From the NCBI GenBank assembly GCA_963706595.1, contig OY970166.1, positions 3,264,001 through 3,328,000 on the forward strand: a DNA stretch of 64,000 bases. The letters are read 5' to 3'. The notes below the pieces were generated by a model that made no database searches, had not been told where the DNA came from, and saw nothing but the letters and a program-made list of their open reading frames with translations. This stretch comes from an uncultured cyanobacterium. Lineage in GTDB: Bacteria > Cyanobacteriota > Cyanobacteriia > Cyanobacteriales > Nostocaceae. The position numbers and the translations under genes were made by a program. Shown piece after piece: positions 1-64,000 of this stretch; the first letter of the stretch is position 1, and each line of letters starts with the position of its first letter.

Positions 1-175
1 AGTATCTTGTTGGATTGTTAAGAAAGATGCGGGTAATGGATAGCCCGAAGAAGCAGGGGGTACTGGTGCAGGGAGCAAGGGGGAGTTAGAAATAGAAATT
101 ACTTTAAACTTCTTTACTTAACAACCGTTCCTCTTCTCCCCTGCCCCCTGCACCCGTTCTTCTTCTCCCCACTCC

Positions 176-712
176 CTATCTAAAGCGATAACCTACACCG
201 CCATTGATGGTGACAGCAGAACCTAAGCTATTTTCGTAGGCACGGATTCCCACTTTTGCACTGCTATAAACTAGGAAATTCTTCGCAACTTCCGATTCTA
301 CCCCAGCACCCACCACTACAGAATCTTTATTGCCCAAGGGAGTAGGTGAGCCATTTTTTTCTATAAAAGAATAACCGCCAGTGACAAAAGCGTTCGTGCC
401 ATTAGCAATCGGCACGTCGAAGGACACTTCTGGGATAATCGCAGTCGTCTCATTATTCCAAATCACATTACCGCGTACCGACAATGGTGCATTTCCCAAT
501 TTCACCCGACCTGTGAGATTACCACCAAAGTTAGCCGCATTGTTTTCGTCTCCACCATCAGTTAGACCACCTGTAATACCAGCACCAATATAACTGGCAT
601 CTGTACCCCTTTGTGGTTGGGCAGAAGCAATACCAGCATTAATAATAAGAGGAGCAACTACGAAGGAAGATAATGCTGAAATTGCCACAAAAGACTTGAG
701 TATATTTTTCAT
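176..712 (-). CDS. Secreted/outer-membrane beta-barrel-like hypothetical protein
   Basis: N-terminal signal peptide (..AGIASA/Q), alternating beta-strand pattern, C-terminal GVGYRF motif with aromatic near the end. Confidence 0.6.
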   Translation of the reverse strand: MKNILKSFVAISALSSFVVAPLIINAGIASAQPQRGTDASYIGAGITGGLTDGGDENNAANFGGNLTGRVKLGNAPLSVRGNVIWNNETTAIIPEVSFDVPIANGTNAFVTGGYSFIEKNGSPTPLGNKDSVVVGAGVESEVAKNFLVYSSAKVGIRAYENSLGSAVTINGGVGYRFR

Positions 713-1142
713 AATCTTGCAAAAATTTTGTAGTTTATGCTTATATATTCAAGGTCGAAAACAGTATCAAAAGGTTCCAGATAATTTCTAGATTTTTTTC
801 ACCCTTGTAATCATTGATGCCGGAGATTTAAGGCTTGTTGGCTGGAATTTATGTAAATCATCAAATTTAAATTAAATAAATCTCTAACTCCCCCTTGCGC
901 CCTGCTCCCTATCCGTTACTATTTTGGCTATCTGAGATTTTTCCCGAAAAGTAGGCACTTGATCAACTGGCACAATCAGCAAAAGAGATTTCAGCGAAGA
1001 TGTGGTGGCTCAAATATTTAATTAATACCTGTTGTTATAGCTTTTCACTTATGATCAAATAATCGGCTGTAGCAGCTATGGCAACAAGCTTGAGAGGGAA
1101 TCTATAAAGTTAAGATTTGGTAATTCTCATGGAGAGTGAATA

Positions 1143-2090
1143 ATGCTAACCGCTACAAAAACATTGTCTGGTTTGATGGGTTTATGTGTCGGTGATGCGT
1201 TGGGTGTACCAGTTGAGTTTACTAGCCGCGCGGAACGAGTGAAATCTCCGGTGACAACGATGCTAGGTTATGGTACATGGAATCAACCGCCGGGAACTTG
1301 GTCAGATGACAGTTCATTGACATTTTGCTTGGCAGAAAGCCTGTGTAGAGGATTTTCGTTGGATGCGATCGCCAATTCCTTCTGGCGCTGGTATAAGCAA
1401 GCTTACTGGACTCCCCGTGGCGATTTGTTTGATATTGGTCAAAATACCCATGAAGCAATTATGCGCCTGAAACAGGGGATTGTACCTCATCAGGCAGGAG
1501 GTAAGGTAGAAAATAGCAATGGTAATGGTTCTTTGATGAGAATTTTACCGATGGCTTATTGTCATCAAAGCATAACTTTTGAGGAATTGATGGCGCGGGT
1601 GCATGATGTTTCTGCGATTACTCATGCTCATCTGCGATCGCAAATGGCCTGCGGGATTTATATTAGTATTGCCATAGCTTTACTAGAAGGGGCTAACCCG
1701 CAAACCGCTTATTTACAAGGGTTAGAAAATATCCAATCAGTTTATGTTGACCGGGAATACATTTTAGAAAAGCCGCATTTTCACAGGATATTCAGTGGTG
1801 ACATAGCTAAAGTGCCAGTGGAAGAGATTAATTCTGGCGGCTATGTGATTGATACCCTCGAATCAAGCCTGTGGTGTTTGTTAAATAGCTCATCTTACTC
1901 AGAGACAGTGTTGAAAGCTGTCAACTTGGGTGGCGATGCGGATACTACTGCTGCCGTGACTGGGGGGTTAGCAGGCATTTACTACGGTGTGGAAAATATT
2001 CCCCAAGAATGGATCAACAAAATTGCCCGCAAACAGGACATCATGAAGCTGGCAGAGCGTTTTGCAGACGCTATGGACGCTCAGATGTAG
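1143..2090 (+). CDS. ADP-ribosylglycohydrolase family protein
   Basis: GDALG, WSDDS, GNGSLMR and GGDADTTAAVTG motifs. Confidence 0.92.
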   Translation: MLTATKTLSGLMGLCVGDALGVPVEFTSRAERVKSPVTTMLGYGTWNQPPGTWSDDSSLTFCLAESLCRGFSLDAIANSFWRWYKQAYWTPRGDLFDIGQNTHEAIMRLKQGIVPHQAGGKVENSNGNGSLMRILPMAYCHQSITFEELMARVHDVSAITHAHLRSQMACGIYISIAIALLEGANPQTAYLQGLENIQSVYVDREYILEKPHFHRIFSGDIAKVPVEEINSGGYVIDTLESSLWCLLNSSSYSETVLKAVNLGGDADTTAAVTGGLAGIYYGVENIPQEWINKIARKQDIMKLAERFADAMDAQM

Positions 2091-2175
2091 ATACAATCAC
2101 CCCTCCCGCTAGCGGGAGGGGTGAAAGCTGGGCTTTGAGGGGATTTGTGTGAATTTACCGGAAATGACACAACTC

Positions 2176-2502
2176 CTAATGTTTAACCTGTTCAGAAATC
2201 CATTGCAAGTAGGCTTGCGAACCCGCAACAATAGGTAACGCGATGATTTCTGAAACTTCGTAAGAGTGGAGTTCTCGAACTTTGGCTTCCAAAGCTGAAA
2301 ATAGCGACAAATCAGTTTTAATCAGCAACTGCCACTCATACTCTTTGTATATTTCTCCTTGCCAAGCGTAAATTGAATGGATTGGCAACAAACTCACACA
2401 AGCAGCTAGTTTAGCTTCCACAAGGGCATTTGCAATTGTTTCTGCCTCCTGCTTGTTGGCTGTTGTCACCAGTACTACACCATAATCAGCAGGTATCTCC
2501 AT
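2176..2502 (-). CDS. cutA: Divalent-cation tolerance protein CutA
   Basis: LVEAKLAACV, SIYAWQG, HSYEVSEIIALP motifs; 108 aa. Confidence 0.93.
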   Translation of the reverse strand: MEIPADYGVVLVTTANKQEAETIANALVEAKLAACVSLLPIHSIYAWQGEIYKEYEWQLLIKTDLSLFSALEAKVRELHSYEVSEIIALPIVAGSQAYLQWISEQVKH

Positions 2503-2507
2503 AACTT

Positions 2508-3527
2508 TTAGACCATAGACAGAGAATAGACCTGACCATCAATCAACAGTCGCGTAATGCCCTTGGCTTGCAGATGAGTTGTAGCCTTGTGCAGAACTTT
2601 ACTGTCGGGAACTTTAATTACGCGATCGCGCTTGGTAGAAAATCGCTTTGCCACTCGATGGTTATCAAACACTGGCAAAGTTTTTTGCAAGGTTTCTAGG
2701 TTAGGAATTTGTCCCAAGTCACCAAAATCCTTGAGTGGCCGGGTAATTAACTCAGAGGATCTATCAATTACCAAATAGCAACTTTTCGGCAACTGTGCTG
2801 TGGAGAATGGTAAGACTTGAACAGGTGCTTCACTTACCCTTCGTCTTGTGACTAAAGGTGTGGAATCGTCTAAGTCTTCTTCCTCGTCCTCGTAATCGTC
2901 CTCATAATCGTCCTCGTCTAAATCATCCTCTAAATCTGACAAATCCTCTGACTCATCGAGCAAGTCTTCTCCCAGGAATTGAGCGATGACGGTGGCTTCG
3001 GGATTTTCGTCCTTTAAAACCGGAGCAGGAATACTGCTGATTTCGAGCGGTTTGGGTTCGACTATTTCTAATCGCTTGGCTGTGCGTAGCTTTGGTTTTT
3101 CTTCTGCTGAGGAACGCCGCCGCACTCTTCTCGCAGAGGGTGTGAATTCCTCCTCCTCTTCTTCCTCTTCTAAGTAACGTTCTTCTACAACTGGCTTGGG
3201 TGGCAAAATCTCTGGTAACTTCAAGCGAGGAGTTGCTTTTTCCTGGCTTGGTAGCTCCTTCTCTGGCTCTTTGTCCGGTTGACTTAACAAAGGCAACTGC
3301 TCATAACTTACCTGCGCCCTGCCTTCAGGAGTTCTGGCAGCACGTTTGAGAGATACGAGATATTCGTATTCATCTTCTGGTAAGGTGCTTTTGAGCAGGC
3401 GACTAATTGTCGAGTTACTCACACCATAGCGTTCTGCCAAAGTTGAGGTTGTTTCGGCAGTTTCTCGATATAACTTCAGAATTTCTTGTTTGTCAGGATC
3501 TGTTAATTTTCTCACGGTAGACACCAA
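2508..3527 (-). CDS. Conserved cyanobacterial protein with N-terminal HTH and acidic low-complexity middle
   Basis: TLAERYGVSNSTISRLLK helix-turn-helix; long D/E tract; globular C-terminal domain. Confidence 0.65.
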   Translation of the reverse strand: MVSTVRKLTDPDKQEILKLYRETAETTSTLAERYGVSNSTISRLLKSTLPEDEYEYLVSLKRAARTPEGRAQVSYEQLPLLSQPDKEPEKELPSQEKATPRLKLPEILPPKPVVEERYLEEEEEEEEFTPSARRVRRRSSAEEKPKLRTAKRLEIVEPKPLEISSIPAPVLKDENPEATVIAQFLGEDLLDESEDLSDLEDDLDEDDYEDDYEDEEEDLDDSTPLVTRRRVSEAPVQVLPFSTAQLPKSCYLVIDRSSELITRPLKDFGDLGQIPNLETLQKTLPVFDNHRVAKRFSTKRDRVIKVPDSKVLHKATTHLQAKGITRLLIDGQVYSLSMV

Positions 3528-3532
3528 ATTTT

Positions 3533-4384
3533 CTAAGCTCGTTTGCGCCCGCTCGAACGCCGAGTTCGGCTCAATGATGCGTCATGTTCTAGGACAGCGC
3601 CCATACCAAATAAAACTCCACTAAATACCCAAAACACTTCTAGTATCTCCCCACTTTGATAGGTTGTCCCTTGAGCATATTTAAACCACATATCTGCAAT
3701 GTAGAGCGAAAATGCGGCGGCTGCAATCATTCTCCAAGATTGGGCAACTCGTCCCCCCCAAAAGGCTAGTAGCAAGGTGGTAGCAATAATCAACAAAACC
3801 ACATCACTAACTACGTAAAACCAATTCAAGATAGCGACTAGCGGATCAGAAGGGACTGCTTGCTGCATAGAGATCCACCATGCGAACAGACTACCAAATA
3901 AAGCAATTGCCAACACAATCAGCAATTGCCATTTTTCTAAATTGATTCGTCTGGAAGCTACAGCTAAAATCATGCCTATGCCAAGGGAAATATAACTCAG
4001 TACAAAAAAGACATCGCCAATAGACACATCCGGTTCTTCGCCTAAAATTACTTCTGTGTAACCGAAAATTATCCCTCCCAGGAAATAAGAAAACATACCA
4101 ATAGCAATTGCGAGCCAAATATTCCGGCTACTGACAATTTGCGGGCTACGCCAATTCCTCAAGCATAAGACACCGGCACCCAAGTAAGCCAAAGCTTCAA
4201 AAATATTTGTACCAATCACATACCAATCGGCACGACTTTCTATACCATCTGCGCCTGGGACTTTGGCACTAAATAATAAAAAGTATAACAGTGCCAGCAC
4301 AGCCCAGCCAATGCCAGCCAAGATGATGTTCTGATTGCTGAAAAGGGATTGAGAACGGTAGGATTTTTTGTCAGAGCTACTCAT
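3533..4384 (-). CDS. Multi-pass membrane protein of unknown function
   Basis: About 7-8 hydrophobic segments, basic C-terminal tail. Confidence 0.7.
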   Translation of the reverse strand: MSSSDKKSYRSQSLFSNQNIILAGIGWAVLALLYFLLFSAKVPGADGIESRADWYVIGTNIFEALAYLGAGVLCLRNWRSPQIVSSRNIWLAIAIGMFSYFLGGIIFGYTEVILGEEPDVSIGDVFFVLSYISLGIGMILAVASRRINLEKWQLLIVLAIALFGSLFAWWISMQQAVPSDPLVAILNWFYVVSDVVLLIIATTLLLAFWGGRVAQSWRMIAAAAFSLYIADMWFKYAQGTTYQSGEILEVFWVFSGVLFGMGAVLEHDASLSRTRRSSGRKRA

Positions 4385-4519
4385 GGAAATTGACTAGGTA
4401 AATGCACTCAGGAGATTTTGGTGTTCAGGAGGTATAGGAGCGGCCTCACTATCCAGTGATACACCAGTTGATCACCAGAATAACTGCTAGTAGCCGCAGT
4501 TTTTCCCAAACTTTCCATG

Positions 4520-5179
4520 CTACTGCCACAGTTTACTCAGTAATGATTGATTTAGCCAAGTGATAAACAGCGATCGCTCTGCTTCTGGCATATCTTGTAA
4601 CGTGTCAGTAACTTGATGGGCAAAGTTAGCATTCCCAAAATAGGTTTTTCCGAGTTTATGCAGTTCTTGTAATAAGCTAATCAGATGATTTTCTTGCCAA
4701 GGAGGAAGTTTAGCCAAATCTAGGGGGTTTGTTGTTACTAGAAGTTTGACGGCTTCGGGGGAAGTGGTCTCAGGAAATTGTTGGTTTTGTAACAATTCAG
4801 CAATATCTTTCTCAAAGAGTGTCGCTTGCCGATTGCCTAATAACTCTTCAATATCCAGATAAACTGCTTGCAGTAGCAAAAGACTCCCTTGAACGTAAAT
4901 TTCTCTTTGGCTATGGCTACCCGTGTCATTATCTATTTGATCTAAGCGAACTTTTCCCCAAACGCTAAAGCGGTCTGGTTCCTCTAACAGGACACAGGCT
5001 TTACCCCGATTATCAGTTAATTCTCTCCACAAGGCTCTAGCTTCTTCTTCTTGGCTAGCTTTGAAGACGCTAATCAAGCGAAAGGTTTGCCCCTGATAAT
5101 TGAGGATCGGCACTTGCTGATCCCGTTTTGGGTGCTGAATACTCGATATTTCAACATCCTGCCGTTTGAGAATAAACAT
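4520..5179 (-). CDS. Conserved cyanobacterial hypothetical protein (Npun_F0813-like); likely start MFILKRQ
   Basis: MFILKRQDVEI...ILNYQGQTF...CVLLEEP N-terminus recognised from memory. Confidence 0.6.
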   Translation of the reverse strand: MFILKRQDVEISSIQHPKRDQQVPILNYQGQTFRLISVFKASQEEEARALWRELTDNRGKACVLLEEPDRFSVWGKVRLDQIDNDTGSHSQREIYVQGSLLLLQAVYLDIEELLGNRQATLFEKDIAELLQNQQFPETTSPEAVKLLVTTNPLDLAKLPPWQENHLISLLQELHKLGKTYFGNANFAHQVTDTLQDMPEAERSLFITWLNQSLLSKLWQ

Positions 5180-5538
5180 GGCACTAGCAAATAACTCCTC
5201 ACAGGGGCTTTGTGGATAATGCGATCTATAGTCGTGATTTGATAACATCGCTCAGAGTGCGATTACCTAGCGTACCATTGGGTTGAGCTTCGCGATCGCC
5301 AGAAGCTCACCTAAAGTCAGCCAGCCCGAGGGCATCTACATCAACACACAAATAACCTATTGAGAACACAATATAGCTAATCAATAGCCCATTTGCTGCG
5401 TTTTTACTGTAAATCAAATAACTAGCGACTTGAATCATACCCTTGCTAGTGAGAAATCTACCATTTTTGCTTGCTTATTGGTAGGAGATCACGATATAAT
5501 TGATCAGATAACTCATTTGAGAGCTACTGTATTAATTT

Positions 5539-5611
5539 GGGTGCGTAGCTCAGTGGATAGAGCCACGGATTTCTAATCCGTTGGTCGCAGGTTCGATCCC
5601 TGCCGCACCCG
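5539..5611 (+). tRNA. trnR: tRNA-Arg(TCT)
   Basis: Cloverleaf: acceptor GGGTGCG/CGCACCC, D-arm GCTC/GAGC, anticodon arm ACGGA-TT TCT AA-TCCGT, T-loop TTCGATC. Confidence 0.96.
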
Positions 5612-5633
5612 TGTTATGATATTAAACGAATAA

Positions 5634-6800
5634 TTAAAGCGGTTTCAGTTGGTCTAAAAGACCAGCATCAAGATACTTTTGTTCTATAACATCTACTGAA
5701 TTATCACACCATTTTGCCACTACAGCAGTAGGAACACCTTTAGCAATTTGTTCAGATATAAAAGTATCACGACATGAATATGGAGTAGTTTGACGGGCGA
5801 CTAAAGGGTCTACGATTTTATCCCAAGCCCGTCGGGAAAAGTTTCTATAATGTATTGATAGTCCTTCTGGAGATGGAAAGACTAAAGATTCAGGTTCAGA
5901 GTTTTCAGGCTTAATGGACAATAATAATGCTTGTAGTTTTTGATTACAGTTAAAACCGCGCATTTTATTATTCTTAGAGCCATTAACTCTTACCCTTTCA
6001 CCATTTCCCACCTGAACTAATGCACTATCAAAAGTAATTCTAGAACAATCAGACGTAATATGCTTCCATTGCAAGCCAATAGCTTCTGATGGTCTGCATC
6101 CGGTCAAGAATAAAAACTCTACAAATGAAGCATAATGACTGTAACCCATACCTTTTAAAGGTTTGTGATTTTTAAAAGCCTGAATTATCGTTTGCTTTTC
6201 TGCTTCACTAAAAGCATTAGGTTTTGAATTATCCTGCCAATTATGCTTGGGAAGTGACTTATACATTCCTTCAAAGGGATTAAAATTCACTAAGCCGTAT
6301 TTTATGCCCCATTTACAAGCTGCTGCCAGATACATCAGTACATCTTTAGCTTGTGAATTGGTTGTTTGTTGTAATAAAGCCAGTTTAATTTTGATACTTT
6401 CGTTCAAATTTTGATAACGACAGCGTTTAATATGTTTTTCCAGTACAGCCAGTTTATCTAATGTTCTCGGTTTCAGAGATGGACGTTTGTACTCAATATA
6501 CTTATCCCATAATGCTGAAATTGTGGCTATAGTCTGTTGTTCACCTGGAATAACTATAGATAAATGTCTCTGGGGTTTGTACTTAGTAAGTGTTCTGTCA
6601 AATTGCCCACAGAGAATATCTAACTCTATTTGATGCGCTGTCTGTTCTGCTATGTGGTGATTTTCCGGTGTATCAGCTAAACCCAGGGTCAGATACTTTT
6701 GTGAACCTTCATAAAGTTGTCTTGGTAATCTCAGACGTAATCTTCCCTGAAAGGATTCAATACCTGCTGATCCTTTAGAAGCCTTTTCTGGTTTATGCAT
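5634..6800 (-). mobile_element. Tyrosine recombinase/integrase with N-terminal arm-binding domain
   Basis: GRLRLRLP N-terminal arm domain; FLFLTGCRPSEA (catalytic R), SKNNK, PYSCRDTF and C-terminal KY; lies next to tRNA 3' ends. Confidence 0.9.
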
Positions 6801-6803
6801 ATA

Positions 6804-6924
6804 TTTTGACTATGAAAATAATGGGTTCTACCAAAATCATAGTCAAACCATAGTCAAAAAGGCAAGGATGATTGTTTAAGTTTTGGTCTCATAGTCAAAA
6901 TCATAGTCAAAATCATAGTCAAAA
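6804..6924. repeat. Cluster of (T)CATAGTCAAA(A) repeats, 5 direct and 1 inverted; putative integrase arm-type sites
   Basis: Inverted copy at 6804-6815; direct copies near 6837, 6849, 6889, 6901 and 6913. Confidence 0.8.
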
Positions 6925-7013
6925 AAGCAGTCAGGAAATCATATATGATTCCCTGACTGTATTGGAAAGGCTGAAACCCTTGGTTTAGCGTTGATTATTT
7001 GATTAAATAAATA

Positions 7014-7085
7014 AGCCCGTGACGAGGATTGAACTCGTGACCTCACCCTTACCAAGGGTGTGCTCTACCACTGAGCCACACGGGC
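7014..7085 (-). tRNA. trnT: tRNA-Thr(GGT)
   Basis: Reverse complement GCCCGTG...CACCC-TT GGT AA-GGGTG...TTCAATC...CACGGGC T. Confidence 0.96.
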
Positions 7086-7174
7086 GAAAACTAGAAAGTT
7101 GAGTTTTTGAGTTATGAGCTATAAAGCTGTGAATATACCAATCACTTAGCCATTATAGCTCATTACTTTAAAAG

Positions 7175-7260
7175 TGGTGGGCCGGGCTGGATTTGAACCA
7201 GCGTAGGCGCTAGCCAACGGATTTACAGTCCGTCTCCATTAACCACTCGGACACCGACCC
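7175..7260 (-). tRNA. trnY: tRNA-Tyr(GTA), CCA encoded
   Basis: Reverse complement GGGTCGG...ACGGA-CT GTA AA-TCCGT, long variable arm, TTCAAAT T-loop, ends ACCA; tandem with tRNA-Thr. Confidence 0.96.
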
Positions 7261-7357
7261 ATTCGTCTCACGATTACTAACGTTAGCATCAGTTTTTATA
7301 AATAGCAAGGGTTTTCTCAAAAAGATTTTATAACCGATTTATTTCACCAGATGAGAA

Positions 7358-9178
7358 CTAACTGAGCAATTCTCCGGTTTCTTGCAGAGAGTGCAAGCGG
7401 CGGTAAATGCCCTCATGACGCAACAGCTCATCGTGACTACCCACTTCGGCAATCCTGCCTTGATCTAGAACCACTATTTTATCGGCTTCCCGGACTGTAC
7501 TCAGACGGTGAGCAATGACAATTGTGGTGCAAGTTCCCTGAATTGAGCGCATGGCTAATTGAATAGCCCGCTCAGACTCGTAATCTAAGCTAGAGGTAGC
7601 TTCGTCAAAAATCAGCACATCTGGTTCCACTAGCAACGCCCTCGCTATTCCTAAACGCTGCCTTTGTCCTCCAGATAATCTGACACCACGCTCCCCCACA
7701 ACGGTGTAATAACCTTGAGGTAGATGTTCCATCACTTCATCAACTCTGGCAATTCTACAGGCCTCCTTGACCTCTTCCAGAGTCGCATTTGGTCTACCGT
7801 AGGTGAGGTTATCCAAGATAGTACCGTTGAAAATGTCCACTTCTTGGTGAACGATCGCCAGCCTGCGCCTATACTTACCTACATCCAAGGTGCGAATATC
7901 TTGACCATCAATGGAAATCTGACCTGCTTGAGGTTCAAAATACCGCAGCAGCAATTTAACTAAGGTAGACTTACCAGAACCAGAACGCCCAACTAACGCC
8001 ACTGTTTGATATGGTTCAATCAATAAATTGATATCTTGCAAAACTTGCCGGCTGTGATCATATCCAAAACTAATACGTGAAAATTCAATTTTGCCAGTGA
8101 ATTTATCAGGTGATTCAGCTTGGTTTTTCTCTTCTAAAAGACCAACTGAATCAGATGCAATTGGTGCTTGCAAAAATTCGTGAAATCGTAACATCGAAGA
8201 ATAGCGCCGGGCAAAAACTTCTGCAAGTGAGCTAATAGGTTCCAATTCGGCATAAGCCATGCTGGAAAGAGTTAAAGTCATGACAAAGTGGCCGAGAGTA
8301 ATCCTTCCATCTACAGTTGCAGCTAAAGTTAAACCTAAGATTACGAACACGCAAAACTGAATTACTGCCTTTTGCAAAGTCACCAGTTTGACATAATCTT
8401 TATGAATCCGATGATCAACAACCGTTAATTCCCGATCCAAACGTTGCTTTTGTCGCCTTAATTCCTGCGCTTCTGTGGCAAATGCTTTGACTGTTTTGAT
8501 ATTAGTAATTAATTCTGAAGTGCGGCTTTCTGTACTTTCCATATATTTATCAAGGCGACTTTCATGCTCAATTATTCGTCGCAAAGCCCTTAAAGTAAAG
8601 GTGATAATAAATATAAAGGAAATTATATATAAAACCGCAATTCGCCATTCAATCAATAAAATAAATCCAAAAATTCCCAATACACGAAACAGTTTAGGAA
8701 TTAATTGTCCAGCAATTTCAGGATATGTCCAAGTATGGTTAGCCAGTCCTCTGGCTATTCGCCCAGAAATACGTCCAGGGTTATTTTCATCATAAAATTC
8801 TAGTGGGAGAGTCAGAATTTTGGCTATGGCTGCTTCGGTTTGATCTCGGCGCGCCCTTAAGGGGATATCCCAATGAAACCAAACGGTAAGCCAAGGCTGT
8901 GTGGGTGCTTTGACTACGGTGACTACAAAAATTAACCCCAGTAATACACCCAATGATAGAGTTTGATTAACTGGGTAATTGATGAGTTTTGAAATGCTCG
9001 CGATCGCACTTTGCAATGGTCTATCCAACGGTTGATTAGACAAAACATTTAAAATCTGCCCAATCCCATAAGGAACAACCAAATCAATAATTTCATAAAC
9101 GCTGGATGCGGCAATAGTTAAAACACTCAGCTTCCAGTCTGAATGAAAGTAATTGAAAATATCTCGCAATTTGGCCAT
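7358..9178 (-). CDS. ABC transporter, fused permease/ATP-binding protein
   Basis: Transmembrane domain plus Walker A GRSGSGKST, LSGGQRQR signature, Walker B LIFDEAT. Confidence 0.93.
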   Translation of the reverse strand: MAKLRDIFNYFHSDWKLSVLTIAASSVYEIIDLVVPYGIGQILNVLSNQPLDRPLQSAIASISKLINYPVNQTLSLGVLLGLIFVVTVVKAPTQPWLTVWFHWDIPLRARRDQTEAAIAKILTLPLEFYDENNPGRISGRIARGLANHTWTYPEIAGQLIPKLFRVLGIFGFILLIEWRIAVLYIISFIFIITFTLRALRRIIEHESRLDKYMESTESRTSELITNIKTVKAFATEAQELRRQKQRLDRELTVVDHRIHKDYVKLVTLQKAVIQFCVFVILGLTLAATVDGRITLGHFVMTLTLSSMAYAELEPISSLAEVFARRYSSMLRFHEFLQAPIASDSVGLLEEKNQAESPDKFTGKIEFSRISFGYDHSRQVLQDINLLIEPYQTVALVGRSGSGKSTLVKLLLRYFEPQAGQISIDGQDIRTLDVGKYRRRLAIVHQEVDIFNGTILDNLTYGRPNATLEEVKEACRIARVDEVMEHLPQGYYTVVGERGVRLSGGQRQRLGIARALLVEPDVLIFDEATSSLDYESERAIQLAMRSIQGTCTTIVIAHRLSTVREADKIVVLDQGRIAEVGSHDELLRHEGIYRRLHSLQETGELLS

Positions 9179-9276
9179 GATGCACACCATCCAAGAGCGC
9201 AAACTTAACTTGGATTTTATATATTACATATATAATACAGATTATGTTACACTTTAGTCAAGTGCTGGCAACTAAA

Positions 9277-10062
9277 TCAATCTTGAGAAGTAGGTGAAAA
9301 TTCCAAGCGATAGCGATAAAGGGCGACTGGACGAGAAGCTGCGGCAAAGTAATTTGGGTCTTGAGGTGAAAGATAAACAGCAGTTACTTGATCTGCCTCA
9401 ATTGTTGGCTTAGATGTAGACAATTTATGGTATGCAGTAGTAGATTCGACTGCGTTGAAATAGGGACGGGAACCGCCTTTAAATAGTTGTTGAAATACTT
9501 CTGATGTGATAAATTTGCTATTTGAAGGAGTTTCGATAGCGCGTGCAGTCACAATAGAAACTAATTGGCGATCGCCACGCAAAAGGGTAATTTGCCGATT
9601 GGGTGAATCTGGATCTATTTTAGTTGATAATACAGCTTCATCACCTAAATAAGCTTTGGCTAAATTCAAGCTATTAAAAGCTCTATCTGCGACTAAGATT
9701 GAAGATTTAGATATTTTTGGAATGAGTTTTAACCCAGTAATAGCAGGTTTTGCTTGAATAAAACGCACTAAAAAACTCACAGGCTGATTCAGTTGGGGGC
9801 GATTTGATTCAAATCCAGGGGTGACGATATCCGGTGCTAAAGGCGCAACTAAATCTACTAATGTACTTGTAACCTCCCATGAACCAGCAAACCAGTCTGG
9901 ATAAACCAAGTCGCCCTCAGCCCGTTGCACAGAAGTGAGTTGTTCCCATTGGGGAAAATTTGCTAGGCGTTCAGATAATTCTCCGGCTATTGCTGTCCCA
10001 CTCCATCCGAGTAGGCAGAAAATAATTAAGCAAAAACTCCAAATCGCCCTGATATTCAGCAT
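9277..10062 (-). CDS. Conserved exported hypothetical protein (DUF6816-like)
   Basis: Signal peptide; DLVYPDWFAGSW and ADRAFN motifs typical of a cyanobacterial/plastid family. Confidence 0.55.
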   Translation of the reverse strand: MLNIRAIWSFCLIIFCLLGWSGTAIAGELSERLANFPQWEQLTSVQRAEGDLVYPDWFAGSWEVTSTLVDLVAPLAPDIVTPGFESNRPQLNQPVSFLVRFIQAKPAITGLKLIPKISKSSILVADRAFNSLNLAKAYLGDEAVLSTKIDPDSPNRQITLLRGDRQLVSIVTARAIETPSNSKFITSEVFQQLFKGGSRPYFNAVESTTAYHKLSTSKPTIEADQVTAVYLSPQDPNYFAAASRPVALYRYRLEFSPTSQD

Positions 10063-10067
10063 GAATT

Positions 10068-10481
10068 TTATAAGGTTTCAATGGGTATGGGTTGCCAAAC
10101 TTCTCCATATTGTTGCTGTAAACTTTGCCAAGCTTCCACTTGTCCGGGTTCGTATTCTCCCGGTTTACCCCATTGCAAAAATAAGCTTAAAGCAACTTCT
10201 TGTTGTTCATCTAAAAACCGAATTGCATAGGTGGTAAAATTACCTCGTTTTGCTTCACCTGTTTCAAATTTCACTTGAGTAATTTTATCCATGTTAAAGT
10301 GAAATTCAAAGCCTTCAGTGTGCATATTTGCATATTTACCTTTAAGCAATTCGGCATAAAATAGCTTTTCTATTTTGCCGCGAGCTTCTAATACAGCAGC
10401 GCTGCTAGTCACGATAATGCGTAAAGTTCCTAAGTTTTGACAAGCTTCTAAAAAGTCTTTCAAAGTTTTATTCATAGTCAT
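10068..10481 (-). CDS. ChuX/HutX-like heme-utilisation protein
   Basis: LGTLRIIV..AVLEARG, FEFHFN, YAIRFLD pattern. Confidence 0.65.
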   Translation of the reverse strand: MTMNKTLKDFLEACQNLGTLRIIVTSSAAVLEARGKIEKLFYAELLKGKYANMHTEGFEFHFNMDKITQVKFETGEAKRGNFTTYAIRFLDEQQEVALSLFLQWGKPGEYEPGQVEAWQSLQQQYGEVWQPIPIETL

Positions 10482-10509
10482 TTATTAGTTATAAGGTGTT
10501 GCTGTTATG

Positions 10510-10588
10510 GCGGTTATCAGTTAAGTGAGATACAAGAACCCCACCCCCAACCCCCTCCCCGCAAGCGAGGAGGGGGCTATGATGTACT
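10510..10588. repeat. Dispersed GC-rich palindromic repeat (CCCCACCCCCAACCCCCTCCCCGCAAGCGAGGAGGGGGC family)
   Basis: Essentially identical in reverse complement to about 31380-31458; related copies near 37281-37330 and 59679-59727. Confidence 0.85.
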
Positions 10589-10652
10589 TTTTTCAGATTG
10601 GATTCCCCCCTCTCCTTACTAAGGAGAGGGGTTGGGGTGAGGTTCTTTCCCA

Positions 10653-11606
10653 TTATCTTTCATAACGTTCGTAAGCGGCGACAATACGCTGAACTAGGGG
10701 ATGGCGCACAACATCTCGTTGGGTGAATTCGCAAAAACCAATGCCTTCAACGTTGTTGAGAACTTGTAAGGCTACCGCTAGTCCTGATTTTTGGCTGAGG
10801 GGTAAGTCAGTTTGTGTGGTGTCTCCTGTAATTACCATCCGAGAACGGAAACCCAAACGAGTCAACACCATTTTCATCTGGGCGGGTGTAGTATTTTGGG
10901 CTTCATCGACAATCACAAAAGCATGATTGAGGGTGCGTCCTCGCATATAGGCTAGTGGGGCTACTTCAATTACACCACGTTCCATTAAACTGGGGACTTT
11001 TTCTGGGTCAATAAATTCATAGATAGCATCGTAAAGTGGGCGGAGATAGGGATTAATTTTCTGCTGTAAATCTCCGGGAAGAAAGCCCAGTTTTTCCCCA
11101 GCTTCTACGGCTGGACGGGTTAAAATCAGCTTTTCTACTTGGTTATTGAGAAGTGCTTGCACAGCAACGACAACGGCGAGGTATGTTTTACCTGTTCCCG
11201 CCGGACCAATGCAGAATGTCAGGTCACGCCTACGGATATCATTAATATATTCTTTCTGGCGAAAAGTTTTGGCACGGATTTCTTCACCGCGACGAGTTTT
11301 AGCTAGGACATCGCGCTGTAATTGCTGAAGTTCGTCTTGGCGATCGCTATCCAGGGCTTGGCGGGCTGTTAAAATGTCGGCACTGGAGAGAGTGTTACCT
11401 TTGGTCCAGATGGCTTCGAGCGATCGCACTAATTGAGCCGCCAAGTCAATTTGCGCTTCTGTACCACTAATGTGTAATTCTTGTCCGCGCAGGACTAAAG
11501 TGGCTCCTGTTTGTCGGGATAAGAGTTTAAGATTTTCTTCTCTATCACCGGCGAGAGCGATCGCACTGGGAATATTAGGCAGCTGAATGATCAAGGCATC
11601 TGCCAT
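10653..11606 (-). CDS. phoH: PhoH family ATPase
   Basis: GPAGTGKT, RPAVEAGEKLGFLPG, AYMRGRT, DEAQN. Confidence 0.95.
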   Translation of the reverse strand: MADALIIQLPNIPSAIALAGDREENLKLLSRQTGATLVLRGQELHISGTEAQIDLAAQLVRSLEAIWTKGNTLSSADILTARQALDSDRQDELQQLQRDVLAKTRRGEEIRAKTFRQKEYINDIRRRDLTFCIGPAGTGKTYLAVVVAVQALLNNQVEKLILTRPAVEAGEKLGFLPGDLQQKINPYLRPLYDAIYEFIDPEKVPSLMERGVIEVAPLAYMRGRTLNHAFVIVDEAQNTTPAQMKMVLTRLGFRSRMVITGDTTQTDLPLSQKSGLAVALQVLNNVEGIGFCEFTQRDVVRHPLVQRIVAAYERYER

Positions 11607-11820
11607 AAGTATTTATTGTTTAATTTTTCAAGTGCAGTTTTTGACAACAAAATTTATCCGATGTTTAAGTTTTCACAACTGACCGATACTTCCTTAATGG
11701 TACAGTCCCCCAAATTTATCTTTGGAGTCAATCCAAAATCTAAAATCTAAAATCTAAAATTGTTTGACTGAAATATCTGAGCGGCGGTGGTTACTTCCGC
11801 CCAGAATTTTTCTTGCTTAA

Positions 11821-12279
11821 CTAACGAGTTCGGGGTTTGACAACAGGTCTGGGTATATTTACAGTTGTGTCTCGCGGTTTAATTTCTGGCGATGGCGCTT
11901 TGCTCATTGCTGAAGGCGATCGCTCTTGCTGATCGTCGTCAGAAGACATTCCCTCTCGTCCCAAACCATTACTGCCGTACATATCCAGGTATACTGATTC
12001 TCCGGCAAATTCTGCTGCGGCTGCAATTACCGTTCTAATCGCCTGAATATTGCGACCCCCTCGACCAAACACTTTCCCCTTATCTTGGCTTTCAAAGGCG
12101 ATGCGAATCCAAACCCGTTTGAGAGTCTGAGAAATTTCACAATCAATACTTAAAGTCTCTGGAGATTCTAAAAATGGCTGCATCAAAAACTTAACTAGCC
12201 CAACATAGTCGGGACTAGCTTGTGAGGATATTATTCCGGCGTTAGGATGCGGTTGTGGCACTGACCTGTTCAAAAACAT
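11821..12279 (-). CDS. khpA: KH-domain RNA-binding protein (KhpA-like)
   Basis: [17 protein letters not shown]xxG motif; directly downstream of rpsP. Confidence 0.85.
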
Positions 12280-12502
12280 TGGCTTTTACTAAAATGCTAC
12301 GGACGGTCTCGGTGGGTTGAGCGCCTTGTTGTAGTCGCTTGACGATACCGGGAACATCTAGTCGCACTTCATCAGTTCTGGGGTTATAGAATCCCAGTTC
12401 TTCTAGGGGACGGCCATCGCGGCGAGCAAGGCTATTAATGGCGATAATGCGGTAACTTGGTTCCCGTTTTTTGCCGAATCGCTTCAAGCGCAATTTAATC
12501 AT
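12242..12502 (-). CDS. rpsP: 30S ribosomal protein S16
   Basis: [16 protein letters not shown]...[15 protein letters not shown]. Confidence 0.98.
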
Positions 12503-12607
12503 GGTTGAGGACTGATTCTCCTACTTGTTTGTACCGAAATGACAATTTTAGCACTTGCCTAGCCTTGGCTGCTATGAAATCAGTTAACAGTTAACAGTTA
12601 ACAAATT

Positions 12608-14077
12608 CTACAGAGTGCCGAAGCCCTTTTTCTTTTTATCTTTGTTCTTTTTCTTTTTCGTGGTGCGATCGCCCGTATTATAACCCCGCCAGCCAGGGGC
12701 TGAGGGACGATTATCACCACCGCCAAAAGGATTACCCATGCCGCCGCCGCCAAACATTCCAGGCATTCCCGCCGGCATTTGACCTTGACCCATTTGCTGC
12801 ATGAGAGTTCGCATTTTTTGGAAATCCCCCACTAGCTTACTCACATCCGGCTCTCTGTAACCAGAACCTTTAGCAATGCGCCGCCGCCGACTGGGAGAAC
12901 TTGCTAATAAATCAGGGTCTTGGCGTTCTTGGCGAGTCATAGAGTTAATCATGGACTCGCAGCGCTTAAGCTGAGTTTCTCCCTGCTTCAATTGCTCATC
13001 TGAAATCTTGTTCATTCCGGGAATCAACTTCATGATGCCTCCCAGTGAACCCATATTTTTCAGCATCCGCAACTGTTTGACAAAATCATTAAAGTCAAAC
13101 TTGGCTGACAGGATTTTATCCTGCATTTTCTCAGCATCTGCCAGATCAAATTCTTCCTGGGCTTTTTCCACCAGGGAAAGCACATCACCCATGCCCAGAA
13201 TCCGCGATGCCATGCGCTCAGGATAAAAAGGTTGCAGTGCTTCGACTTTCTCACCTACACCGACAAATTTAATCGGCGCTCCCGAAATCTGTCTGACTGA
13301 TAGCGCTGCACCACCACGGCTATCGCCATCTAATTTGGTCAGAATCGCCCCGGTAATGCCGATTTTTTCATGAAAGGTGCGAGTCAGATTTGCTGCCTCT
13401 TGCCCAGTCATAGAGTCTACGACTAGTAAGGTTTCATGAGGTTGGACAGTAGCTTTAATCCGGGCTAATTCCCCCATCATGTCTTCGTCAATTTGCAGAC
13501 GACCAGCCGTATCAATAATTACTGTATTAAAACCTTCGGCTTTGGCACGTTCCACACCTTGACGGGCAATTTCTACCGGGTCGGCATCGCTGCCCAAATC
13601 AAATACTGGCACGTTAATTTGCTTACCTAACGTTACCAGCTGATCAATAGCGGCTGGGCGATATACGTCTGTGGCGACTAACAAACAGCTACGATCTAAT
13701 TTTCTTAAATGTAAGGCTAATTTAGCGGTAGCTGTGGTTTTACCAGTACCTTGTAACCCAGCCATTAAAACGATTGTGGGCTTTTCCTCGGTTTCCGCCA
13801 GGGGAACATTTTCCGCCCCCATCACCCGCACCAATTCATCGTGAACAATTTTGATGAACTGTTGGTCAGGTCGCACACCAGCCACGACATCAGCACCTTG
13901 GGCTTTGGTTTCGACTTCGCTAATAAAATCTTTAACTACCTGGAGATTGACATCTGCTTCCAATAAGGCGCGGCGCACTTCCCGCAAAGCATCTTGAATA
14001 TTGGATTGAGATATTTTGTCCTGTCCCCGTAGTTTCTTCCAGGCACTTTCTAAACGGTCAGATAAAGCATCAAACAT
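12608..14077 (-). CDS. ffh: Signal recognition particle protein Ffh
   Basis: GLQGTGKTT, DTAGR, TKLDGD and Met-rich M domain. Confidence 0.98.
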   Translation of the reverse strand: MFDALSDRLESAWKKLRGQDKISQSNIQDALREVRRALLEADVNLQVVKDFISEVETKAQGADVVAGVRPDQQFIKIVHDELVRVMGAENVPLAETEEKPTIVLMAGLQGTGKTTATAKLALHLRKLDRSCLLVATDVYRPAAIDQLVTLGKQINVPVFDLGSDADPVEIARQGVERAKAEGFNTVIIDTAGRLQIDEDMMGELARIKATVQPHETLLVVDSMTGQEAANLTRTFHEKIGITGAILTKLDGDSRGGAALSVRQISGAPIKFVGVGEKVEALQPFYPERMASRILGMGDVLSLVEKAQEEFDLADAEKMQDKILSAKFDFNDFVKQLRMLKNMGSLGGIMKLIPGMNKISDEQLKQGETQLKRCESMINSMTRQERQDPDLLASSPSRRRRIAKGSGYREPDVSKLVGDFQKMRTLMQQMGQGQMPAGMPGMFGGGGMGNPFGGGDNRPSAPGWRGYNTGDRTTKKKKNKDKKKKGFGTL

Positions 14078-14430
14078 AATGTAATTACAGGTAGTTCGCC
14101 AATGAGTCAGCCTGAACCGCTCAGTTTAAAAGTTTTTGAGGCGATTCAGAATTTTCGGTAAAATTTTAACGTGCTATTTACAGCTTAATAGTTTTCATGC
14201 CGAGTTGAGCAACCAGATACCGACGATAACTCAATTTATGGTGAGGTTAATTGCTAGAGGTTTCACTTTTAGCGATCGCGTTGCCCGTGATCAAATAGGT
14301 TATGTATCAATTATAACTCATGAACAAGTGTTAAAAGAACTTAGCCATAGTTGCACATAGCAACTTACCACAAGCATCTCCCTCATTGATCAATTACAGT
14401 GAGGGTAAAAAGAGATAATCAAATATCGCT

Positions 14431-15063
14431 ATGATTAGTAACACTCTGATTCAACCAACAGAAATTGTTCATTTATCAGGTATCAGTTGGCAAACTTATG
14501 AAAATTTACTCACTGAACTTAGTAATAGTCGCCGCCTACGACTTACATATAATCGTGGGAATTTAGAAATTATGGTTCCCTCCCCTGAACACGAAAGTTA
14601 CAAAAAAGTCTTGGGTCGATTTGTGGAGACTCTTGCTGAAGAATTAGACGTGAGGATTGAACCCCTTGGTTCTACTACTTTCAAACATCCAGAATTAAGT
14701 GGTGCTGAACCAGATGAATGTTTTTATCTGAAAAATGTTAACCTTATTAAAGGTAAAAAAAGAATTGATTTACAGCAAGATCCGCCACCAGATTTAGTAG
14801 TAGAGATTGATATTACCAGCAGTTATAAAAATCGCTTAGAAGTTTACGCTGATATGGGTGTGCCGGAAATATGGCGATATGATGGTAATGATTTTATTAT
14901 CAATGTTTTGCAAGATAAACAATACATAAATATTGAGCAAAGTTTAGCATTTCCTAATCTGCCACTAACGGAAATTTCTGATTTTCTACAACAGGTTGGC
15001 GAAAAAGATTATTTGGAATTAGTTAAAGAGTTTCGTAACTGGGTTAAAAGCCATCTTCAATGA
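14431..15063 (+). CDS. Uma2 family endonuclease-like protein
   Basis: ISWQTY, EPDECFY, PPPDLVVEIDITS, GVPEIWRY. Confidence 0.92.
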   Translation: MISNTLIQPTEIVHLSGISWQTYENLLTELSNSRRLRLTYNRGNLEIMVPSPEHESYKKVLGRFVETLAEELDVRIEPLGSTTFKHPELSGAEPDECFYLKNVNLIKGKKRIDLQQDPPPDLVVEIDITSSYKNRLEVYADMGVPEIWRYDGNDFIINVLQDKQYINIEQSLAFPNLPLTEISDFLQQVGEKDYLELVKEFRNWVKSHLQ

Positions 15064-15129
15064 AATAGATGAGGGACATCAATCTTATGACTTGGGTTTA
15101 AAAGAGTTTTTGCGTAAGTCCTGAATCTA

Positions 15130-15621
15130 TTAAATTTCCATAAGCATTTCCATAGTGGTTAAGCGAAAACCACAGGATTTAAATAGCTGTCGGGCGCTTT
15201 CATTAGCTGCTACTGTATCTAATCGAATTTGCTTAATTCCCATTTCTTGGAAGCGTTCAATACTCAGCTTGATTATCTGTGGTGCAATCCCTTTTCTGCG
15301 ATATTCAGGTTCCACCCAGATATCATGAATAAAGGCAAATTCCTGTAAGCTGTAAATTGATATTTCTGGCTCTACTGTTGCGGCTAAAAATGCTACAAGT
15401 TTTCCTTGGTCTTCCGCTACTAAAAATACGCTGCGCTCTTTATGCAGTAGACGGGTTAACCATTTTTCATAATACTGTTCTGGATGCGATGGGCTACGCC
15501 CAGCAGTAGGCGATCGCAAACCATATTTAGCAGCATCCCAAGACTCATGTAAAGCACAAGTTTTTGCTAACATTGGTAAAATTGCGGGTATATCATTTAT
15601 TGTGGCAGAGCGGATTAGCAT
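15130..15621 (-). CDS. GNAT family N-acetyltransferase (carries an in-frame 24-nt repeat insertion)
   Basis: IWVEPEYRRKGIA acetyl-CoA motif; N..ARQLFKSCGF. Confidence 0.9.
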   Translation of the reverse strand: MLIRSATINDIPAILPMLAKTCALHESWDAAKYGLRSPTAGRSPSHPEQYYEKWLTRLLHKERSVFLVAEDQGKLVAFLAATVEPEISIYSLQEFAFIHDIWVEPEYRRKGIAPQIIKLSIERFQEMGIKQIRLDTVAANESARQLFKSCGFRLTTMEMLMEI

Positions 15622-15696
15622 CGGCTTTCTTTTCCATGCTTGAAAATTGAATTTTTGCGAATTGATGCCAGAGTTGCATCTTCCTAAAGAAGTTTC

Positions 15697-17055
15697 CTAA
15701 TTACAAGATAAATCTTCTACAGCACTGGCTGAATTTGGTAAAGCATCTGTCAAAACTTCCCTGCCTGATTCTGTAACTAAAACATCATCTTCTATCCGTA
15801 GTCCCCGCACATCTGCAAATTCAGCTAAACGCTGCCAATTCACAATATTTTCATATTTTGAGCGCAAGTTAACATCATTTAAAATTGCTGGGACTTGATA
15901 AAATCCCGGTTCAATTGTGACTAACATTCCTGGGCGTAAGGGACGATTTAAACGCAGATAACCTAAACCAAAGCGCGAACTTCTATTTCTTCCTTCTTCA
16001 TACCCCGCTAAATCGCCCAAATCTTCCATATCATGCACATCTAAACCCAATAAATGACCAATTCCATGAGGGAAAAACAGCGCATGGGCATCCATATCAA
16101 CTAAATCTGCGGGATTTCCTTGTAAAATGCCTAAATCTACCAAACCTTCAGCGATGACTGTAGCTGCTAATAAATGAATATCCCCATACTCTACACCAGG
16201 GCTGATTTTGGCAATGCAAGCATCATGAGCCGCCAGGACTACATCATAAATATCTCTTTGGGTAGATGAAAACTTACCAGATACAGGCCAAGTCCGGGTG
16301 ACATCAGCAGCCCAACCCATTGCGGTTTCTGCACCGACATCAGCCAGAATTAAATCACCTGGTTGTAGTGGATGGTGATAATGTTCATTATGCAAAACTT
16401 CGCCGTGGACGGTGACAATACTGTTGTAGGAAGTGGTCATATTTTCACCAATAATCACCGCTTCCATCGCCGCCCGGACTTCTGCTTCTCGTTTGGCTTT
16501 TGATGTCGCTACTATCCCGGCTTTGTGTGCTGCAACAGTTACAGCCGCAGCTTTTCGCAATTCAATTAATGCGCCTGCGTCATGGGTGAGACGGAGGGAA
16601 ATTATGGCTTTGGCTAATTCTAAATCATTTTCTTGGGGCGGTTGTTGTGGTAAAACCCATCTATTTAATAACTGGGTTTGCTGTGTCCAAGTAGCTGCAT
16701 TCTGGACGGGAATTGTGGCTACACCTTCTAGATATGATTCTAATTCTGCCATTGGTCGGGCTGTATCTGCGCCTATTTTCTCGGCTATTTCTTCACGGGT
16801 GGGCATTTCTCCATGCCAAAGGGCGCTGCTGGGTGTGGGATTATCTATGAATAGTTCTAGTTTGCCTGCTTCTAGGCGAATGGCGGCGTTTGGTAATGGT
16901 AAGCCGGCGAAGTAGAGGAAATGGCTACTGGCGCGAAATGGGTAGATGTTGGCGGGGAAGTTGCGGGGGTTGGTGTTTCCTGACCACAGGATTGCGGGAA
17001 AGTTGATCAGGTTGGCTAGTTGTTGTCGGCGTTGGTGTAAGGTTTGTTTGAGCAT
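15697..17055 (-). CDS. pepP: Xaa-Pro aminopeptidase (M24B)
   Basis: ADVTRTWP, HGIGHLLGLDVHD, TIEPGFY, RIEDDVLVT. Confidence 0.92.
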   Translation of the reverse strand: MLKQTLHQRRQQLANLINFPAILWSGNTNPRNFPANIYPFRASSHFLYFAGLPLPNAAIRLEAGKLELFIDNPTPSSALWHGEMPTREEIAEKIGADTARPMAELESYLEGVATIPVQNAATWTQQTQLLNRWVLPQQPPQENDLELAKAIISLRLTHDAGALIELRKAAAVTVAAHKAGIVATSKAKREAEVRAAMEAVIIGENMTTSYNSIVTVHGEVLHNEHYHHPLQPGDLILADVGAETAMGWAADVTRTWPVSGKFSSTQRDIYDVVLAAHDACIAKISPGVEYGDIHLLAATVIAEGLVDLGILQGNPADLVDMDAHALFFPHGIGHLLGLDVHDMEDLGDLAGYEEGRNRSSRFGLGYLRLNRPLRPGMLVTIEPGFYQVPAILNDVNLRSKYENIVNWQRLAEFADVRGLRIEDDVLVTESGREVLTDALPNSASAVEDLSCN

Positions 17056-17125
17056 GATTAAACGCAGAGGGGCGCAGAGGTAAGCGCAAAGGTTCGCGGA
17101 GTGGTTGTTTTATTTTAGGTGAGTT

Positions 17126-17923
17126 ATGGGATTGGTGATTTTTCAGGTTGATGCTTTTACGAATAGCTGTTTTGCGGGGAATCCGGCGGCTGTTTGTGTT
17201 TTGTCTGAGTGTCGGGATGATGGCTGGATGCAAAATGTGGCGCAGGAGATGAATTTGTCGGAGACGGCTTTTTTGCTGCGACAAGATGATGGTTTTAGTC
17301 TGCGTTGGTTTACTCCGACTGTGGAAGTTCCTCTGTGTGGTCACGCAACTTTGGCTAGCGCTCATGTACTTTGGTCTGAGGGGTATTTGTTACCGGATGA
17401 GGTGGCGCGTTTTTTTACTAAAAGTGGTGTTTTGATTGCTGAATGTTTGGGTGAGTGGATTTCTTTAGATTTTCCGGTGAATTTATCTCAGGAAATGGTT
17501 GTACCTGCGGAATTAGGCGAGGCTTTGGGTGTACCTTGTAAGTCTGTGCTGCAAAATTCTCTGGGGTATTTGGTGGAGGTGGAGTCTGAGGATTTGGTAC
17601 GACAAATGCAGCCGAATTTTCAGCTATTGAAAAAATTACCTGTGGCTGATGTGATTGTGACTAGCCAAACTCACGCAGATTCAGAATATGATTTTGTTTC
17701 TCGCTTTTTTGCACCAGGATTAGGTATAGATGAAGACCCTGTGACTGGGGCGGCTCATTGTTGTCTGGCGGCTTTCTGGCGCGATCGCCTGCATAAAGAT
17801 GAGTTTTTGGCATTTCAAGCCTCTCAGCGCGGTGGAGTGGTGAAGGTGCGCTATTCAGGAGGCGATCGCGTGTTACTCTCTGGACAAGCAGTAACTGTAA
17901 TGCGGGGTGAATTAATGAGTTAA
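17126..17923 (+). CDS. PhzF family isomerase
   Basis: QVDAF..GNPAAV, NLSETAF, EVPLCGHATLA, EDPVTGAAH. Confidence 0.93.
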   Translation: MGLVIFQVDAFTNSCFAGNPAAVCVLSECRDDGWMQNVAQEMNLSETAFLLRQDDGFSLRWFTPTVEVPLCGHATLASAHVLWSEGYLLPDEVARFFTKSGVLIAECLGEWISLDFPVNLSQEMVVPAELGEALGVPCKSVLQNSLGYLVEVESEDLVRQMQPNFQLLKKLPVADVIVTSQTHADSEYDFVSRFFAPGLGIDEDPVTGAAHCCLAAFWRDRLHKDEFLAFQASQRGGVVKVRYSGGDRVLLSGQAVTVMRGELMS

Positions 17924-17938
17924 CCCACATTCTGCACT

Positions 17939-19172
17939 TCAATATGCACTATTAGTTATGTATCTGCTTACCAAGCGTATAGGTCGGATTAAGTAGTATA
18001 GGAAAGAAAGACTAGATGGCAATGGAAAAGATTCTCGGTCTGCTTGATTAGTACCAGTGATTAACAGGCTGATTGTAAAACTCAAAAATTGCCACACCAG
18101 ATAAACACGATCTGGCATTCTGCTGAGTGGCCCTCTGACCATCAATTGCTGAAAAAAAAGTTTAATCAACCGTGGAGTTTTAACTTCTGTGAACAGTCTG
18201 TTTCTGCATCCGCACAGTATAAATTAAAGTTGTTGGATCGATTTGAATCTGTTTTTGAATAGCTTGCTTGACTTGATCTGGTAATGGGACATTCAGGATA
18301 GTGTTAACTATCAACAGACTAATAAAAAAGGGTCTTTCGAGTTCCAGACTGTTTACTTTCTGCAATAATTTTTCCCAATCAAATCTCTGTTGAATACGCA
18401 ATAATTCAGCTAAATCGCAAATCTGAGCCAAAGACGCTTTACTTTCATTAATTCCTCTGGCAATTTGTACAGCGAGGATTATTAACAAATCATCACAAGA
18501 GAATTCGATGATAGATTCACCTTTGAGTGTTAAAGACCTGCTTCGTTGCCACAAAGTTTCAAAATCAGGAAGTTTAAAAGGGAAGTAAGATAAGGGAGTC
18601 AATTCATAGTGAATATCCACCACTATTTCTGGTTTCTGGCTATGGACAAAAGTTTGTTGCCAACCATAGTGGTCAACTTCTAGTTTATATTTCTGAGCAA
18701 TCAATAATTCTTGAGCTTTGACTACATCCTCTTGTTTTACCAGAATATCTAGGTCGCTAAATTGTCTCATGGCTAAATTGCCATAAATAGAAATAGCTAA
18801 AACAAGACCCTTAAAAGGAATTGCCCGAATTTTGTGAGCTTCAAAAAGCTTAAGGATGTTAAGCAATTCGTGGCTCAAAAATAAGTTGCGACTAGCATTA
18901 GTGTGATAATGATTCTGAAGCTGAGTTAAAACTTTTTTGGGAATAGCTTCTTTCCCAGTGGTCTTGAGACTCTGGTACAGGAGTGGTATCGTCCCATGAT
19001 GTGCTGCAACTTGCATGAGATATGTCCAGTCTATATTTTGCTGGAGTATGGTATTAATTCGCTCTGCGGTTTCGGGGTCTATATGAGTTCGGGTACAACA
19101 CAGAAGTAGCTCAATTTCCGGACGGCTAACCTTTTTTTGTAATTGAGTAAGAGGCTTGTTTAAGGTCATCAT
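17939..19172 (-). pseudogene. Lasso-cluster nucleotidyltransferase family protein, frameshifted near 18200
   Basis: PFKG..LA...YGNLAMRQFSDLDIL and VDIH motifs; the C-terminus (..LPSSLSFLYYLIRPIRL) continues in another frame, and removing 1 nt in CAGAAACAGACTG joins the two ORFs. Confidence 0.75.
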
Positions 19173-19179
19173 AAATTAC

Positions 19180-20996
19180 TTATTTATAGTGTTGAGCTTG
19201 AGTTTCAAACAATTGTGCATAGCAACCACCCAGATTTATTAGTTCTTCATGGGTGCCGCTTTCCATAATTGAACCGTTTGCCATCACGTAGATACAGTCA
19301 GCCATTCTGACGGTTGATAAGCGATGGCTAATCAGAATAGCAGCTTGATTTTTAATCAGTTGGCGGAAATTCTGAAACACCTCTTCTTCGGCTTTCGGGT
19401 CTAAAGCACTAGTTGGTTCATCCAACACAATTAACTGTGAATCTCGCAAAAATGCCCTGGCCAAAGCGATTTTTTGCCACTGACCGATGCTCAATTCTTC
19501 CCCTTGTTCAAACAATTTACCGAGTATGGTGTCGTAACCTTGAGGGAGCTTGCTGATGACATCATCAGCACCGGAACGACGAGCAGCAGCAATGATTTTG
19601 TCGTGAGTGAATGGCAGATTGATATTTGCCATCCTAATATTTTCTTTAGCAGTCAGATGATATTTTGTATAATCTTGAAAAATTACGCTAATTTGACTGC
19701 GGAGGGCAGCAATTTCAAATTGACGTAAATCTATGCCATCAATGGTAATACTACCAAGGGTAGGATCGTATAAACGACACAAAAGTTTAATTAAAGTAGT
19801 CTTACCAGAGCCGTTTTCTCCTACTAACGCGACAACTTCTCCTGGGCGAATAGTCAGATTAATATCCTCAAGTGCCTGACGCTTCGTATTTGCATATTGA
19901 AAGCTGACATGATTAAACAAAATACCATTTTGCATTGGCATGGGAAAAGGTTTTGGATTTAACGGTTCTGTAACCTTTGGTTTCAAGTTAGAAATTCATA
20001 TAAGTTGGTGAGAAATAGGTTGTCTTCATATAAACCAGACAAACCACCCAAGAGACTTTTCAGGTCATTTTGTCCCCGTTGCAATGCTTGGTAATAAAGG
20101 ACTAAATCACCGAAGCGGATAGTACCTTGCATAGTTTGATAAATAATAAAACCATAGGCAGCAAAAACTAAAGTTGTCGCCGTTGCTTGAGCGCCAAGAT
20201 TAGACACAGATTGTCTTTTGATCATAGCTATGTTTTCTTGGTATATTTGTCGGCGCAAACGCAAATACCACTGACTAAAGAAAGAACCCAAATCAAACAA
20301 GCGAATTTCTTTAGCGTGTTGCTCTGTAGTTAGTATCCGGCTCAAGTATCCTGCTTGCCTTTCCTGGGCTGTCTTTTGACGCTGCCAATGATACATAATA
20401 CCGGAGTATTTCACCCGCACCACCATCGCCGGAATCGCAGCAATAAATAAGATAACTCCTATTCCCCAATGCAATGACAGTAGTAACGCCAGCATCGCCA
20501 CCAAAGAGATACTACTCAAACCCAGCCATCCCAAACGATGTAGGATTTGCCCCGGTCGAGAAGGAGCTTCTTTTTGCGCTCGCTGCAAGGCATCATAATA
20601 GTCAGAGTTCTCGTAATACTCCAGGTCTACCTCAATTGATTTAGCATGGAGGATGTTTTGCATATAGTCGGTGAGTCGCTGAGATTGGGCAGCATACACC
20701 ACTTCAGTCAGGGAAGAACATACGGTAGTCACTAGGGTGATAGCAGCAAAGAAGCCAAGCAAAAGTAATACTCGACTAAAGGCTGCTTCTTTGTCGGCAA
20801 GATTCACACTGGCGGCTACTGTATCTACAATGAGTTTGGTGAGGTAGAGAGAAAGTAAAGGTAATAAACCTTGAATCAATAAAAGTGCCACGAAAGCAAT
20901 AGTCAAACGAGGACTACTGTTCCAAACTAAGCGCAAGGCAGGCAGAATACGTAAGCTTTGCTGGATTTTATATCTTAAGGTTTTACCTGCTTTCAT
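19180..20996 (-). pseudogene. ABC exporter (permease+ATPase) split by an apparent 1-nt deletion near 19988
   Basis: ORF1 ends NLYEFLT*, ORF2 continues (L)KPKVTEP; adding one A gives NLYEFLNLKPKV. Walker A GENGSGKTT, LSIGQWQK, LDEPT. Confidence 0.8.
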
Positions 20997-20999
20997 ATT

Positions 21000-21443
21000 T
21001 TAAATACACTCTTTTGTAAAAGATGCCATTTGGCTAAAATGAGAAAGGTCTGCAACCTTGCCAATTACAACCTGTCCCTGATTTTCTAACCACGCATGAG
21101 CCTTTAACTCTCCTTCTTGACCTTTGGCAACACCAATGCAGAGATTAGATGTATAACCGTGGCGACTCATGAAAAACTGGCAAGTTAAGGCACGCGCCAG
21201 ACACTTGACACCAGGCATATAATGACTGCTCACTTCAACAGCCCAGATGATTTTGTCAATAGAGATGTGGTATTTTTCTTGGCATTTAGGTTTGGTGTTA
21301 CTTAGCCTCAATAGAAGTTGATGCAAGGTTTTAAATGACAGCAACCACAAACCTAATCTAACTAATGTCAATATAATAAAAGTGCTAATTAAAAGCTGTT
21401 TTTTTTGATAATCTAATTGGAAAAACTTAGATAAATGCTTCAT
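21000..21443 (-). CDS. Lasso peptide biosynthesis B2 protein (leader peptidase)
   Basis: KCLARAL (Cys), IGV, AHAWLE (His) transglutaminase-like motifs; 147 aa. Confidence 0.9.
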   Translation of the reverse strand: MKHLSKFFQLDYQKKQLLISTFIILTLVRLGLWLLSFKTLHQLLLRLSNTKPKCQEKYHISIDKIIWAVEVSSHYMPGVKCLARALTCQFFMSRHGYTSNLCIGVAKGQEGELKAHAWLENQGQVVIGKVADLSHFSQMASFTKECI

Positions 21444-21834
21444 TCTTATTTAGATATTTGATGATTTTTTTATTGACAATGCAGTTTTGATTTTCTAAAT
21501 CTTCAGCAGATAGAGTCAACCGTGGTTTTGAATAATTATCATTGTTGTTCAAAGATGATGCAATAAAAAAATTAATAGCCGACTCTGCTGACCACTGAGG
21601 ATGAAAGTCTAAACATGAAGATATCTTGGAAATATCAGCTTGTGAATGTTGAATATCTCCTGCACGAGGAGAAACGAAATTAATTTCTGGTTGCCATTGC
21701 GGAAAATGATTTTTGAGAATATCAATCAACTGCACTAAAGAAGTAGATGTTCCAGTTCCTAGACCTTCTGATCACAATTTTTCTGTAAGATGAGAGCCAA
21801 TAAATCCGGCTCCGCCAGTGACAATAAAATGCAT
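21427..21834 (-). pseudogene. NAD-dependent epimerase/dehydratase remnant with in-frame stop and large internal deletion
   Basis: Reads MHFIVTGGAGFIGSHLTEKL*SEG then directly LGTGTSTSL...PRAGDIQHSQADISK (C-terminal epimerase motifs); the YxxxK core is missing. Confidence 0.85.
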
Positions 21835-21838
21835 GATC

Positions 21839-22741
21839 TTAAATTTGCTCAGTAGATATAGATAATTGCAACTCCTCATACCTAGCGGTTTCACCCCGCA
21901 TTTCTCGATAGCAATGCAAAACTCTACGCGCTTGCTCTATTTGATGATTTTGAATATGTAAATTGGCAAGTCCGAGGTAGATATCGTAAAAGTAAGGATC
22001 GAGAAAATTCATAGGAAAATTTAGTAATTCTGGATTGCGACCAATGACTTTTTCCTTAGTACGCAGGTAGTCAACGAACATCTGCTCTTTATCTTGACAA
22101 ATACTATTTGGCGATTGCCGATAACGTGTTAAGGGTTGGTTTAAAAAGTAAATCGGGAATTTTTCAATCACACGCAGCCATAAATCATAATCTCCACAAA
22201 TTCTCACAGTTTCATCAAACAAACCCACTTGATCTAAACAGTCTCGACGCACAACAACCGTTAGGACTGGAATGTAGTTGTATCTAAAGAGAGTCCATAA
22301 TACCTGAAGATTAGGGGTAGGAAATTCTGTATTGTACGAACCTGGAAACAAACCCCGTTGATCAGAAAAAAAGAGTGCATCTGAATAGATCAAACCAATG
22401 CGTGGATTGGCTTCCAAGACGGAAATCTGTTTTTCTAACTTCTGAGGTTCCCAGAGGTCATCATCATCTAAAAAGGCGATATACTTCCCTTTAGCAGAGC
22501 GAATTCCAGCATTGCGAGCGGCAGATAATCCTTGATTGGTTTGATGAATGGCGGTAATGTGATGATGATCGCTAAATTGAGCGAGGACTTGGGGAGTATT
22601 GTCCTGAGAACCATCGTTGATGACAATAATTTCGTAGTCTTTGTAGGTTTGTGCCAAAACGCTGTTAATTGCCTGACTGACAAGATTGCCACGCTGGTAA
22701 GTAGGAATAATAACACTGACGGTTGGCTTAAAAACTTGCAT
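21839..22741 (-). CDS. GT2 family glycosyltransferase
   Basis: VSVIIPTY, INDGSQD, GLSAARNAG, FLDDDD, GDYDLW. Confidence 0.93.
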   Translation of the reverse strand: MQVFKPTVSVIIPTYQRGNLVSQAINSVLAQTYKDYEIIVINDGSQDNTPQVLAQFSDHHHITAIHQTNQGLSAARNAGIRSAKGKYIAFLDDDDLWEPQKLEKQISVLEANPRIGLIYSDALFFSDQRGLFPGSYNTEFPTPNLQVLWTLFRYNYIPVLTVVVRRDCLDQVGLFDETVRICGDYDLWLRVIEKFPIYFLNQPLTRYRQSPNSICQDKEQMFVDYLRTKEKVIGRNPELLNFPMNFLDPYFYDIYLGLANLHIQNHQIEQARRVLHCYREMRGETARYEELQLSISTEQI

Positions 22742-22793
22742 ATTAAAAAATTTCCTTAGTAAATATAGGCAGATATTCAAATTACTGGTGTTG

Positions 22794-23813
22794 CTAAACC
22801 AAAGTATGAATCAGGCGTAAGTTTTCTAAAATAACATCATAAATTTGCCCCAAATTTCCCAAATTATCAGGAAGTAATAACTCCCGCACAGGAACAGTTT
22901 TTGCCAATTGACCTAATTCTTGAAACTCCTGTCTACACTGTTGAGAAGAGAGGAAAGCACGCCCATAGGAATTGAACATTAGATGCTTCATTGCTTCAGG
23001 CAGAGAAAGAGAATTAATTATAGGTGCTGTGAGGTTTTGGTCACGTTCTGCTAATATGTACACAGCAAGTAGTGGCAAAGCTTGGGATTGAAACTGCCAC
23101 TGTTCGCTATCTTTTATTTGCAAATCTATAAAGCGTTTATCTAGATTTGTTGATACCAGTGATAACTCTTCTATTGAGCCGTGAATGGCATTTACAGAAT
23201 TAGGCCACAGGCGTAGACGAGGATACGCAGATTGTACCCAAAAACTTTTTTCATCAGGAATAAGTGCGGCAATATCATCTGCTAATACGGAGAATCCACG
23301 GATAGCCAACGCTGCTGCTGTGGTTGATTTACCTGCGCCTGATTGTCCTAAAATGGCGATCGCACTACCATCAACCGCAACCACGCTAGCATGAAGACAG
23401 GTCACTCCCCGCAGCCGTAACAGATGACCAAGTACACAACCCAGCAGCAAAGATACCGCATCTGTAAATAGTGCATCTCTAGACCAAAAACCCCAAACTT
23501 GACTACCATCAGGATTCAAGATGAATTCCAAGCAATCAACTCCATCACAAGACCTTATCCTCCAGTAAGTGCCGTCATCCCGGTGCGTCGTCCACAAATG
23601 GAAGCCTGTTTGTTGATACCACTCAAGCGGCACATTCCAAAAAGTTTGGTCGAGTAATGGCGGTTGACTCTGCTGTTCACCAACTAGGTGAATAGCAACA
23701 TCTATCGGTGCAGAACTGTTAACAGTAACTAACCCTGGGAGCAGTCGATTAATAGATAGGTTGAGTCCATAAAATTGATAGCAATAATTATCGTTTTTAA
23801 TTGACATTTGCAT
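22794..23813 (-). CDS. HPr-kinase-like lasso peptide kinase
   Basis: LHASVV, GQSGAGKSTT, LADDI, YPRLRLWP motifs; lasso-cluster context. Confidence 0.82.
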   Translation of the reverse strand: MQMSIKNDNYCYQFYGLNLSINRLLPGLVTVNSSAPIDVAIHLVGEQQSQPPLLDQTFWNVPLEWYQQTGFHLWTTHRDDGTYWRIRSCDGVDCLEFILNPDGSQVWGFWSRDALFTDAVSLLLGCVLGHLLRLRGVTCLHASVVAVDGSAIAILGQSGAGKSTTAAALAIRGFSVLADDIAALIPDEKSFWVQSAYPRLRLWPNSVNAIHGSIEELSLVSTNLDKRFIDLQIKDSEQWQFQSQALPLLAVYILAERDQNLTAPIINSLSLPEAMKHLMFNSYGRAFLSSQQCRQEFQELGQLAKTVPVRELLLPDNLGNLGQIYDVILENLRLIHTLV

Positions 23814-24009
23814 TTGTATTTATTTTTATCTGCAAACTCAGGAGTTTCAGAACCCCGATTTTTTGAGAAAGTTGGGGTTCTTTTGGCAAGGACTAACTTA
23901 CACACTTTATGTTCACAAAATGTTAAGGAAAAGGATAGGTAAAAAATCCCTTTTAGTCTAGATTTATAGGCACTTTTCTAACCACCTTTATTGGGTACTA
24001 CCAAAAAAA

Positions 24010-24132
24010 CTAAAAAGTGGTACTAACAAAACCACCGCTACCACCCACTTGTTGTGTCAAACCAGATATTTTTCCGTGAGCTTTCAATTCTGGTTGAGAA
24101 TATTTTTTTTTCGTGTTTTCAGATTGTGACAT
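24010..24132 (-). CDS. Lasso-type precursor peptide MSQSENTKKKYSQPELKAHGKISGLTQ|QVGGSGGFVSTTF (40 aa; not in the ORF track; possibly frameshifted)
   Basis: Translated by hand; canonical leader YxxPxLxxxGxxxxxT(-2); AGGA-like RBS upstream. Confidence 0.85.
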   Translation of the reverse strand: MSQSENTKKKYSQPELKAHGKISGLTQQVGGSGGFVSTTF

Positions 24133-24444
24133 TTGATCAATCCTTGTTGTTTGCGTTTTACTTGTTTGTAATTATCAGACTATAAAATATTACACTAATT
24201 CATCTCAATTGATTTATAAATTTCATGTAAAGTTATTACTATTTTCTGTGATCAAAAATTGCAACTAAAAATTGCCAAAGTCTATATTTACAGCTTTGTA
24301 AAAAATATTTTAATAAACAAAAATTCATATATTAATGTGATTTACATAAAAACTCTCCTCAACTATTATTCTTGCCTCTATCCTTTACAGTTAGCTATTT
24401 CGTGACTTATTGGTAAGTTCTAATCAAATTGAGTAATAGAAAAT

Positions 24445-25626
24445 TTAGGCAGAGACTACCTTAGTAGTAGATGCCAAATCTTCATATATTTGGAACATCC
24501 GTTTTTGTAAAATTGCTTCATCATATTCCTCGACAATAACTTGCCGTGCTTGTGCAAGATGTGCTTCTCGCTCTTGGGGAGGTTGATTGACAACTTTAAT
24601 CATTGCCTCTGCTAGAGCATCTGGGTTTTCCGGTTCTACCAAAGTACAAAATTCTTCAATAAAAGTGCCTCGATAAGCTGACAAATCACAGGTAATGACT
24701 GGGCGTTCACAGGCAACTGCTTCAATTAGTGTCGAAGGAAAGGCATCACTGACGGGATAATTGATAATCACATCTGCTAAGTTGTAGCCTGTAGGCATGA
24801 AGTTATAAGGTAGGGCGGGCATCCAGCGCAGATTATCTAATAACCCAAGTTCTTCGGCTTGTTTGCGGATGCTTTCGTAAATAACTACTGCGTCCTCTGC
24901 ACCGGCACGCCCTAGCTTTGAAAAGACGAGTACCGTCGGTTTAGTGAATTGAGGAAAAGCCTGTGCATAGGCTGTAAATATCTGCTCATGGTTGTACAGT
25001 TTAGACCAACCACGGGGCGAAAGCAGAATTGTGGCTTCTTCATCAATCTTCAATATTTCCCGTCGCCATTTTGGTAAATCCTTGGTGACTCCAGTACGAA
25101 AATGTTTAGGGTTTGTCCCTAAAGGAATTAATTCTACCCTTTGATGAGGGTTCAACAGTGCTTTGGATTTTTCTATCAAACTAGGTGTCTCTACAATCAG
25201 CACCCCAGTGTTCTTAAACACTTGGCTAATCCTATCGTTATGCTTGCTTTCTTCCCTTTCTGGTTGTAGTAAATGATTTAAAAAGCCCCAAGCAGAGAGG
25301 ACAAGAGGGCTGAGATTCGCCAGGACACAACACTGGGCGTGCCAACCAATGGCGTGGACATGGATAATATCAGGCTGGAATTCGTCTGCAAGTTTACGTA
25401 ACGGCTCTGCCATTTCCTCGGCCATCTGGTCTTCGTATGGGTAGGTGTTGGTAAACTCCTCTTGATACTTTCGCCAAACAGTGGGGAAATAGCGATAATT
25501 TTGGGGAGCTTCGGTTTCATAGGGGTCTACATCTCCTAGTAGCCAAACTTCATAACCTGCTTTTACGACCCAATCTAAGGGTCTTGTCAAGGCAACACCC
25601 CCAGCACCAATCATCAGTACACGCAT
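24445..25626 (-). CDS. GT4 family glycosyltransferase
   Basis: QPDIIHVH, D-AFPSTLIEAVACERPVI, LVEPENPDALAEA. Confidence 0.85.
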   Translation of the reverse strand: MRVLMIGAGGVALTRPLDWVVKAGYEVWLLGDVDPYETEAPQNYRYFPTVWRKYQEEFTNTYPYEDQMAEEMAEPLRKLADEFQPDIIHVHAIGWHAQCCVLANLSPLVLSAWGFLNHLLQPEREESKHNDRISQVFKNTGVLIVETPSLIEKSKALLNPHQRVELIPLGTNPKHFRTGVTKDLPKWRREILKIDEEATILLSPRGWSKLYNHEQIFTAYAQAFPQFTKPTVLVFSKLGRAGAEDAVVIYESIRKQAEELGLLDNLRWMPALPYNFMPTGYNLADVIINYPVSDAFPSTLIEAVACERPVITCDLSAYRGTFIEEFCTLVEPENPDALAEAMIKVVNQPPQEREAHLAQARQVIVEEYDEAILQKRMFQIYEDLASTTKVVSA

Positions 25627-25647
25627 AATTTGATTTTTTGCTTCAAG

Positions 25648-25938
25648 TTAAGAATCAGTAATTTCCACTAGTCCAACCTTAACCAATTTATCAATAAACT
25701 TGAGCAAGTCTTGTTTTAATTTCTCTGGCTCGACATCATACTCTTTTAGCAAGGTGTCGTAAGCTGTCTGGATAGAATCTGACTCAGTTAGCACAAAGAA
25801 TATTTTTGTACCTACCTCGTTTTGGCTAAAATATTCTTCGCTTTGCAGATTCAGTAAAACTGATTCCCCTGCTAAGTCTTGAGTGAGAACATTTGCAGGT
25901 AAGGATACTTTTTGATTAAAAACTATTTGTGTTGTCAT
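25648..25938 (-). CDS. PqqD family RiPP recognition element (lasso B1)
   Basis: GESVLLNL..EEYF..NEVG, L..EYDVEPEKLKQDL..F...L...GLV. Confidence 0.9.
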   Translation of the reverse strand: MTTQIVFNQKVSLPANVLTQDLAGESVLLNLQSEEYFSQNEVGTKIFFVLTESDSIQTAYDTLLKEYDVEPEKLKQDLLKFIDKLVKVGLVEITDS

Positions 25939-26119
25939 TTGTTAGGAAAAGTAATGGTTATGGTTGATTTCCAAAAGCCGCACACTCGTGACGAATAGTC
26001 ATGAGTTAGGCGATCCATATTCTGTTAGTAGGGGTGAAATGAGCATCCGTTCTGAAATTTACGCTAAGGACTTGATGAGTCACAATATTCAAAGATACTC
26101 ATATTATCAATTTTCGCCA

Positions 26120-26557
26120 ATGCCCACTAAACATCCAAATACTAAAACTCTGATCACAGCTTGTGACTGGCCAATTGAGCAATTACCTGGATTAAGTCAA
26201 GAAGAACAAGCCAAACTGCAAAATTGTGGAATTAAAACCACCAAAGAGTTAATTAAACACGGAAACACTGCGGAAACGAGGGTAAATTTAGCAAAAAAAT
26301 TACAAGTTAATCTGCAATATGTCAATAAATGGATCGCCTTAGCCGATTTAGCGCGTATTCCTGGTATAGGAATGCAATATTCCGGCTTATTACTGCATTC
26401 TGGTATTGCTTCTGTGGCACAACTAGCTCAAACACCTACCCATAGATTACATAAACAAATTATGCGCCTACAGGTATCAACAACGCAGCGACGAGACTTG
26501 TGTCCCACCATTGATGTAGTAGAACAATGGAGTCAACAAGCAAAACAAATCACCTAA
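26120..26557 (+). CDS. DUF4332-like helix-hairpin-helix protein
   Basis: IEQLPGL, WIALADLARIPGIG..YSGLLLHSGI. Confidence 0.75.
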   Translation: MPTKHPNTKTLITACDWPIEQLPGLSQEEQAKLQNCGIKTTKELIKHGNTAETRVNLAKKLQVNLQYVNKWIALADLARIPGIGMQYSGLLLHSGIASVAQLAQTPTHRLHKQIMRLQVSTTQRRDLCPTIDVVEQWSQQAKQIT

Positions 26558-26598
26558 AACGCCTTCATCCGCGTTCATCTGCGTTTATCGGCGTTCAA

Positions 26599-27213
26599 TT
26601 ATTCTTTAGCCAACACACCATTGAGAAAGATATCAGCTAATCCTTCAGCCATTTGCTGCATTTCTTGAGGTGAAGCGTCTGGAGCCATGAGGGTATTATT
26701 AGAAAATCCGGCGATCGCAAACATTCCCAAAAACACCTTAGCGACTAATTTAGCATCAGTTTGGCGATAAATACCCTTATCCATCGCAGATTGAAAGAAA
26801 GCTTCAGCCACATCAGTCATTTTACCAATGACTTCTTCTTGAATGCGATCGCGCAAATCTGGATGAAACTGCACCTCCATAAAACAAACCTTCATTAAAT
26901 CTACATTTTTGTGTAAATTCCACATCCGACGACGCATGACTTGAGCGATCGCCTTATAACTGCCCATTTCACTCAACTCTGTGAGCAAATCTGTTAAGAT
27001 GTCCACCCAGCCACTAGTAGCTACTTCCACTAAAATAGATTTTTTATTGGAAAAATGACGAAACAAAGTGCCTTCAGCCACATTTGCAGCTTGGGCTAAA
27101 TCGCGGGTGGTAGTGCCATCAAATCCCTTAGAAGCAAATAACTTCTGTGCCGCCTGTAAAATGCGGGTACGTGTTTGTGCTTCTGAAGGTGGAGGTGAAT
27201 TAAAAACTCGCAT
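26599..27213 (-). CDS. TetR/AcrR family transcriptional regulator
   Basis: ILQAAQKLFASKGFDGTTTRDLAQAANVAEGTLFRHF HTH. Confidence 0.93.
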   Translation of the reverse strand: MRVFNSPPPSEAQTRTRILQAAQKLFASKGFDGTTTRDLAQAANVAEGTLFRHFSNKKSILVEVATSGWVDILTDLLTELSEMGSYKAIAQVMRRRMWNLHKNVDLMKVCFMEVQFHPDLRDRIQEEVIGKMTDVAEAFFQSAMDKGIYRQTDAKLVAKVFLGMFAIAGFSNNTLMAPDASPQEMQQMAEGLADIFLNGVLAKE

Positions 27214-27420
27214 ATAAATTATTGTGTGATCTTCGGAACGCGACTTGTATCATTATTGTCTAACGTTCAGGTACAAAAAGCGCAGAAAGCTTAATACAAG
27301 GTTAATTACAGTCTAAAAAAGATTCCGGCTCCCTCTCCTTGCTAAGGAGAGGGTTGGGGTGAGGTTTTAGCTCCCACAGGATATTTATCAGATAATGGAA
27401 CTTTAATTTTATTGTCGCTT

Positions 27421-29025
27421 ATGAATCAACCCAATTATTCAACGATCAGATTGCGCCAGCTCGTGACCATTTTGATGGTACTCGTAATTTGCTGGTCGGG
27501 GTTACTTCCAGACATAGCTCTGGCACAAACTCAAACTGCAAATCCTCTCCAAAGAATTCGGCAATTTCGTCAAACTCCACCAAAGCCAAATTCGATTCAA
27601 CCGTATTTAGATCGGGTAATTGAGCAATTAACGGAGTTTCGCCTAGAAAATGGGTTGAAATTCATCGTCTTGGAACGGCATCAAGCCCCTGTAGTTTCGT
27701 TTCTGACTTACGCTGATGTGGGTGGTGTGGATGAGCCAGAAGGACAAACTGGTGTAGCCCACTTTCTAGAGCATTTAGCATTTAAAGGCACGACGCGCAT
27801 CGGCACAAAAGACTACGAAGCCGAAAAACTGTTACTCGACCGCTTAGAACAATTAGATGCTCAAATTAGAACCGCAAAAGCCGATGGTAAACAAGATGAT
27901 GCGACTCAATTGCAAACTGAATTTAAGCAAGTAGAGTCCCAAGCAGATGCACTAGTTAGACAGAATGAACTGGGGCAAATTGTCAACCAATCCGGCGGTG
28001 TAGGTTTAAATGCTACTACTTCAGCAGAAGCAACTAAGTATTTTTACAGTTTCCCTGCAAATAAGTTGAAGCTATGGATGTCATTGGAATCAGAGCGATT
28101 TTTAGAGCCTGTGGTGCGGCGCGAGTTTTACAAAGAAAAAGATGTGATTTTAGAAGAACGGCGGATGCGGGTAGATAATTCGCCTATCGGGATGATGGTG
28201 GAGAATTTTGTGGCTACTGCTTTCACCGTCCATCCCTACAAACGACCGGTGATTGGTTATGAAGAAGATATCCGCAATCTCACACCGGAAAATGTCCAAA
28301 ACTTTTTTGATGCTCACTATGTACCGAGTAATTTAACCATTGCTATTGTTGGAGATGTTGATCCGGCGGAAGTGAAAAGACTGGCAAAAATTTATTTTGG
28401 CCGCTATCGAGATCAACCACAAGCAAAGTCCAGTATTCCGGCTGAACCACCACAAACGCAAACACGAGAATTTACTTTAGAACTAGCTTCTCAGCCTTGG
28501 TATTTGGAAGGCTATCACCGCCCATCAGTTAGCCATCCCGATAATGCAGCGTATGAAATGATTGGTGGTTTATTAAGTAATGGGCGCACGTCGCGTTTGT
28601 ATAAATCTTTGGTAGAGCAGCAGCGTTTAGCATTAAATGCTCAGGGTTTTAGTGGCTTTCCTGGGGATAAATACCCAAATTTGATGTTATTTTACGCTCT
28701 CACTGCTCCTGGTAACACAGTGGATGAAGTAGCAGTAGCTTTGCGACAAGAAATCGACAAATTGAAAGTTGAACCTGTGGCGGCGGCTGATTTGCAACGG
28801 GTGAAAACCCAAGCACGGGCGAGTTTGTTACGTAGCCTTAATTCCAATATGGGGATGGCGCAGCAGTTATTGGAAGCAGAGGTGAAAACTGGTTCTTGGC
28901 GGAATTTGTTTAAACAATTAGATGAGATTTCGCAAGTGACAACAGCTGATATTCAACGGGTGGCGAAGGCGACTTTTACACCGGAGAATCGCACAATTGG
29001 CAAGTTGTTGTCGAAACAAGGATAA
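27421..29025 (+). CDS. M16 family zinc peptidase (active subunit)
   Basis: HFLEH inverzincin motif, LNATTS, EERR; signal peptide. Confidence 0.92.
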   Translation: MNQPNYSTIRLRQLVTILMVLVICWSGLLPDIALAQTQTANPLQRIRQFRQTPPKPNSIQPYLDRVIEQLTEFRLENGLKFIVLERHQAPVVSFLTYADVGGVDEPEGQTGVAHFLEHLAFKGTTRIGTKDYEAEKLLLDRLEQLDAQIRTAKADGKQDDATQLQTEFKQVESQADALVRQNELGQIVNQSGGVGLNATTSAEATKYFYSFPANKLKLWMSLESERFLEPVVRREFYKEKDVILEERRMRVDNSPIGMMVENFVATAFTVHPYKRPVIGYEEDIRNLTPENVQNFFDAHYVPSNLTIAIVGDVDPAEVKRLAKIYFGRYRDQPQAKSSIPAEPPQTQTREFTLELASQPWYLEGYHRPSVSHPDNAAYEMIGGLLSNGRTSRLYKSLVEQQRLALNAQGFSGFPGDKYPNLMLFYALTAPGNTVDEVAVALRQEIDKLKVEPVAAADLQRVKTQARASLLRSLNSNMGMAQQLLEAEVKTGSWRNLFKQLDEISQVTTADIQRVAKATFTPENRTIGKLLSKQG

Positions 29026-29029
29026 GACA

Positions 29030-30577
29030 ATGAACCGCACAGACACAGAGGACAGGTCAAGCAAAAGGCAGATGGGATTAAGAATGTTCAATTTAAAATT
29101 GAGGTTGGGTAAGAGTAAGGGACTATTTTATAGTTTGATTCTGGCTGTTGCCTGTTTATTGGTCAGTTTTAACTTTTCTTTGGCGGCGACGGCGGCGGCG
29201 AAGCATTATACTGAGTTGGAACTTGCGCCGTTACCTGAGATTAAGTTGCCTAAAAATGAGCGCTTTGTTCTCAAAAACGGTTTGGTTGTGTATTTGATGG
29301 AGGATCACGATCTGCCGTTGGTGAATGGTACGGCTTTGATTCGCACAGGCGATCGCTTAGAACCAGCTGATAAAATCGGGTTGGCTGGTTTTACGGGTGC
29401 GGTGATGCGGACTGGGGGAACTCAGAAGCATTCGGCTGATCAAATCAATCAGATTTTGGAACAACGCGCTGCTAGTGTGGAAACTGCAATTGGTGAAGCT
29501 TCCGGTAGTGCTGGTTTTGAGTCTCTGACTGAAGATTTAGAAACAGTGTTTGATTTGTTTGCCGAGGTACTAAGAGAGCCTGTATTTGACCAAAAACAGT
29601 TAGATTTAGCAAAAACTCAGGCTAGGGGTGGTATTGCCCGTCGTAACGATGATCCAGACGATATTGCTAGCCGGGAATTTCAGAAATTAATTTATGGTCA
29701 AGATAGCCCCTATGCTCGCACACCTGAGTATGCGACGCTGGATAATATTTCTCGTGAGGATTTAGTTCAGTTTTACCAGGAATATTTTCATCCCAATCAG
29801 ATGATTTTGGGAATTGTGGGGGATTTTGAACCGCAAAAAATGCGATCGCTCATTCAAGCTAAGTTTGGTGATTGGGAACGTTCCCCTCAAATGACTCAGC
29901 CCCAATTATCCGAGGTAAAGCCAGCGAATACAGGTGGTGTATTTTTTGTCAATCAACCACAACTAACTCAGAGTAGTGTATTGATGGGGCATATCGGCGG
30001 TAAGTTTGACAATCCTGATTATGCCGCCTTGGATGTCTTGAATGGGGTATTAAATGGATTTGGTGGACGCTTATTAAATGAAGTGCGATCGCGCCAAGGA
30101 TTAGCATACTCTGTATATGGTTACTGGAGTCCTCGCTTCGATTATCCAGGAATGTTTATCGCCGGCGGACAAACGCGATCGGATGCTACAGTCCAGTTTG
30201 TCCAAGCCTTACAGACTGAAATCAAGCGTATCCAAGCCCAACCTGTTACCGCCCAGGAACTAGCTTATGCCAAAGAGTCTACCCTCAACTCCTTTGTCTT
30301 CAACTTCCAAGACCCCGCTCAAACTTTATCACGGTTGATGCGATACGAATATTACGGCTATCCGGCTGATTTCTTATTTCGCTATCAAAAAGCCGTAGCC
30401 GCCACAACAGAAGCTGATGTGCAACGGGTAGCGCGAGAATACCTCAAACCAGAAAAACTGGTGACTCTAGTCGTGGGGAATCAGACCGCCATACAACCGC
30501 CATTAACACAGTTAGCTGCATCAGTAACGCCCATAGATGTGACAATTCCAGGTTCACAAACACAGGCGCAAAATTAA
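29030..30577 (+). CDS. M16 family peptidase (non-catalytic partner subunit); start uncertain
   Basis: LKNGL, EDHDLP, RL..EVRSRQGLAYSV; lacks HxxEH. Confidence 0.88.
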   Translation: MNRTDTEDRSSKRQMGLRMFNLKLRLGKSKGLFYSLILAVACLLVSFNFSLAATAAAKHYTELELAPLPEIKLPKNERFVLKNGLVVYLMEDHDLPLVNGTALIRTGDRLEPADKIGLAGFTGAVMRTGGTQKHSADQINQILEQRAASVETAIGEASGSAGFESLTEDLETVFDLFAEVLREPVFDQKQLDLAKTQARGGIARRNDDPDDIASREFQKLIYGQDSPYARTPEYATLDNISREDLVQFYQEYFHPNQMILGIVGDFEPQKMRSLIQAKFGDWERSPQMTQPQLSEVKPANTGGVFFVNQPQLTQSSVLMGHIGGKFDNPDYAALDVLNGVLNGFGGRLLNEVRSRQGLAYSVYGYWSPRFDYPGMFIAGGQTRSDATVQFVQALQTEIKRIQAQPVTAQELAYAKESTLNSFVFNFQDPAQTLSRLMRYEYYGYPADFLFRYQKAVAATTEADVQRVAREYLKPEKLVTLVVGNQTAIQPPLTQLAASVTPIDVTIPGSQTQAQN

Positions 30578-30826
30578 AACTTACCTAGAGACGCGATTCA
30601 TCGCGTCTCTATTCCCATGAAAAGACTCAATATAAAAACTGTTAATACTATAAAAAAAATCTCTTTTAAAGACACAATTACTTGAGATTTGTCTAGAAAA
30701 TCACCAAAATTCTATTGACTTTTCTTAATCAAATTGCCAAATATAAAGAATAGATTATAATTTTGCAGCATAATCTTTTTGCAAGTCTTACTGAGTTTCA
30801 CTGTAAGTATTTCAGGAGTTAATTAC

Positions 30827-31087
30827 ATGGCTAGGATAGAAATTGATGACTTGTACCCTAGTAATCATCAACAGCTTCTCAATGAAATAACAGACAGGGA
30901 AATGCAGACAGTGGAGGGACGAGAAGGAAACACAGTCAGCACAGGAATCAATGACCTGAATGAACAATCTTTAGCCAATACATTAGAGCAAAATATCGAT
31001 AATCTTCTTTTTCACCTGAGAAACCAAATGGGTGTAGTGATTTTTGGTGCTAGAAATCAATTTAATCAAGGATTCAATTCTTTTTAA
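30827..31087 (+). CDS. Divergent precursor-like small protein (MARIEIDDLYP...VEGR)
   Basis: AGGAG RBS; leader resembles array leaders (MA.I.i.eL.P....lLnEitD....v.G). Confidence 0.55.
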   Translation: MARIEIDDLYPSNHQQLLNEITDREMQTVEGREGNTVSTGINDLNEQSLANTLEQNIDNLLFHLRNQMGVVIFGARNQFNQGFNSF

Positions 31088-31356
31088 TTAATTTTGATAT
31101 TCAAATAACCATCCATTTTGCGTTTAAATTTATTTAAATTTTGAAAATTTCTGATAAAAATCAATAGCCACGATAGCAATATTCAATGGTTTGCAAACAC
31201 CGCGAGGCTCAGATCCCCGACTTCTTGAAGAAGTCGGGGATTTTTATTTATTGAAAACTCTGGTTTCTTCAAGACACTGGGCTTTTGAAGTCTCACAATA
31301 TATTCCAGCGACTATTAAATCTACATTTTGTATGTTGCAATTATTCAAAGAAGTGT

Positions 31357-31462
31357 TATGGCGGTATGTACTTCAATGAAGTACATCATAGCCCCCTCCT
31401 CGCTTGCGGGGAGGGGGTTGGGGGTGGGGTTCTTGTATCTCACTTAACTGATAACCGCTATA
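31357..31462. mobile_element. MITE-like element with short terminal inverted repeats TATGGCGGT/ACCGCTATA enclosing a GC-rich palindrome
   Basis: Inverted ends visible; internal part matches 10510-10588. Confidence 0.6.
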
Positions 31463-31663
31463 GTCTCAATTCAAAAACATGATTTGTCAAATAAAACTGA
31501 TATTTTCAGAAAGACACAACTCTTGAATATATGTCTTTTTTAGGACGAATTTAACCTTGACTTTCTAGTTTTCAATCAATAAAAATGACAGTATCAGTTA
31601 AGCAAACACAGCTTGATTGCTTACCGATTTCATTTACCAGCGACAAATGCTTGAGGAGCTAAT

Positions 31664-31921
31664 ATGGCAAACATCAAATTGTCTAAGCTAAATGCTACTG
31701 GTTCTGAGTTATTCCTAGATTCTGAGAGTTTTCTCAATGAATTGAACGATGTCGATTCAATTACTGGTGGTAGTACCTCTGGTCAAGGTTACAACCAAGG
31801 CCACGGCTATGAAGGATTCAGTGGTATTTCAACACTAACTAAATTAGCCGAGGCATTTGTCACAGTCTATGCGATTGGTCATGTTACCGAGCTAGCCAAG
31901 TCATTCAGCCACGGATACTAA
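31664..31921 (+). CDS. Double-glycine RiPP precursor 1
   Basis: Leader MANIKLSKL.ATGSELF.DSESFLNEL.DVDSITGG; conserved core helix TLTKLAEAFVTVYAIGHVT.LAKSFS; GAGGAG RBS. Confidence 0.85.
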   Translation: MANIKLSKLNATGSELFLDSESFLNELNDVDSITGGSTSGQGYNQGHGYEGFSGISTLTKLAEAFVTVYAIGHVTELAKSFSHGY

Positions 31922-32094
31922 TGGCTTCAGGTAACTAGTAAGCTATCAGGCTCTTGCGGATTAGAGCTAATAAGTAATCTATGTGATTAACATGGACTTT
32001 CTTAATTATCAATAATCCCTGAGAGCCAACCAGCTTAAACAATTTTCTGTAAACTTGCTTAATTGCGACAAGACAAGACTGTTAGGAGTAAATC

Positions 32095-32331
32095 ATGGCG
32101 AATATCAAACTTTCTGAACTACACGCTGCTGGTTCTGAATTATTCAACGATTCTGAAAGTTTCTTGAATGAATTCAGCGATGTAGACTCCATTTCCGGTG
32201 GTGGAATTGGCGGCTACGCTGGAGGAGTTAGCAACCCAGCAACATTAATGAAGCTAGCTGAGGCATTTGTGACTGTATATGCTATTGGTCACGTGACCGT
32301 GTTAGCTAAATCATTCAGCGCAAACATTTAA
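32095..32331 (+). CDS. Double-glycine RiPP precursor 2
   Basis: Same leader ending SISGG and same C-terminal helix; AGGAG RBS. Confidence 0.87.
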   Translation: MANIKLSELHAAGSELFNDSESFLNEFSDVDSISGGGIGGYAGGVSNPATLMKLAEAFVTVYAIGHVTVLAKSFSANI

Positions 32332-32492
32332 TGGTTCTGGTTTACTACAGAGCTTGATGGTTTTCCAGGGATTAAAGATAAAAAGCTATCTATGTGAATA
32401 ACATGAGCTTTTGTTATTACCAATAATCCCTGTGGTCTAGCTAAATCTAAGCAATTTTCAGTTCATTACAACAAGTCTTTTAGGAGAAAATC

Positions 32493-32738
32493 ATGGCAAA
32501 TATTACACTGTCCGAATTAAACTCTGCTGGTTCTGAATTGTTTCAAGATTCTGAAAGTTTTTTGAATGAATTCAGCGATGTAGACTCCATCTCTGGTGGT
32601 CAAGGCTACGGTGGTGGACTAGGCGCTCAAGTTGCTGTCAGTGATCCTACGACACTGAATAAGCTCGCTGGCGCATTTGTGACTGTATATGCCATTGGTC
32701 ATGTAACTGTGTTAGCCAAGTCATTTAGTGGCATTTAA
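32493..32738 (+). CDS. Double-glycine RiPP precursor 3
   Basis: Same leader/helix architecture; AGGAG RBS. Confidence 0.87.
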   Translation: MANITLSELNSAGSELFQDSESFLNEFSDVDSISGGQGYGGGLGAQVAVSDPTTLNKLAGAFVTVYAIGHVTVLAKSFSGI

Positions 32739-32907
32739 TGACTTTGGGTAACTGCTGAAATTGATGGCTCTTTAGGAATTAAAGGTAAAAACTAATTTAT
32801 GTGATTACCAATAATTCCTAAGAGCCGACTAGACACCATCTTGATCTTCACTGAAACTAACAAGTCTTCACAAGTTCACAAGTTCACAAGTCTTTTAGGA
32901 GTACATC

Positions 32908-33159
32908 ATGGCAAATATCACTCTTTCTGAATTACACGCTGCTGGTTCTGAACTATTCAACGATTCTGAAAGTTTCTTGAATGAATTCAGCGATGTGGAT
33001 TCCATCTCTGGTGGAGCAGCAGTTGCCGCTACAGGTGCAACCTATGCCGCCAGCAATCCTTTGACACTGACCAAATTGGCTGAAGCCTTTGTGACTGTAT
33101 ATGCCATTGAACACGTAACTATCTTGGCTAAATCCTTCAGCCTAACTGGTGTTTACTAG
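32908..33159 (+). CDS. Double-glycine RiPP precursor 4
   Basis: Leader ends SISGG; core AAVAATGATYAASNPLTLTKLAEAFVTVYAIEHVTILAKSFSLTGVY. Confidence 0.87.
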   Translation: MANITLSELHAAGSELFNDSESFLNEFSDVDSISGGAAVAATGATYAASNPLTLTKLAEAFVTVYAIEHVTILAKSFSLTGVY

Positions 33160-33303
33160 CTCTAGTTAACAACTCGAATAAATGGCTCTTTGGGGATGAA
33201 AGGCATGATTTGATTACCACTTATCCCCAAGAGCCAGACAGATTCAACGCTCTCGATTTTCATTGAAACAAACAAGTCTTCACAAGTCTTTTAGGAGTAC
33301 ATC

Positions 33304-33573
33304 ATGGCTAATATCACTCTTTCTGAATTACACGCTGCTGGTTCTGAACTGTTCAACGATTCTGAAAGTTTCTTGAATGAACTCAGCGATGTTAATTCCA
33401 TCTCTGGTGGACAAATTGGCTACGCTGGTGGTGCTACCGTCGCTACAGGTGCAACCTATGCCGCCAGCAATCCTTTGTCACTGACCAAGTTGGCTGAAGC
33501 CTTTGTAACTGTATATGCCATTGAACACGTAACTATCTTGGCTAAATCCTTCAGCCTAACTGGTGTTTACTAA
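33304..33573 (+). CDS. Double-glycine RiPP precursor 5
   Basis: Paralog with extra QIGYAG-like segment after GG. Confidence 0.87.
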   Translation: MANITLSELHAAGSELFNDSESFLNELSDVNSISGGQIGYAGGATVATGATYAASNPLSLTKLAEAFVTVYAIEHVTILAKSFSLTGVY

Positions 33574-33721
33574 TCACTGTGATTAGTTACTTCAAATAAA
33601 TGGCTCTTTGGGGATGTAAGGCATGATTTGATTACCAGTAATCCCCAAGAGTTAGCCAAATTCAACGCTCTCGATTTTCACTGAAACAAACAAGTTCTCA
33701 CAAGTCTTTTAGGAGTACATC

Positions 33722-33973
33722 ATGGCTAATATCACTCTTTCTGAATTACACGCTGCTGGTTCTGAACTATTCAACGATTCTGAAAGTTTCTTGAATGAAT
33801 TCAGCGATGTAGATTCCATCTCTGGTGGAGCAGTAGTTGCCGCTACAGGTGCAACCTATGCCGCCAGCAATCCTTTCACATTGACCAAGTTAGCTGAAGC
33901 CTTTGTAACTGTATATGCCATTGAACACGTAACTATGTTGGCTAAATCCTTCAGCCTAACTGGTGTTTACTAG
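33722..33973 (+). CDS. Double-glycine RiPP precursor 6
   Basis: Near-identical to precursor 4. Confidence 0.87.
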   Translation: MANITLSELHAAGSELFNDSESFLNEFSDVDSISGGAVVAATGATYAASNPFTLTKLAEAFVTVYAIEHVTMLAKSFSLTGVY

Positions 33974-34117
33974 CTCTAGTTAACAACTCAAATAAATGGC
34001 TCTTTGGGGATTAAAGGCATGATTTGATGACCAGTAATCCCTAAGAGCCAGACAGATTCAACGCTCTCGATTTTCACTGAAATAAACAAGTCTTCACAAG
34101 TCTTTTAGGAGTACATC

Positions 34118-34369
34118 ATGGCTAATATCACTCTTTCTGAATTACACGCTGCTGGTGCTGAATTGTTCAACGATTCTGAAAGTTTCTTGAATGAATTTAG
34201 CGATGTCGATTCCATCTCTGGTGGTCAAGTTACCATCGCTACAGGTGCTACCTACGTCGCCAGCAATGCTAGTACATTGACCAAATTAGCTGAAGCTTTT
34301 GTAACTGTATATGCCATTGAACACGTAACTATCTTGGCTAAATCCTTCAGCATAAGTGGTGTTTACTAA
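34118..34369 (+). CDS. Double-glycine RiPP precursor 7
   Basis: Same architecture, ends SFSISGVY. Confidence 0.87.
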   Translation: MANITLSELHAAGAELFNDSESFLNEFSDVDSISGGQVTIATGATYVASNASTLTKLAEAFVTVYAIEHVTILAKSFSISGVY

Positions 34370-34517
34370 TCACTGTGATTAGTTACTTCAAATAAATGGC
34401 TCTTTGGGGATTAAAGGCATGATTTGATTACCAATAATCCCTAAGAGCCAGACAGATTCAACGCTCTCCATTTTCACTGAAACAAACAAGTCTTCACAAG
34501 TCTTTTAGGAGTACATC

Positions 34518-34769
34518 ATGGCTAATATAACTCTTTCTGAATTACACGCTGCTGGTTCTGAACTATTCAACGATTCTGAAAGTTTCTTGAATGAATTCAG
34601 CGATGTAGATTCCATCTCTGGTGGAGCAGCAGTTGCTGCTATAGGTGCAACCTATGCCGCCAGCAATCCTTTCACATTGACCAAGTTAGCTGAAGCTTTT
34701 GTAACTGTATATGCCATTGAACACGTAACTATCTTGGCTAAATCCTTCAGCATAAGTGGTGTTTACTAA
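34518..34769 (+). CDS. Double-glycine RiPP precursor 8
   Basis: Same architecture, ends SFSISGVY. Confidence 0.87.
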   Translation: MANITLSELHAAGSELFNDSESFLNEFSDVDSISGGAAVAAIGATYAASNPFTLTKLAEAFVTVYAIEHVTILAKSFSISGVY

Positions 34770-34917
34770 TCACTGTGATTAGTTACTTCAAATAAATGGC
34801 TCTTTGGGGATTAAAGGCATGATTTGATTACCAATAATCCCCAAGAGCCAGACAGACTCAACGTTCTTAATTTTTAAGAAAACAAATAAGTGTTCACAAG
34901 TCTTTTAGGAGTAATTC

Positions 34918-35163
34918 ATGGCAACTATCACTCTTGATCAACTATATGCTACTGGCTCTGAACTGTTCCACGATTCCGAAAGCTTTCTCAATGAACTGAG
35001 TGATGTCGATTCTAGCTCTAAGGATCAATACAACGTTGTCGGCGGCATAATTACATTCACTGCATTCGCTGGAGCATTTGTTGGTACGTATGCCATTGGT
35101 CATGCTACTTATGTGGCCAAGTCATATAGTCAACCATACTATGGGTATGGGCGGCGCTTCTAG
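34918..35163 (+). CDS. Divergent RiPP precursor 9
   Basis: Leader GSELFHDSESFLNELSDVD with GG shifted (NVVGG); core AGAFVGTYAIGHATYVAKSYS. Confidence 0.8.
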   Translation: MATITLDQLYATGSELFHDSESFLNELSDVDSSSKDQYNVVGGIITFTAFAGAFVGTYAIGHATYVAKSYSQPYYGYGRRF

Positions 35164-35617
35164 CTTTGTAGTTAACTATTAATCTTGATGGCTGTCTTGA
35201 GATTAAAGGTAAAAAGTAAGCAATTCTATCTGAGCAAAAACCTCATAATACAAAATAATGTTAAACATTCAGTTTCACATAAAATATAGAATTGCCCACT
35301 CTTATCTTAATCAGGTTTTGCATAACAAAAGCCTTACAGCCAGCCAAATTTAAAAAAATATGCTGTAATTCGATAACTAAATTGAAACTTAATTAAGACT
35401 AGGATCACAATTGGTGGATAAATCTGGCGACAATCGTCAAGATTGCTCAATTACCTAAATTAGATGAATTTAATTTAGTAGTCGTGGAAGATTGGGAATA
35501 AATGACAGTTTAACCTGAGCCAGGATAGCACATTAGTTGACGAATGATTAAGCTGACACTTACTGAAAGTAGCTAGCATTAATTCATTACTCAATATTTT
35601 GTGTGGAAATCAAGTAA

Positions 35618-35881
35618 ATGGCAAGAATTGTAATTTCTGAACTACACCCGACTAATTCCGAAAGCTTTTTAATCGAAATAACAGATATGTTTTCAATATC
35701 TGTGTATGGGGGGAATCAATATGTAATTGACTATGGATTTCATCAAATGCTGACCTTTACTTATAAGCTGATGGATTTTATGTTGTCAGCATTTGCTATC
35801 TACAGTATTGTCTCCCTTGCACATTCATTTATTACTGCGTCTGAGCTTAACTTTGCACCTGTTCAGTTTTACTCTTTCTAA
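35618..35881 (+). CDS. Divergent RiPP precursor 10
   Basis: Leader MARIVISELHP.NSESFL.EI.D....VYGG; core KLMDFMLSAFAIYSIVSLAHSF aligns with KLAEAFVTVYAIEHVTILAKSF. Confidence 0.72.
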   Translation: MARIVISELHPTNSESFLIEITDMFSISVYGGNQYVIDYGFHQMLTFTYKLMDFMLSAFAIYSIVSLAHSFITASELNFAPVQFYSF

Positions 35882-36015
35882 TTATTGAATCTAAGTTGAC
35901 ATGATGACTAAAAAAATGTTGTGTGCAATCAATGCTTGGATAGGAATCCTCTGGTTTTACAGTTTCTTGATTAACCAGGAACAAGTTTTCACATTACTGA
36001 GGAGTATTTAACGCC

Positions 36016-37197
36016 ATGCCATTTTTATTAAGCTATCAAAATGTTTTTGACTACCTAATTCCCCTGGGATTATGTACTGAAGAAGAACGTTCATTGAGCA
36101 ATATTGAACTAAAACCTGCTAAAAACTTTAACTTATTACTCAGTTTATCAGAGGATAAGAAACTGCTAGTTAAGCAAGAGCGTCACAACCGAGAAGGAAA
36201 AACCGCCGGTGAGTTTGTGCAGGAATGGCGAATTCATGAGTTTTTGCAAAGAAACCCTGAACTTAGCTATGTGCGCCCTTTGCTTTCAGAAGCAGTACAT
36301 TTTGATGCAGAAAATTCGATCATTATTTTCAACTATCTCAATAATTATCGAGATGTAGCGGATTTTTACACCAAGGAGAATATTTTTCCTACACAGGTGG
36401 CGACCAAAATTGGCACTATTCTGGCATTAATTCATCGCGTTAGTATTCAACGTCCTGAGTATCGGGAGTTCTTTGAAAATTCTCAGGATGTACCGAGTCA
36501 AGATCCACCCAAACTAAATCAGAGAATGGATCGGATTACGCCGGAAATCTTTGGTAACGTTCCGGCTGACGGGTTGAAATTCTTTGCTCTTTATCAACGT
36601 TACGATAGTTTGGGTCAGGCGATCGCACAAGTAGGTAATTCCTATACTCCTTACTGTTTGACTCATAACGACATGAAGCTAAACAACATTCTCATCTCCT
36701 TAAATTGGCAAGATGTGAATTTAAATAGCTCATCCTCAGACCAAAGCATGATTCGATTAATTGACTGGGAACGCTGTTCTTGGGGAGATCCAGCTATCGA
36801 TTTAGGCTCATTACTCGCTAGTTACTTGCAATTATGGCTGTATAGCGTAGTCGTTGGTAAAGGAATGGAAATTGAAGAGTCTTTACGTTTAGCTACAACG
36901 CCTTTGCAAACACTCCGTCCTTCACTTGCTGCACTAGTTAAAGCTTATTTAGCAGAATTCCCCCAAATCTTAGAAGATCGTCCTGATTTCCTGCAACGAG
37001 TAGTGCAGTTTTGCGGTTTAGCCTTAATTCAATCTATTCAAGCCACACTCCAGCATGAAAAAACTTTTGGTAATCCTGGTATCAGTATGCTCCAAGTTGC
37101 TAAGAGTTTATTGTGTCGTCCAGAAGCATCTATACCCACTATTTTCGGTATGGATGCGTCGGATTTGACTCCTACTCAATATTCATCTGCACGTTAA
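36016..37197 (+). CDS. Aminoglycoside-phosphotransferase-like kinase (LanK-like, putative peptide Ser/Thr kinase)
   Basis: LLVKQE, LTHNDMKLNNIL (HxDxxxxN), RLIDWE, GDPAIDLG; adjacent to HopA1-like gene. Confidence 0.85.
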   Translation: MPFLLSYQNVFDYLIPLGLCTEEERSLSNIELKPAKNFNLLLSLSEDKKLLVKQERHNREGKTAGEFVQEWRIHEFLQRNPELSYVRPLLSEAVHFDAENSIIIFNYLNNYRDVADFYTKENIFPTQVATKIGTILALIHRVSIQRPEYREFFENSQDVPSQDPPKLNQRMDRITPEIFGNVPADGLKFFALYQRYDSLGQAIAQVGNSYTPYCLTHNDMKLNNILISLNWQDVNLNSSSSDQSMIRLIDWERCSWGDPAIDLGSLLASYLQLWLYSVVVGKGMEIEESLRLATTPLQTLRPSLAALVKAYLAEFPQILEDRPDFLQRVVQFCGLALIQSIQATLQHEKTFGNPGISMLQVAKSLLCRPEASIPTIFGMDASDLTPTQYSSAR

Positions 37198-37206
37198 AGC
37201 GTTTGG

Positions 37207-37404
37207 AAGACGCGATAGAAGACGCGATAAATCGCGTGATAGAAGACGCGATAAATCGCGTCTCTACAAAATATTTGGAAGCCCCCTCATCGCTTGCGGG
37301 GAGGGGGTTGGGGGTGGGGTTCTTGTACCTCATAACACCGGGAAGACGCGATAAATCGCGTCTCTACACAATATTTGGAAGACGCGATTTATCGCGTCTC
37401 TACA
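37207..37404. repeat. Cluster of GACGCGATAAATCGCGTCTCTAC palindromes plus GC-rich repeat between the kinase and HopA1 genes
   Basis: Four to five copies of AGACGCGATAAATCGCG(TCTCTACA); related units near 30587, 39076 and 41765. Confidence 0.85.
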
Positions 37405-37444
37405 ATTTTTTTCAACACACTCTCTTATTTACAGGCCAGCTTTT

Positions 37445-38551
37445 ATGCAACTATTAGATTCGCTACAAACACAACTAGCTACTATTCCTGAGCCTTTGCA
37501 GACATCAATACAAGACATTATTCATAAAGTTGAAATTGTTTCCCATCATTGTATTAAGCACCCAAACTATAAAAGCGTAGAATTAACTGAGCAAGCAGTT
37601 TCCCGCTTTCAAAAATTGCCGTTAGACCTCCAGAACAAATATTTAGCACTCCAATTGCGTAGTTTTCTTTATGGTGTCTACTACAACGGTTCTTTGCAAG
37701 AGGAACTCAATCTCACATCAGATGGAGAGTCAAAAAATGTAGCATTGAATCGGGATTTAGAAAATAATAGCTTTTTGGGTGTAGATATCGGTTTCTATGA
37801 CCGCTTACATGAAAGTAACAGAGGTGAAGGCTACTTCAGCCACGATTGGCTGGTAATCAAAGAAGAAACAGATGGTGCTTTGGCTGTGCATAAGGGTGGT
37901 TTAACTCTGCACATTGAGCGTGAGCAACACTTGCGACCAGAAGATCAAGCTGTAACTATCGGTAGTTTAGTTCCGATCAAATTACCCAAGAATGTGGTGC
38001 AGAATGGATTCTATATGGCAGTTGGCAATGAAGCTGCTCATGGTGATCAAGAAATAGTCAGGATCTACTTTAATTTATCCCCAGACGGTGCTGTTGCTGT
38101 CATGGATGGTTTGACTACCCAACTCAATGCTCTGCCAATTTCCTTCACATTTAAAGCCCTATATAATCCTACAGATTATGGACGTTGTGACTCAGCAGTG
38201 CTTTACTTTGACAAACACAACTATGAAGTTGTTCGTCCAGTATTAGAACGGGTGTATACAGAAAATAAATCACATTTTGGCGATTCAGTGCCTTTGTTTA
38301 CTAAATTACTTGCGCCAGGGTTAGCTCTTGCGGAAGAACCAAATAGCAAGTTTACAGACCGTGAAAGTTTTGGGATGAACCGATGCCAAATTATTGCTAA
38401 TGCTTTGCTTGATGTTTGGCAGCAAGATAATGATACGCCAGCAGGTAGGTTAGAATCTATTCTGAAACATTTCTCTATGCTGGAAATTGAATTGCAACGT
38501 CCTTATCTCAATTCCCATTCTGAAGATATCTTTACTTCTTTGCAGTTTTGA
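37445..38551 (+). CDS. T3SS effector HopA1-family protein (LanY-like phospho-lyase)
   Basis: LRSFLYGVYY, GFYMAVG, VRIYFNL, F.FKAL..P..YGRCDSAVLYF, VPLFTK.LAPGLALAEEP, ESFGMNRCQIIA. Confidence 0.85.
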   Translation: MQLLDSLQTQLATIPEPLQTSIQDIIHKVEIVSHHCIKHPNYKSVELTEQAVSRFQKLPLDLQNKYLALQLRSFLYGVYYNGSLQEELNLTSDGESKNVALNRDLENNSFLGVDIGFYDRLHESNRGEGYFSHDWLVIKEETDGALAVHKGGLTLHIEREQHLRPEDQAVTIGSLVPIKLPKNVVQNGFYMAVGNEAAHGDQEIVRIYFNLSPDGAVAVMDGLTTQLNALPISFTFKALYNPTDYGRCDSAVLYFDKHNYEVVRPVLERVYTENKSHFGDSVPLFTKLLAPGLALAEEPNSKFTDRESFGMNRCQIIANALLDVWQQDNDTPAGRLESILKHFSMLEIELQRPYLNSHSEDIFTSLQF

Positions 38552-39033
38552 TATTGTATAGAACCTCACCCCAACCCTCTCCTTACTAAGGAGAGGGAGC
38601 CGGAGTTGTTTGTTTGGGAACTTCCAAGGAATAAAATACTTAATTTGTCAGGTGGGTTAGTGTGTAGGGTGTGTTGTCGCGTAGCGCAACGCACCATCTT
38701 CAATTCTCAATGCTGATATTATATATAGTTGCTTAATGTCATATTATACAATCTAGCTGCACGACAGCTTATTACAAGTTTTTCGTTTCAGTGTTAATTA
38801 CTTTTTATGTGCTTAATATATCTTTAATTGTTTCGGCTTTTACCTTGAGACACCTATCTCTGGAGATATTTTGATAACGTATCAATTAAATTGTCCTAAA
38901 TTTGGCTAACCTAAGCGTTTTTTCTCGCTTGTGATAAATCCGGGAAATGGGTTCTATATATGATATAATTAGAGATTTTGCATTAAAAAACTGGTGACTC
39001 AAAAAATTACTTGCCTAAATCCTGATTGCAACG

Positions 39034-39125
39034 CAATACTGTTCGGTTAAGCAAATTTGTGCGCCAAAAACCCTTGTAGAGACGTTCCATGGAACGTCTC
39101 TACACTCCTTAACCGAAAAGTATTG
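39034..39125. mobile_element. MITE-like element, terminal inverted repeats CAATACTGTTCGGTTAAG / CTTAACCGAAAAGTATTG, internal palindrome
   Basis: 18-bp inverted ends with 1 mismatch; internal GTAGAGACGTTCCATGGAACGTCTCTAC. Confidence 0.75.
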
Positions 39126-39488
39126 CCTCAAGGCTATATCTCAAAAAATGGCGCTGCCAGGAAGTTGCGAGCGTACAGAGTAAGATAATCGCGAGGTGCA
39201 GAAGCGAAAGGCGGTTTCTGTGATTGAGTTTTAGATTCTACGCCACTTTGAATCTACAAAACTATTTGTATATCAAGATTTGCTTACATAATAGGTCATC
39301 AAAATTTAATATGAACATCTTTTTTTTTGTTTTGGTGTGTAGGGTCAAGATTTTTGACAAACTACTAGCCCAATTCAAGTATTTGTGTGTAATCAAAAAA
39401 AGCTAAATACACGGAGTAAATTATTTCTAACTTTAGATAGAGTTAGAAAATAATTTCTTTTTGAAAAGAATTACAGAGGGGAAACTGA

Positions 39489-40319
39489 ATGCAAGCGGGA
39501 ATAGGAAAATATTTGGCAATCTTCGAGCCAGAAGTATTGCAAAATTTTTTGCAGCTAATTCGATTAAAATTTCATCTAAATTTTGGATTTGTTCTTTTAG
39601 GAGCATTAAGTTTTGCTAAACAGATAGATATTCCACTAATAGTTTCTATATTAGTGATGTACTTATCTTTTAATGTCTGTCTCTACGGTGGCATTTATAC
39701 AATGAATGCTATTACAGACCTCGAAAAAGATGCTAAACATCCACTTAAAAAAAATCGCCCCTTACCTTCAGGAAGAATTAGCATGAATACAGCCATAATC
39801 TTGGCTGTATCTTTAATTTCTTTAGGACTATTCGTGGGTTTTTTCTACTTCGGTAGAAACATTGGGTTGCTCTATATTACCTTTATTGGTGTTAACATTT
39901 TCTACTCATTTGTAGCCAGGAACGTCCCATATCTTGAATTATTTGTCAATGCAAGTACCATGCCAATTCGATTATTAATGGGTACTTTTTTAGCTGTTGA
40001 TGGTTTAGTACCGACGGTTTTGATGTTTGCAGCTTTTTGTATGGGAATTGGTTTTCTTTCTATAAGAAGAATAGTTGAGAAAGATATAAATAACTGGACA
40101 GAAGCTCGCCCTGCTTTAAAAGCTTATCAGGGAAATATCATGGTTTGGTTACAATTTATCTTTTTTGTTGGACTTCTTTTCGCATGTGAGTTTGATCCTT
40201 TTATCCACCAAGATTTTGTGGGCTACTTGCTGATGGTGATTTATTACATAGTTTTCTGTTTAGGAACTCATGTATTTCCTGCAATAAGAGGTTACTGGAC
40301 TCAATACTACGGGTATTGA
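39489..40319 (+). CDS. UbiA family prenyltransferase
   Basis: YTMNAITDLEKDAKHPLKKNRPLPSGRIS (NxxxDxxxD...RP.PSG motif); multi-TM; YS motif. Confidence 0.85.
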   Translation: MQAGIGKYLAIFEPEVLQNFLQLIRLKFHLNFGFVLLGALSFAKQIDIPLIVSILVMYLSFNVCLYGGIYTMNAITDLEKDAKHPLKKNRPLPSGRISMNTAIILAVSLISLGLFVGFFYFGRNIGLLYITFIGVNIFYSFVARNVPYLELFVNASTMPIRLLMGTFLAVDGLVPTVLMFAAFCMGIGFLSIRRIVEKDINNWTEARPALKAYQGNIMVWLQFIFFVGLLFACEFDPFIHQDFVGYLLMVIYYIVFCLGTHVFPAIRGYWTQYYGY

Positions 40320-40630
40320 TCATATTGAGTAAAAGACGTTGAAAAAGAATACATTGTTAGACTAATTTCTTCATAATTTATTAGTGTGTTAATTAAACTG
40401 ACCACTAATTAATTCTTAGCATTATCTTGGATTGAGTTAGTCTTAAATCTATATCATTCATCTACCAGTCGTACATAATTTTCGGGTTGTATCTGATTCA
40501 TGCTTTATTTTTCAATCAAGAACTGCTTCTGCTAGGACAAAAATATCTAGATTTCGATAATCAATTTGATAATTTTGTCCTAGTAGGATTTCTTTGACAA
40601 CATATTATTATCCTCAAGGGCTTGGTTAAT

Positions 40631-41299
40631 ATGAGTTTATTTATTGGCTTAAATCAAACTAAACAAATACAAAGCATTAATTTTGATAAGTTCAATGCGG
40701 TTATTTTCGATGTTGATGGGACTTTCTACAATCTGAAAAAGATGTATAGTCTAATGCGCTTGGAAATCCTCAAATACTATCTAAATCATCCTTGTGAAAT
40801 TCGGGATATCAAAATTATCATAGATTTCCTGCGGGAACGTGAACGAAATGCCTTTGAAATTGTTGATGATTTGGAGAATGCTCAATATGAATGGGCAGCC
40901 AAAGCATCAGGAGCTTCATTAGAAAAGGTTCGCGCTTTAGTACAAAAATGGATTTTTAAAGTCCCTTTGGAACATATATATACTTGCCGCTATCTACCAG
41001 TTTTGGAGTTATTTGAAAATCTCACGCAGAAAGGTATAGCTACTGGTATATTTTCAGATTATCCAGCAACAGCAAAGCTGGCTAAATTAGGTCTATCTCC
41101 TAACTGCATTGTTAGCTCAACAGATGAAAATGTTCGTCGGCTCAAGCCCGACCCTCAAGGTTTATTTGTTGCTACTGAAATTCTAGGAGTTTCAGTGAAA
41201 CAATGTTTATTTATCGGTGATCGTGATGACAGGGATGGGGAATGTGCCAGGAGAGCAGGTATGCCATATCTAATATTAGGTAAAAGCTTTCTAGTATAA
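40631..41299 (+). CDS. HAD family hydrolase/phosphatase
   Basis: FDVDGT motif I, KPDP, FIGDRDDRD motif IV. Confidence 0.9.
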   Translation: MSLFIGLNQTKQIQSINFDKFNAVIFDVDGTFYNLKKMYSLMRLEILKYYLNHPCEIRDIKIIIDFLRERERNAFEIVDDLENAQYEWAAKASGASLEKVRALVQKWIFKVPLEHIYTCRYLPVLELFENLTQKGIATGIFSDYPATAKLAKLGLSPNCIVSSTDENVRRLKPDPQGLFVATEILGVSVKQCLFIGDRDDRDGECARRAGMPYLILGKSFLV

Positions 41300-41810
41300 G
41301 CTAATGAGCTAATGCGGATTGGGCGCAATCTTAGAAACATAAATATGGCTCTTCCGTACCAAAGTGTTCAGCAAAAATTGAAGAAGCTGCCCAGCACATA
41401 TTCATGCTTAACGTTGAAGAATTAAACACTTTCTTACGCCAACGCTTAGAAAAAAATGATTGATAGATGTAGGAGGGTATCCGCCGAGGGGTAGAGTCGA
41501 GGGGAATGTTGTGACTTGAAACATAAATTGCTTCATTTTCACAAATGGGTTATTTTATTGGGAATCAGCCCTGGTAATTGAGATATATAAATTTTTCCGT
41601 CCACCTACTTAATTTTTCAGGTGGGTTAGGATCTTAGTCTTTAACCCACTATAAACTTAAGCGATCGCTTAACGAAAAACCTCACCCTGCTTTTGCTATG
41701 CGAAGGTAAGGAGAGGGATTTTTGGAATGATTGTTGTTCGGTTTTGCATGGTGACATCACGTTTGTAGAGACGTTTCATGAAACGTCTCTACATTTTTTG
41801 TCGCAGCTAT

Positions 41811-42593
41811 CTATGCTGGTTTTACCAAATTAGCTGATGCTTGAATATTTGTATTTTCTTGCAGATTGGCGACAATTTCGACAGTGGCTATTTGTTGCTG
41901 TAGCCAATTGGTAAAAAAGTCTCCCATAATTTGAAACCGCAAGTTGTCATCTAATTCTGGTTTAATTATTTCCTCAACTGCAATGATATGCGCTCCTTTG
42001 GGTGTAATGATTGGTTTAAGAATTTGTGGGGGATTAGCAGCAAAAACTGCGGCGGCGATCTCGGCTCGAAAATCAATCCGGCGGCGGATTCCCTGATAGC
42101 CACCAGAACGACGGGTTTCGGGATTTTGAATGTATTGACGAGCAATTTCTTGGAAGCTGATTTCGCCTTCTTGGAGGGCATAAAATAGTTCTAAGGCTAA
42201 ATCTTCATCATCTAAAATCACTTCATAAGTGACTGCGCCAAAATATTTTGCTTGATGAGCATAAAAGAATGGTTCGATTTGCTCTGCAAATAAATGATTG
42301 GCTAATTTGGAGGATGTGAGGTTGATTTTAGCTATTTCTTCTAAGTCATCCAGAGAAAGATGATGTTTTTCTAACCAAGACCAAGTATCTTCAGCTTTGA
42401 GTAATTGGTTAGCTAAACGAAGATTATCTGCTGCTGTTTGTAGTTCTTCTGTGCTGATTTCAATTCCTGCTTTATCGGCTGCTTCTGCAATGATTTTTTG
42501 AGTGGCGATCGCTTCTAATATGACTGGAATTTGACAAGCCATTTTTATATAGTAAATAATGTCTTCGGTTGAAACTTTTAAAATGTTTGACAT
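41811..42593 (-). CDS. PpiC-type peptidylprolyl isomerase associated with type I secretion
   Basis: ELQTAADNLR, ALELFYALQEGEISF..IARQY, GGYQG, PIITPKGAHII. Confidence 0.85.
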   Translation of the reverse strand: MSNILKVSTEDIIYYIKMACQIPVILEAIATQKIIAEAADKAGIEISTEELQTAADNLRLANQLLKAEDTWSWLEKHHLSLDDLEEIAKINLTSSKLANHLFAEQIEPFFYAHQAKYFGAVTYEVILDDEDLALELFYALQEGEISFQEIARQYIQNPETRRSGGYQGIRRRIDFRAEIAAAVFAANPPQILKPIITPKGAHIIAVEEIIKPELDDNLRFQIMGDFFTNWLQQQIATVEIVANLQENTNIQASANLVKPA

Positions 42594-42934
42594 AGCTAAA
42601 GTTCTCCAATTATTAACTAATTAGAATTGTTTTTTGACTGTTGAAAAGCCAGTATCTTATTCATCATTTTTGCTTGATATATTGTTTATTGTCTCTATCT
42701 AATGATAGTTTTAATGTTTTGATTAATTATCGTCAGGAATGGCATTATATTTGATTACAAATTAAATCAACCAATGAGCAATATCCCCCTAGTTGATAAA
42801 GGTTGAACACCTCAATAATAGGGGTAATTATTAACAATGAATATTTAGCATCTAGCCCTGACAAAGATGTTGGGTTTCCTTGCGTCAACCCAACCTACGT
42901 TGCCTTATTTTAGCTGTGTCACTGGACTAAAAGG

Positions 42935-44482
42935 CTAAAGTTCTAGACCGCCTTGTTGCAATTTCTTAAAGGGATCTAAGATAAAGTCAATGACTCGGCG
43001 CTGACGAATAACTACCTCTGCGGTGGCTGTCTGACCGGGGGTTAAATTAACGCGTTGGTTAGCAGCTTGTACATAAGGTTGATCTAGGGTGATATCTAAA
43101 TCATAAGTGTCTATACTGCCTTGGTTGCTAGACTGAGTTCTAGAATTAGGTGAAATCCAACTCACACGCCCTTCCATCACGCCATAATCTTGATAGGGAT
43201 AGGCATCAAATTTGATTTTAACTGGCATTCCTTCCTCTAAGAAACCACTGTGTTGGCTGGGTATCTGGGCTTTGAGAATCAATTTACTATCTTGAGGCGC
43301 AATTTGGGCAATGATTTGTCCTGGTTCGACTACAGGCCCTGGTTTGCGGATGGGCATCTCAAAAATTATGCCATCAATAGGCGATCGCACTACGCGCTGT
43401 TTCATCTGAATCTGCAAGGACGAAATCTGACTCTTGGTTTGAGCCATTTCTGAGTCCAGTGTACTAATTTGCGTTTCCATGTCTTTGAGTTGTTCCTGGC
43501 TTCTCAGCACTGCTAATTTACCAGCTTGAACAACGCTTTGATAGCTACTTTGCTGTTCTTGTAAACGTAGTTTTGCTTGCTCAATATCCGCGACAACTTG
43601 ACTCATAGTCGCCTGATAGCGGCTCATTTCTTCTTTTAAACGTAGTTGCGCTTGAGTGACATCAGATTGTGCTTGTAAATGCAAGCGTTGGCTGTCCTCT
43701 GCTGTTTTTTCTAATTCCACAAGTTGGATTTGCGGAATTGCACCCTGTTCGTACAATTCGCGAAAGCGTGCAACTTCGGCGACATCTCTGTTAAAACGAC
43801 TATTAACTAACTTCTCAGTAGTCTCGGTAGAATTAATATTCTGCCGAGCTTGTTCAACTAAAGCCTGTCTTTCTAACCTTTGTAAATTAGACGCACTTTG
43901 TCTCGCATCCAGGGTTTGCTGCGCCTGATTAACTTGAGACATTTTTTCTAATTCTTGGGCTTGATTTTGTTGTTCTTGGATATTGATCGCCAGCATCAAT
44001 TGGTTTTTCAGCAGCTTAAGTTGCGCTTGGCGATCGCTTAATCCTTGTAGTTGTGTTTGTCTCTGTTGCAATTCTTTTTCCAGGACATCAGAATCCAACT
44101 CCAGCAGCACCTGTCCAGCTTTAACTATTGCACCTTCTTGGACATTGACAGTTTTCACAGTCCCAGGAACTGGAATACCTAATTGATGCGTTGCTCCTTT
44201 GGGTTCTAAACGCCCTCTAGCGCTGCCGGTTTCATCAATTTTGGTGAGCATCGACCAAGGTAAAATGATCGAGGTAAATCCTACCAAAAAGTACAGCATA
44301 GAACGTGTCCAAAGTCTTGGTAAAGCATCTAGCAGTTCTTCTGTACCATAAAACCAATCATTGGTTTGGTTTTCTACCTGTGTCTGATTATCAACAACAG
44401 CACTAGAGTTTTCAACCTGGTGATTTTGGTCTTGCTGTGGTGCAGCAAGTACGGATGATAAATGTTGAGATGGGTTTGGCAT
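42935..44482 (-). CDS. HlyD family membrane-fusion protein
   Basis: TM anchor, ARGRLEP, long coiled coil, RSPIDG, KFDAYPYQDYG, LTPGQTATAEV. Confidence 0.93.
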   Translation of the reverse strand: MPNPSQHLSSVLAAPQQDQNHQVENSSAVVDNQTQVENQTNDWFYGTEELLDALPRLWTRSMLYFLVGFTSIILPWSMLTKIDETGSARGRLEPKGATHQLGIPVPGTVKTVNVQEGAIVKAGQVLLELDSDVLEKELQQRQTQLQGLSDRQAQLKLLKNQLMLAINIQEQQNQAQELEKMSQVNQAQQTLDARQSASNLQRLERQALVEQARQNINSTETTEKLVNSRFNRDVAEVARFRELYEQGAIPQIQLVELEKTAEDSQRLHLQAQSDVTQAQLRLKEEMSRYQATMSQVVADIEQAKLRLQEQQSSYQSVVQAGKLAVLRSQEQLKDMETQISTLDSEMAQTKSQISSLQIQMKQRVVRSPIDGIIFEMPIRKPGPVVEPGQIIAQIAPQDSKLILKAQIPSQHSGFLEEGMPVKIKFDAYPYQDYGVMEGRVSWISPNSRTQSSNQGSIDTYDLDITLDQPYVQAANQRVNLTPGQTATAEVVIRQRRVIDFILDPFKKLQQGGLEL

Positions 44483-44518
44483 AAGTAATTCAACAGTTTA
44501 TTTTCCAGGACTTGGGAT

Positions 44519-44606
44519 GTAATTCGTAATTCGTAATTCGTAATTCGTAATTCGTAATTAAAAGTCTATGTTTTGAATTTTGAATTTTGAATTTTGAATT
44601 TTGAAT
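44519..44606. repeat. Heptamer tandem repeats (TAATTCG)n and (TTTTGAA)n
   Basis: Directly visible; STRR-type repeats of heterocystous cyanobacteria. Confidence 0.9.
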
Positions 44607-44777
44607 TGATTCATCCCTTGTCCTTTGTTCAATTGAAAATTTCCCAGGTTTTCGACGAAGAGGTAGGGGGAAATCACCCCTTTCTTCTAAGTGGAGCATA
44701 GGGGATTGGGGATTGGGGATTGGGGATTGAGATGGAGAATTTTCTTCCCCCCTGCACCCTGCACCCCTGCCTCTTCT

Positions 44778-47700
44778 TCAGGCTGTTTGTGCTGTTTGAG
44801 CTAGTTGTTGCTGGTTGAGATAGAAGTAATGACCTTTTTTGGCTATTAATTCATCGTGAGTCCCGCTTTCGACGAGTAAGCCTCGATCTAAAACTAGAAT
44901 CAGGTCAGCATTGCGGACTGTGGACAGGCGATGGGCGATAATTAGGCTGGTGCGCCCTTGAAGGATGGTTTTCAGGTTATTTTGGATAATGCGCTCAGAT
45001 TCCGAATCCAGGTGGCTGGTGGCTTCGTCTAAGAGCAATAAGCGGGGATTTCCGAGTAACGCACGGGCGATCGCAATTCTTTGGCGTTGTCCACCAGATA
45101 ACATCCCCCCACCTTCACCAATTTGGGTCTCGTAGCCGGTCGGCATAAGTTTGATAAATTCATCGGCTCCTGCTAATCTTGCCGCTTCAATAATTTCCTC
45201 TAAAGTGGCTTCTGGGTGAGCAATATTGATATTTTCGCGGATAGTACCGCCAAACAAGAAGGTATCTTGATCGACAACTCCAATTTGAGAACGCAGCGAT
45301 CGCAAAGAAATACTAGTCACATCTTGGGCATCAATTAATACTTTGCCATCTGTCGGCAGATATAGTCCCAAGATCATCTTGGCGAGGGTTGTTTTTCCTG
45401 AACCACTACGCCCAACTACCGCTACAGTCTGCTCTGGGAGGATTTCAAAGCTGAGATTTTCTAGGACATTAATATCACTTTCTGGGTGATAGCGAAAAGT
45501 CACATTTTCAAACTTAATGTGTCCTTCTAATCTTGGTAAAAACTGCCGGGGGTGATGATGTAAATCTTCTTCTGGTTCTGCTTCCAGAACATCATTAATT
45601 CTTTCACTGGAAATAACTACTTCCTGGAATTGATTCCACAAAACCACTAACCTTTGAAAGGGGCGAATAACGTTGCCCAATAACATATTGAAAGCAACTA
45701 ACTGCCCAATTGTCAGTTGATTTTGAATGACTAACCATGCCCCGAACCATAGCAAACCTGTAGTTACTAACGTTTCAATGCCGGAGCTAAAAAGCTGCAT
45801 TTTGTTACTAATAATCTGCCCGGCAAAGGTCTTTTTAATCACATTATTTAATAGCTCTTCCCAATGCCAGCGCACTGTTTGTTCAATGGCCATTGAACGA
45901 ATTGAGCTAATACCTGTGAGTGATTGAATCAGATAACTATTTTCGTTGGCTGTGGCATTAAAAGCCTCACGATTAATGCGCCGAAAGAAAGGTGTCGCCA
46001 CCAGTGCCAGAATAAAGAATGGTGGGATGATGGTTAAACTTAGTAAAGCCATTGGGGCGCTATACCAAAACATTAATCCCACGTAAATAAACACTGTCAG
46101 CAAATCCAAAGTGATGGATAAAGCTTCTCCGGTGAGGAAGCGCTGAATTTTATAGTTTTCTTGGACGCGGGAAATAATATCACCAACGTAGCGGGATTCA
46201 AAAAAGGCTAAAGGTAGGCGGAAAGTGTGTTTAATAAACCCTACCAATAAGGCTACACTGATGCGGTTGGCTGTGTGATCTAGCAGATATTGGCGCAATC
46301 CATTAATGATCACACTGAATAAGCCAAAAATCAGTAACCCGAAACCCACAGCGTTTAATGTCAGGGTGCTACGTTGCACCAAAACTCGGTCTAATAGCAA
46401 CTGAGTTAATAGGGGCGTAACTAACCCAAATATCTGAATGAACACCGAAGCCATGAAGACTTCTAACAGGACTTTGGAATGAGGTTTGACTAATTCAAAC
46501 AACTGCCAAAATTGTGTACTGTTTTCTTCAGTTTCTTTAAGTTGGGCTGTGGGTTGTAATAACAACGCGTAACCAGTCCAACCAGCTTTAAATTCCTCAT
46601 GGGTGAGGGTGCGTTGACCGAAGGCGGGATCTCCCACAATCACCTGTTTTTTGCTGACTTCATAGACAACAACGTAGTGTCTGCCTTCCCAGTGCGCGAT
46701 CGCAGGTAAGGTTTGTTGTGCTAATTTATCTAAGCTGGCTTTCACCGGACGGGTAGTAAAACCGATACTTTCCGCCGCAGTTGTTAAACCCCGCAATGAT
46801 GCACCGGTGCGATTAATATTGGCTAAATCTCGCAGTCGGTTGACGCTCAAGCGCTTACCCCAATAGCGGCTAATCATCACCAAGCAAGCGGCTCCACAGT
46901 CAGCAGCGCTTTGTTGTTCATAGAACGGATACCTCTTGGTTAACCGTCCCCACCAATGTCCAGCTTTGACTGTAGGGCTAGGAAAATAGGCTTGTTTTCG
47001 CTTCTTTTTCGGTTCTGGGTCTGGTGGTGGTAACTGTCTAATCAGACTGGGGGTAATTGCTGGTGTAGGAGTGTCTTCTGTAACTTCCTGGGGATTTTGC
47101 GATAACTCGGCTAATTGCGGCCAGTATTCTAATACCAGTGGCCAATGGGCATTTTTCAGGCTATAAACCTTTGTAAGTTGAGTCGCGCGCCAATTTTCCT
47201 GCTGGGGATATACGTAGATGTTTCCCGGTGTTAATCTGCGTCCATCTGTGTGCTGTAGTTCTCCCTGATGCAATAACCACAGTTTGGTATCTTGGAATAA
47301 AGTCACTGGGAGTGAGTCGCCTTCGACGGTGTGGCGCTCAAATAAAGTCAAGGCTTTGAGTATTTCTTCTACAGACCCATTATGTGGCACTAGGGACGTT
47401 TGACAACATAGTAACAGTAAATCCCACAATTCGGCACGTTGTTTGAGGCGATCGCGAATACTCGGATGTTTGCGAATTACCTCTTGTAAAGATGCTTGCG
47501 GAAAATAAGCCAGCTTTAACTTCACAGAAGCTCTCGCCACATAAGGGCTAAATTCTTCTTCTGTAAATAAAGTCAGTTCGCCAAATGATGCTCCTGTTGT
47601 CAGGGTGGTAATTAAGTTATTCGAGCCATCTAAAAGCCTGACTTTACCCCCCAGGACGAGATAGATCCCATTCGGTGCGTTTGCTGCTTGCCAAAATTGC

Positions 47701-47828
47701 TTGGCTACAGGTGGTTCGACAATTTCTACCCCAATCAAACATCTTTCAATTTCTTGCTCTGATAACGGCTCACCCAGGCTGTGGATAAGTTGTTGCGCTA
47801 AGTATTCCGGGGAAAATGCTGATGCCAT
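44778..47828 (-). CDS. Peptidase-containing ABC transporter (cNMP-binding + C39 peptidase + TM + ATPase)
   Basis: QQSAADCGAACL (catalytic Cys), AHWEGRHYVV (His), VGDPA (Asp); GRSGSGKTT, LSGGQRQR, LDEAT; N-terminal GASFGE cNMP-like domain. Confidence 0.94.
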   Translation of the reverse strand: MASAFSPEYLAQQLIHSLGEPLSEQEIERCLIGVEIVEPPVAKQFWQAANAPNGIYLVLGGKVRLLDGSNNLITTLTTGASFGELTLFTEEEFSPYVARASVKLKLAYFPQASLQEVIRKHPSIRDRLKQRAELWDLLLLCCQTSLVPHNGSVEEILKALTLFERHTVEGDSLPVTLFQDTKLWLLHQGELQHTDGRRLTPGNIYVYPQQENWRATQLTKVYSLKNAHWPLVLEYWPQLAELSQNPQEVTEDTPTPAITPSLIRQLPPPDPEPKKKRKQAYFPSPTVKAGHWWGRLTKRYPFYEQQSAADCGAACLVMISRYWGKRLSVNRLRDLANINRTGASLRGLTTAAESIGFTTRPVKASLDKLAQQTLPAIAHWEGRHYVVVYEVSKKQVIVGDPAFGQRTLTHEEFKAGWTGYALLLQPTAQLKETEENSTQFWQLFELVKPHSKVLLEVFMASVFIQIFGLVTPLLTQLLLDRVLVQRSTLTLNAVGFGLLIFGLFSVIINGLRQYLLDHTANRISVALLVGFIKHTFRLPLAFFESRYVGDIISRVQENYKIQRFLTGEALSITLDLLTVFIYVGLMFWYSAPMALLSLTIIPPFFILALVATPFFRRINREAFNATANENSYLIQSLTGISSIRSMAIEQTVRWHWEELLNNVIKKTFAGQIISNKMQLFSSGIETLVTTGLLWFGAWLVIQNQLTIGQLVAFNMLLGNVIRPFQRLVVLWNQFQEVVISSERINDVLEAEPEEDLHHHPRQFLPRLEGHIKFENVTFRYHPESDINVLENLSFEILPEQTVAVVGRSGSGKTTLAKMILGLYLPTDGKVLIDAQDVTSISLRSLRSQIGVVDQDTFLFGGTIRENINIAHPEATLEEIIEAARLAGADEFIKLMPTGYETQIGEGGGMLSGGQRQRIAIARALLGNPRLLLLDEATSHLDSESERIIQNNLKTILQGRTSLIIAHRLSTVRNADLILVLDRGLLVESGTHDELIAKKGHYFYLNQQQLAQTAQTA

Positions 47829-47849
47829 TTTTTGACCTCCAAGACAGAA

Positions 47850-48482
47850 TTATTTATTGGTCTGAATCAGATTTAATGACCAATTAAAATTAGGTTCGGA
47901 GTGAGATTGCAAATCGCCAATTCTAATTCCAGCATCCATTCGGCTTCGCTCATGACAAGCCTTGGTTTGGTCAGTTTCTGGTGGCTGGGAACTTTTCCGT
48001 TTAGTGGATAGTCCCATTTGTTTAAGTAGGCGATTAATGTGGCGATCGCTAATTTGGATGTTAAATTCGTTAGCTAAATGTTTGCTTAACCATTGGGCTG
48101 TCCAATAAGTAAATGCATAACCATAATCACGAGGGCTATGGCTGACCAACTCTTTCAAACGATCCAGATATTGATCATTCACAATTTTCGGTCTCCCAAT
48201 AGGTCGCTCATTCCACTTGTGCGCTAAACCTGCTTCCGCTAAACCAATCCAGTAACGCGCCATTTCCTGAGAACAACCGATAGTTTCACAGATTTGACTT
48301 TGAGATTTACCCACATCGGCTAATAACATAATTTCAATGCGCCGCCGATATTCTGGCTGTAAATCAGTTTGTAAGCTTTTCAGCAATGCCTTCTTTTGAA
48401 AAGAGGTTAAAAACTTACCTTCTTGAAAATTTTGGATGTTGTAATTTTCCAAGTTTTCGCTTTGACTAAGAGAGTGTGACAT
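47850..48482 (-). CDS. Helix-turn-helix protein (IS630-like HTH domains, no DDE), probable regulator
   Basis: RRRIEIMLL, GCSQEMARYW, GRPK, WTAQWLSKHL...ISDRHINRLLKQMGL; first gene of the secretion operon. Confidence 0.75.
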   Translation of the reverse strand: MSHSLSQSENLENYNIQNFQEGKFLTSFQKKALLKSLQTDLQPEYRRRIEIMLLADVGKSQSQICETIGCSQEMARYWIGLAEAGLAHKWNERPIGRPKIVNDQYLDRLKELVSHSPRDYGYAFTYWTAQWLSKHLANEFNIQISDRHINRLLKQMGLSTKRKSSQPPETDQTKACHERSRMDAGIRIGDLQSHSEPNFNWSLNLIQTNK

Positions 48483-49542
48483 ATTTATTACCAGTTGTCA
48501 TTTACTGAAAATGTGGGCAATTTTATCCGTTACAGCTATGCTCAAACCTCAATAAATCAGGTTTCACAACTGCAAGATTAATTAGCCTTTTCCAGCTAAT
48601 TAAGTATTTACGTGATGTGGGTATAATGCTTGGTAATTTCCCTCTAGTATCGTGACGAGATTGAGGGCATATACCCGTGTTATCTTGGCTTTTTATCCTC
48701 AATATTTCACCATGCTAATTGGTTGTGCATCGAATGAGAGGTGTCATCAAAAAGCTGCCGACACATCACGGAATTTTGCTATTTTTCCCAGTCAACACAT
48801 TCTTAGTTAAAAGCTGCGCTCTTGTGGTGTGAGCGATAGATTGCGTGGCGTAGCCATAGATATTCAGTAAGTAGTAGTAAGCAAACCTGACAAAATATGA
48901 AGCAAGCATAGCTGTTGTTTAATCTGATAAACAGCAATTTCTGGTAAGACACCTAAAACCAGTAAATTATTTACTGGCTAACCCCAATAACGTGACAAAC
49001 TTCCCTGAAAATCTGGTGTGTTTCGATTACCAAAAATGTGGTTGAAACTTGTTCCACGACAACATGGAACCTAGAGGCAGCTAAGGTCAGGTATGAATAC
49101 AAATCTACTTCCTAGACTAGCCTAATACTAGCTAATATCTCATCAGCAGATTTTAATAAATCTGGAATTATCTAGAAAACAAGTTAAACGAAAAAACGAC
49201 AGTTCTTTACTATGTTGTCTTAACCTACTGTTATCCTTTTAGAAATTTTCCTACATCTAGTCAAGGGTTTTGAGAAAAAAACCGAAATCTTTACTCAATA
49301 TTGATTATATCTTCATTTAAAATTAATAATTAATTTTGTCCAGACAAAATTAACATATTTATTCAGTTTAGCTTTGCGTAAAATTTTGGCATTAAACTTT
49401 ACTAATTCAAGCATGGTATGTATTCTAAAATTAGTAGATTACTCAAATCAATTTGAAGCTAAATAGTAATCCTAAATAATTAAAGATGTTTTTACATCTA
49501 TCTCCAGCCAGAAAAAAATATATTCATTAATATATAGGACTA

Positions 49543-49648
49543 CTAGCGTGGCAAGCTTAAAATAGTGCATTAGGTAAAAAGCAGAAAACATTGATTTATC
49601 CCAATTTTCTCAAAAATCTATTGCAATATTTTAGCCTTGCCATGCCAG
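49543..49648. mobile_element. MITE-like element with imperfect terminal inverted repeats flanked by TA
   Basis: TA-CTAGCGTGGCAAGCTTAAAATA ... TATTTTAGCCTTGCCATGCCAG-TA. Confidence 0.7.
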
Positions 49649-49946
49649 TAGTATTAACGGTGCGTTGCGCTTCGCGACAACACACCCTACAAGAGAAAAT
49701 TACTTAACATAGTTGGAAACATTTGTGCCGACTTACTTATTGGGATGGGCAATTCCATAAAAATAACTCATAATTTTCAGGAAGATTACACTTTTCACGA
49801 TGTCTTTTAGTTAAAAAAGTGTCATTTTACTATTTCATTTCATAGTAGTTTTTGTCAAAGGGGATAAAATCACCCTTTAAAATCTTGGAGACAGATTTTA
49901 ACAGTTAGTGTTGCCAAAAAATACTCTGTTTGAGGAGAAAATATAT

Positions 49947-51422
49947 ATGCCCATTGACGATCTTAATCACAATTTATTTCCTCATAACGGGCTAGACTTC
50001 AACACTATCTCCTCAGTCGATACTTTTCAAACTCAGAATGACTATAGTTTTAGTGGTCGTAGTAGCTTTAATTCAGTCAGTGATATTACTGCAAATTCTG
50101 TCCAAACTGCTAACTATAATTTCTCTTCTGGCTATGGCTTAATTAACGCCGCCGCCGCAGTAGCTAGAGCGGCTAATCAGAACACTTTTGGTGATGTTCC
50201 TAGTCTTGGTGGTAATAATTGGGGAGCAGATTTAGTTAAAGCCCCAGCCGCTTGGGAGCAAGGATATACTGGCAGAGGGATTGTGATTGCGGTGTTAGAT
50301 ACTGGGGTTGACTACAACCACGCAGATTTGAAGGATAATATTTGGACTAATCCCGGAGAAATTCCTGGTAATGGCATAGATGACGATGGTAATGGCTATG
50401 TTGATGATGCCCAAGGCTGGAGTTTTGCTGACAATAGTAATAATGCCATAGACGTTAATGGTCACGGGACTCATGTAGCGGGAACCATTGCTGGGGGTAA
50501 TAATGGCTTTGGGGTGACGGGTATTGCCTATGATGCCAAGATTATGCCAGTTAAAGTGCTGAATGACGACGGAGCAGGTAGCACTAATTCTGTTGCTGAT
50601 GGTATTTACTATGCTGTGAATAATGGCGCTAATGTGATTAATCTCAGTTTGGGTGGTAATTTTCCTAACAGCACCCTGGAGGCTGCAATTGAGTACGCTA
50701 GTAGTAAAGGTGCTGTAGTGGTGATGGCAGCAGGTAATAATGGCTACCCATTTACTAATTATCCGGCTCGCTATGCCAACAACTGGGGGTTAGCTGTGGG
50801 GGCAGTTGATAGTAATAATCAGATGGCTAATTTCTCTAACCAAGCAGGGTTGAGTGCTTTCCCCTATGTGACTGCGCCAGGAGTCGGTATTTATTCTACG
50901 GTTCCTGATAATCAGTATGCTACATATAGCGGTACATCTATGGCTACTCCCCATGTTGCTGGTGTGGTGGCTTTGATGCTCAGTGCTAATCCTAGTTTGA
51001 CTGATGCTCAAATTCGGCAAATCATTCTGGAAACATCGGGAAATAGTACACCAGGGGCAAGTTCTAACTCGTTCAATATCCGCCCTGGCATTTCTGAGGC
51101 GATCGCACAGATGGTAGGAAATCGGACATCAGCGACTACCTTTAAGTTGGAATTACAAGTCACCATTTTAACCGATAGTAATACACCAGCTTCTAATTTG
51201 CCTCCGACGTTTTCGTTTGTCAGCAGAGGCTTATCCATGAATCTAGGAAATATGACTCGGTATTACAATAGTATTAGTAATGTTCTGGGCAGCATCGCTA
51301 ATAACATCTTCGATGGCGATAGTGCTGAAAAAAATAACGAAAATCCTACAGATATCGCCAAAATCCTGAATCAGTTGCAGCAGCAGATAGAAGAATTTAG
51401 AAAATTTTTCCCTGGCTTCTGA
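49947..51422 (+). CDS. S8 subtilisin-like serine protease
   Basis: Catalytic triad motifs VLDTG, HGTHVAG, GTSMATPHVAG; GAGGAG RBS before ATG 49947. Confidence 0.93.
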   Translation: MPIDDLNHNLFPHNGLDFNTISSVDTFQTQNDYSFSGRSSFNSVSDITANSVQTANYNFSSGYGLINAAAAVARAANQNTFGDVPSLGGNNWGADLVKAPAAWEQGYTGRGIVIAVLDTGVDYNHADLKDNIWTNPGEIPGNGIDDDGNGYVDDAQGWSFADNSNNAIDVNGHGTHVAGTIAGGNNGFGVTGIAYDAKIMPVKVLNDDGAGSTNSVADGIYYAVNNGANVINLSLGGNFPNSTLEAAIEYASSKGAVVVMAAGNNGYPFTNYPARYANNWGLAVGAVDSNNQMANFSNQAGLSAFPYVTAPGVGIYSTVPDNQYATYSGTSMATPHVAGVVALMLSANPSLTDAQIRQIILETSGNSTPGASSNSFNIRPGISEAIAQMVGNRTSATTFKLELQVTILTDSNTPASNLPPTFSFVSRGLSMNLGNMTRYYNSISNVLGSIANNIFDGDSAEKNNENPTDIAKILNQLQQQIEEFRKFFPGF

Positions 51423-51467
51423 TTTGACAGGGGAGTTCCAAATCCCCCTGCTCCCCTGCTTCTTCAA

Positions 51468-52964
51468 CTACCTGACTGAAAAGGCTTCGCTAAATCTACG
51501 AGTTACAGGCTCGATGATGAAGGTTAGAACTGACTTTTGACGCGTGACAATTTCACCGTTGGCTGACATTCCGGGAGTAAATGCTACTTCTTCTCCCCGG
51601 ACTTTCATTGAGTGTTGACTTAATTTTATTCTGGTGGGGAAGACTAAACCTAAGTCTTTGTCAACGACTGCATTCGGACTAATTTGCACAACTTTACCGT
51701 CAATTGTGCCAAATTCTTGAAAGGGAAAGGTGGCCATTTTTACTTTTGCTCTCATCCCTGGACGAATAAATCCAATATCGCGGTTGAGGACTTTCACTTC
51801 TAATAAAATGTCTTCTCCCGCCGGCAAAATTGACAGCAATTCTTCACCTGCTTGGACTGGTCCTTGGGTGGCTTTAATTTTGTAAATTGTGCCTGCGACT
51901 GGGGCTGTGATGGTTTCGCCAGCTTGCTGTTTTTTCGCTTGTTCTAGTTGACCATTCAGATTTGTGAGTTCTTCTTGGCGCTGTTTGATCTGGGTTAAAA
52001 TCTCGCTTTGGCGCTCAGATACTAAACGTTGGGCTTGCTGGCGAACTCCTTGATAAGCTTGTTCGGCTTGGCGAATTTCTTGGTCTTGGGCGGCAATTTC
52101 TCTTTTTAAGGATGCTATTCGATCTTCAGACTCTGTGACTCGATTTTTGGCGTTAATTACTTCGTCTTTTGCCCTAGTCATGTCTGTGTTGGCGCGATTT
52201 AATCTTTCTTGCGCTTCTAAGTAATCAATTCTAGGTAATGCACCAGGAGCAATGAGGGTGCTGAGGTTTCTTTCTCTTTGTTGCGCGATCGCAATATTTT
52301 TTTCAATTCCGACAACTAACTTTTCGGCGTTGACTACGTTAGCTTGGGCATTTTTAAAGCTGGTTTGAGCATTTACGAGGTTTTCTTGTAACCGTTGCTG
52401 GCGTTGTTTTACTTGAGCCACAATTGCTAGTTGGCGATTTGCTTCGGCTGCGGTTACAGCTTGACGGGCTTGGTAATCTGCGAGGCGTGATTCTAAAAGT
52501 TCATCTTGTAGTTTTGTCCCAGATTCTGTTGTCCCGATGCGTTCTGCTTGCAAACGCTGTAAGTCTTCCCTGATTAATTTGGCAGATTGGGCGAGGCGAT
52601 TGACATCTGTTTGTTGTAAGTCTGTGTCGCGTTGAATTAAAACTTGGTCTTTAGTGACATGATCGCCTTCTTCTACATTCACTTTCAAAATCGAACCACC
52701 GCCCAAGGATGTCACCGGTCGCACTTGTGTAGAGGCGATTAATTCTCCAGGTGCGATCGCCACTTCATCGATTTGAGAGAAATTTGCCCAGGCGATCGCC
52801 CCAAATACCACTAAGCTCAGTGTTCCTGCTAAAACTCTGGTATATAGCGGTGGTAATTCTTGTACAGCCTTACCGACTTCATAAGATAGTTGGTCTTCTG
52901 GTTTGGCAAATTGTTGTCTTGTTTGACGGGCTTGAGCAGCATTTGCAAGTAAGGAATATTTCAT
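51468..52964 (-). CDS. HlyD family membrane-fusion protein (second, no adjacent ABC gene)
   Basis: TM anchor, coiled coil, TAPVAG, TFPFQEFG, FTPGMSANGEI. Confidence 0.9.
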   Translation of the reverse strand: MKYSLLANAAQARQTRQQFAKPEDQLSYEVGKAVQELPPLYTRVLAGTLSLVVFGAIAWANFSQIDEVAIAPGELIASTQVRPVTSLGGGSILKVNVEEGDHVTKDQVLIQRDTDLQQTDVNRLAQSAKLIREDLQRLQAERIGTTESGTKLQDELLESRLADYQARQAVTAAEANRQLAIVAQVKQRQQRLQENLVNAQTSFKNAQANVVNAEKLVVGIEKNIAIAQQRERNLSTLIAPGALPRIDYLEAQERLNRANTDMTRAKDEVINAKNRVTESEDRIASLKREIAAQDQEIRQAEQAYQGVRQQAQRLVSERQSEILTQIKQRQEELTNLNGQLEQAKKQQAGETITAPVAGTIYKIKATQGPVQAGEELLSILPAGEDILLEVKVLNRDIGFIRPGMRAKVKMATFPFQEFGTIDGKVVQISPNAVVDKDLGLVFPTRIKLSQHSMKVRGEEVAFTPGMSANGEIVTRQKSVLTFIIEPVTRRFSEAFSVR

Positions 52965-52980
52965 AAAATTTTAGATTATT

Positions 52981-53056
52981 GGGGGAATAGGGAGTGGGGA
53001 GTGGGGAGTGGGGAATGAGGAATGGGGAATGAGGAATGGGGAATGGGGAATGGGGA
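52981..53056. repeat. Heptamer tandem repeats GGGGAGT/GGGGAAT (STRR-type)
   Basis: About 10 imperfect copies visible. Confidence 0.9.
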
Positions 53057-53170
53057 GAAGAGAATAGGTTGTTAAGCAGTCGTCCGTGTAAAGTAATTTC
53101 CAACTTACCCCTGCTCCCTGCTCGCTGCTCCCCTGCCTATTTAATCCCCCTACTCCCTACTCCCCATAAT

Positions 53171-54046
53171 TCAAACCGCAAGATAGCGCCGCAGAAAATT
53201 TTCTAAAGTTTCCAAGTGAAAATTAAAAATCCTTTCTAAGTTGGCTATTTCCTCTTTTCTACAGAAAAACTCATTAGACAGTAATGTGCGATAGGTTCCG
53301 AAAGCTGTTTGTGCTTGGGGGTTAAATAAACCCAATGCACTGCGTAACCCATCCACAACAAACAAAGGTGAATTAATGATAATTGGTTCTTTGTTGAAGA
53401 TGCGACTAAAAATTTGGGGAATATCCTCACGCAATAAAATCTCTGGACCTCCCACTGGTAATATTTGGTTGCGTGCGCCTTCAGCTGTGATGGAGTTAAC
53501 TACTATCCTGGCTAAATCATCTGTACTGACAACCGAAGTTCGATTTTTAGGATCACCAATCAGCAAATACAAACCTGTTTCCCGAAAACGTTCTGCTAAT
53601 GAGAGTAAATTAGATGCTAATCCAGCCGGGCGTAAAATTGTGTAATTCAAGCCACTAGCCTCTAAATATTGTTCTACTGCGCGTTTGGCTTTGAACACGG
53701 GCGCATCTTCATAACCCCGTTCTGCTCCCAGTACAGAAATAAACACAAAATGCTTGACTTGATTAGCTATAGCCTGATCGATCAGTTCAATATTGGCGCG
53801 ATAGTCCAGAGATAAAGAGTCACCATCAGAACCGTGGGCGCTGATCATGTACTCGACACCCCGACAAGCTTTGACAATATCCTTGTCTCGGCGCAAATCA
53901 CCGATGAAGATTTCTGCTCCTCGGTGTTCTAACTCGTTATAACGCGAAGTGAGGCGGACAAATGCCCTCACTGGCTTTTCTTCTAGGCGTAGGAGTCGCA
54001 CGACTCGGCGACCAATTCCTCCCGTTGCTCCAGTTACCAGAAACAT
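53171..54046 (-). CDS. NmrA-like/SDR NAD(P)H-binding oxidoreductase
   Basis: MFLVTGATGGIG Rossmann motif, YTILRP. Confidence 0.88.
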   Translation of the reverse strand: MFLVTGATGGIGRRVVRLLRLEEKPVRAFVRLTSRYNELEHRGAEIFIGDLRRDKDIVKACRGVEYMISAHGSDGDSLSLDYRANIELIDQAIANQVKHFVFISVLGAERGYEDAPVFKAKRAVEQYLEASGLNYTILRPAGLASNLLSLAERFRETGLYLLIGDPKNRTSVVSTDDLARIVVNSITAEGARNQILPVGGPEILLREDIPQIFSRIFNKEPIIINSPLFVVDGLRSALGLFNPQAQTAFGTYRTLLSNEFFCRKEEIANLERIFNFHLETLENFLRRYLAV

Positions 54047-54083
54047 AAGGATTTTCGGTGATGAATTCCATCTACACACTAAT

Positions 54084-54867
54084 CTAAAATTCGACAATTA
54101 CTGGGGTATGGTCGCTGGGTTGGGGTAATTTTCTGGGGGTTACGTCAATCATGCAGCTTTTAGCGCGTTCGTAAAGGATTGGGGTGAGATAATGATGGTC
54201 AATTCGCCAACCCATATTGCGTCTAAAAGCGGCGGCGCGATAGTCCCACCAACTGTAGTGTCCGCCTTCTGTGGTAAACTTACGAAAGGCATCAGCAAAT
54301 CCCAATTCTAGGATATCTCGTAAGGCCTTGGCGCTCTGGTTCCGATGCCATAATGTGATTGTCTGGATTGGCTTTTTCGTGAATGTCTTCGGCTGCTAGG
54401 GCAATATTGAAGTCACCACACATACAGATTGCCGGTTGTGACAGTAAAAGGGTTTGCAAATATTCTTTTAGCACTGTTAGCCAGCCTAGCTTGAATTCGT
54501 ATTTTTCGCTGCCCACTGCTGAACCATTAGGGACATATAAATTTACAATGCGAATGCCATCTATTACGCCTGTAATCACGCGTTTCTGTACATCCCAGGC
54601 TGGATCGATATTGGGCAAAATGGGGGTGAAACCAGCGCTGACATCCAGGAGTGGTTGGCGACTAATCAGGGCTACACCGTTATAAGCTTTCTGCCCAGAG
54701 AAATAAACATGATAGCCTAATTCTTCAAAAGGCGATCGCGGAAAATCCGCGTCTACAACTTTTGTTTCCTGCAAGCAGAGAACATCAATGGGATTTTCGC
54801 TTAACCAAAAGATCACCTGTTCTAGGCGAGTCCGAACTGAGTTAACATTCCAAGTGGCAATTTTCAT
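54084..54867 (-). pseudogene. xth: Exodeoxyribonuclease III, interrupted by one extra G near 54326 (real frameshift or sequencing error)
   Basis: MKIATWNVNS, CLQETK, YVPNG, GDFN in ORF1; YSWWDYR, GWRIDH, PSDH in ORF2; removing a G from CAAGGCC restores ERQALRDILELGFAD. Confidence 0.88.
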
Positions 54868-55324
54868 TTTTTAGTTTTCAGGATGGAAAATCAATATTAA
54901 TTTTTAATAAGTTATGTTTTGACAATTGTTTAACTTTGACGTAATTTACCCATTTTTGTTAACTGTAACTTAAGAAAAATTGATACTATATCTTAATTTT
55001 AGTATTCTCAGCTACAAAAACTATTATTTTGTCAGTTTAGCTACCAAAAATATTCATGGTGGCATGATCCCCAAGGTAGATGAAACCGCTAGAACCTAAG
55101 CTATATTTTAAAAGTGTAGCTGCTTAGTAGCTATTGTTGATGTTTTAATTGATGTTTTAAAATGTATTGGTAGTGGTTGAAGGTACGGTTAACCAAGATT
55201 GCCCTCCCAAGAGTAAATAAGGTTAATTTAAATCTGAACAAAGTAAGTGTAAATCCTCTGGTTTTCCATAAGAGAATATTACTTGCTTTGCAGGATATTT
55301 TCTCGGCTGAACCGAAACAACTTT

Positions 55325-56392
55325 ATGAATATCGCTCAAGTCGCCCCTTTATGGGAACGAGTTCCACCTCCTAGTTATGGAGGAATTGAACTGGTAGTGA
55401 GTCACTTAACCGATGAACTGGTTCGTCGCGGTCATAATGTTACTTTGTTTGCTTCTGGTGACTCTCAAACCTTGGCTGATTTAAAGGCAGTTTCTCCCCT
55501 TGCATTGCGCTTGGACAAATATGTTCAAGATTATGCAGGGTATGAAACTTTAGAACTTAGCCAAGTTTACCAACACGCTGCAAAGTTCGATATTATTCAT
55601 TCTCATGTCGGGATAGCAGCATTACCTTTGGCAAGTTTGGTATCAACACCCACCGTTCATACCTTGCATAACAGTTTTACCCAAGACAACCAAAAAGTCT
55701 TTAGATACCATCACCAACAACCTTATGTCAGCATTAGTAAAGCCCAGCGTCAAATCAAATTAAACTATGTAGCTACGGTTTATAACGGCATAGAAACTAC
55801 CGATTATCCATTTATAGCCCAACCACAAGAACCGCAATATTTAGCATTTTTAGGCCGCTTTTCTCCAGAGAAGGGTCCACAACAGGCGATCGCCATTGCT
55901 AAACAAACTGGTTGGCGCTTGAAAATGGCAGGGAAAGTTGATATCGGTGATGCTCAGTTTTTTGAACAAGAGATTGTCCCCCATATTGATGGTCAGCAAA
56001 TTGAATATTTGGGCGAAATCAACCACGCCGAAAAAACTAAACTGCTGGGAAATGCGGCTATAACTCTGTTTCCAATTAATTGGCAAGAACCTTTTGGCTT
56101 AGTCATGATTGAATCAATGGCGACTGGGACACCAGTAATTGCCATGAATTTAGGTTCTGTACAGGAGGTAATTGTTCACGGCAAAACAGGTTTTATTTGC
56201 CACAACTATGCAGAAATGGTAACAATGATTCCGGCGGCGTTGGCACTCAATCGTCAAGCCTGTCGAAAACATATAGAAAACAATTTTAGTGTTAACCACA
56301 TGGTTAACGGCTACGAAGCAGTTTACAAACAAATTATCGATAACCGCATTCATTTAAATGGTTATTTAGATGCGGCTCAAGTCCGGTTTTAA
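55325..56392 (+). CDS. GT4 family glycosyltransferase
   Basis: IAQVAPLWERVPPPSYGGIE, LGRFSPEKG, EPFGLVMIESMATGTPV. Confidence 0.93.
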   Translation: MNIAQVAPLWERVPPPSYGGIELVVSHLTDELVRRGHNVTLFASGDSQTLADLKAVSPLALRLDKYVQDYAGYETLELSQVYQHAAKFDIIHSHVGIAALPLASLVSTPTVHTLHNSFTQDNQKVFRYHHQQPYVSISKAQRQIKLNYVATVYNGIETTDYPFIAQPQEPQYLAFLGRFSPEKGPQQAIAIAKQTGWRLKMAGKVDIGDAQFFEQEIVPHIDGQQIEYLGEINHAEKTKLLGNAAITLFPINWQEPFGLVMIESMATGTPVIAMNLGSVQEVIVHGKTGFICHNYAEMVTMIPAALALNRQACRKHIENNFSVNHMVNGYEAVYKQIIDNRIHLNGYLDAAQVRF

Positions 56393-56451
56393 TTAATAAC
56401 TTTTTTTGAAGATTTTAAACAACAACAACTTTGTTTTAGGGGGATCTTGCT

Positions 56452-56643
56452 ATGAATATGAGAGCCAACAGCTGTCCGTGTTGCGGTGGTTCCCTTCTGC
56501 GTCATGTCCGTCATGGTGAACTGTATTGGTTTTGCCAGTCTTGCAGGCAAGAAGTACCTCTGTTGACGGTGGTTCGTGTGTCTCATCCTCGTGGGGAAAC
56601 TCAGAATACGGCAGTGCTGACTCAGCCGACATTAAGGGAGTAA
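56452..56643 (+). CDS. Small zinc-ribbon protein
   Basis: CPCC...LLRH.R....YWFCQSCRQE.P pattern. Confidence 0.7.
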   Translation: MNMRANSCPCCGGSLLRHVRHGELYWFCQSCRQEVPLLTVVRVSHPRGETQNTAVLTQPTLRE

Positions 56644-56822
56644 GGGTAGCGTTAGCGTTGATAGCTAGTGGTAAAATACCTTTTGAGTTATTGATTAGTG
56701 AAGAGCGATCGCTCCAGGATTTAGAACAGTTATTCTGTAATAGGAAGGCGCGTAAAGTGATTAAGGTGGCGATGATTCCTCACCCACCAGGCGCACCAGG
56801 CGCGGAGAATGAGAGTTTTTGA
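56635..56822 (+). pseudogene. C-terminal remnant of a zinc-binding alcohol dehydrogenase
   Basis: VRVALALIASGKIPFELLISEERSLQDLEQLF...ARKVIKVAMIP resembles the MDR C-terminus; no N-terminal part present. Confidence 0.55.
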
Positions 56823-57032
56823 GGGGTTGTTTTGCGATCGCACAGATGAAATTGAAGCATCTAATATCGCAGATGAAATATTGTTAAACCCTCCATTGCA
56901 AGGATTTTTAACTATTTCTAACGCCTTGCAATGGCGACTTCAATATAGAAGGCTCAGAATCTTATAAAATAGGATATCGAAATAATATTCTCATCAAAGA
57001 TATATCTACTTTTGATCAACTGAGTAAATTGT

Positions 57033-57281
57033 ATGATTTCAGGGCTGAAACAAAATGGCGTTCTGGTATTAAACATGATTGCTGATCATGAGGAGACAGC
57101 ACAAAAGATTTTTGAGATTTTGACTTCTCCATCAGCTATAAATTATTATTCATCTCTAATTTTTTGGGATGAAAAGCGCCCAATTAAGTCCAGCATCTTA
57201 AATACCTTAAACCTGACAGCCTTAATCGCGGCAGAAGAGAGCTTTTATGGTTCAAAGGGGCGTTCTAAGATTAATTTGTAA
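57033..57281 (+). pseudogene. Possible C-terminal fragment of a DNA-methyltransferase-like protein
   Basis: LTS..A..YYSSLIFWDEKRPIKSSILN.LNL resembles a methylase C-terminus (from memory); no upstream domain. Confidence 0.35.
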
Positions 57282-58252
57282 TATCCCAAGACTCCTCCTT
57301 TAGACATGAAAGTGAAAGGCATTAAAAGACCAGCAATTGAATTTCTGACTAAATATTTAGGCAACATATAAGCAAGTATTTTTGCTTTCCAAGACAAAGA
57401 AAAAAGTCTCAGGGACAATTTTTGTAATTTTGATAAGGTAGGCTGAATTGCCAAAGAAACATCTTCAAGGACTTGAACTTGAAAGCCAATTGATTGTGCG
57501 GTCGCATTCCAATGATCAATTTGTGAAAATCCCTGCCGAACTGCCATTGAGACTTCTACAAGTAGACTGGCGGTTTTAAGTAACTTAGGGACTTGTTCAA
57601 GCTGGATATTACGATAGCCATCGAAGACAATTAATTGTCCACCAGGGCGCAGCACACGAAAAATTTCTGCCAGGGGAATTTCTGGTTGAGATGCATGACA
57701 TAAACACTCAAAAGCAAAAACAATATCAAAGGATTGATCTAAAAAATTTAATTGATTAAAGTTGCCTTCTTGAAAAGATAAGCTAGAAAATTTATCTGCT
57801 TTTTGACGTGCTATGTTAATATGCAATGGAGTTAAATCAATTCCTGTGAAGCTTACTTCTGGATATTGCTCGGCTAAAAAACAGCTATTAAATCCTTTGC
57901 CGCATCCTAATTCTAAAACAGTCTTGGCATCAAGTTTACGAATTTGTTCGCCAACTACTCGCGGTTGAGCATAGTAACCATCTGGATGAAATACACCATC
58001 AAAGTTCAACCCCAAGTGGATAGCATCTTCTCCAGAGTGAAAGGTTTGATAACCCCATTCACTTTGGGTGTAGTAAGATATGGTAAAGTCTGAATCAAAT
58101 TCTTTTAAGACGGATTCGCAACCAAACAGCCAGTCAATTTTGGCGATCGCATCTGCTAAAGTTAGTTGACTAGCCAGCGTCGCATAGTCAACTTTTGATC
58201 CCCAAGTAAGTAGTTTAATAATGGTATTTTTCAAAAATTTATTTGCTGTCAT
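57245..58252 (-). CDS. Class I SAM-dependent methyltransferase
   Basis: VLELGCGKG motif I, GIDLT, FDIVFAFECLCH, RVLRPGG. Confidence 0.9.
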   Translation of the reverse strand: MTANKFLKNTIIKLLTWGSKVDYATLASQLTLADAIAKIDWLFGCESVLKEFDSDFTISYYTQSEWGYQTFHSGEDAIHLGLNFDGVFHPDGYYAQPRVVGEQIRKLDAKTVLELGCGKGFNSCFLAEQYPEVSFTGIDLTPLHINIARQKADKFSSLSFQEGNFNQLNFLDQSFDIVFAFECLCHASQPEIPLAEIFRVLRPGGQLIVFDGYRNIQLEQVPKLLKTASLLVEVSMAVRQGFSQIDHWNATAQSIGFQVQVLEDVSLAIQPTLSKLQKLSLRLFSLSWKAKILAYMLPKYLVRNSIAGLLMPFTFMSKGGVLGYYKLILERPFEP

Positions 58253-58515
58253 AAGTGCTGGAAAAAATATTGTTATACTAATATAGCAGTCTACTCTCAA
58301 ACATCTGGGTTAGCAAAACAATAAGCAGGTAGTCATACCATTTATATATTGCCGCTCCAGGCTAATTGAGTGAATTTTTATCAATAACTGGTATGAGTAA
58401 GACTTTATAGCAGCTAGAGTACCTACAAATCTCATGCAAGAATCTTACTCCAAAACGGGAAAACTATGGTTATCCCCTGACGGGGGAAATTTCTATGTAA
58501 GTCCCGAATAGGAAA

Positions 58516-59127
58516 ATGTTGCAAAAATTTCTGCTTAACTTCTTGATTTTACCTTTTTCTCTAGTTCCCTGGCTGGGTATGGGAATGGTTTTTGATTCCC
58601 AAGCTGATGCGTTACCGGGAGAAACTACAGAAGAAGTAACTACCTGGATTAAAGCACATCCGACACTCCGCCCTAGACCGGGAGAACGTTTATTTATCCA
58701 AAAGAGTGATACAGCAGCCCAGCGATTCACTTTTCAAGCATCGGTGTTACCTCCTGGTAGGGTGCGATTAACCCCAGACAGAGGCCGGATTCGTAGTGAG
58801 CGCCTGACTATGTATGATGCGATTAACGGGATGAGTTTTCAGCGTCTCCAGGAGTCTCTGCGGGTAATTTATGGCTTAGATATCTATCAAGATTTTAATC
58901 GCGCTCAAGTCATATATGAGTATCCTAACCAGAGTGCAATTAACTCGGCGCGGATGGCTAGAACGCCTATCAGGGAAGCTTTACAGGGAGAATTACGTGT
59001 AGGCGATCGCTATGCTTATTGGCTGGAAATTGCCCAACCCCCAGAAGGTAAAGCTTTCACAGGTCAGATGACGGTTTTACTCAAAGCTGACCTCGATAAA
59101 TTGGAATCTGAATTGCGAAATCGCTAA
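58516..59127 (+). CDS. Conserved exported cyanobacterial hypothetical protein
   Basis: Signal-like N-terminus, ALPGE...WIKAHPTLRP. Confidence 0.65.
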   Translation: MLQKFLLNFLILPFSLVPWLGMGMVFDSQADALPGETTEEVTTWIKAHPTLRPRPGERLFIQKSDTAAQRFTFQASVLPPGRVRLTPDRGRIRSERLTMYDAINGMSFQRLQESLRVIYGLDIYQDFNRAQVIYEYPNQSAINSARMARTPIREALQGELRVGDRYAYWLEIAQPPEGKAFTGQMTVLLKADLDKLESELRNR

Positions 59128-59179
59128 TAATTGGCGTTTGCTGTGGGTTCGGTTGAACCCAACCTGCTGCAATCTGCCT

Positions 59180-59548
59180 CTATAATCCTCCTAATCCTAC
59201 AGGAGATGGGGTTTGCCAGACACCAGAAAAGATGCTTTCAGTGGCTAGGGAAATTCTCAGTAAATCTTCTTTGAGCAGAGGCGGCCAATCAACCCCAGCT
59301 TTGCGCCCGGCTACAAAGATTTGTTGCGCCTTGACCCCCAACTGATAAAGAGCAAAGGCTAATTCTCGGTCTAAGTTGGGTGAGTCTTTCATGGCTTCAA
59401 ATACCACTTTCAACGCTAACAAAATCGAGGTGATTTGACCGGGTACTGGTGATTTTCCTAGCTTCATTCGCATTAACAAAGCGTCTGGGTGTTCATCAGT
59501 TGTTAGTGTCTGGGCTACGAGGAGTTGGCGAGCTGTTTCGTAATTCAT
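59180..59548 (-). CDS. Conserved cyanobacterial hypothetical protein
   Basis: PVPGQITSILLALKVVFE, LDRELAFAL, ESIFSG. Confidence 0.65.
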   Translation of the reverse strand: MNYETARQLLVAQTLTTDEHPDALLMRMKLGKSPVPGQITSILLALKVVFEAMKDSPNLDRELAFALYQLGVKAQQIFVAGRKAGVDWPPLLKEDLLRISLATESIFSGVWQTPSPVGLGGL

Positions 59549-59802
59549 TTATCCAGCTTATCTTAGTTGTGAGCGTCAGCAAGAGTACCTACATCCAAAT
59601 TACTATGAGGATGTAATTTTACTAGTTATCTTGCTATAGTCAATATTCTTGAAATTTAACCACAGATGCACATAGATGAACCCCACCCCCAACCCCCTCC
59701 CCGCAAGCGAGGAGGGGGCTATGATGTAGTTCATTTAAGTACACACAGATAGTTTATCGGTGTTTATCTATGGTTCATTTTTTGGTGATTTAAGCCAGAA
59801 GC

Positions 59803-61329
59803 TTAGTATTTATGCTGAGATTGTGCCTCAATTTGTCTGACCACTGTTAGGGCTGAGTAACTGACTCCAGCTGTACCTTCTCCAGGATGAGTGGAATCAC
59901 CGACTAACCATAAATGGTTGATGGGTGTGCGATTGGCAAATCCAAAGGGGCCAAAGGTGGGTATTCTTTGACCTATACCGCCAACTATACCGCGATCGCG
60001 TGCTGTGTAATGAGCAAAACTCCGGGGTGTGGCGGCTTCTTGATGAATGATGGTTTCTGGTTTGAGGTAGAAGTATTCCGAAAGACGGGCGATCGCATCT
60101 TCTGTATACTTCTGTTTAAGTCCTTGATAATTATTCGTTTCCCACCACGGTGCAGGATCGACAAAGGATGAAGCGATAATTGTGGCTTTCCCGTCTGGGG
60201 CGCGTCCATCTCCGGGATGACTAACGGAAACAAACAAAGAATTATTTTCCCCAATTGGTCCATCAACATCATAGAGGAATTGTAGATGGGGCGGACAATC
60301 TGGAGGAATGGCGCTGATATCTACACCTAAATACACCACAAATGCACCCGACGCTTGGGGTAAATTTTCTACCCGATTTTTATACCCAGAGGGTGTTTTT
60401 TCTCCCAATAGTTGCACTAAGTTCTGCACAGTGACGTTAGCAACTACATGGTCTACAACTTCTGTGCAGATTTCGCCTGTTTTCTGATTTCTAATCACTA
60501 CAGATGTAGCTTGGTTATTTTCCACCTGGATTTTTTCTACAGTGTGGCGCATTAATAACTTACCACCATCTCTTTCTAAGGATTCCACCAGGCGATCGCT
60601 TAGTACCTGCATACTACCCTGGAGGTGAAATAAACCTTGGGGTAATTGGGAGACACTCAACGCCGTAGCTGCATAAAGTAAAGCTGTTTCCTCCGTATCA
60701 ACTTGAGAATATAGCTTTAATTGCAAATCCAAAAACGTTCTCAAACGATGGTCGTTACCCAGTCCGTAAAACCTTAAAGCATCGCCCACAGTAAATAATG
60801 TATAGGGTACAGTAATTAATGTACTGGGGCGTACTGCTTGAGTTAATTGCCATAAATCCCACAAACTCCGGGGAGGTAATACCGGGTCGCGTCCTTGGAA
60901 TTGCCAACTAGCCTCAAATAACACCGCCATCATTTGCCAAAACGGTTCACTACCGGGAAATTGTTTTTGGCGTTCCTCTCGCCATTTATTTTGGTCACGC
61001 CAAACATTAATCGGTGTACTTTCCCCAGGTAAATACACAGCACAAGCCGGGTCACAAGGTGTCGCTGCTGGTAAATCTATCCCTAATTCTGAGAAAATCC
61101 GGTGATGGATTCCCCCTGGTTCTAATCCTGCAACCTGAGTCGCCCCCACATCAAAGGTAAATCCGCGCCGTTGAAATGTGGAAGCACAACCCCCCGGAAC
61201 CAGGGCTTGGTCTAAGACTAAAACGCTGTAACCCCTATGGGCTAATAATGCCGCCGCAGTCAGTCCGCCTATCCCCGCACCGACGACAGCAACACGGGAT
61301 TTAGTTTTGTGAGTAGAAATATTAGACAT
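59803..61329 (-). CDS. crtD: Carotenoid C-3',4' desaturase CrtD (phytoene desaturase family)
   Basis: VVGAGIGGL FAD motif, GGCASTF.R.GFTFDVGATQVAG, GDSTHPGEGTAGV. Confidence 0.82.
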   Translation of the reverse strand: MSNISTHKTKSRVAVVGAGIGGLTAAALLAHRGYSVLVLDQALVPGGCASTFQRRGFTFDVGATQVAGLEPGGIHHRIFSELGIDLPAATPCDPACAVYLPGESTPINVWRDQNKWREERQKQFPGSEPFWQMMAVLFEASWQFQGRDPVLPPRSLWDLWQLTQAVRPSTLITVPYTLFTVGDALRFYGLGNDHRLRTFLDLQLKLYSQVDTEETALLYAATALSVSQLPQGLFHLQGSMQVLSDRLVESLERDGGKLLMRHTVEKIQVENNQATSVVIRNQKTGEICTEVVDHVVANVTVQNLVQLLGEKTPSGYKNRVENLPQASGAFVVYLGVDISAIPPDCPPHLQFLYDVDGPIGENNSLFVSVSHPGDGRAPDGKATIIASSFVDPAPWWETNNYQGLKQKYTEDAIARLSEYFYLKPETIIHQEAATPRSFAHYTARDRGIVGGIGQRIPTFGPFGFANRTPINHLWLVGDSTHPGEGTAGVSYSALTVVRQIEAQSQHKY

Positions 61330-61477
61330 TGTTTACCTTTACAATTTTTAATATTACTACTCATAATTTTACGTTATCTGGCAAAAAAAGGCCGTGTCAT
61401 ATTCACAACCCTAAGATGCTGATTTGAATTGCTAGATAAGATAAAGGAATAACAAAGCTGTTCACTCCTCACTACCC

Positions 61478-62752
61478 ATGACCTCAACCGTGCTAAAATT
61501 TCCTCGGATAAATGCCCCCACAGTGCATAAATTGCCCAATGGCTTGACCATAGTTGCAGAACAAATGCCAGTGGAAGCGGTAAATCTCAGCTTGTGGATT
61601 AAAGTTGGCTCGGCTGTAGAATCTGATGCTATTAATGGCATGGCTCATTTTTTAGAACACATGATTTTTAAAGGAACCGAGCGTTTAGCAAGCGGTGAGT
61701 TTGAACGTCACATTGAAGAACGGGGTGCTGTGACTAATGCTGCAACTAGCCAAGACTATACTCAATACTATATAAATACGGCTCCCAAGGATTTTGCCGC
61801 CCTCGCTCCACTGCAAATAGATGTAGTATGTAACGCTCTCATCCCTGACGATGCCTTTGAACGGGAACGTTTGGTAGTTTTGGAAGAAATTCGCCGTTCT
61901 GAAGATAACCCCCGGCGCAGGACGTTTAGAAGGTCAATGGAGACAGCTTTTGAACAGTTACCTTATCGCCGTCCAGTGTTGGGGCCAGAAGCGGTAATTT
62001 CTCAACTTAAAGCCCAGCAAATGCGCGATTTTCATCGGACTTGGTATCACCCTCAGTCAATTACGGCCGTAGCTGTGGGTAATTTACCTGTGGAAGAATT
62101 AATTGCAACTGTGGCTCAGGGATTTAGTGTCAGTGAACAGTTAACAGTTAACAGTCAACAGTCGGCGGTTAATCCTGAACCTGCGTTTACAGAAGTTGTG
62201 CGGCGGGAGTTTGTTGATGACAGTCTTCAGCAAGCGCGTTTAGTCATGGTTTGGCGGGTTCCAGGTTTGGGACAGTTAAATGATATTTATGGTTTGGATG
62301 TTTTAGCGGGAGTTTTGGCACATGGACGGACTTCTAGGCTGGTGCGGGATTTGCGGGAAGAACGGGGACTGGTGACTTCTATTGGTGTGAGTAATATGAC
62401 CAATCAGTTACAAGGGACGTTTTATATTTCTGCTAAATGTGCGGTGGAAAATTTACAGGCTGTTGAGGAAGCGATCGCTCAACATATCCGTATACTTCAT
62501 ACAGAGTTAGTCTCAGAACCAGAAATTGCTCGCATCCGGCGACGGGTAGCTAACAAGTTTATTTTTGCCAATGAAACACCAAGCGATCGCGCTGGTTTAT
62601 ACGGTTATTATCAATCTATGGTGGGAGATTTAGAACCTGCGTTTAATTACCCAGATCATATTCAATCCCAAGAAGCAACAGACTTAATGCAAGCCGCAAA
62701 ACAGTATCTTTCCCCAGATGCTTATGGTGTAGTGGTATTGAAACCGTCTTAG
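61478..62752 (+). CDS. M16 family zinc peptidase
   Basis: HFLEHMIFKGT, NAATSQD, SRLVRDLREERGLV. Confidence 0.92.
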   Translation: MTSTVLKFPRINAPTVHKLPNGLTIVAEQMPVEAVNLSLWIKVGSAVESDAINGMAHFLEHMIFKGTERLASGEFERHIEERGAVTNAATSQDYTQYYINTAPKDFAALAPLQIDVVCNALIPDDAFERERLVVLEEIRRSEDNPRRRTFRRSMETAFEQLPYRRPVLGPEAVISQLKAQQMRDFHRTWYHPQSITAVAVGNLPVEELIATVAQGFSVSEQLTVNSQQSAVNPEPAFTEVVRREFVDDSLQQARLVMVWRVPGLGQLNDIYGLDVLAGVLAHGRTSRLVRDLREERGLVTSIGVSNMTNQLQGTFYISAKCAVENLQAVEEAIAQHIRILHTELVSEPEIARIRRRVANKFIFANETPSDRAGLYGYYQSMVGDLEPAFNYPDHIQSQEATDLMQAAKQYLSPDAYGVVVLKPS

Positions 62753-62883
62753 ACTGGGGACTGGTTTGTAGGGGCGGGTTTAGCAATATCCTCGTTGATT
62801 TTGAATCATATCTGTAAACCCGCCCCTACCGTGGACTGGGAATTAGTGAATAATGATTTTAATACCCGATACCCAATTTAAAA

Positions 62884-63747
62884 ATGTGGACTGAAATTGA
62901 TACCCATATCAGCCAAGTCACTGGCGAAAAATTTCAAACTCAGCATAAGCGCAGTGTGAGTGGTGGCTGTATTAATCAAGGTTATGCGGTGGCTGATGGT
63001 GATTTGACTTACTTTGTCAAACTCAATCAAGCCTCTCAAGTTGCTATGTTTGAAGCTGAGGCGCTGGGTTTAAAAGAAATGCTGGCGACAAATACCATTC
63101 TTGTACCCAAACCGATTTGCTGGGGTACTGCTGGAAACTCTAGCTATATAGTGTTGGAATGGCTAGAAATGGGAGGCGGTAACAGCAAATCTTCCCAAGA
63201 AATGGGACGCAAGTTAGCACAGATGCACAAAGCCAGCAGCAGCAAAGGTTTTGGATGGGAAATTAATAATACTATTGGTTCCACACCCCAAATTAATACC
63301 TGGACAGCAGATTGGGCAAAATTTTATACTCAATATCGCTTGAGTTATCAATTTCAGTTAGCTAGACGACGGGGGGGGAGTTTTCCCAAACAAGAGCAAT
63401 TACTTGCAGCTATTCCAGAATTATTAGCAAATCATCAAGTGCAACCATCCTTAGTACATGGTGATTTATGGGGTGGAAATGCTGGGTGTACTGTGTCCGG
63501 TGAACCAGTAATATTTGATCCAGCAACTTATTTTGGCGATAGAGAAGTTGATATTGCCATGACAGAATTATTTGGTGGGTTTTCAGCCGATTTTTACCAA
63601 GGCTATCACGAGGTGTTTCCTTTAGATGCAGGTTATGAGCAGAGAAAAACTCTGTATAACCTGTATCACATTCTCAATCACTTCAATTTATTTGGCGGTG
63701 GTTATGCTTCCCAAGCCAACCGCATGATTGACCAGATTTTGCGCTAA
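62884..63747 (+). CDS. Fructosamine kinase family protein
   Basis: VSGGCIN, FEAEALGL, LVHGDLWGGN, FDPATYFGDREVDIAM. Confidence 0.93.
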   Translation: MWTEIDTHISQVTGEKFQTQHKRSVSGGCINQGYAVADGDLTYFVKLNQASQVAMFEAEALGLKEMLATNTILVPKPICWGTAGNSSYIVLEWLEMGGGNSKSSQEMGRKLAQMHKASSSKGFGWEINNTIGSTPQINTWTADWAKFYTQYRLSYQFQLARRRGGSFPKQEQLLAAIPELLANHQVQPSLVHGDLWGGNAGCTVSGEPVIFDPATYFGDREVDIAMTELFGGFSADFYQGYHEVFPLDAGYEQRKTLYNLYHILNHFNLFGGGYASQANRMIDQILR

Positions 63748-63770
63748 TATACGAAGCCAAAATTTAGCTC

Positions 63771-64000
63771 CTATTGTTGTGAAACAGCACTTAGCTGATA
63801 TTCTGAAATCGGCTGTTTTGTAATTAATGCATAAATAACATCTGGGTCTAAATCGGCTCCCGATTCCCATTGAATTGTCCCGTATTCAGGGTTAACTTGA
63901 ACAGTGGCAAAGTATTCTGGTTCTTTCAAAGGTGCAAACACGCCAGTAAATTCAACAATTTTGCTAATATCAATTACTCCTGCTACGCCATCTTCAAAGC
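63771..64000 (-). CDS. DUF2442-like protein, partial (runs off the window end)
   Basis: Hand translation FEDGVAGVIDISKIVEFTGVFAPLKEPEYFATVQVNPEYGTIQWESGADLDPDVIY...*. Confidence 0.7.
   Translation of the reverse strand, partial: FEDGVAGVIDISKIVEFTGVFAPLKEPEYFATVQVNPEYGTIQWESGADLDPDVIYALITKQPISEYQLSAVSQQ

Follow-up and report, generated by a model that had tools for sequence, protein, structure and literature searches.

Genes of the locus

The window, the whole 64,000-nucleotide stretch of Nostocaceae DNA analysed here, carries a gene cluster of a Nodularia-type cyanobacterium encoding about ten probably secreted peptides; that the cluster is real was confirmed by our analysis. The genes listed in a sequence-only reading all lie at the positions it had given, including an opposite-strand operon (HTH, C39-ABC, HlyD and PpiC) that faces the precursor genes. 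The features are as follows.

27412-29025, + strand: M16 peptidase subunit (PF00675, PF05193), HFLEH zinc motif at residue 117, N-terminal hydrophobic signal-like segment
28997-30577, + strand: second M16-family subunit (PF05193, PF00675), no HxxEH motif
30824-31087, + strand: doubtful eleventh 'precursor'; by alignment, leader-like N-terminus, no GG, unrelated C-terminus
31664-34769, + strand: eight tandem 'typical' precursor genes (31664-31921, 32095-32331, 32493-32738, 32908-33159, 33304-33573, 33722-33973, 34118-34369, 34518-34769); 36-residue acidic GG leader, hypervariable linker, conserved core ending AKSFS
34918-35163, + strand: ninth precursor; KD where GG is usual, GG seven residues later, core end AKSYS plus a basic tail (GRRF)
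35618-35881, + strand: tenth, 'terminal-type' precursor, adjoining the kinase; 32-residue leader without the GSELFx segment, distinct hydrophobic core
36016-37197, + strand: APH-fold Ser/Thr kinase, LanK/LxmK-like (PF01636, 1e-9)
37445-38551, + strand: HopA1-family phospho-Ser/Thr lyase, LanY/LxmY-like (PF17914, 4.9e-60)
39075-41793, + strand: local insertion with UbiA prenyltransferase (39489-40319) and HAD hydrolase (40622-41299) genes (Pfam)
41811-42593, - strand: PpiC/SurA-like rotamase (PF00639; TIGR04500 'peptide maturation system', 1.4e-19, below cut-off)
42935-44482, - strand: HlyD-type periplasmic adaptor (PF13437; TIGR01843, 1.9e-60)
44778-47828, - strand: 'long-type' exporter with cNMP-binding, C39 peptidase and ABC transmembrane/ATPase domains (PF00027, PF03412, PF00664, PF00005)
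47850-48482, - strand: helix-turn-helix protein (PF13565; NF033545, 6e-23, profile positions 1-134 of 299)

Ten small open reading frames on the + strand (31664-35881) form one precursor family, with genome-wide HMM E-values of 1e-25 to 1e-45. The sequence-only reading had counted 10-11 precursors; the ten stand, and ORF 30824-31087 was rejected as the eleventh, its family HMM E-value of 4.8 being not significant and its likeness confined to the leader N-terminus. Similarly, the acidic GG leader of about 36 residues that had been described for the run holds for eight precursors (net charge -4 to -7) but not for the ninth and tenth, which deviate as listed. Orthologues of the ninth precursor with the same features occur in two other Nodularia records in the supplement of Eyles 2021 (PMC8153245). 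Among the eight typical units, nucleotide identity is 0.82-0.91 in the leader, drops to 0.06-0.47 across the ~16 codons with which the core begins, and is 0.70-0.89 in the C-terminal part of the core. RNA-library contigs span 31501-32912 and 34790-38391; they come from relatives 90-99% alike, and such contigs can contain DNA.

For comparison we used 20 related loci, selected for the presence of HopA1 near precursors. The kinase adjoins HopA1 in all 20, and in 13 of them exactly one terminal-type precursor lies nearest the kinase, beside several typical precursors. The M16 pair (27412-30577), directly upstream of the precursors in the window, adjoins them in 10/20 loci; its second subunit is a probable non-catalytic partner judging from its motifs, and the zinc-motif subunit may serve as an extracytoplasmic trimming protease. 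HlyD and the C39-ABC exporter are found together in 12/20 loci. Cys311, His384 and Asp400 of the exporter, which we take from familiar C39 motifs to be the catalytic triad, are intact as originally reported. The PpiC-like protein (17/20 loci) has no signal-like N-terminal segment in its first 40 residues and therefore probably acts in the cytoplasm, in maturation or as a chaperone. The helix-turn-helix protein resembles the N-terminal half of an IS630 transposase; since it is conserved beside the exporter (13/20 loci), it is probably a regulator.

The UbiA and HAD genes separate HopA1 from PpiC and are flanked by 30-nt palindromes (39075-39104 and 41764-41793) that are identical at 28 of 30 positions. 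Homologues of both are absent from 20/20 related loci, and the two genes are a local insertion outside the conserved cluster. The sequence-only reading had mentioned neither these two genes nor the M16 pair, nor the likeness of the helix-turn-helix protein to IS630.

Kinase, lyase and the conserved leader segment

The profile search proposed in the sequence-only reading gave a HopA1 match for the lyase, whereas the kinase matched its APH family and also the NCBIfam LxmK model (5e-23), the latter with 81.7 bits where the cut-off is 315; a kinase profile searched against PDB sequences at E 0.001 gave no match to LxmK. The catalytic residues of the kinase are kept, K53, H217, D219, N224 and D250 being invariant across 19 sequences. 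Among PDB folds, LxmY of the lexapeptide dehydratase (chain B of 9dk1/2/3) is the best match to the AF2 model of the lyase (pLDDT 84.9), with E 2e-16 and a target-normalised TM of 0.79, and a lyase profile run against PDB sequences led to 9dk1_B (1e-11), with R206, K237, R247 and Y254 aligned with identical residues. The spacing of these four residues is 31, 10 and 7, compared with 32, 10 and 7 for the CaoY counterparts R187, K219, R229 and Y236, whose importance was shown by mutagenesis (accessible text of PMC9486802).

The leader contains a conserved motif, G-S-E-L-F-x-D-S-E-S-F-L-N-E, within residues 10-29. In a complex model of kinase, lyase and precursor, these residues are placed on the kinase C-lobe (residues 188-199, 280-301 and 352-378), suggesting that the conserved segment docks there. 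The model scored 0.68 against 0.00 for the best of three controls, a level attained by 116/157 solved complexes and 2/215 mismatched pairs, although the alignments supplied fall outside the score's calibration. Contacts agree between its runs to 34% or more, and the partner, whose own fold is uncertain, has a pLDDT of 41 or higher. The same mode of leader binding appears in AlphaFold models of CaoA-CaoK (PMC9486802, accessible text) and LxmA-LxmK (review PMC12141560).

Leader residues S20 and S22 are invariant in 15 precursors of the source genome and in 20 typical precursors from several genera, which raises the question of whether the conserved leader serines S14, S20 and S22 are the true kinase substrates, with phosphorylation or elimination there regulating export. 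We regard this as very improbable, as the leader is modelled on the C-lobe surface, with none of K53, H217, D219, N224 and D250 in the reported contact list, and characterised homologues use the leader for recognition while the core is modified (PMC9486802, as far as its accessible text goes; PMC12141560).

Across 401 cyanobacterial genomes, the precursor profile matched 50 and HopA1 61. The co-occurrence that the sequence-only reading had put forward as a check was borne out: HopA1 is present in 50/50 precursor-positive genomes and lies within 8 kb of a precursor in 37 of the 38 with listed precursor coordinates. The precursor-linked lyases form one clade in the tree (support 100/99), and in two loci of this clade, L053 and L055, the cores show S/T...C motifs characteristic of lanthionine rings, which speaks for the formation of dehydro residues by this clade.

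These results bear on a simpler reading in which the peptides leave the cell without modification, as class II bacteriocin-like or as matrix or signalling peptides like EbfG, and the kinase and lyase act elsewhere, for example on a protein. A genome-wide profile search did reveal five further family precursors in the source genome, far from any enzyme gene, and two of the best 150 representatives of the family have a core devoid of Ser/Thr; the link between leader and dehydration is thus not universal. In addition, a second, paralogous kinase/lyase clade is present in every Nostocaceae genome sampled and has a precursor nearby in 0/17 loci; such pairs therefore need not act on the window peptides. 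Biofilm formation in Synechococcus elongatus likewise uses GG peptides and C39 exporters (accessible parts of PMC4997328 and PMC12267927). We nevertheless consider unmodified export unlikely, given the proximity of the pair to precursors in nearly all checkable genomes, the single lyase clade, and the in vitro dehydration of peptides by homologous kinase-lyase pairs (PMC9486802, accessible text). Moreover, the most conserved leader segment is the one that the model places on the kinase (controls scored 0.00), a contact for which a pure export signal would have no need.

Core residues and predicted products

Window cores are 38-55 residues long with 6-12 Ser+Thr each; precursor 4 has ten, agreeing with the earlier estimate of about 10. 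When 20 typical precursors of several genera are aligned, K-S-[FY]-S is invariant in the core and no other core Ser/Thr is conserved. The motif varies among more distant members; of the best 150 family representatives, 12 have it exactly.

None of the ten precursors contains Cys, as had been claimed. This was taken as unusual, a view that does not hold: Cys occurs in only 2/71 cores of the 20 related loci and in 32/145 cores from the best 150 representatives, and Cys-free cores are the family norm rather than a peculiarity of this locus. The reported lack of a cyclase-type gene was substantiated, with no LanC, YcaO or flavoprotein family among ORFs of at least 90 aa at 15.7-64 kb of the window. 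Genome-wide, YcaO gave 0 matches, flavoproteins matched at 0.98 and 3.86 Mb only, and LanC gave 0 matches in a search in which control genomes were equally silent. With neither Cys nor a cyclase, a thioether ring cannot form, and the products are therefore probably linear.

Dehydration might instead be an intermediate step, as in the second option of the sequence-only reading, with Dha/Dhb captured by Lys or His within or between peptides to give lysinoalanine- or histidinoalanine-type cross-links. In the 20 typical precursors Lys75, beside Ser76 and Ser78, never varies and Lys56 hardly does; each window core has 1-3 His and 1-2 Lys, and dehydro residues would face no Cys competitor. His is not conserved across genera, however, and family searches identified none of the known cross-linking enzymes among the genes of the cluster; we hold cross-linking to be slightly less probable still than unmodified export.

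The gene functions and the architecture set out in the sequence-only reading hold. The mechanism with the best support is that kinase and lyase dehydrate Ser/Thr and the C39-ABC transporter then exports the peptide; in it, we infer the dehydration, its sites, cleavage, export and biological role. Ten ribosomal precursors with an acidic double-glycine leader would present leader residues 10-29 to the C-lobe of the kinase; this APH-fold enzyme, as a heterodimer with the HopA1-like lyase, would phosphorylate core Ser/Thr. Elimination of the phosphate by the lyase would then yield dehydroalanine or dehydrobutyrine, so that some precursor Ser/Thr probably become reactive dehydro-amino acids; the best candidate site is K-S-[FY]-S at the conserved core end. 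The cNMP-gated transporter would cut after GG and export the peptide with HlyD; possible helpers in folding or trimming are the PpiC-like protein and the M16 pair. The products are most likely linear exported dehydropeptides of about 40-50 residues.

Relation to catalogued peptide families

The sequence-only reading had suggested a possibly uncharacterised RiPP class, but as a novelty this fails: the cluster type was catalogued in genome-mining papers of 2011 and 2021. The locus belongs to 'Family 1A' of Eyles 2021 (Eyles, Vior, Lacret and Truman; PMC8153245), with which it shares the precursor/HopA1 association, restriction to cyanobacteria, a conserved double-glycine leader, several non-identical precursors beside a HopA1/kinase pair and no conserved core Cys. 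Supplement file 2 (Network 1) of that paper holds the orthologous cluster of Nodularia spumigena UHCC 0039 with ten peptides, including basic-tail and terminal types; an 18-residue stretch of precursor 4, the only one sought, is not in the supplement table. That paper describes the cores as 'highly variable', whereas within Nostocaceae we see a conserved core ending K-S-[FY]-S.

By text description alone, the locus also fits the 'group II' bacteriocin clusters of Wang 2011 (Wang, Fewer and Sivonen; PMC3140520, accessible text), which combine an ABC transporter of the long type, bearing CAP_ED and C39 domains, with HlyD, a SurA-like rotamase, an M16 peptidase, further modification genes of unknown function and several precursors. 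In Nodularia spumigena CCY9414 that paper counted three clusters of this group. The kinase/lyase chemistry was not recognised there, 'kinase' and 'phosphotransferase' occurring 0 times in that text.

The class V lanthipeptide dehydratases LxmK-LxmY (lexapeptide, PDB 9dk1-3) and CaoK-CaoY (cacaoidin) are likewise stand-alone APH-fold kinases paired with HopA1-fold lyases, with the lyase fold, the Arg/Lys/Arg/Tyr set and the modelled leader position on the kinase C-lobe in common. The window cluster differs in lacking core Cys and LanX, LanD and LanC genes and in having a double-glycine leader and C39-ABC exporter; its lyase is ~20% identical to LxmY, and its kinase falls below the LxmK family cut-off. 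The EbfG peptides and PteB exporter of S. elongatus PCC 7942 are similar in that small double-glycine peptides, encoded in tandem beside a C39-ABC exporter and HlyD, are secreted (PMC4997328, PMC12267927), but the accessible text of PMC12267927 mentions no kinase or lyase, and their closest Anabaena relative, alr5147/alr5148, is Wang group III with a short transporter without a cNMP domain (PMC12267927, PMC3140520, accessible parts). Searchable papers yielded no characterised product or mass or chemical data for any member.

Altogether, we think it likely that the locus represents this catalogued cyanobacterial HopA1/phosphotransferase RiPP family with the proposed dehydration-export route. 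To this family the present analysis adds the invariant K-S-[FY]-S, the pattern of typical precursors with one kinase-proximal precursor, the UbiA/HAD insertion and a kinase/lyase clade without precursors.

Precursor genes and their surroundings

The precursor genes of the locus belong to one family of ten plus-strand ORFs encoding 78-89 aa within 31664-35881, and an HMM built from these ten retrieves them genome-wide with E values of 1e-25 to 1e-45. The sequence-only reading had proposed ten or eleven precursors with a shared acidic leader of about 36 aa ending in GG. Ten are borne out, but the candidate eleventh, ORF 30824-31087, is leader-like at its start only and is not significant with the family HMM (E 4.8). 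The leader holds as described in eight of the ten; the ninth precursor (34918-35163) has KD where the GG is expected and a GG 7 residues later, and the tenth (35618-35881), the terminal-type precursor nearest the kinase, has a 32-aa leader without the GSELFx segment. The cores are 38-55 aa long with 6-12 Ser plus Thr, and Cys is absent from all ten, as had been noticed, and equally from five orphan precursors elsewhere in the genome. No Pfam family, PF10439 included, was matched by the precursors at E values up to 0.01.

Genes of the locus and its flanks (window coordinates; occurrence refers to 20 related loci picked around precursor-proximal HopA1 genes, mostly on long contigs)
27412-30577; M16 peptidase pair, directly upstream, HxxEH in the first subunit only; 10/20
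31664-35881, plus strand; ten precursor genes
36016-37197; APH-fold kinase; adjoining HopA1 in 20/20
37445-38551; HopA1-family lyase
39489-41299; UbiA and HAD genes, between the lyase and the opposite-strand operon; 0/20
opposite strand to precursors; HTH protein, like the N-terminal half of an IS630 transposase (Pfam/NCBIfam); 13/20
opposite strand to precursors; transporter of 1016 aa with cNMP-binding, C39, ABC membrane and ATPase domains, Cys311/His384/Asp400 present; with HlyD, as the long C39-ABC type, in 12/20
opposite strand to precursors; HlyD (Pfam/NCBIfam)
opposite strand to precursors; PpiC-like rotamase (Pfam/NCBIfam); 17/20
49908-51422; S8 subtilase; 0/20

At the nucleotide level the eight tandem units share identities of 0.82-0.91 in the leader, 0.06-0.47 in the first ~16 core codons, 0.70-0.89 in the C-terminal core and 0.2-0.7 between genes, so that two constrained parts flank a hypervariable linker. 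In 20 typical precursors drawn from several genera, K75, S76 and S78 are the only invariant core residues and form K-S-[FY]-S, with K56, E59, I67, L73 and A74 nearly invariant; K-S-[FY]-S is a concrete candidate modification site. A single precursor was also modelled, at low confidence (pLDDT 56); the model shows helices at 6-33 and 51-78 and was given no weight as evidence. Amphipathic-helix cores were considered and rejected, as the best 18-residue hydrophobic moment does not rise above that of shuffled sequences (0.08-0.73 of shuffles reach it).

The four genes described on the opposite strand (HTH, C39-ABC, HlyD, PpiC) are all present, and we take Cys311/His384/Asp400 of the transporter to be the C39 catalytic triad. 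The UbiA and HAD genes, which, like the M16 pair, the sequence-only reading does not mention, are bracketed by near-identical 30-nt palindromes (39075-39104 and 41764-41793, 28/30 identical) and absent from all 20 related loci; they were therefore rejected as cluster members and are a local insertion. A third member of this ~30-nt repeat family lies at 30586-30611; allowing one mismatch at most, the 14-nt palindrome arm occurs 61 times genome-wide on the plus strand. The S8 subtilase was likewise rejected as a cluster member, having no homologue in the related loci. It adjoins another gene of the HlyD family, the second in the window (51468-52964, minus strand). In Wang 2011 (PMC3140520), an S8-domain protein defines 'group VI' clusters. 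At 18180-25938 (minus strand) there is a separate neighbourhood of RiPP-like character, which encodes PqqD, two glycosyltransferases, an HPr-kinase-C-like protein, a transglutaminase-core protein, split ABC transporter genes and an NTP_transf_5 nucleotidyltransferase; its make-up is like that of lasso-peptide clusters that carry an HPr-type kinase.

A scan for promoters and terminators gave little information: it counted 40 promoter-like sites, where shuffles average 48.8, and 17 terminator-like sites, where they average 13.9. RNA-library contigs from related strains (90-99% alike) span 31501-32912 and one 3.5-kb contig spans 34790-38391; DNA carry-over is possible in such libraries, and the contigs are no proof of single transcripts. 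Metatranscriptome pieces with 0-1 differences lie over 31723-32363, and parts of the stretch, such as 33056-33339, are without RNA-contig cover. At 31068-31635 and 38452-38735 contig depth reaches up to about 11,000, and contigs connect one of these places with the other or with unrelated sequence. This suggests that the precursor-enzyme block is flanked by a repeat or small RNA that is dispersed and highly represented.

The enzyme pair and a model of leader recognition

The assignment of an APH-fold kinase and a HopA1-family gene held under profile searches. The kinase has a PF01636 match at 1e-9; with the LxmK model of NCBIfam it reaches 5e-23, below that model's cut-off. Its residues K53, H217, D219, N224 and D250 are kept in all 19 sequences aligned. 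Against PDB sequences, the kinase profile gave weak APH-like matches only and missed LxmK at E 0.001. The lyase matches PF17914 at 4.9e-60, and its AlphaFold model (pLDDT 84.9) finds its best solved folds in LxmY, which is chain B in the structures of the lexapeptide dehydratase LxmKY (9dk1-3; E 2e-16, TM 0.79 to target); 9dk1_B was also found by sequence, at 1e-11, with a profile of 19 cyanobacterial lyase homologues. Lyase residues R206, K237, R247 and Y254 align to identical residues of 9dk1_B, and their spacing parallels that of CaoY R187, K219, R229 and Y236, which matter by mutagenesis according to the accessible part of PMC9486802. Both enzymes of the locus look intact.

A model of kinase, lyase and precursor together scored 0.68, against 0.00 for the best of three controls; 116/157 solved complexes and 2/215 mismatched pairs attain this mark, and the input, an alignment of our own making for each partner, lies outside the tool's calibration. 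Contact agreement between runs was at least 34% and partner pLDDT at least 41. In the confident contacts, leader residues 10-29 meet the kinase at residues 188-199, 280-301 and 352-378, making residues 10-29 a concrete candidate recognition segment. The model thus supports leader-kinase binding and does not prove it, and there is no peptide-bound complex among the solved matches of the lyase model or profile and of the kinase profile. The same binding mode has been proposed from AlphaFold models for CaoA-CaoK (in the accessible part of PMC9486802) and for LxmA-LxmK (review PMC12141560). Leader residues 13-18, central to the modelled kinase contact, are missing from the terminal-type precursor of the window and from its counterparts in 13/20 related loci. 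Lacking these six residues of the modelled segment, the terminal-type peptide may bind the kinase differently, or may be left unmodified.

Distribution, orphan precursors and a second enzyme pair

Among 401 cyanobacterial genomes surveyed, the precursor profile was found in 50 and HopA1 in 61, and all 50 precursor genomes are HopA1-positive. Within Nostocaceae, HopA1 is present in 45/45 sampled genomes and precursors in 39/45. Of the 38 genomes (out of the 50) with listed precursor coordinates, 37 show a distance of 0.7-5.4 kb between a precursor and a HopA1 match, the sole exception being a precursor at a contig edge. The presence of precursors in the 20 related loci is by construction, since these were chosen around precursor-proximal HopA1 genes. 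Like the window, 13 of them carry one to six typical precursors and exactly one terminal-type precursor nearest the kinase.

Cores with Cys are rare in this family. Under our own cleavage rule, Cys occurs in 2 of the 71 cores of the related loci, both non-Nostocaceae, and their S/T...C patterns would suit lanthionine; a third Cys-bearing ORF has a single Cys behind a non-GG site. At E ≤0.001 the precursor profile reaches 1045 representatives at the 50% identity level, many of them by a leader match only, and the family is large. Among the best 150 of these 1045, 145 cores were recognised, of which 32 contain Cys and two are devoid of any Ser or Thr.

Members of the family also occur apart from the locus. 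Four tandem orphan precursors lie at 1.417 Mb of the genome (G000:C1:1416864-1418201; L003 8876-10204) and a single one at 5.213 Mb (G000:C1:5213128-5213382; L004 9125-9382). All have intact leaders and K-S-F-S cores, with kinase, lyase and exporter genes all remote, and counterpart sets are present in a same-genus genome (G318). A second, paralogous kinase/HopA1 pair at 5.461 Mb (G000:C1:5461101-5463424; L005 10062-12424, minus strand) has phylloquinone (men) genes as neighbours and lacks a precursor near it. This pair is syntenic in 17 further Nostocaceae loci (L056-L069, L072-L074), in the order AAA-like, small membrane protein, kinase, lyase, thioesterase, menE-menC-menA-menF; the thioesterase is adjacent in 12/17 and men genes in 11/17, and a precursor-family gene within about 8 kb was found in 0/17. 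The six precursor-free Nostocaceae genomes have a single HopA1 match each. In a lyase tree of 42 rows, 24 precursor-linked and 18 unlinked sequences split on one branch (support 100/99), the lyases of the second pair forming their own clade (100/99).

A hidden precursor upstream of the second pair was sought and not found, there being no conserved small ORF. What is conserved there is a DNA patch some 150-250 nt ahead of the second-type kinase (L057-L072). Its reading frame shifts, so the patch does not represent a conserved ORF and may be a small RNA or a regulatory element.

Relation to known classes and significance

The locus has both stand-alone dehydration enzymes of class V lanthipeptides, an APH-fold kinase (LanK, PF01636) and a HopA1-fold lyase (LanY, PF17914) with the catalytic Arg/Lys/Arg/Tyr, and lacks the core Cys required for (methyl)lanthionine. 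In class V, rings are formed by LanX with LanD (subgroup Va) or by LanC (subgroup Vb) (PMC12291118); none of these families was recognised among the cluster genes, which also hold no second kinase-like gene. With neither Cys nor a cyclase, the locus is by definition not a lanthipeptide locus. The claim that LanC, flavin decarboxylase and YcaO are missing from it is upheld for the cluster genes. Genome-wide, LanC gave 0 matches, though the control of the same search was equally silent; flavoprotein matches all lie >500 kb from the cluster; and YcaO gave 0 matches (control positive in 5/14 genomes). This separates the locus from thioamitides, in which the HopA1/kinase pair is accompanied by YcaO/TfuA and a Cys decarboxylase. 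The GG leader and C39-ABC transporter are shared with unmodified class II double-glycine bacteriocins, but these have no modification enzymes, whereas the locus has an adjacent, conserved kinase/lyase pair.

The locus belongs to Family 1A of Eyles 2021 (PMC8153245), comprising 570 peptides from 183 clusters; that family is exclusively cyanobacterial, its leaders end in GG, its cores vary and its clusters hold more than one precursor. The locus is likewise cyanobacterial and has a conserved GG leader, and next to its HopA1/phosphotransferase pair lie several precursors that differ from one another. The supplement of that paper lists Nodularia orthologues, namely ten peptides beside the HopA1 of Nodularia spumigena UHCC 0039 that are near-identical in type to those of the window, basic-tail and terminal types included; the one stretch looked up, 18 residues of precursor 4, is absent from its table. 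In the text of Wang 2011 (PMC3140520), group II clusters carry a long-type transporter, HlyD, SurA, M16 and extra genes of unknown function, with three counted in Nodularia spumigena CCY9414; compared with that text by Pfam, the locus fits group II, with a CAP_ED plus C39 transporter, HlyD, a SurA-like protein, M16 and modification genes. Liang 2022 noted cyanobacterial 'type-B' LanA candidates, with a Cys filter applied. No characterised product of the family appears in the literature searched, most subscription journals lying outside its coverage. The type itself is catalogued, and the novelty implied in the proposal of a possibly uncharacterised RiPP class is not supported.

The observed gene cluster is confirmed as real as described. 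For the proposed mechanism, in which leader-guided phosphorylation and elimination would precede C39-ABC export, there is good support from homology, fold, synteny and the complex model. A more far-reaching joint reading, namely a structurally new RiPP class of Cys-free peptides of about 40-50 aa with functional Dha, two-component loci and a second enzyme pair with other substrates, seems to us improbable as a whole. There, Dha at the invariant K-S-[FY]-S may react with Lys or His to form a cross-link other than a thioether, or may alternatively act as an electrophile tying secreted peptides to one another or to an extracellular target; each locus may be a two-component set of several typical peptides and one terminal-type peptide; and the second pair, conserved throughout Nostocaceae without a precursor, may act on the orphan precursors or on a protein substrate.

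The locus is another representative of a family that is catalogued but uncharacterised, and the sequence-level finding is not new; its discovery value therefore lies in experiment. Its chemistry is of moderate interest, as a Cys-free substrate of a lanthipeptide-type dehydratase raises the question of what purpose dehydro-amino acids serve where no ring is possible. With ten natural substrate variants, intact-looking enzymes, a candidate modification site and a candidate recognition segment, it offers a practical test case.

Follow-up and report, generated by a model that had tools for sequence, protein, structure and literature searches.

A Nostocales array of double-glycine peptides beside a LanK/LanY-like enzyme pair carries a conserved hydrophobic segment as its candidate core

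Analysis of a 64,000-nt stretch of cyanobacterial DNA (positions 1–64,000, here called the window, of which the array is a part) revealed ten tandem + strand peptide ORFs at 31664–35881, with products of 78–89 aa, followed by genes for a putative kinase and a putative phospho-Ser/Thr lyase. The best explanation, to which we give about an even chance, is that the array encodes the precursors of multi-component, exported, dehydrated peptides whose core is a conserved hydrophobic segment.

Copies 1–8 (31664–34769, + strand), identified from the ORF list, alignment and a repeat search, are canonical precursor genes: copy 1 spans 31664–31921, copy 2 32095–32331, copy 3 32493–32738, copy 4 32908–33159, copy 5 33304–33573, copy 6 33722–33973, copy 7 34118–34369, and copy 8 34518–34769. 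Each encodes a 36-aa double-glycine leader, followed by a variable Gly/Ala/Tyr stretch (~13–22 aa in the window alignment), a hydrophobic segment ending in LAKSFS, and a short tail (HGY, ANI, GI, LTGVY, or ISGVY). The alignment bears out this architecture as described in an earlier note on the same DNA, with minor deviations in the segment: TLMK, TLNK or SLTK replacing TLTK, and LAGAF in copy 3. The leader is acidic (charge −3 to −7), and the Gly-Gly occupies residues 35–36 in copies 1–8 and columns 35–36 in 196 of 220 unique peptides. At the nucleotide level, a 45-nt gene start occurs in 10 copies in the window, spaced 396–431 nt apart and 700 nt before the last; the 96 nt coding for the conserved segment occur in 9 copies, and a tandem repeat spans 32883–35019 (period 400, 5.3 copies, 88% matches). 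None of the ten window peptides contains Cys, which is present in just 4 of 233 peptide ORFs from the window and related loci. Upstream, a gene at 30824–31087 (+ strand), flanked by a promoter-like site (30734–30761) and a terminator-like hairpin (31211–31243), encodes a polar 87-aa peptide, unrelated to the conserved segment, with a double-glycine-type leader that reads EG in the window and GG in some orthologues. Curated precursor families in Pfam and NCBIfam gave 0 matches (E up to 0.01) to copies 1, 4, 9, and 10 or to this upstream peptide.

No residue in the entire peptide varies less than the first Ser of KS(F/Y)S (Ser76), kept in 219 of 220 canonical peptides; Ile67 is kept in 211, Ala74 in 204, Lys75 in 199, and His in 170 of the 220. 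Mean column entropy is 1.27 bits in the segment, 1.08 in the leader, and 2.54 in the variable stretch. Among window copies 1–8, the segment has pS 0.54 and pN 0.10 (ratio 0.19) and the leader pS 0.38 and pN 0.06 (ratio 0.15); between loci, pN/pS of the segment is 0.32. The low pN/pS in the segment indicates that its conservation reflects purifying selection, not recent copying. The earlier note had named homologous arrays without a conserved helix as an observation that would count against it; instead, the segment is kept in the arrays of 42 Nostocales genomes, and the motif is present in 119 of 120 homologues among those listed. A leader-only profile search found 796 cluster representatives, and among the best 150 of these 796 matches, 8 carry AKS[FY]S, 4 have a related ending, and the others have unrelated cores, so that C-terminal conservation is indeed unusual within this leader family. 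The Lys and His proposed as candidate nucleophiles are conserved only in part: both are mostly kept in canonical peptides, but neither in the copy-10 type. The Ser of KS(F/Y)S is the stronger signal, and cross-links via Lys or His are pure speculation.

The last two copies define separate classes. Copy 9 (34918–35163, + strand), recognized from the ORF list, alignment, and locus comparison, belongs to a type with shifted Gly-Gly: the canonical GG site has degenerated to SSSKD, a new VVGG lies immediately before the conserved segment, and Tyr, Gly, and Arg abound in the tail. This type is found in 12 loci, in all of which [V/I/L][V/I]GG abuts the segment; it is conserved although the variable stretch is missing altogether. 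Where present, the stretch is a low-complexity sequence of 3–22 residues. Copy 10, or 'X type' (35618–35881, + strand; locus comparison and AlphaFold2 model), has a leader without the GSELF block and a GG at residues 31–32; after it comes a long predicted helix in which the pattern AI..I..L..SF is retained. Both divergent copies keep the pattern, as had been noticed, though not the letters. The copy-10 type is the final peptide gene ahead of the kinase in 38 of 39 loci, and the array has fixed classes in a fixed order. A Gly-Gly shifted to a position directly before the segment suggests that the conserved segment is itself the product; most likely, judging from these sequences, it is the core peptide, and the variable stretch is a spacer that can be dispensed with. 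The reverse assignment, which puts the core in the variable stretch and makes the helix an extra scaffold or recognition element, is disfavoured by the shifted type in 12/12 loci.

Immediately downstream, an APH-fold Ser/Thr kinase similar to LxmK (LanK; 36016–37197, + strand; PF01636, 1e-09) precedes a HopA1-family phospho-Ser/Thr lyase similar to LxmY and CaoY (LanY; 37445–38551, + strand; PF17914, 4.9e-60). Each of the two proteins matches one chain of the lexapeptide dehydratase LxmKY, whose structure is solved (kinase with 9dk1_A, E 0.0038; lyase with 9dk1_B, E 2.1e-07). Against the NCBIfam LxmK model NF038156 the kinase scores 81.7 bits (5e-23), far below the cut-off of 315, and is therefore an LxmK relative, not an equivalog; no NCBIfam model matched the lyase. 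The kinase motifs HxDxxxxN and DWE are intact in 39/39 orthologues, and the lyase residues Arg/Lys/Arg/Tyr (R...K-9-R-6-Y), spaced as R187/K219/R229/Y236 of CaoY, are present in 38/39. Kinase and lyase follow immediately after an array in 38 of 42 sampled genomes, the contig stopping at the array in the other 4, and the distance between array and enzymes is 22–832 nt in all 39 loci having both. A further 25 loci hold 1–5 canonical genes but lack both enzymes over a distance of at least 5 kb; modification there, if any, must act in trans. Pairs of HopA1 and phosphotransferase proteins are described as dehydrating Ser/Thr in class V lanthipeptides and thioamitides (in the sections consulted of PMC9486802 and PMC8153245). 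The near-invariant Ser and the adjoining LxmK/LxmY-like pair point to dehydration at that Ser.

Three genes on the − strand form the putative export system: a PpiC-type rotamase-like protein (41811–42593; PF00639, 8.5e-10; also TIGR04500, 1.4e-19, below cut-off), the 'SurA' of Wang 2011; an HlyD-family membrane-fusion protein (42935–44482; Pfam, NCBIfam, and synteny); and an ABC exporter with an N-terminal cNMP-binding domain (PF00027, 3.2e-09) and a C39 peptidase domain (PF03412, 2.1e-41), at 44778–47828. These genes are present in 29 of 39 loci. The C39 domain contains the Gln...Cys motif, and the transporter is presumed to be both the double-glycine leader protease and the exporter. On the other side of the array lies a pair of M16 peptidase genes (27412–30577, + strand), of which the first (27412–29025) encodes HFLEH and the second (28997–30577) lacks HxxEH; both proteins have a hydrophobic N-terminus. 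Of the 29 loci with sufficient flank, 26 have this pair upstream of the array; it could provide a second processing step. A TetR-family regulator (26599–27213, − strand; Pfam) is syntenic with the locus.

The segment is hydrophobic and not amphipathic (best 18-residue window: Kyte-Doolittle 1.2–1.8, hydrophobic moment 0.05–0.11), and its conservation lacks a 100-degree periodicity, with peaks at ~80 and ~130 degrees. The helix is a prediction: AlphaFold2 places a helix at residues 32–78 of copy 10, with pLDDT 89–96 across residues 41–70, but in canonical copy 4 the helix at residues 51–78 reaches a pLDDT of only 45–51. The canonical segment is rich in β-branched residues, which together with these low pLDDT values makes a strand or amyloid-like state possible. 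A putative hydrophobic, multi-component, membrane-inserting product would fit the hydrophobicity, the peptide classes, and the helix modelled for copy 10.

From the observed gene anatomy, conservation, synteny, and intact catalytic motifs, we infer dehydration and its site, the cleavage points, co-operation of the classes, and their target as follows. Each gene would yield a precursor with a double-glycine leader of a very large cyanobacterial leader family. The LxmK-like kinase would phosphorylate Ser/Thr of the core, and the HopA1/LxmY-like lyase would eliminate the phosphate to leave dehydroalanine or dehydrobutyrine, with the near-invariant Ser of KS(F/Y)S as the main candidate site. The C39 domain would then cleave after Gly-Gly, and the peptide would exit via the ABC/HlyD system, possibly helped by the PpiC-like protein, while the M16 pair, once secreted, may trim the peptide at its variable Gly/Ala/Tyr spacer or at its tail. 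The predicted products are hydrophobic helices ~25–45 residues long that fall into three or more fixed classes, with several canonical peptides beside a single shifted-GG and a single copy-10 type, and these would act jointly in or on a membrane.

Heterocyst-forming cyanobacteria share the locus, which keeps the same syntenic position throughout Nostocales; this raises the alternative of a lineage-wide physiological system, either a signal or part of the envelope or membrane, tied to filament life or commitment to differentiation. We consider this rather unlikely, although it is the likeliest of the rivals. The main locus occurs in 38 of 42 sampled Nostocales genomes (for the remaining 4, the contig runs no further than the array) and is also present in the reduced genomes of Trichormus azollae and Raphidiopsis brookii D9. 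A HetP-family commitment gene lies directly downstream of the lyase in 17 of 39 loci. In PCC 7120, asl1936 and asl1937 are listed among Nostocales signature proteins (in the part consulted of PMC2823733), asl1933 belongs to the core genome of heterocyst formers (in the part consulted of PMC4365693), and asl1930 delays commitment (in the part consulted of PMC9045159). Against this, the window has no HetP-like gene, copy number and variable parts change fast in an arms-race-like manner, and the same part of PMC4365693 lists asl1933 as not expressed following nitrogen step-down. A more far-reaching version, in which the array is a Nostocales-wide building or signalling system instead of an antibiotic library, strikes us as improbable. 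Here the kinase/lyase pair would convert the invariant Ser to dehydroalanine, an electrophile with which the conserved Lys or His of adjacent peptides would react to form covalent, non-sulfur cross-links. The fixed classes would build a structure in the membrane or envelope, or provide a signal coupled to the HetP-type commitment switch whose gene lies beside the lyase in many genomes.

It is similarly improbable that the conserved segment is a follower, that is, a second recognition sequence for the kinase, lyase, or M16 proteins that is then removed to leave the variable stretch as product. The M16 pair, with one HFLEH protein, two hydrophobic N-termini, and its place upstream in most loci, permits a second cut, and Wang 2011 also took M16 as pointing to extra cleavage sites (in the part consulted of PMC3140520); moreover, the segment is conserved on all faces, as expected of a bound recognition element. 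However, the shifted-GG type persists without any variable stretch, the stretch elsewhere may be as short as 3 low-complexity residues with a column entropy of about 2.5 bits, and the sole near-invariant Ser sits in the segment that would be discarded. Least probable of all are unmodified class-II-like multi-peptide bacteriocins, with kinase and lyase serving another substrate or regulation: the double-glycine leader, C39 ABC exporter and HlyD protein, the modelled hydrophobic helices, the several adjoining peptide classes, the 25 enzyme-less loci, and one UniRef entry named 'Bacteriocin' agree with it, but the enzymes keep their catalytic motifs and their proximity to the array in every locus that has them, Ser76 is invariant (219/220), no Pfam bacteriocin family matched the four window peptides and upstream peptide scanned, and a single syntenic site across Nostocales is unlike accessory bacteriocin loci.

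This subfamily provides a useful handle: it offers one near-invariant Ser as candidate modification site, a core that hardly varies, and fixed partner classes, with orthologues (asl1933–asl1938) in the genetic model Anabaena/Nostoc PCC 7120. Since it occupies one site across heterocyst formers, often beside a HetP-family gene, the locus may also explain the function of some 'Nostocales signature proteins'.

This type of cluster has been mined before, as group II of Wang 2011 and Family 1A of Eyles 2021. Loci of the present family share with group II the long ABC exporter (CAP_ED and C39), HlyD, SurA-like rotamase, M16 peptidase, tandem precursors, and HetP-like neighbour gene (in the part consulted of PMC3140520); that text, as consulted, reports very little core-peptide conservation and contains the word 'kinase' 0 times. 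Eyles 2021 mining made cyanobacterial kinase/lyase clusters the largest group, with 570 peptides in 183 clusters (in the part consulted of PMC8153245). Family 1A and the type-B LanA of Liang 2022 have the same leader and enzyme pair and, like the window array, are cyanobacterial only, with several non-identical precursors per cluster (in the parts consulted of PMC8153245 and PMC9486802). Among the HopA1-associated peptides compiled by Eyles, the window peptide family is represented (44 + 23 occurrences), and the supplementary table includes Nodularia and Nostoc PCC 7120 members; the group II members of PCC 7120, asl1933–asl1938, CDS10, and asl1930, match in length the peptides listed near the PCC 7120 HopA1 gene. 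Family 1A C-terminal regions are described, in the part consulted of PMC8153245, as highly variable and without conserved Ser, Thr, or Cys, which holds for the entire leader family but not for the window subfamily, where conservation of the core comes close to that of the leader. The literature texts searched contained no description of the conserved core, invariant Ser, and fixed classes, nor of a product of cyanobacterial LanK/LanY clusters.

Like the class V LanK/LanY pairs (LxmK-LxmY of lexapeptide, CaoK-CaoY of cacaoidin) and TvaC/TvaD of thioamitides, the window encodes a separate APH-fold kinase and HopA1-family lyase, and as in class V the two genes lie side by side with adjoining precursor genes. 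The window lyase keeps the Arg/Lys/Arg/Tyr set reported as important by mutagenesis in CaoY (in the part consulted of PMC9486802). Unlike class V lanthipeptides, the Cys-free window peptides allow no lanthionine or AviCys, and a Pfam scan of 14 larger window ORFs (24445–48482) and 4 peptide ORFs revealed a single APH-like protein and no flavoprotein, with none of the third APH-like cyclase (LanX), flavin decarboxylase, or reductase. The window system further differs in its double-glycine leader, C39 exporter, and cyanobacterial host.

Two-peptide lantibiotics and class IIb bacteriocins resemble the window in having distinct classes side by side in fixed order, a double-glycine leader, and a C39 exporter, but the window peptides show no sequence relation to them (Pfam), have no thioether, and comprise more than two classes. 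A second proteolytic trimming after export is known for lichenicidin β and cytolysin, and the window peptides may be trimmed in the same way.

An ORF listing places ten plus-strand ORFs of 78–89 aa at 31664 to 35881, exactly where the earlier note had them. Their 45-nt gene start recurs ten times at a spacing of 396–431 nt, widening to 700 nt before the last copy; the 96 nt coding for the conserved segment are found in nine copies in the array, and Tandem Repeats Finder detects a repeat of period 400 nt between 32883 and 35019. In the protein alignment, copies 1–8 open with a 36-residue leader closed by Gly-Gly, continue through a variable Gly/Ala/Tyr-rich stretch and a conserved hydrophobic segment that ends in LAKSFS, and finish with a tail that reads HGY, ANI, GI, LTGVY, or ISGVY. 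This bears out the architecture claimed from the sequence alone in the earlier note, which had also held that the helix pattern persists in the divergent copies 9 (34918–35163) and 10 (35618–35881); both retain the segment pattern but not its letters. The original observation is confirmed and reaches across an order of cyanobacteria. Our best reading, to which we give an even chance, is that the array encodes multi-component exported helical peptides whose core is the conserved segment, with LanK/LanY-type dehydration, most likely at an invariant serine.

An eleventh leader-bearing peptide gene, unrelated to the array, lies upstream (30824–31087). It encodes a polar peptide of 87 aa with a double-glycine-type leader and is conserved in 11 related loci, where it likewise leads the small genes; where the window has EG, the related loci L004, L012, and L033 have GG. 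A promoter-like site (30734–30761, 11/12 match) lies 5′ of this gene and a terminator-like hairpin of 15 pairs with a T run (31211–31243) lies 3′. Only such single sites are noteworthy, as the promoter scan returned 14 sites against a shuffled expectation of 22.7 and the terminator scan 5 against 6.1. Across the whole window, Rfam matched three tRNA genes (5539–5611, plus strand; 7014–7085 and 7178–7260, minus strand) and nothing in the array.

Among window copies 1–8, the conserved segment has a pS of 0.54 and a pN of 0.10 (ratio 0.19), against a pN/pS ratio of 0.15 in the leader. Loci compared across genomes give 0.32 for the segment and 0.26 for the leader, each from 3000 sampled pairs. Because synonymous differences far exceed non-synonymous ones in the segment, its conservation exceeds chance or recent copying. 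When 220 unique peptides, drawn from the window and the related loci, are aligned by HMM, mean column entropy is 1.08 bits in the leader and 1.27 in columns 54–78, compared with 2.54 in the variable stretch and 3.36 in the tail. No residue anywhere in the peptide is as invariant as the first serine of KS(F/Y)S, kept in 219/220 (one of the two locus-fetching patterns contained LAKS, which biases the sample toward members keeping it). Next come Ile67 (211/220), Ala74 (204), Lys75 (199), Ser78 (196), and Lys56 (196); each glycine of Gly-Gly is kept in 196/220, His69 in 170/220, and Thr71 in 131/220.

The control for the LAKS bias was a leader-only profile (alignment A3); run over 1.84 billion cluster representatives with E 0.001 as the limit, it found 796 of them. 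Among the best 150 of these 796 matches, AKS[FY]S occurs in 8 and a related ending in 4 more, the remainder having unrelated cores; cysteine is present in 41 of the 150. The leader thus belongs to a large family of cyanobacterial leaders whose cores are highly diverse, and the conserved segment marks one subfamily of it. The expectation that arrays of this kind usually conserve the leader alone, voiced in the earlier note, fits the leader family at large but does not hold for this array. Copy 4 as a protein query returned 279 matches, all named ones from Nostocales, in the genera Nodularia, Anabaena, Trichormus, Umezakia, Chrysosporum, Anabaenopsis, and Nostoc. Homologous arrays, on which the claim of a conserved helix had been made to depend, keep the segment: the motif is present in 119 of the 120 homologues listed of the 279, the exception being a 58-residue fragment.

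A scan of genome contigs for the peptide alignment yielded 186 pattern matches, 179 of them confirmed; the best 80 of these 179 were kept and fall in 75 loci, belonging by hand count to 42 genomes. All ORFs of the 75 loci were searched with the peptide HMM and the window's neighboring proteins. Within these best 80, the genomes are labeled Nostocales except for two MAG bins, ‘Chroococcales cyanobacterium’ and ‘Cyanobacteriota bacterium’, whose loci (L048; L073, L074) are of the typical Nostocales type; coarse labels or mixed bins may account for this. A kinase and a HopA1-family lyase lie directly 3′ of the array in 38 of the 75 loci plus the window, at a gap of 22–832 nt. Another 25 loci contain one to five canonical genes with neither enzyme within at least 5 kb downstream, amid unrelated housekeeping genes; in 10 the sequence stops within 400 nt past the array, and 2 have no ORF-level match. 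Counted by genome, an array with kinase and lyase is found in 38 of 42, and the contig ends at the array in the other four. The common order is DUF4332, TetR (minus strand), M16, M16, polar peptide, array, kinase, lyase, and then, on the minus strand, PpiC-like, HlyD, and ABC genes. The M16 pair lies upstream in 26 of the 29 loci having enough flank, and PpiC is present in 29 of 39.

Enzyme-less arrays of one to five canonical genes also have a second recurrent site (L017, L019, L027, L031, and L041, among other loci), flanked by a ModA-like binding protein with a fused ABC permease/ATPase and by a GFO/IDH/MocA oxidoreductase, DUF1822, and a sigma factor. In Nostoc sp. MG11, Nostoc sp. B(2019), and Komarekiella (L059–L063, L066), near-identical single 73-aa canonical genes sit on several contigs, adjoining a DDE transposase or fragmentary ShlB/Omp85 genes; this scatter of near-identical genes suggests that they spread with a repeated or mobile element. 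In 17 of 39 loci (L005, L009, L026, L032, L033, L036–L040, L047–L049, L054, L057, L072, L073), the gene immediately 3′ of the lyase and on its strand is of the HetP family, as recognized by a shared motif, and the three tested score above the NF037966 cut-off (4.7e-30 to 3.7e-22). Its counterpart in Nostoc PCC 7120 is asl1930, whose deletion advances commitment to heterocyst differentiation (PMC9045159). The window has no HetP-like gene, tblastn giving nothing better than E 0.2.

The cluster type is already known from genome mining, and no product or phenotype was found described in the literature searched, subscription journals lying outside it. Group II of Wang et al. 2011 (PMC3140520) is a class with a long ABC exporter, HlyD, SurA-like rotamase, M16, and HetP-like neighbors, and the accompanying table gives asl1933–asl1938, CDS10, and asl1930 as PCC 7120 members. 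Family 1A of Eyles et al. 2021 (PMC8153245) comprises 570 cyanobacterial peptides encoded in the vicinity of HopA1 and phosphotransferase genes; the text describes their C-terminal regions as highly variable and as having no conserved Ser, Thr, or Cys, and the table holds the conserved-segment subfamily, with LAKSFS 44 times and LAKSYS 23 times. The same table gives peptides of 83, 73, 85, and 93 aa near the PCC 7120 HopA1 gene, which match in length asl1937, CDS10, asl1938, and asl1930 of the Wang table; the link to PCC 7120 rests on the supplementary tables of the two papers. Liang et al. 2022 (PMC9486802) note a cyanobacterial ‘type-B’ group. In full texts, the motifs DSESFL, LAKSFS, LAKSYS, and KLAEAFV turned up in a single paper, on an unrelated subject. 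The name ‘CTB family bacteriocin’, applied to Nodularia genes (PMC9846622), was set aside, the window peptides scanned (copies 1, 4, 9, and 10 and the upstream peptide) matching no NCBIfam model.

Bearing on a lineage-wide physiological or developmental role, Nostocales-specific signature proteins include asl1936 and asl1937 (PMC2823733), and asl1933, a member of a core genome shared by heterocyst-forming cyanobacteria, is recorded as unexpressed following nitrogen step-down (PMC4365693). We regard such a role as possible, if rather unlikely; because it concerns purpose more than mechanism, it overlaps the reading of the array as exported, dehydrated helical peptides.

The divergent copies define further classes and bear on the assignment of the core. 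The copy-10 type has a leader without the GSELF block and a core that retains AI..I..L..SF, and is the last gene ahead of the kinase in 38 of 39 loci (25 detected by HMM, 13 more in the gap by eye), L071 alone lacking it. Since the canonical and copy-10 types are closely alike in the most distant loci (L072–L075), they are old paralogues with one shared core. Twelve loci of the Nodularia/Anabaena clade have the copy-9 type; its usual Gly-Gly has decayed, and an invariant [V/I/L][V/I]GG abuts the front of the conserved segment. We read the segment as the core peptide mainly because a precursor with its cleavage site at that position offers no other core. The conservation claimed for the segment stands, but the idea of a helix added to a variable core, as scaffold or second recognition element, would probably have to be revised. 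For the same precursors, the alternative that the segment, conserved much as the leader is, serves as a recognition or follower sequence and is cut off appears improbable.

As to the claimed helix, it is predicted with confidence in the copy-10 type but weakly in the canonical copy 4. Specifically, AlphaFold2 gives one long helix at residues 32–78 for the copy-10 type (30-sequence alignment), with pLDDT 89–96 over 41–70, and for copy 4 (32-sequence alignment) a leader helix at 6–35 (pLDDT 61–74) and a C-terminal helix at 51–78 at pLDDT 45–51 only. With its hydrophobic, non-amphipathic character (Kyte-Doolittle 1.2–1.8 over 18 residues, moment 0.05–0.11), the segment would resemble a membrane-spanning or buried helix more than a surface-active one. 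Its conservation profile, used as a helical-wheel test, has no 100-degree peak, and all faces of the segment appear constrained. The ESM Atlas returned only the family's own cyanobacterial clusters for the mature part (scores 0.77–0.78).

The kinase at 36016–37197 is an APH-fold protein of 393 aa (PF01636, 1e-09; NCBIfam LxmK, 5e-23, far below cut-off), and the lyase at 37445–38551 is a HopA1-family protein of 368 aa (PF17914, 4.9e-60). They match the two chains of one solved structure, 9dk1 (lyase E 2.1e-07, kinase E 0.0038), the lexapeptide dehydratase LxmKY (review PMC12141560). All 39 kinase orthologues carry the motifs HxDxxxxN and DWE, and 38/39 lyases have Arg, Lys, Arg, and Tyr at the spacing of CaoY R187, K219, R229, and Y236, residues whose roles are taken from section 6 of PMC9486802. 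That the peptides are unmodified bacteriocins, encoded beside enzymes with these motifs and also in enzyme-less loci, we consider quite improbable. The ABC exporter contains a C39 domain (2.1e-41) with a Gln...Cys motif and an N-terminal cNMP-binding domain; one member of the M16 pair has HFLEH and the other no HxxEH, and both start with a hydrophobic stretch.

The kinase–lyase spacer holds a short tandem repeat (37206–37261), either two 24-nt units at 100% identity or four 12-nt units. An IS630-like transposase fragment of 210 aa (47850–48482, minus strand; NF033545 6.1e-23, below cut-off) adjoins the ABC exporter gene. Between the lyase and the PpiC-like gene lie a UbiA-family prenyltransferase (39489–40319) and a HAD hydrolase (40622–41299), which were rejected as tailoring enzymes; because no ORF in any of the 75 related loci matches either gene, the stretch they occupy (39489–41299) has the look of an insertion peculiar to this genome, outside the conserved system.

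Relative to the mined cluster type, the new detail is the conserved core, the invariant serine, and the fixed peptide classes with their order. Among known systems, the class V lanthipeptide pathway offers a comparison. Because the ten window peptides contain no cysteine and no LanX-like or LanD-like gene was seen among the 14 larger ORFs of the locus scanned with Pfam, this is not a lanthipeptide system, and it would work like the dehydration half of that pathway.

Follow-up and report, generated by a model that had tools for sequence, protein, structure and literature searches.

The locus analysed here raises the question of why a run of small peptide-precursor genes should carry a long inverted repeat in every one of its spacers, and at which level, DNA or RNA, such an element would act. 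In a filamentous cyanobacterium, ten tandem precursor ORFs (78–89 aa), identified from the sequence and the ORF calls, span positions 31664-35881 of the window (the whole 64,000-nucleotide stretch of DNA that was analysed) and lie upstream of an LxmK-like kinase gene and a HopA1-family gene:

31557..31586, + strand, candidate promoter of the array, TTGACT-18-AAAAAT (consensus scan only)
31664..31921, + strand, precursor gene 1, 85 aa, double-glycine-type leader (ORF/translation)
32095..32331, + strand, precursor gene 2, 78 aa (ORF/translation)
32493..32738, + strand, precursor gene 3, 81 aa (ORF/translation)
32908..33159, + strand, precursor gene 4, 83 aa (ORF/translation)
33304..33573, + strand, precursor gene 5, 89 aa (ORF/translation)
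33722..33973, + strand, precursor gene 6, 83 aa (ORF/translation)
34118..34369, + strand, precursor gene 7, 83 aa (ORF/translation)
34518..34769, + strand, precursor gene 8, 83 aa (ORF/translation)
34918..35163, + strand, precursor gene 9, 81 aa, core divergent (ORF/translation)
35618..35881, + strand, gene 10, 87 aa, leader-bearing, the most divergent ORF (ORF/translation)
36016..37197, + strand, kinase with APH fold, LxmK-like, downstream enzyme gene given as context (NF038156 5e-23, PF01636)
37445..38551, + strand, HopA1-family protein, LxmY-like lyase candidate, given as context (PF17914 4.9e-60)

The candidate promoter was the only promoter-like site before gene 1 in the consensus scan, in which the short spacers held none; RNA contigs of relatives start at 31501, 31550 and 31614, a weak hint in its favour. 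With regard to the class of the cluster, one class V lanthipeptide feature, a HopA1-like lyase partner, is present, the kinase stays below the LxmK equivalog level for a class V cluster (81.7 bits against NF038156, cut-off 315), and cysteine for thioether formation, another class V feature, is absent from all 10 translated ORFs.

All nine spacers between the precursor ORFs hold a hairpin, eight of them as canonical copies and the last as a branched variant (energies from RNAfold, bit scores from the covariance model described below):

31949..32027, + strand, hairpin H1, long form with apical extension, -35.0 kcal/mol, z -5.9
32359..32439, + strand, hairpin H2, long form, -26.4 kcal/mol, z -2.7, 57.2 bits
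32766..32826, + strand, hairpin H3, intermediate form, -28.0 kcal/mol, z -5.7, 76 bits
33183..33236, + strand, hairpin H4, short form, -28.9 kcal/mol, z -5.4, 86.4 bits
33601..33658, + strand, hairpin H5, short form, the weakest copy, -19.2 kcal/mol, z -1.75, 77.4 bits
33997..34050, + strand, hairpin H6, short form, -29.0 kcal/mol, z -5.1, 85.9 bits
34397..34450, + strand, hairpin H7, short form, -23.8 kcal/mol, z -4.4, 89.8 bits
34797..34850, + strand, hairpin H8, short form, -26.1 kcal/mol, z -5.1, 90.7 bits
35189..35342, + strand, branched variant of spacer 9, folded as 35186-35346, -39.6 kcal/mol, z -5.5, 0/200 shuffles

The inverted repeats that the initial annotation reported in every spacer were found where it had placed them, with two amendments. 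H5 is present, but its extent of 33602-33653 had to be corrected to 33601-33658, because the 3' arm is shifted by a UU bulge (GAG-UU-AGCC). In spacer 9 the GGCTGT/ACAGCC pairing stands, not as a simple hairpin but as the outer stem (UGGCUGU/ACAGCCA) of a branched structure that holds a long hairpin (~35201-35312) and a small one (35313-35334); the R2 match in this spacer lies at 35185-35275 (E 1.4e-3), and the same architecture occurs in L020, L040, L026 and L052. H1 scored 45 bits with R1 and 70.7 bits with R2. A repeat search recovered the arms 32366-32384/32414-32432, 32772-32788/32805-32821, 33183-33194/33225-33236, 33997-34008/34039-34050 and 35181-35195/35336-35350. The core of H2 is CAGGGAUUA/UAAUCCCUG (32366-32374/32424-32432) and its outer stem is degraded, the H3 arms AGGAAUUA/UAAUUCCU contain two compensatory changes, and copies H4-H8 are near-identical. 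For six of the eight hairpins none of 200 shuffles folded as well as the native sequence in RNAfold, the counts for H2 and H5 being 2/200 and 15/200. A lower stem of 16–17 bp is followed, beyond a conserved symmetric A-A/A-A internal loop, by an upper stem, and loops or apical parts take ~20–50 nt in the window. The inner paired segment that had been described as retained is indeed kept (GG(UAA)/(UUA)CC, helix 3, 80.9% paired), and loop length is variable as proposed, the total hairpin ranging from 31 to 96 nt through loss or growth of apical parts, with the basal stem retained. No family hairpin was found 3' of gene 10.

The covariance model was built from the window and applied to the window together with 74 related loci (Nostocales), which yielded 87 sense-strand matches at E<9e-4. 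Pairing was found in 91.2% of the 1484 stem cells, compared with 83.1% in shuffles and 27–55% with slid partners, and compensatory change was present in 14 of the 18 stem pairs, a level reached by 0/500 shuffles; the claim that such changes keep the stem paired was thereby upheld in a larger alignment and across genera. In a MAFFT-only alignment of 40 long forms, the 16 outer pairs were 89–90% paired and 11 of them showed compensatory change. As the copies within an array are of recent common ancestry, these counts overstate the number of independent events. The sum of G:U and U:G exceeded that of A:C and C:A by 130:30 in the model-fitted alignment and by 62:18 in the MAFFT alignment, an excess which indicates that the selected structure is the sense-strand RNA. 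The GGG/CCC core is near-invariant (75–80/84 rows per pair), and the hairpin is flanked on its 5' side by U(A/U)(A/G)AU, the first column of which is the same in 40/40 rows.

These data bear directly on the view that the hairpin acts at the DNA level or has no function, be it as a REP or MITE, a DGR-type target hairpin, a cruciform that promotes growth of the array or a by-product carried along when genes duplicated in tandem. The near-identity of H4-H8 is what recent duplication predicts, and the arms are palindromic, so that the minus strand scores too, albeit weakly (23 mirror matches); however, the asymmetry of G:U over A:C is strand-specific, the compensatory changes reach across genera, and the distribution is narrow. 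In its own genome, 10/10 matches at E<1e-4 fall in the two precursor arrays, 50/50 matches in nine congeners (compared by hand) lie inside precursor arrays, and across eleven 5–6 Mb genomes no significant match was found outside such arrays, which means that the hairpin is not a dispersed repeat. We consider a DNA-level or non-functional element hardly credible. Among its specific forms, a REP/MITE-type dispersed palindromic repeat was ruled out by the lack of copies in unrelated intergenic regions of the genomes searched, and a DGR target-site hairpin was rejected because no reverse transcriptase lies within ~300 kb of the array, the nearest of the 5 RVT_1 matches in the genome being ~327 kb away. 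The hairpin is beyond chance or simple duplication, and the structure is real and selected as sense-strand RNA; the initial annotation had proposed a selected RNA structure, which is now backed by covariation, the G:U over A:C asymmetry and the exclusive link to precursor genes. A search of 30500-36500 against Rfam 15, a check suggested earlier, gave 9 matches at E<=10, none near the gathering score and none on a hairpin, the hairpin itself matching no Rfam 15 family. Literature searches found no published description of the motif, and more distant arrays have a hairpin of other sequence in the equivalent place. What we describe is a control element of a familiar kind, but the hairpin family was previously uncatalogued.

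The position of the hairpin was compared with that of the neighbouring ORFs. The stem had been placed about 25–30 nt past the stop codon, and it starts at 23–28 nt in the window and at a median of 28 nt in relatives (IQR 26–31, n=86), while the distance to the next ATG is loose (up to 386 nt). The hairpin is kept behind orphan precursor genes that face a convergent gene (L008, L014, L018 and L019), and no array has one ahead of its first gene. The element is attached to the 3' end of precursor ORFs. The same observations speak against a 5' stabiliser of the downstream cistron, for which a cut just upstream would make the hairpin the 5' terminus of the next unit and protect that unit from 5'-end-dependent decay: such a role can draw support from PMC5927463 (excerpt), but the hairpin persists where no same-strand gene follows, the first gene does without one, and spacing is tight towards the upstream stop codon and loose towards the downstream start codon, so that we rate it exceedingly improbable. 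In a second array of the same genome, genes 1–3 are each followed by a family hairpin, and this array ends at a convergent ORF and has no enzyme genes downstream; its hairpins are therefore not merely attenuators before enzyme genes. Seventeen short spacers are without a hairpin, from which it follows that not every cistron needs one, and in arrays with short (53–81 nt) hairpin-less spacers a single hairpin stands behind the last typical copy (7/7), at the border to divergent genes and enzymes. We take the hairpin to be a cis-acting RNA element that belongs to the 3' UTR of every precursor cistron and is read on the sense strand, an explanation to which we give about even odds.

The tails behind the stems are informative with regard to termination. 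That there is no U-tract, and that the hairpin is not a classic intrinsic terminator, had been stated before, and both points hold: the 85 distinct tails average 2.1 T over the first 10 nt past the stem vs 3.16 nearby, the longest T run is 3, and the stems are stable but carry the large loops or apical parts mentioned above. A terminator scan called none at the hairpins, and a canonical Rho-independent terminator was rejected, given the missing U-tract and loops longer than ~3–8 nt. A leaky, non-canonical terminator or attenuator would stop or pause a fraction of RNA polymerases at each hairpin without a U-tract, and would yield a 5'-to-3' gradient over the array with little transcription reaching the kinase and HopA1 genes. 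The placement directly behind precursor ORFs and the single border hairpin of short-spacer arrays agree with this, as do the lack of Rho in cyanobacteria, with most Synechococcus elongatus transcription units ending by unknown means (PMC12642595, excerpt), and the mccA-mccB terminator, which sets the precursor/enzyme ratio likewise (PMC4231749, excerpt). Nevertheless, the tails are T-depleted rather than neutral, loops and internal loops are big, and in S. elongatus termination efficiency follows U-tract strength, lower U content giving more read-through (PMC12642595, excerpt). Orphan or last genes instead use canonical-looking terminator hairpins of the CCCGA...UCGGG type (L011, L013, L016 and, in the own genome, the end of the second array and the orphan gene), the family hairpin of L008 and L009 is followed 20 nt later by another one that resembles a terminator, and the own genome's second array has nothing downstream to attenuate. 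Moreover, H1-H3 are bridged by RNA contigs of relatives (X2 record 18, 31501-32912; X7 record 27, 31550-32912), these data being assembled contigs, which cannot show transcript ends or rank genes. We consider leaky termination unlikely. A point against a stabilising role, on the other hand, is that contig depth in run X7 was 65.8 for gene 10 plus the kinase and 39.8 for genes 1–3, which gives no hint of a big precursor excess, though contig depth cannot rank genes.

Among the functions suggested earlier, 3' protection fits the anatomy best, because the hairpin is kept behind orphans with a convergent neighbour and in an enzyme-less array, and its length is free. Our preferred reading, to which we assign even chances, is a 3' stabiliser that permits read-through and determines the level of precursor mRNA. 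A single promoter upstream of gene 1 would drive the entire array, and RNA polymerase would read through the hairpins, since no U-tract lies behind them; an endonuclease may cut the ~60-nt A-rich untranslated stretch between each hairpin and the next ribosome-binding site, and 3'-to-5' exonucleases would trim to the stem base and halt there, leaving long-lived units of ~0.35–0.4 kb (or multiples), each with a hairpin end. The net effect would be abundant precursor mRNA with transcription of the genes further down unblocked. Control of this type would correspond to a selective RNA processing and stabilisation (SRPS) operon, of which one feature is present here, namely a stable stem-loop that lacks a terminator tail and lies in a 3' UTR within a polycistronic unit; there is operon precedent for 3' UTR stem-loops of selected genes setting transcript stoichiometry (PMC8219983 and PMC5927463, excerpts). 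A passive barrier is plausible, judging from the free length (31–96 nt), the kept basal stem and the one hairpin that all 7 short-spacer arrays retain. Conservation of the GGG/CCC core and of the U(A/U)(A/G)AU flank exceeds what a purely thermodynamic barrier would need, a point against the stabiliser which leaves room for a sequence-specific partner. In S. elongatus, strong upstream structure is found at only 75/163 U-less defined 3' ends (PMC12642595, excerpt), so that protection of ends by hairpins is not the main mode known among cyanobacteria.

A role as recognition site, in which a dedicated nuclease or RNA-binding protein, such as a dicing enzyme or a regulator, reads the basal stem together with the bulged U and the 5' flank, would be in line with the near-invariant core, the constant first flank column and the restriction of the element to the precursor gene family. 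Since the cluster yielded no candidate gene for an RNA-binding protein, and since the different-sequence hairpin at the same place in distant arrays fits a structural over a sequence-specific requirement, we find it highly improbable. Decidedly doubtful, too, is the idea that the hairpins are repeat units of a processing array, in which a dedicated factor would dice the transcript into ~400-nt monocistronic precursor messages, in the way that CRISPR transcripts are diced at their repeat hairpins. Such a factor would recognise the basal stem GGCUCU...AGAGCC with its GGG/CCC core, together with the bulged U and the U(A/U)(A/G)AU flank, and array length and hairpin number would, if this were true, set the dose of each peptide variant. 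An RNase III-type processing site, cut in the stem or in the A-A/A-A internal loop and giving monocistronic units with a partial stem, would suit the lower stem and the upper stem past the conserved internal loop, and the ~35 interrupted pairs of long forms reach the ~two helical turns of dsRNA that serve as criterion. Short natural variants, on the other hand, have ~11 pairs and a 7-nt loop (L002 5459-5497, 5818-5856), and L006, L025 and L027 are without upper stem and internal loop; the basal stem is thus the sole conserved part, helix length and the putative cut site being variable, and we regard this processing site as quite unlikely.

The analysis adds a well-supported structured RNA motif, absent from Rfam 15, that is tied to a widespread Nostocales peptide-precursor family of unknown product. 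3'-end formation and protection are largely unexplained in the cyanobacterial phylum (PMC12642595, excerpt), and this operon, in which one U-less hairpin is present in nine natural versions, is a convenient test bed for stabilisation vs termination. In the heterologous expression of such clusters, retaining or removing the hairpins is likely to alter precursor supply.

Several known systems resemble this arrangement in part. Lantibiotic operons have inverted repeats between the precursor gene lanA and the modification genes, which are held to give an excess of precursor mRNA; most descriptions treat them as weak terminators that are present once per cluster. In pufBA, a hairpin behind small, highly needed structural genes reportedly protects the upstream segment (1987 study), the distal segment being said to decay after RNase E cleavage, with unequal stoichiometry from one promoter as the result; it belongs to another phylum and sequence family and has a single site with measured segmental decay, whereas segmental protection is predicted here, with one hairpin per tandem gene. 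Literature searches found no counterpart of the lanA hairpins described for cyanobacterial arrays. The intercistronic hairpin of hupS-hupL in heterocystous cyanobacteria likewise lies inside an operon and in the same order, but it stands between two subunit genes, has another sequence and no tandem repetition, and its function is a proposal (PMC3610870, excerpt). E. coli REP elements are dispersed over hundreds of intergenic sites (PMC12642595, excerpt), unlike the present hairpin, which is found behind one gene family only. In mccA-mccB of microcin C the structure also lies directly behind a peptide-precursor ORF and yields mainly a short transcript of the precursor, with a smaller amount of read-through RNA that covers the enzyme genes, but it is a true intrinsic terminator under ribosome-binding control (PMC4231749, excerpt), whereas the tails are T-depleted here and the hairpin is also present in an enzyme-less array. 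As in the SRPS of the Clostridium cip-cel operon, a stable stem-loop lies in the 3' UTR of selected operon genes (PMC8219983, excerpt; see also PMC10311766), there too without a terminator tail and with a decay block proposed to set stoichiometry (PMC8219983, excerpt); unlike there, one hairpin family stands here behind up to nine paralogous cistrons and covaries across many genera.

The stretch 31664–35881 comprises ten same-strand ORFs (genes 1–10) of 78–89 aa each, which are conserved at both ends, in the N-terminal leader, closed by a double-glycine-type motif, and in the C-terminal part, and variable in between, with no Cys in any of the translated sequences. Next after the array comes an APH-fold kinase with weak LxmK resemblance (NF038156, 81.7 bits vs. 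a cut-off of 315), followed by a HopA1-family protein (PF17914, 4.9e-60); nearby genes encode a prenyltransferase of the UbiA type and a HAD hydrolase and, on the opposite strand, a PPIase, an HlyD protein and a C39-peptidase ABC exporter, and two M16 peptidases are located upstream of the array. The array, from a Nostocales genome, encodes RiPP-type precursors, and its nearest public counterpart, in a Nodularia strain, shows 93% amino-acid identity. The sole promoter-like site before gene 1 is at 31557–31586, and no such sites were found within the short spacers. Further features were seen on either side of the array:

30779–31087 (+), ORF upstream of the array with an internal Met followed by leader-like sequence resembling the start of gene 10
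31211–31243, canonical terminator after this upstream ORF (15-pair stem, then a T-rich tail)
35901–36011 (+), unlisted hydrophobic 36-aa ORF located after the tenth leader-bearing ORF and before the kinase, also found with mostly conservative differences in four related loci (L002, L003, L005, L020) and perhaps encoding a small membrane protein that belongs to the cluster

The initial annotation had placed a hairpin in every spacer between the precursor ORFs, and one is present in 9/9, as canonical copies in spacers 1–8 (H1–H8) and as a branched version in spacer 9 (together referred to as the family hairpin).

Canonical hairpin copies in the array
31949–32027, H1
32359–32439, H2
32766–32826, H3
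33183–33236, H4
33601–33658, H5
33997–34050, H6
34397–34450, H7
34797–34850, H8

Folding energies of H1–H8 range from −19 to −35 kcal/mol, and equally good folds among 200 dinucleotide shuffles were absent for six of the eight (0/200) and rare for the weaker copies H2 (2/200) and H5 (15/200). The copies form a deletion series, with an extra apical hairpin in H1 and H2, an intermediate H3 and short H4–H8, and the basal stem and inner GG/CC pairs are common to all of them. In spacer 9 (folded 35186–35346), UGGCUGU/ACAGCCA encloses a long and a small hairpin (−39.6 kcal/mol, z −5.5), and this branched architecture recurs in the matching spacers of L020, L040, L026 and L052. No family hairpin was found after gene 10. 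The ATG within AUGGCUC opens a small ORF, which was considered and rejected, as it is not conserved and stops after three codons in H3. Separately from the spacers, genes 4–8 carry an imperfect inverted repeat in their conserved 3′ coding portion (71–76% complementary, core GGCTGAAG/CTTCAGCC; 33070–33090/33130–33150 in gene 4 and the same place in genes 5–8); as gene 1 does not retain it, the repeat probably results from the peptide that is encoded.

A search for related loci gave 74 loci in Nostocales genomes, and with an HMM made from the ten precursor proteins of the window, 246 precursor ORFs were identified in the window and these loci. A covariance model built from H1–H8 alone (R1) had 140 matches at E ≤ 1 in the same set, in an Infernal-type search of relatives as proposed at the outset; 87 of them had E < 9e-4, all on the gene strand. 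These were aligned to the model as 84 distinct rows with 18 pairs, and because this alignment is itself fitted to the model, the count was repeated on a MAFFT-only alignment of 40 long forms with 30 hand-written pairs.

Covariation in the two alignments (copies per array and arrays per genus are kin, and the counts are not independent events)
Stem cells paired: model-fitted, 91.2% of 1484; MAFFT-only, 81.3% overall and 89–90% in the 16 outer pairs
Pairing in the shuffled control: model-fitted, 83.1%; MAFFT-only, 76.0%
Pairing with partners slid by 1–3 columns: model-fitted, 27–55%; MAFFT-only, 32–52%
Pairs with compensatory change: model-fitted, 14/18; MAFFT-only, 20/30 overall and 11/16 outer
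Cells changed on both sides: model-fitted, 122 vs. 27.6 expected; MAFFT-only, 74 vs. 27.9 expected
Shuffles attaining the observed figure: model-fitted, 0/500; MAFFT-only, 0/500 on four of five measures and 4/500 for further pair types

The compensatory changes reported in the initial annotation are borne out in both alignments, although RNAalifold, one of the tools it had named, predicted no pairs in the MAFFT alignment of the 40 long forms, where the changes were counted on a hand-written structure. Inner helices were more weakly paired in this alignment (57–81%), partly because of alignment uncertainty. Chance and duplication do not suffice to explain the hairpin. From the 87 R1 matches a second model (R2) was built, which had 116 plus-strand matches at E ≤ 0.01 in 47/75 sources, including the 5′ part of spacer 9 (35185–35275, E 1.4e-3), and each of its 23 minus-strand matches mirrored one on the plus strand. 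The energy of the best hairpin domain per spacer was a poorly discriminating measure, with dG ≤ −20 in 124/156 internal spacers vs. 29% of shuffles (8 shuffles per spacer). Among the stem cells, G:U and U:G exceeded A:C and C:A by 130 to 30 in the model-fitted alignment and by 62 to 18 in the outer stem of the MAFFT alignment; as neither a DNA cruciform, a protein-bound palindrome nor an antisense RNA is expected to give more G:T than A:C on the gene strand, the selected object is taken to be the sense-strand RNA.

The hairpin is closely tied to precursor genes. In the own 5.57-Mb genome, R1 had ten matches at E < 1e-4, eight of them in the array described here and two in the second precursor array of the genome (C1:1416876–1418204), and nine other, weak matches (E 0.02–0.9), eight of them in one repetitive stretch outside the window. 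That stretch (C1:3342374–3343352), where the eight matches overlap at ~70–200 nt spacing, probably represents unrelated, tandemly repeated hairpin-forming units. Among 20 relatives, 50 matches at E ≤ 1e-3 were found in 9/10 same-genus genomes; 47/50 lie directly downstream of a same-strand precursor match (compared by hand), two are at contig ends that truncate the gene upstream, and one is an additional hairpin of a long spacer. R1 had no match in the ten genomes of other genera, although 2/10 have precursor homologues. Given that the own-genome matches at E < 1e-4 and those in the nine congeners are tied to precursor arrays, a dispersed repeat was rejected; a DGR target hairpin was rejected as well. 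An R1 match within 130 nt downstream was found for 100/245 precursor ORFs with at least 120 nt of downstream sequence (106/245 with R2).

Precursor genes without a family match include the two divergent genes that end the arrays, and 17 short spacers (53–81 nt) are hairpin-less, with a hairpin after the last typical copy in 7/7 short-spacer arrays (L024, L031, L032, L044, L029, L036, L046). In more distant arrays (L063, L069, L071–L073, L048, L049, L028), the hairpin at this place differs in sequence, and its alignment again shows compensatory and wobble changes; R2 still found no match in the class-2 spacers of L063, L069 and L071–L073. The spacers of these last five loci carry a small GAGCU-AAAU-AGCUC hairpin and then a main GCGAUUAAGC...GCUUAAUCGC hairpin, and the likeness of the 5′ flank (TAAATAGCTCTGTTG) to that of the window hairpin (TAAATGGCTCTTTGG) may point to a rearranged homologue. 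In L047, L048, L051 and L024 the stop codon lies within a small extra hairpin (UAGCUUUGUAGUU.ACUACU.AGCUA) before the main one, in the region of the first 26 nt after the stop, where the window spacers have no consistent fold of this kind.

Between the stop codon and the start of the stem there are 28 nt in the median (IQR 26–31), the hairpin is 31–96 nt long, and the distance to the next start codon is 60.5 nt in the median and up to 386 nt (n = 86 throughout). Considering the known footprint of the ribosome, a ribosome that terminates would stop just short of the stem. The family hairpin persists after precursor genes with a convergent next neighbour (L008, L014, L018, L019), and none precedes the first gene of an array in the window or the related loci, which assigns the element to the cistron before it. 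L008 and L009 have a further hairpin, terminator-like, 20 nt behind the family hairpin. The own-genome second array (loci L087, L088, L090; four precursor genes), in which no enzyme genes lie downstream, has family hairpins after genes 1–3, with an extra hairpin at gene 1, and gene 4 is followed by a CCCCGAC...GUCGGGG terminator-type hairpin and a convergent ORF. The U-less family hairpin is thus found at internal positions and terminator-type hairpins at terminal ones. Orphan precursor genes have a canonical-looking CCCGA...UCGGG hairpin instead (L011, L013, L016 and the own-genome orphan at C1:5213131–5213382 (−), where it is a canonical terminator).

As originally described, the hairpin has no U-tract: the 10 nt behind the stem contain a mean of 2.1 T vs. 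3.16 nearby, with no T run > 3 in 85 distinct copies. A leaky, U-independent terminator is a less likely alternative in a phylum that is Rho-less and whose termination is largely unexplained (PMC12642595); tails poor in T and the additional terminators at true ends speak against this reading. Parts of the stretch are represented in 20 RNA runs (shares 0.06–0.16, assembled contigs only), four of which were compared at ≥ 90% likeness; these contigs show neither ends nor levels, and their depths are unfit for gene ranking.

RNA contigs of relatives over the array
31501–32912, run X2
31550–32912, run X7
32344–32920, run X1

They bridge genes 1–3 and H1–H3, which is compatible with read-through. 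A G-rich dispersed repeat (…GGGGAGGGGGTTGGGGGTGGGG…), present at ~31380–31470 flanking the array and at ~37270–37345 between the kinase and HopA1 genes, collects a high-depth pile-up of these contigs that creates a false joint from 31462 to 37280.

A read-through-permissive 3′ stabiliser fits best, because a stable stem is fixed behind the ORF, the tails are selected against U, apical length is free and the base conserved, the hairpin persists without downstream enzymes, and terminator-type hairpins replace it at true transcript ends. We infer that the A-rich linker would be cleaved and an exonuclease blocked at the hairpin, leaving an excess of precursor mRNA. In 35/114 tails an RN-WUU-like motif is found 4 nt behind the stem, only a hint of such linker cleavage, and in 73/114 it occurs anywhere in the 20-nt tail vs. 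41.7% of nearby 20-mers; it is suggestive of an RNase E-type site, resembling the enterobacterial preference quoted in PMC6238624, but could also reflect shared ancestry. Cleavage of the hairpin itself by RNase III is weakened as an explanation by natural variants with 11 pairs; a sequence-specific partner is a further, unlikely reading, for which the near-invariant GGG/CCC core and conserved flank leave room.

Rfam 15, which the initial annotation had suggested searching, has no family for the hairpin (nine chance-level matches in 6 kb, none on it), and no description was found in Rfam or in the freely available full texts searched; a word search of PMC3140520 and PMC3610870 found no mention of the hairpins or arrays. 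The family hairpin differs from an intrinsic terminator, whose defining U-tract is missing, and stands apart from dispersed repeats in its confinement to precursor arrays. It is likened to the puf intercistronic hairpin, reportedly a system of similar working. Likewise, in its proposed working it resembles the SRPS-operon stem-loops (PMC8219983) and the structures that protect segments of operons with differential decay (PMC5927463), and in purpose the mccA-mccB terminator (PMC4231749).
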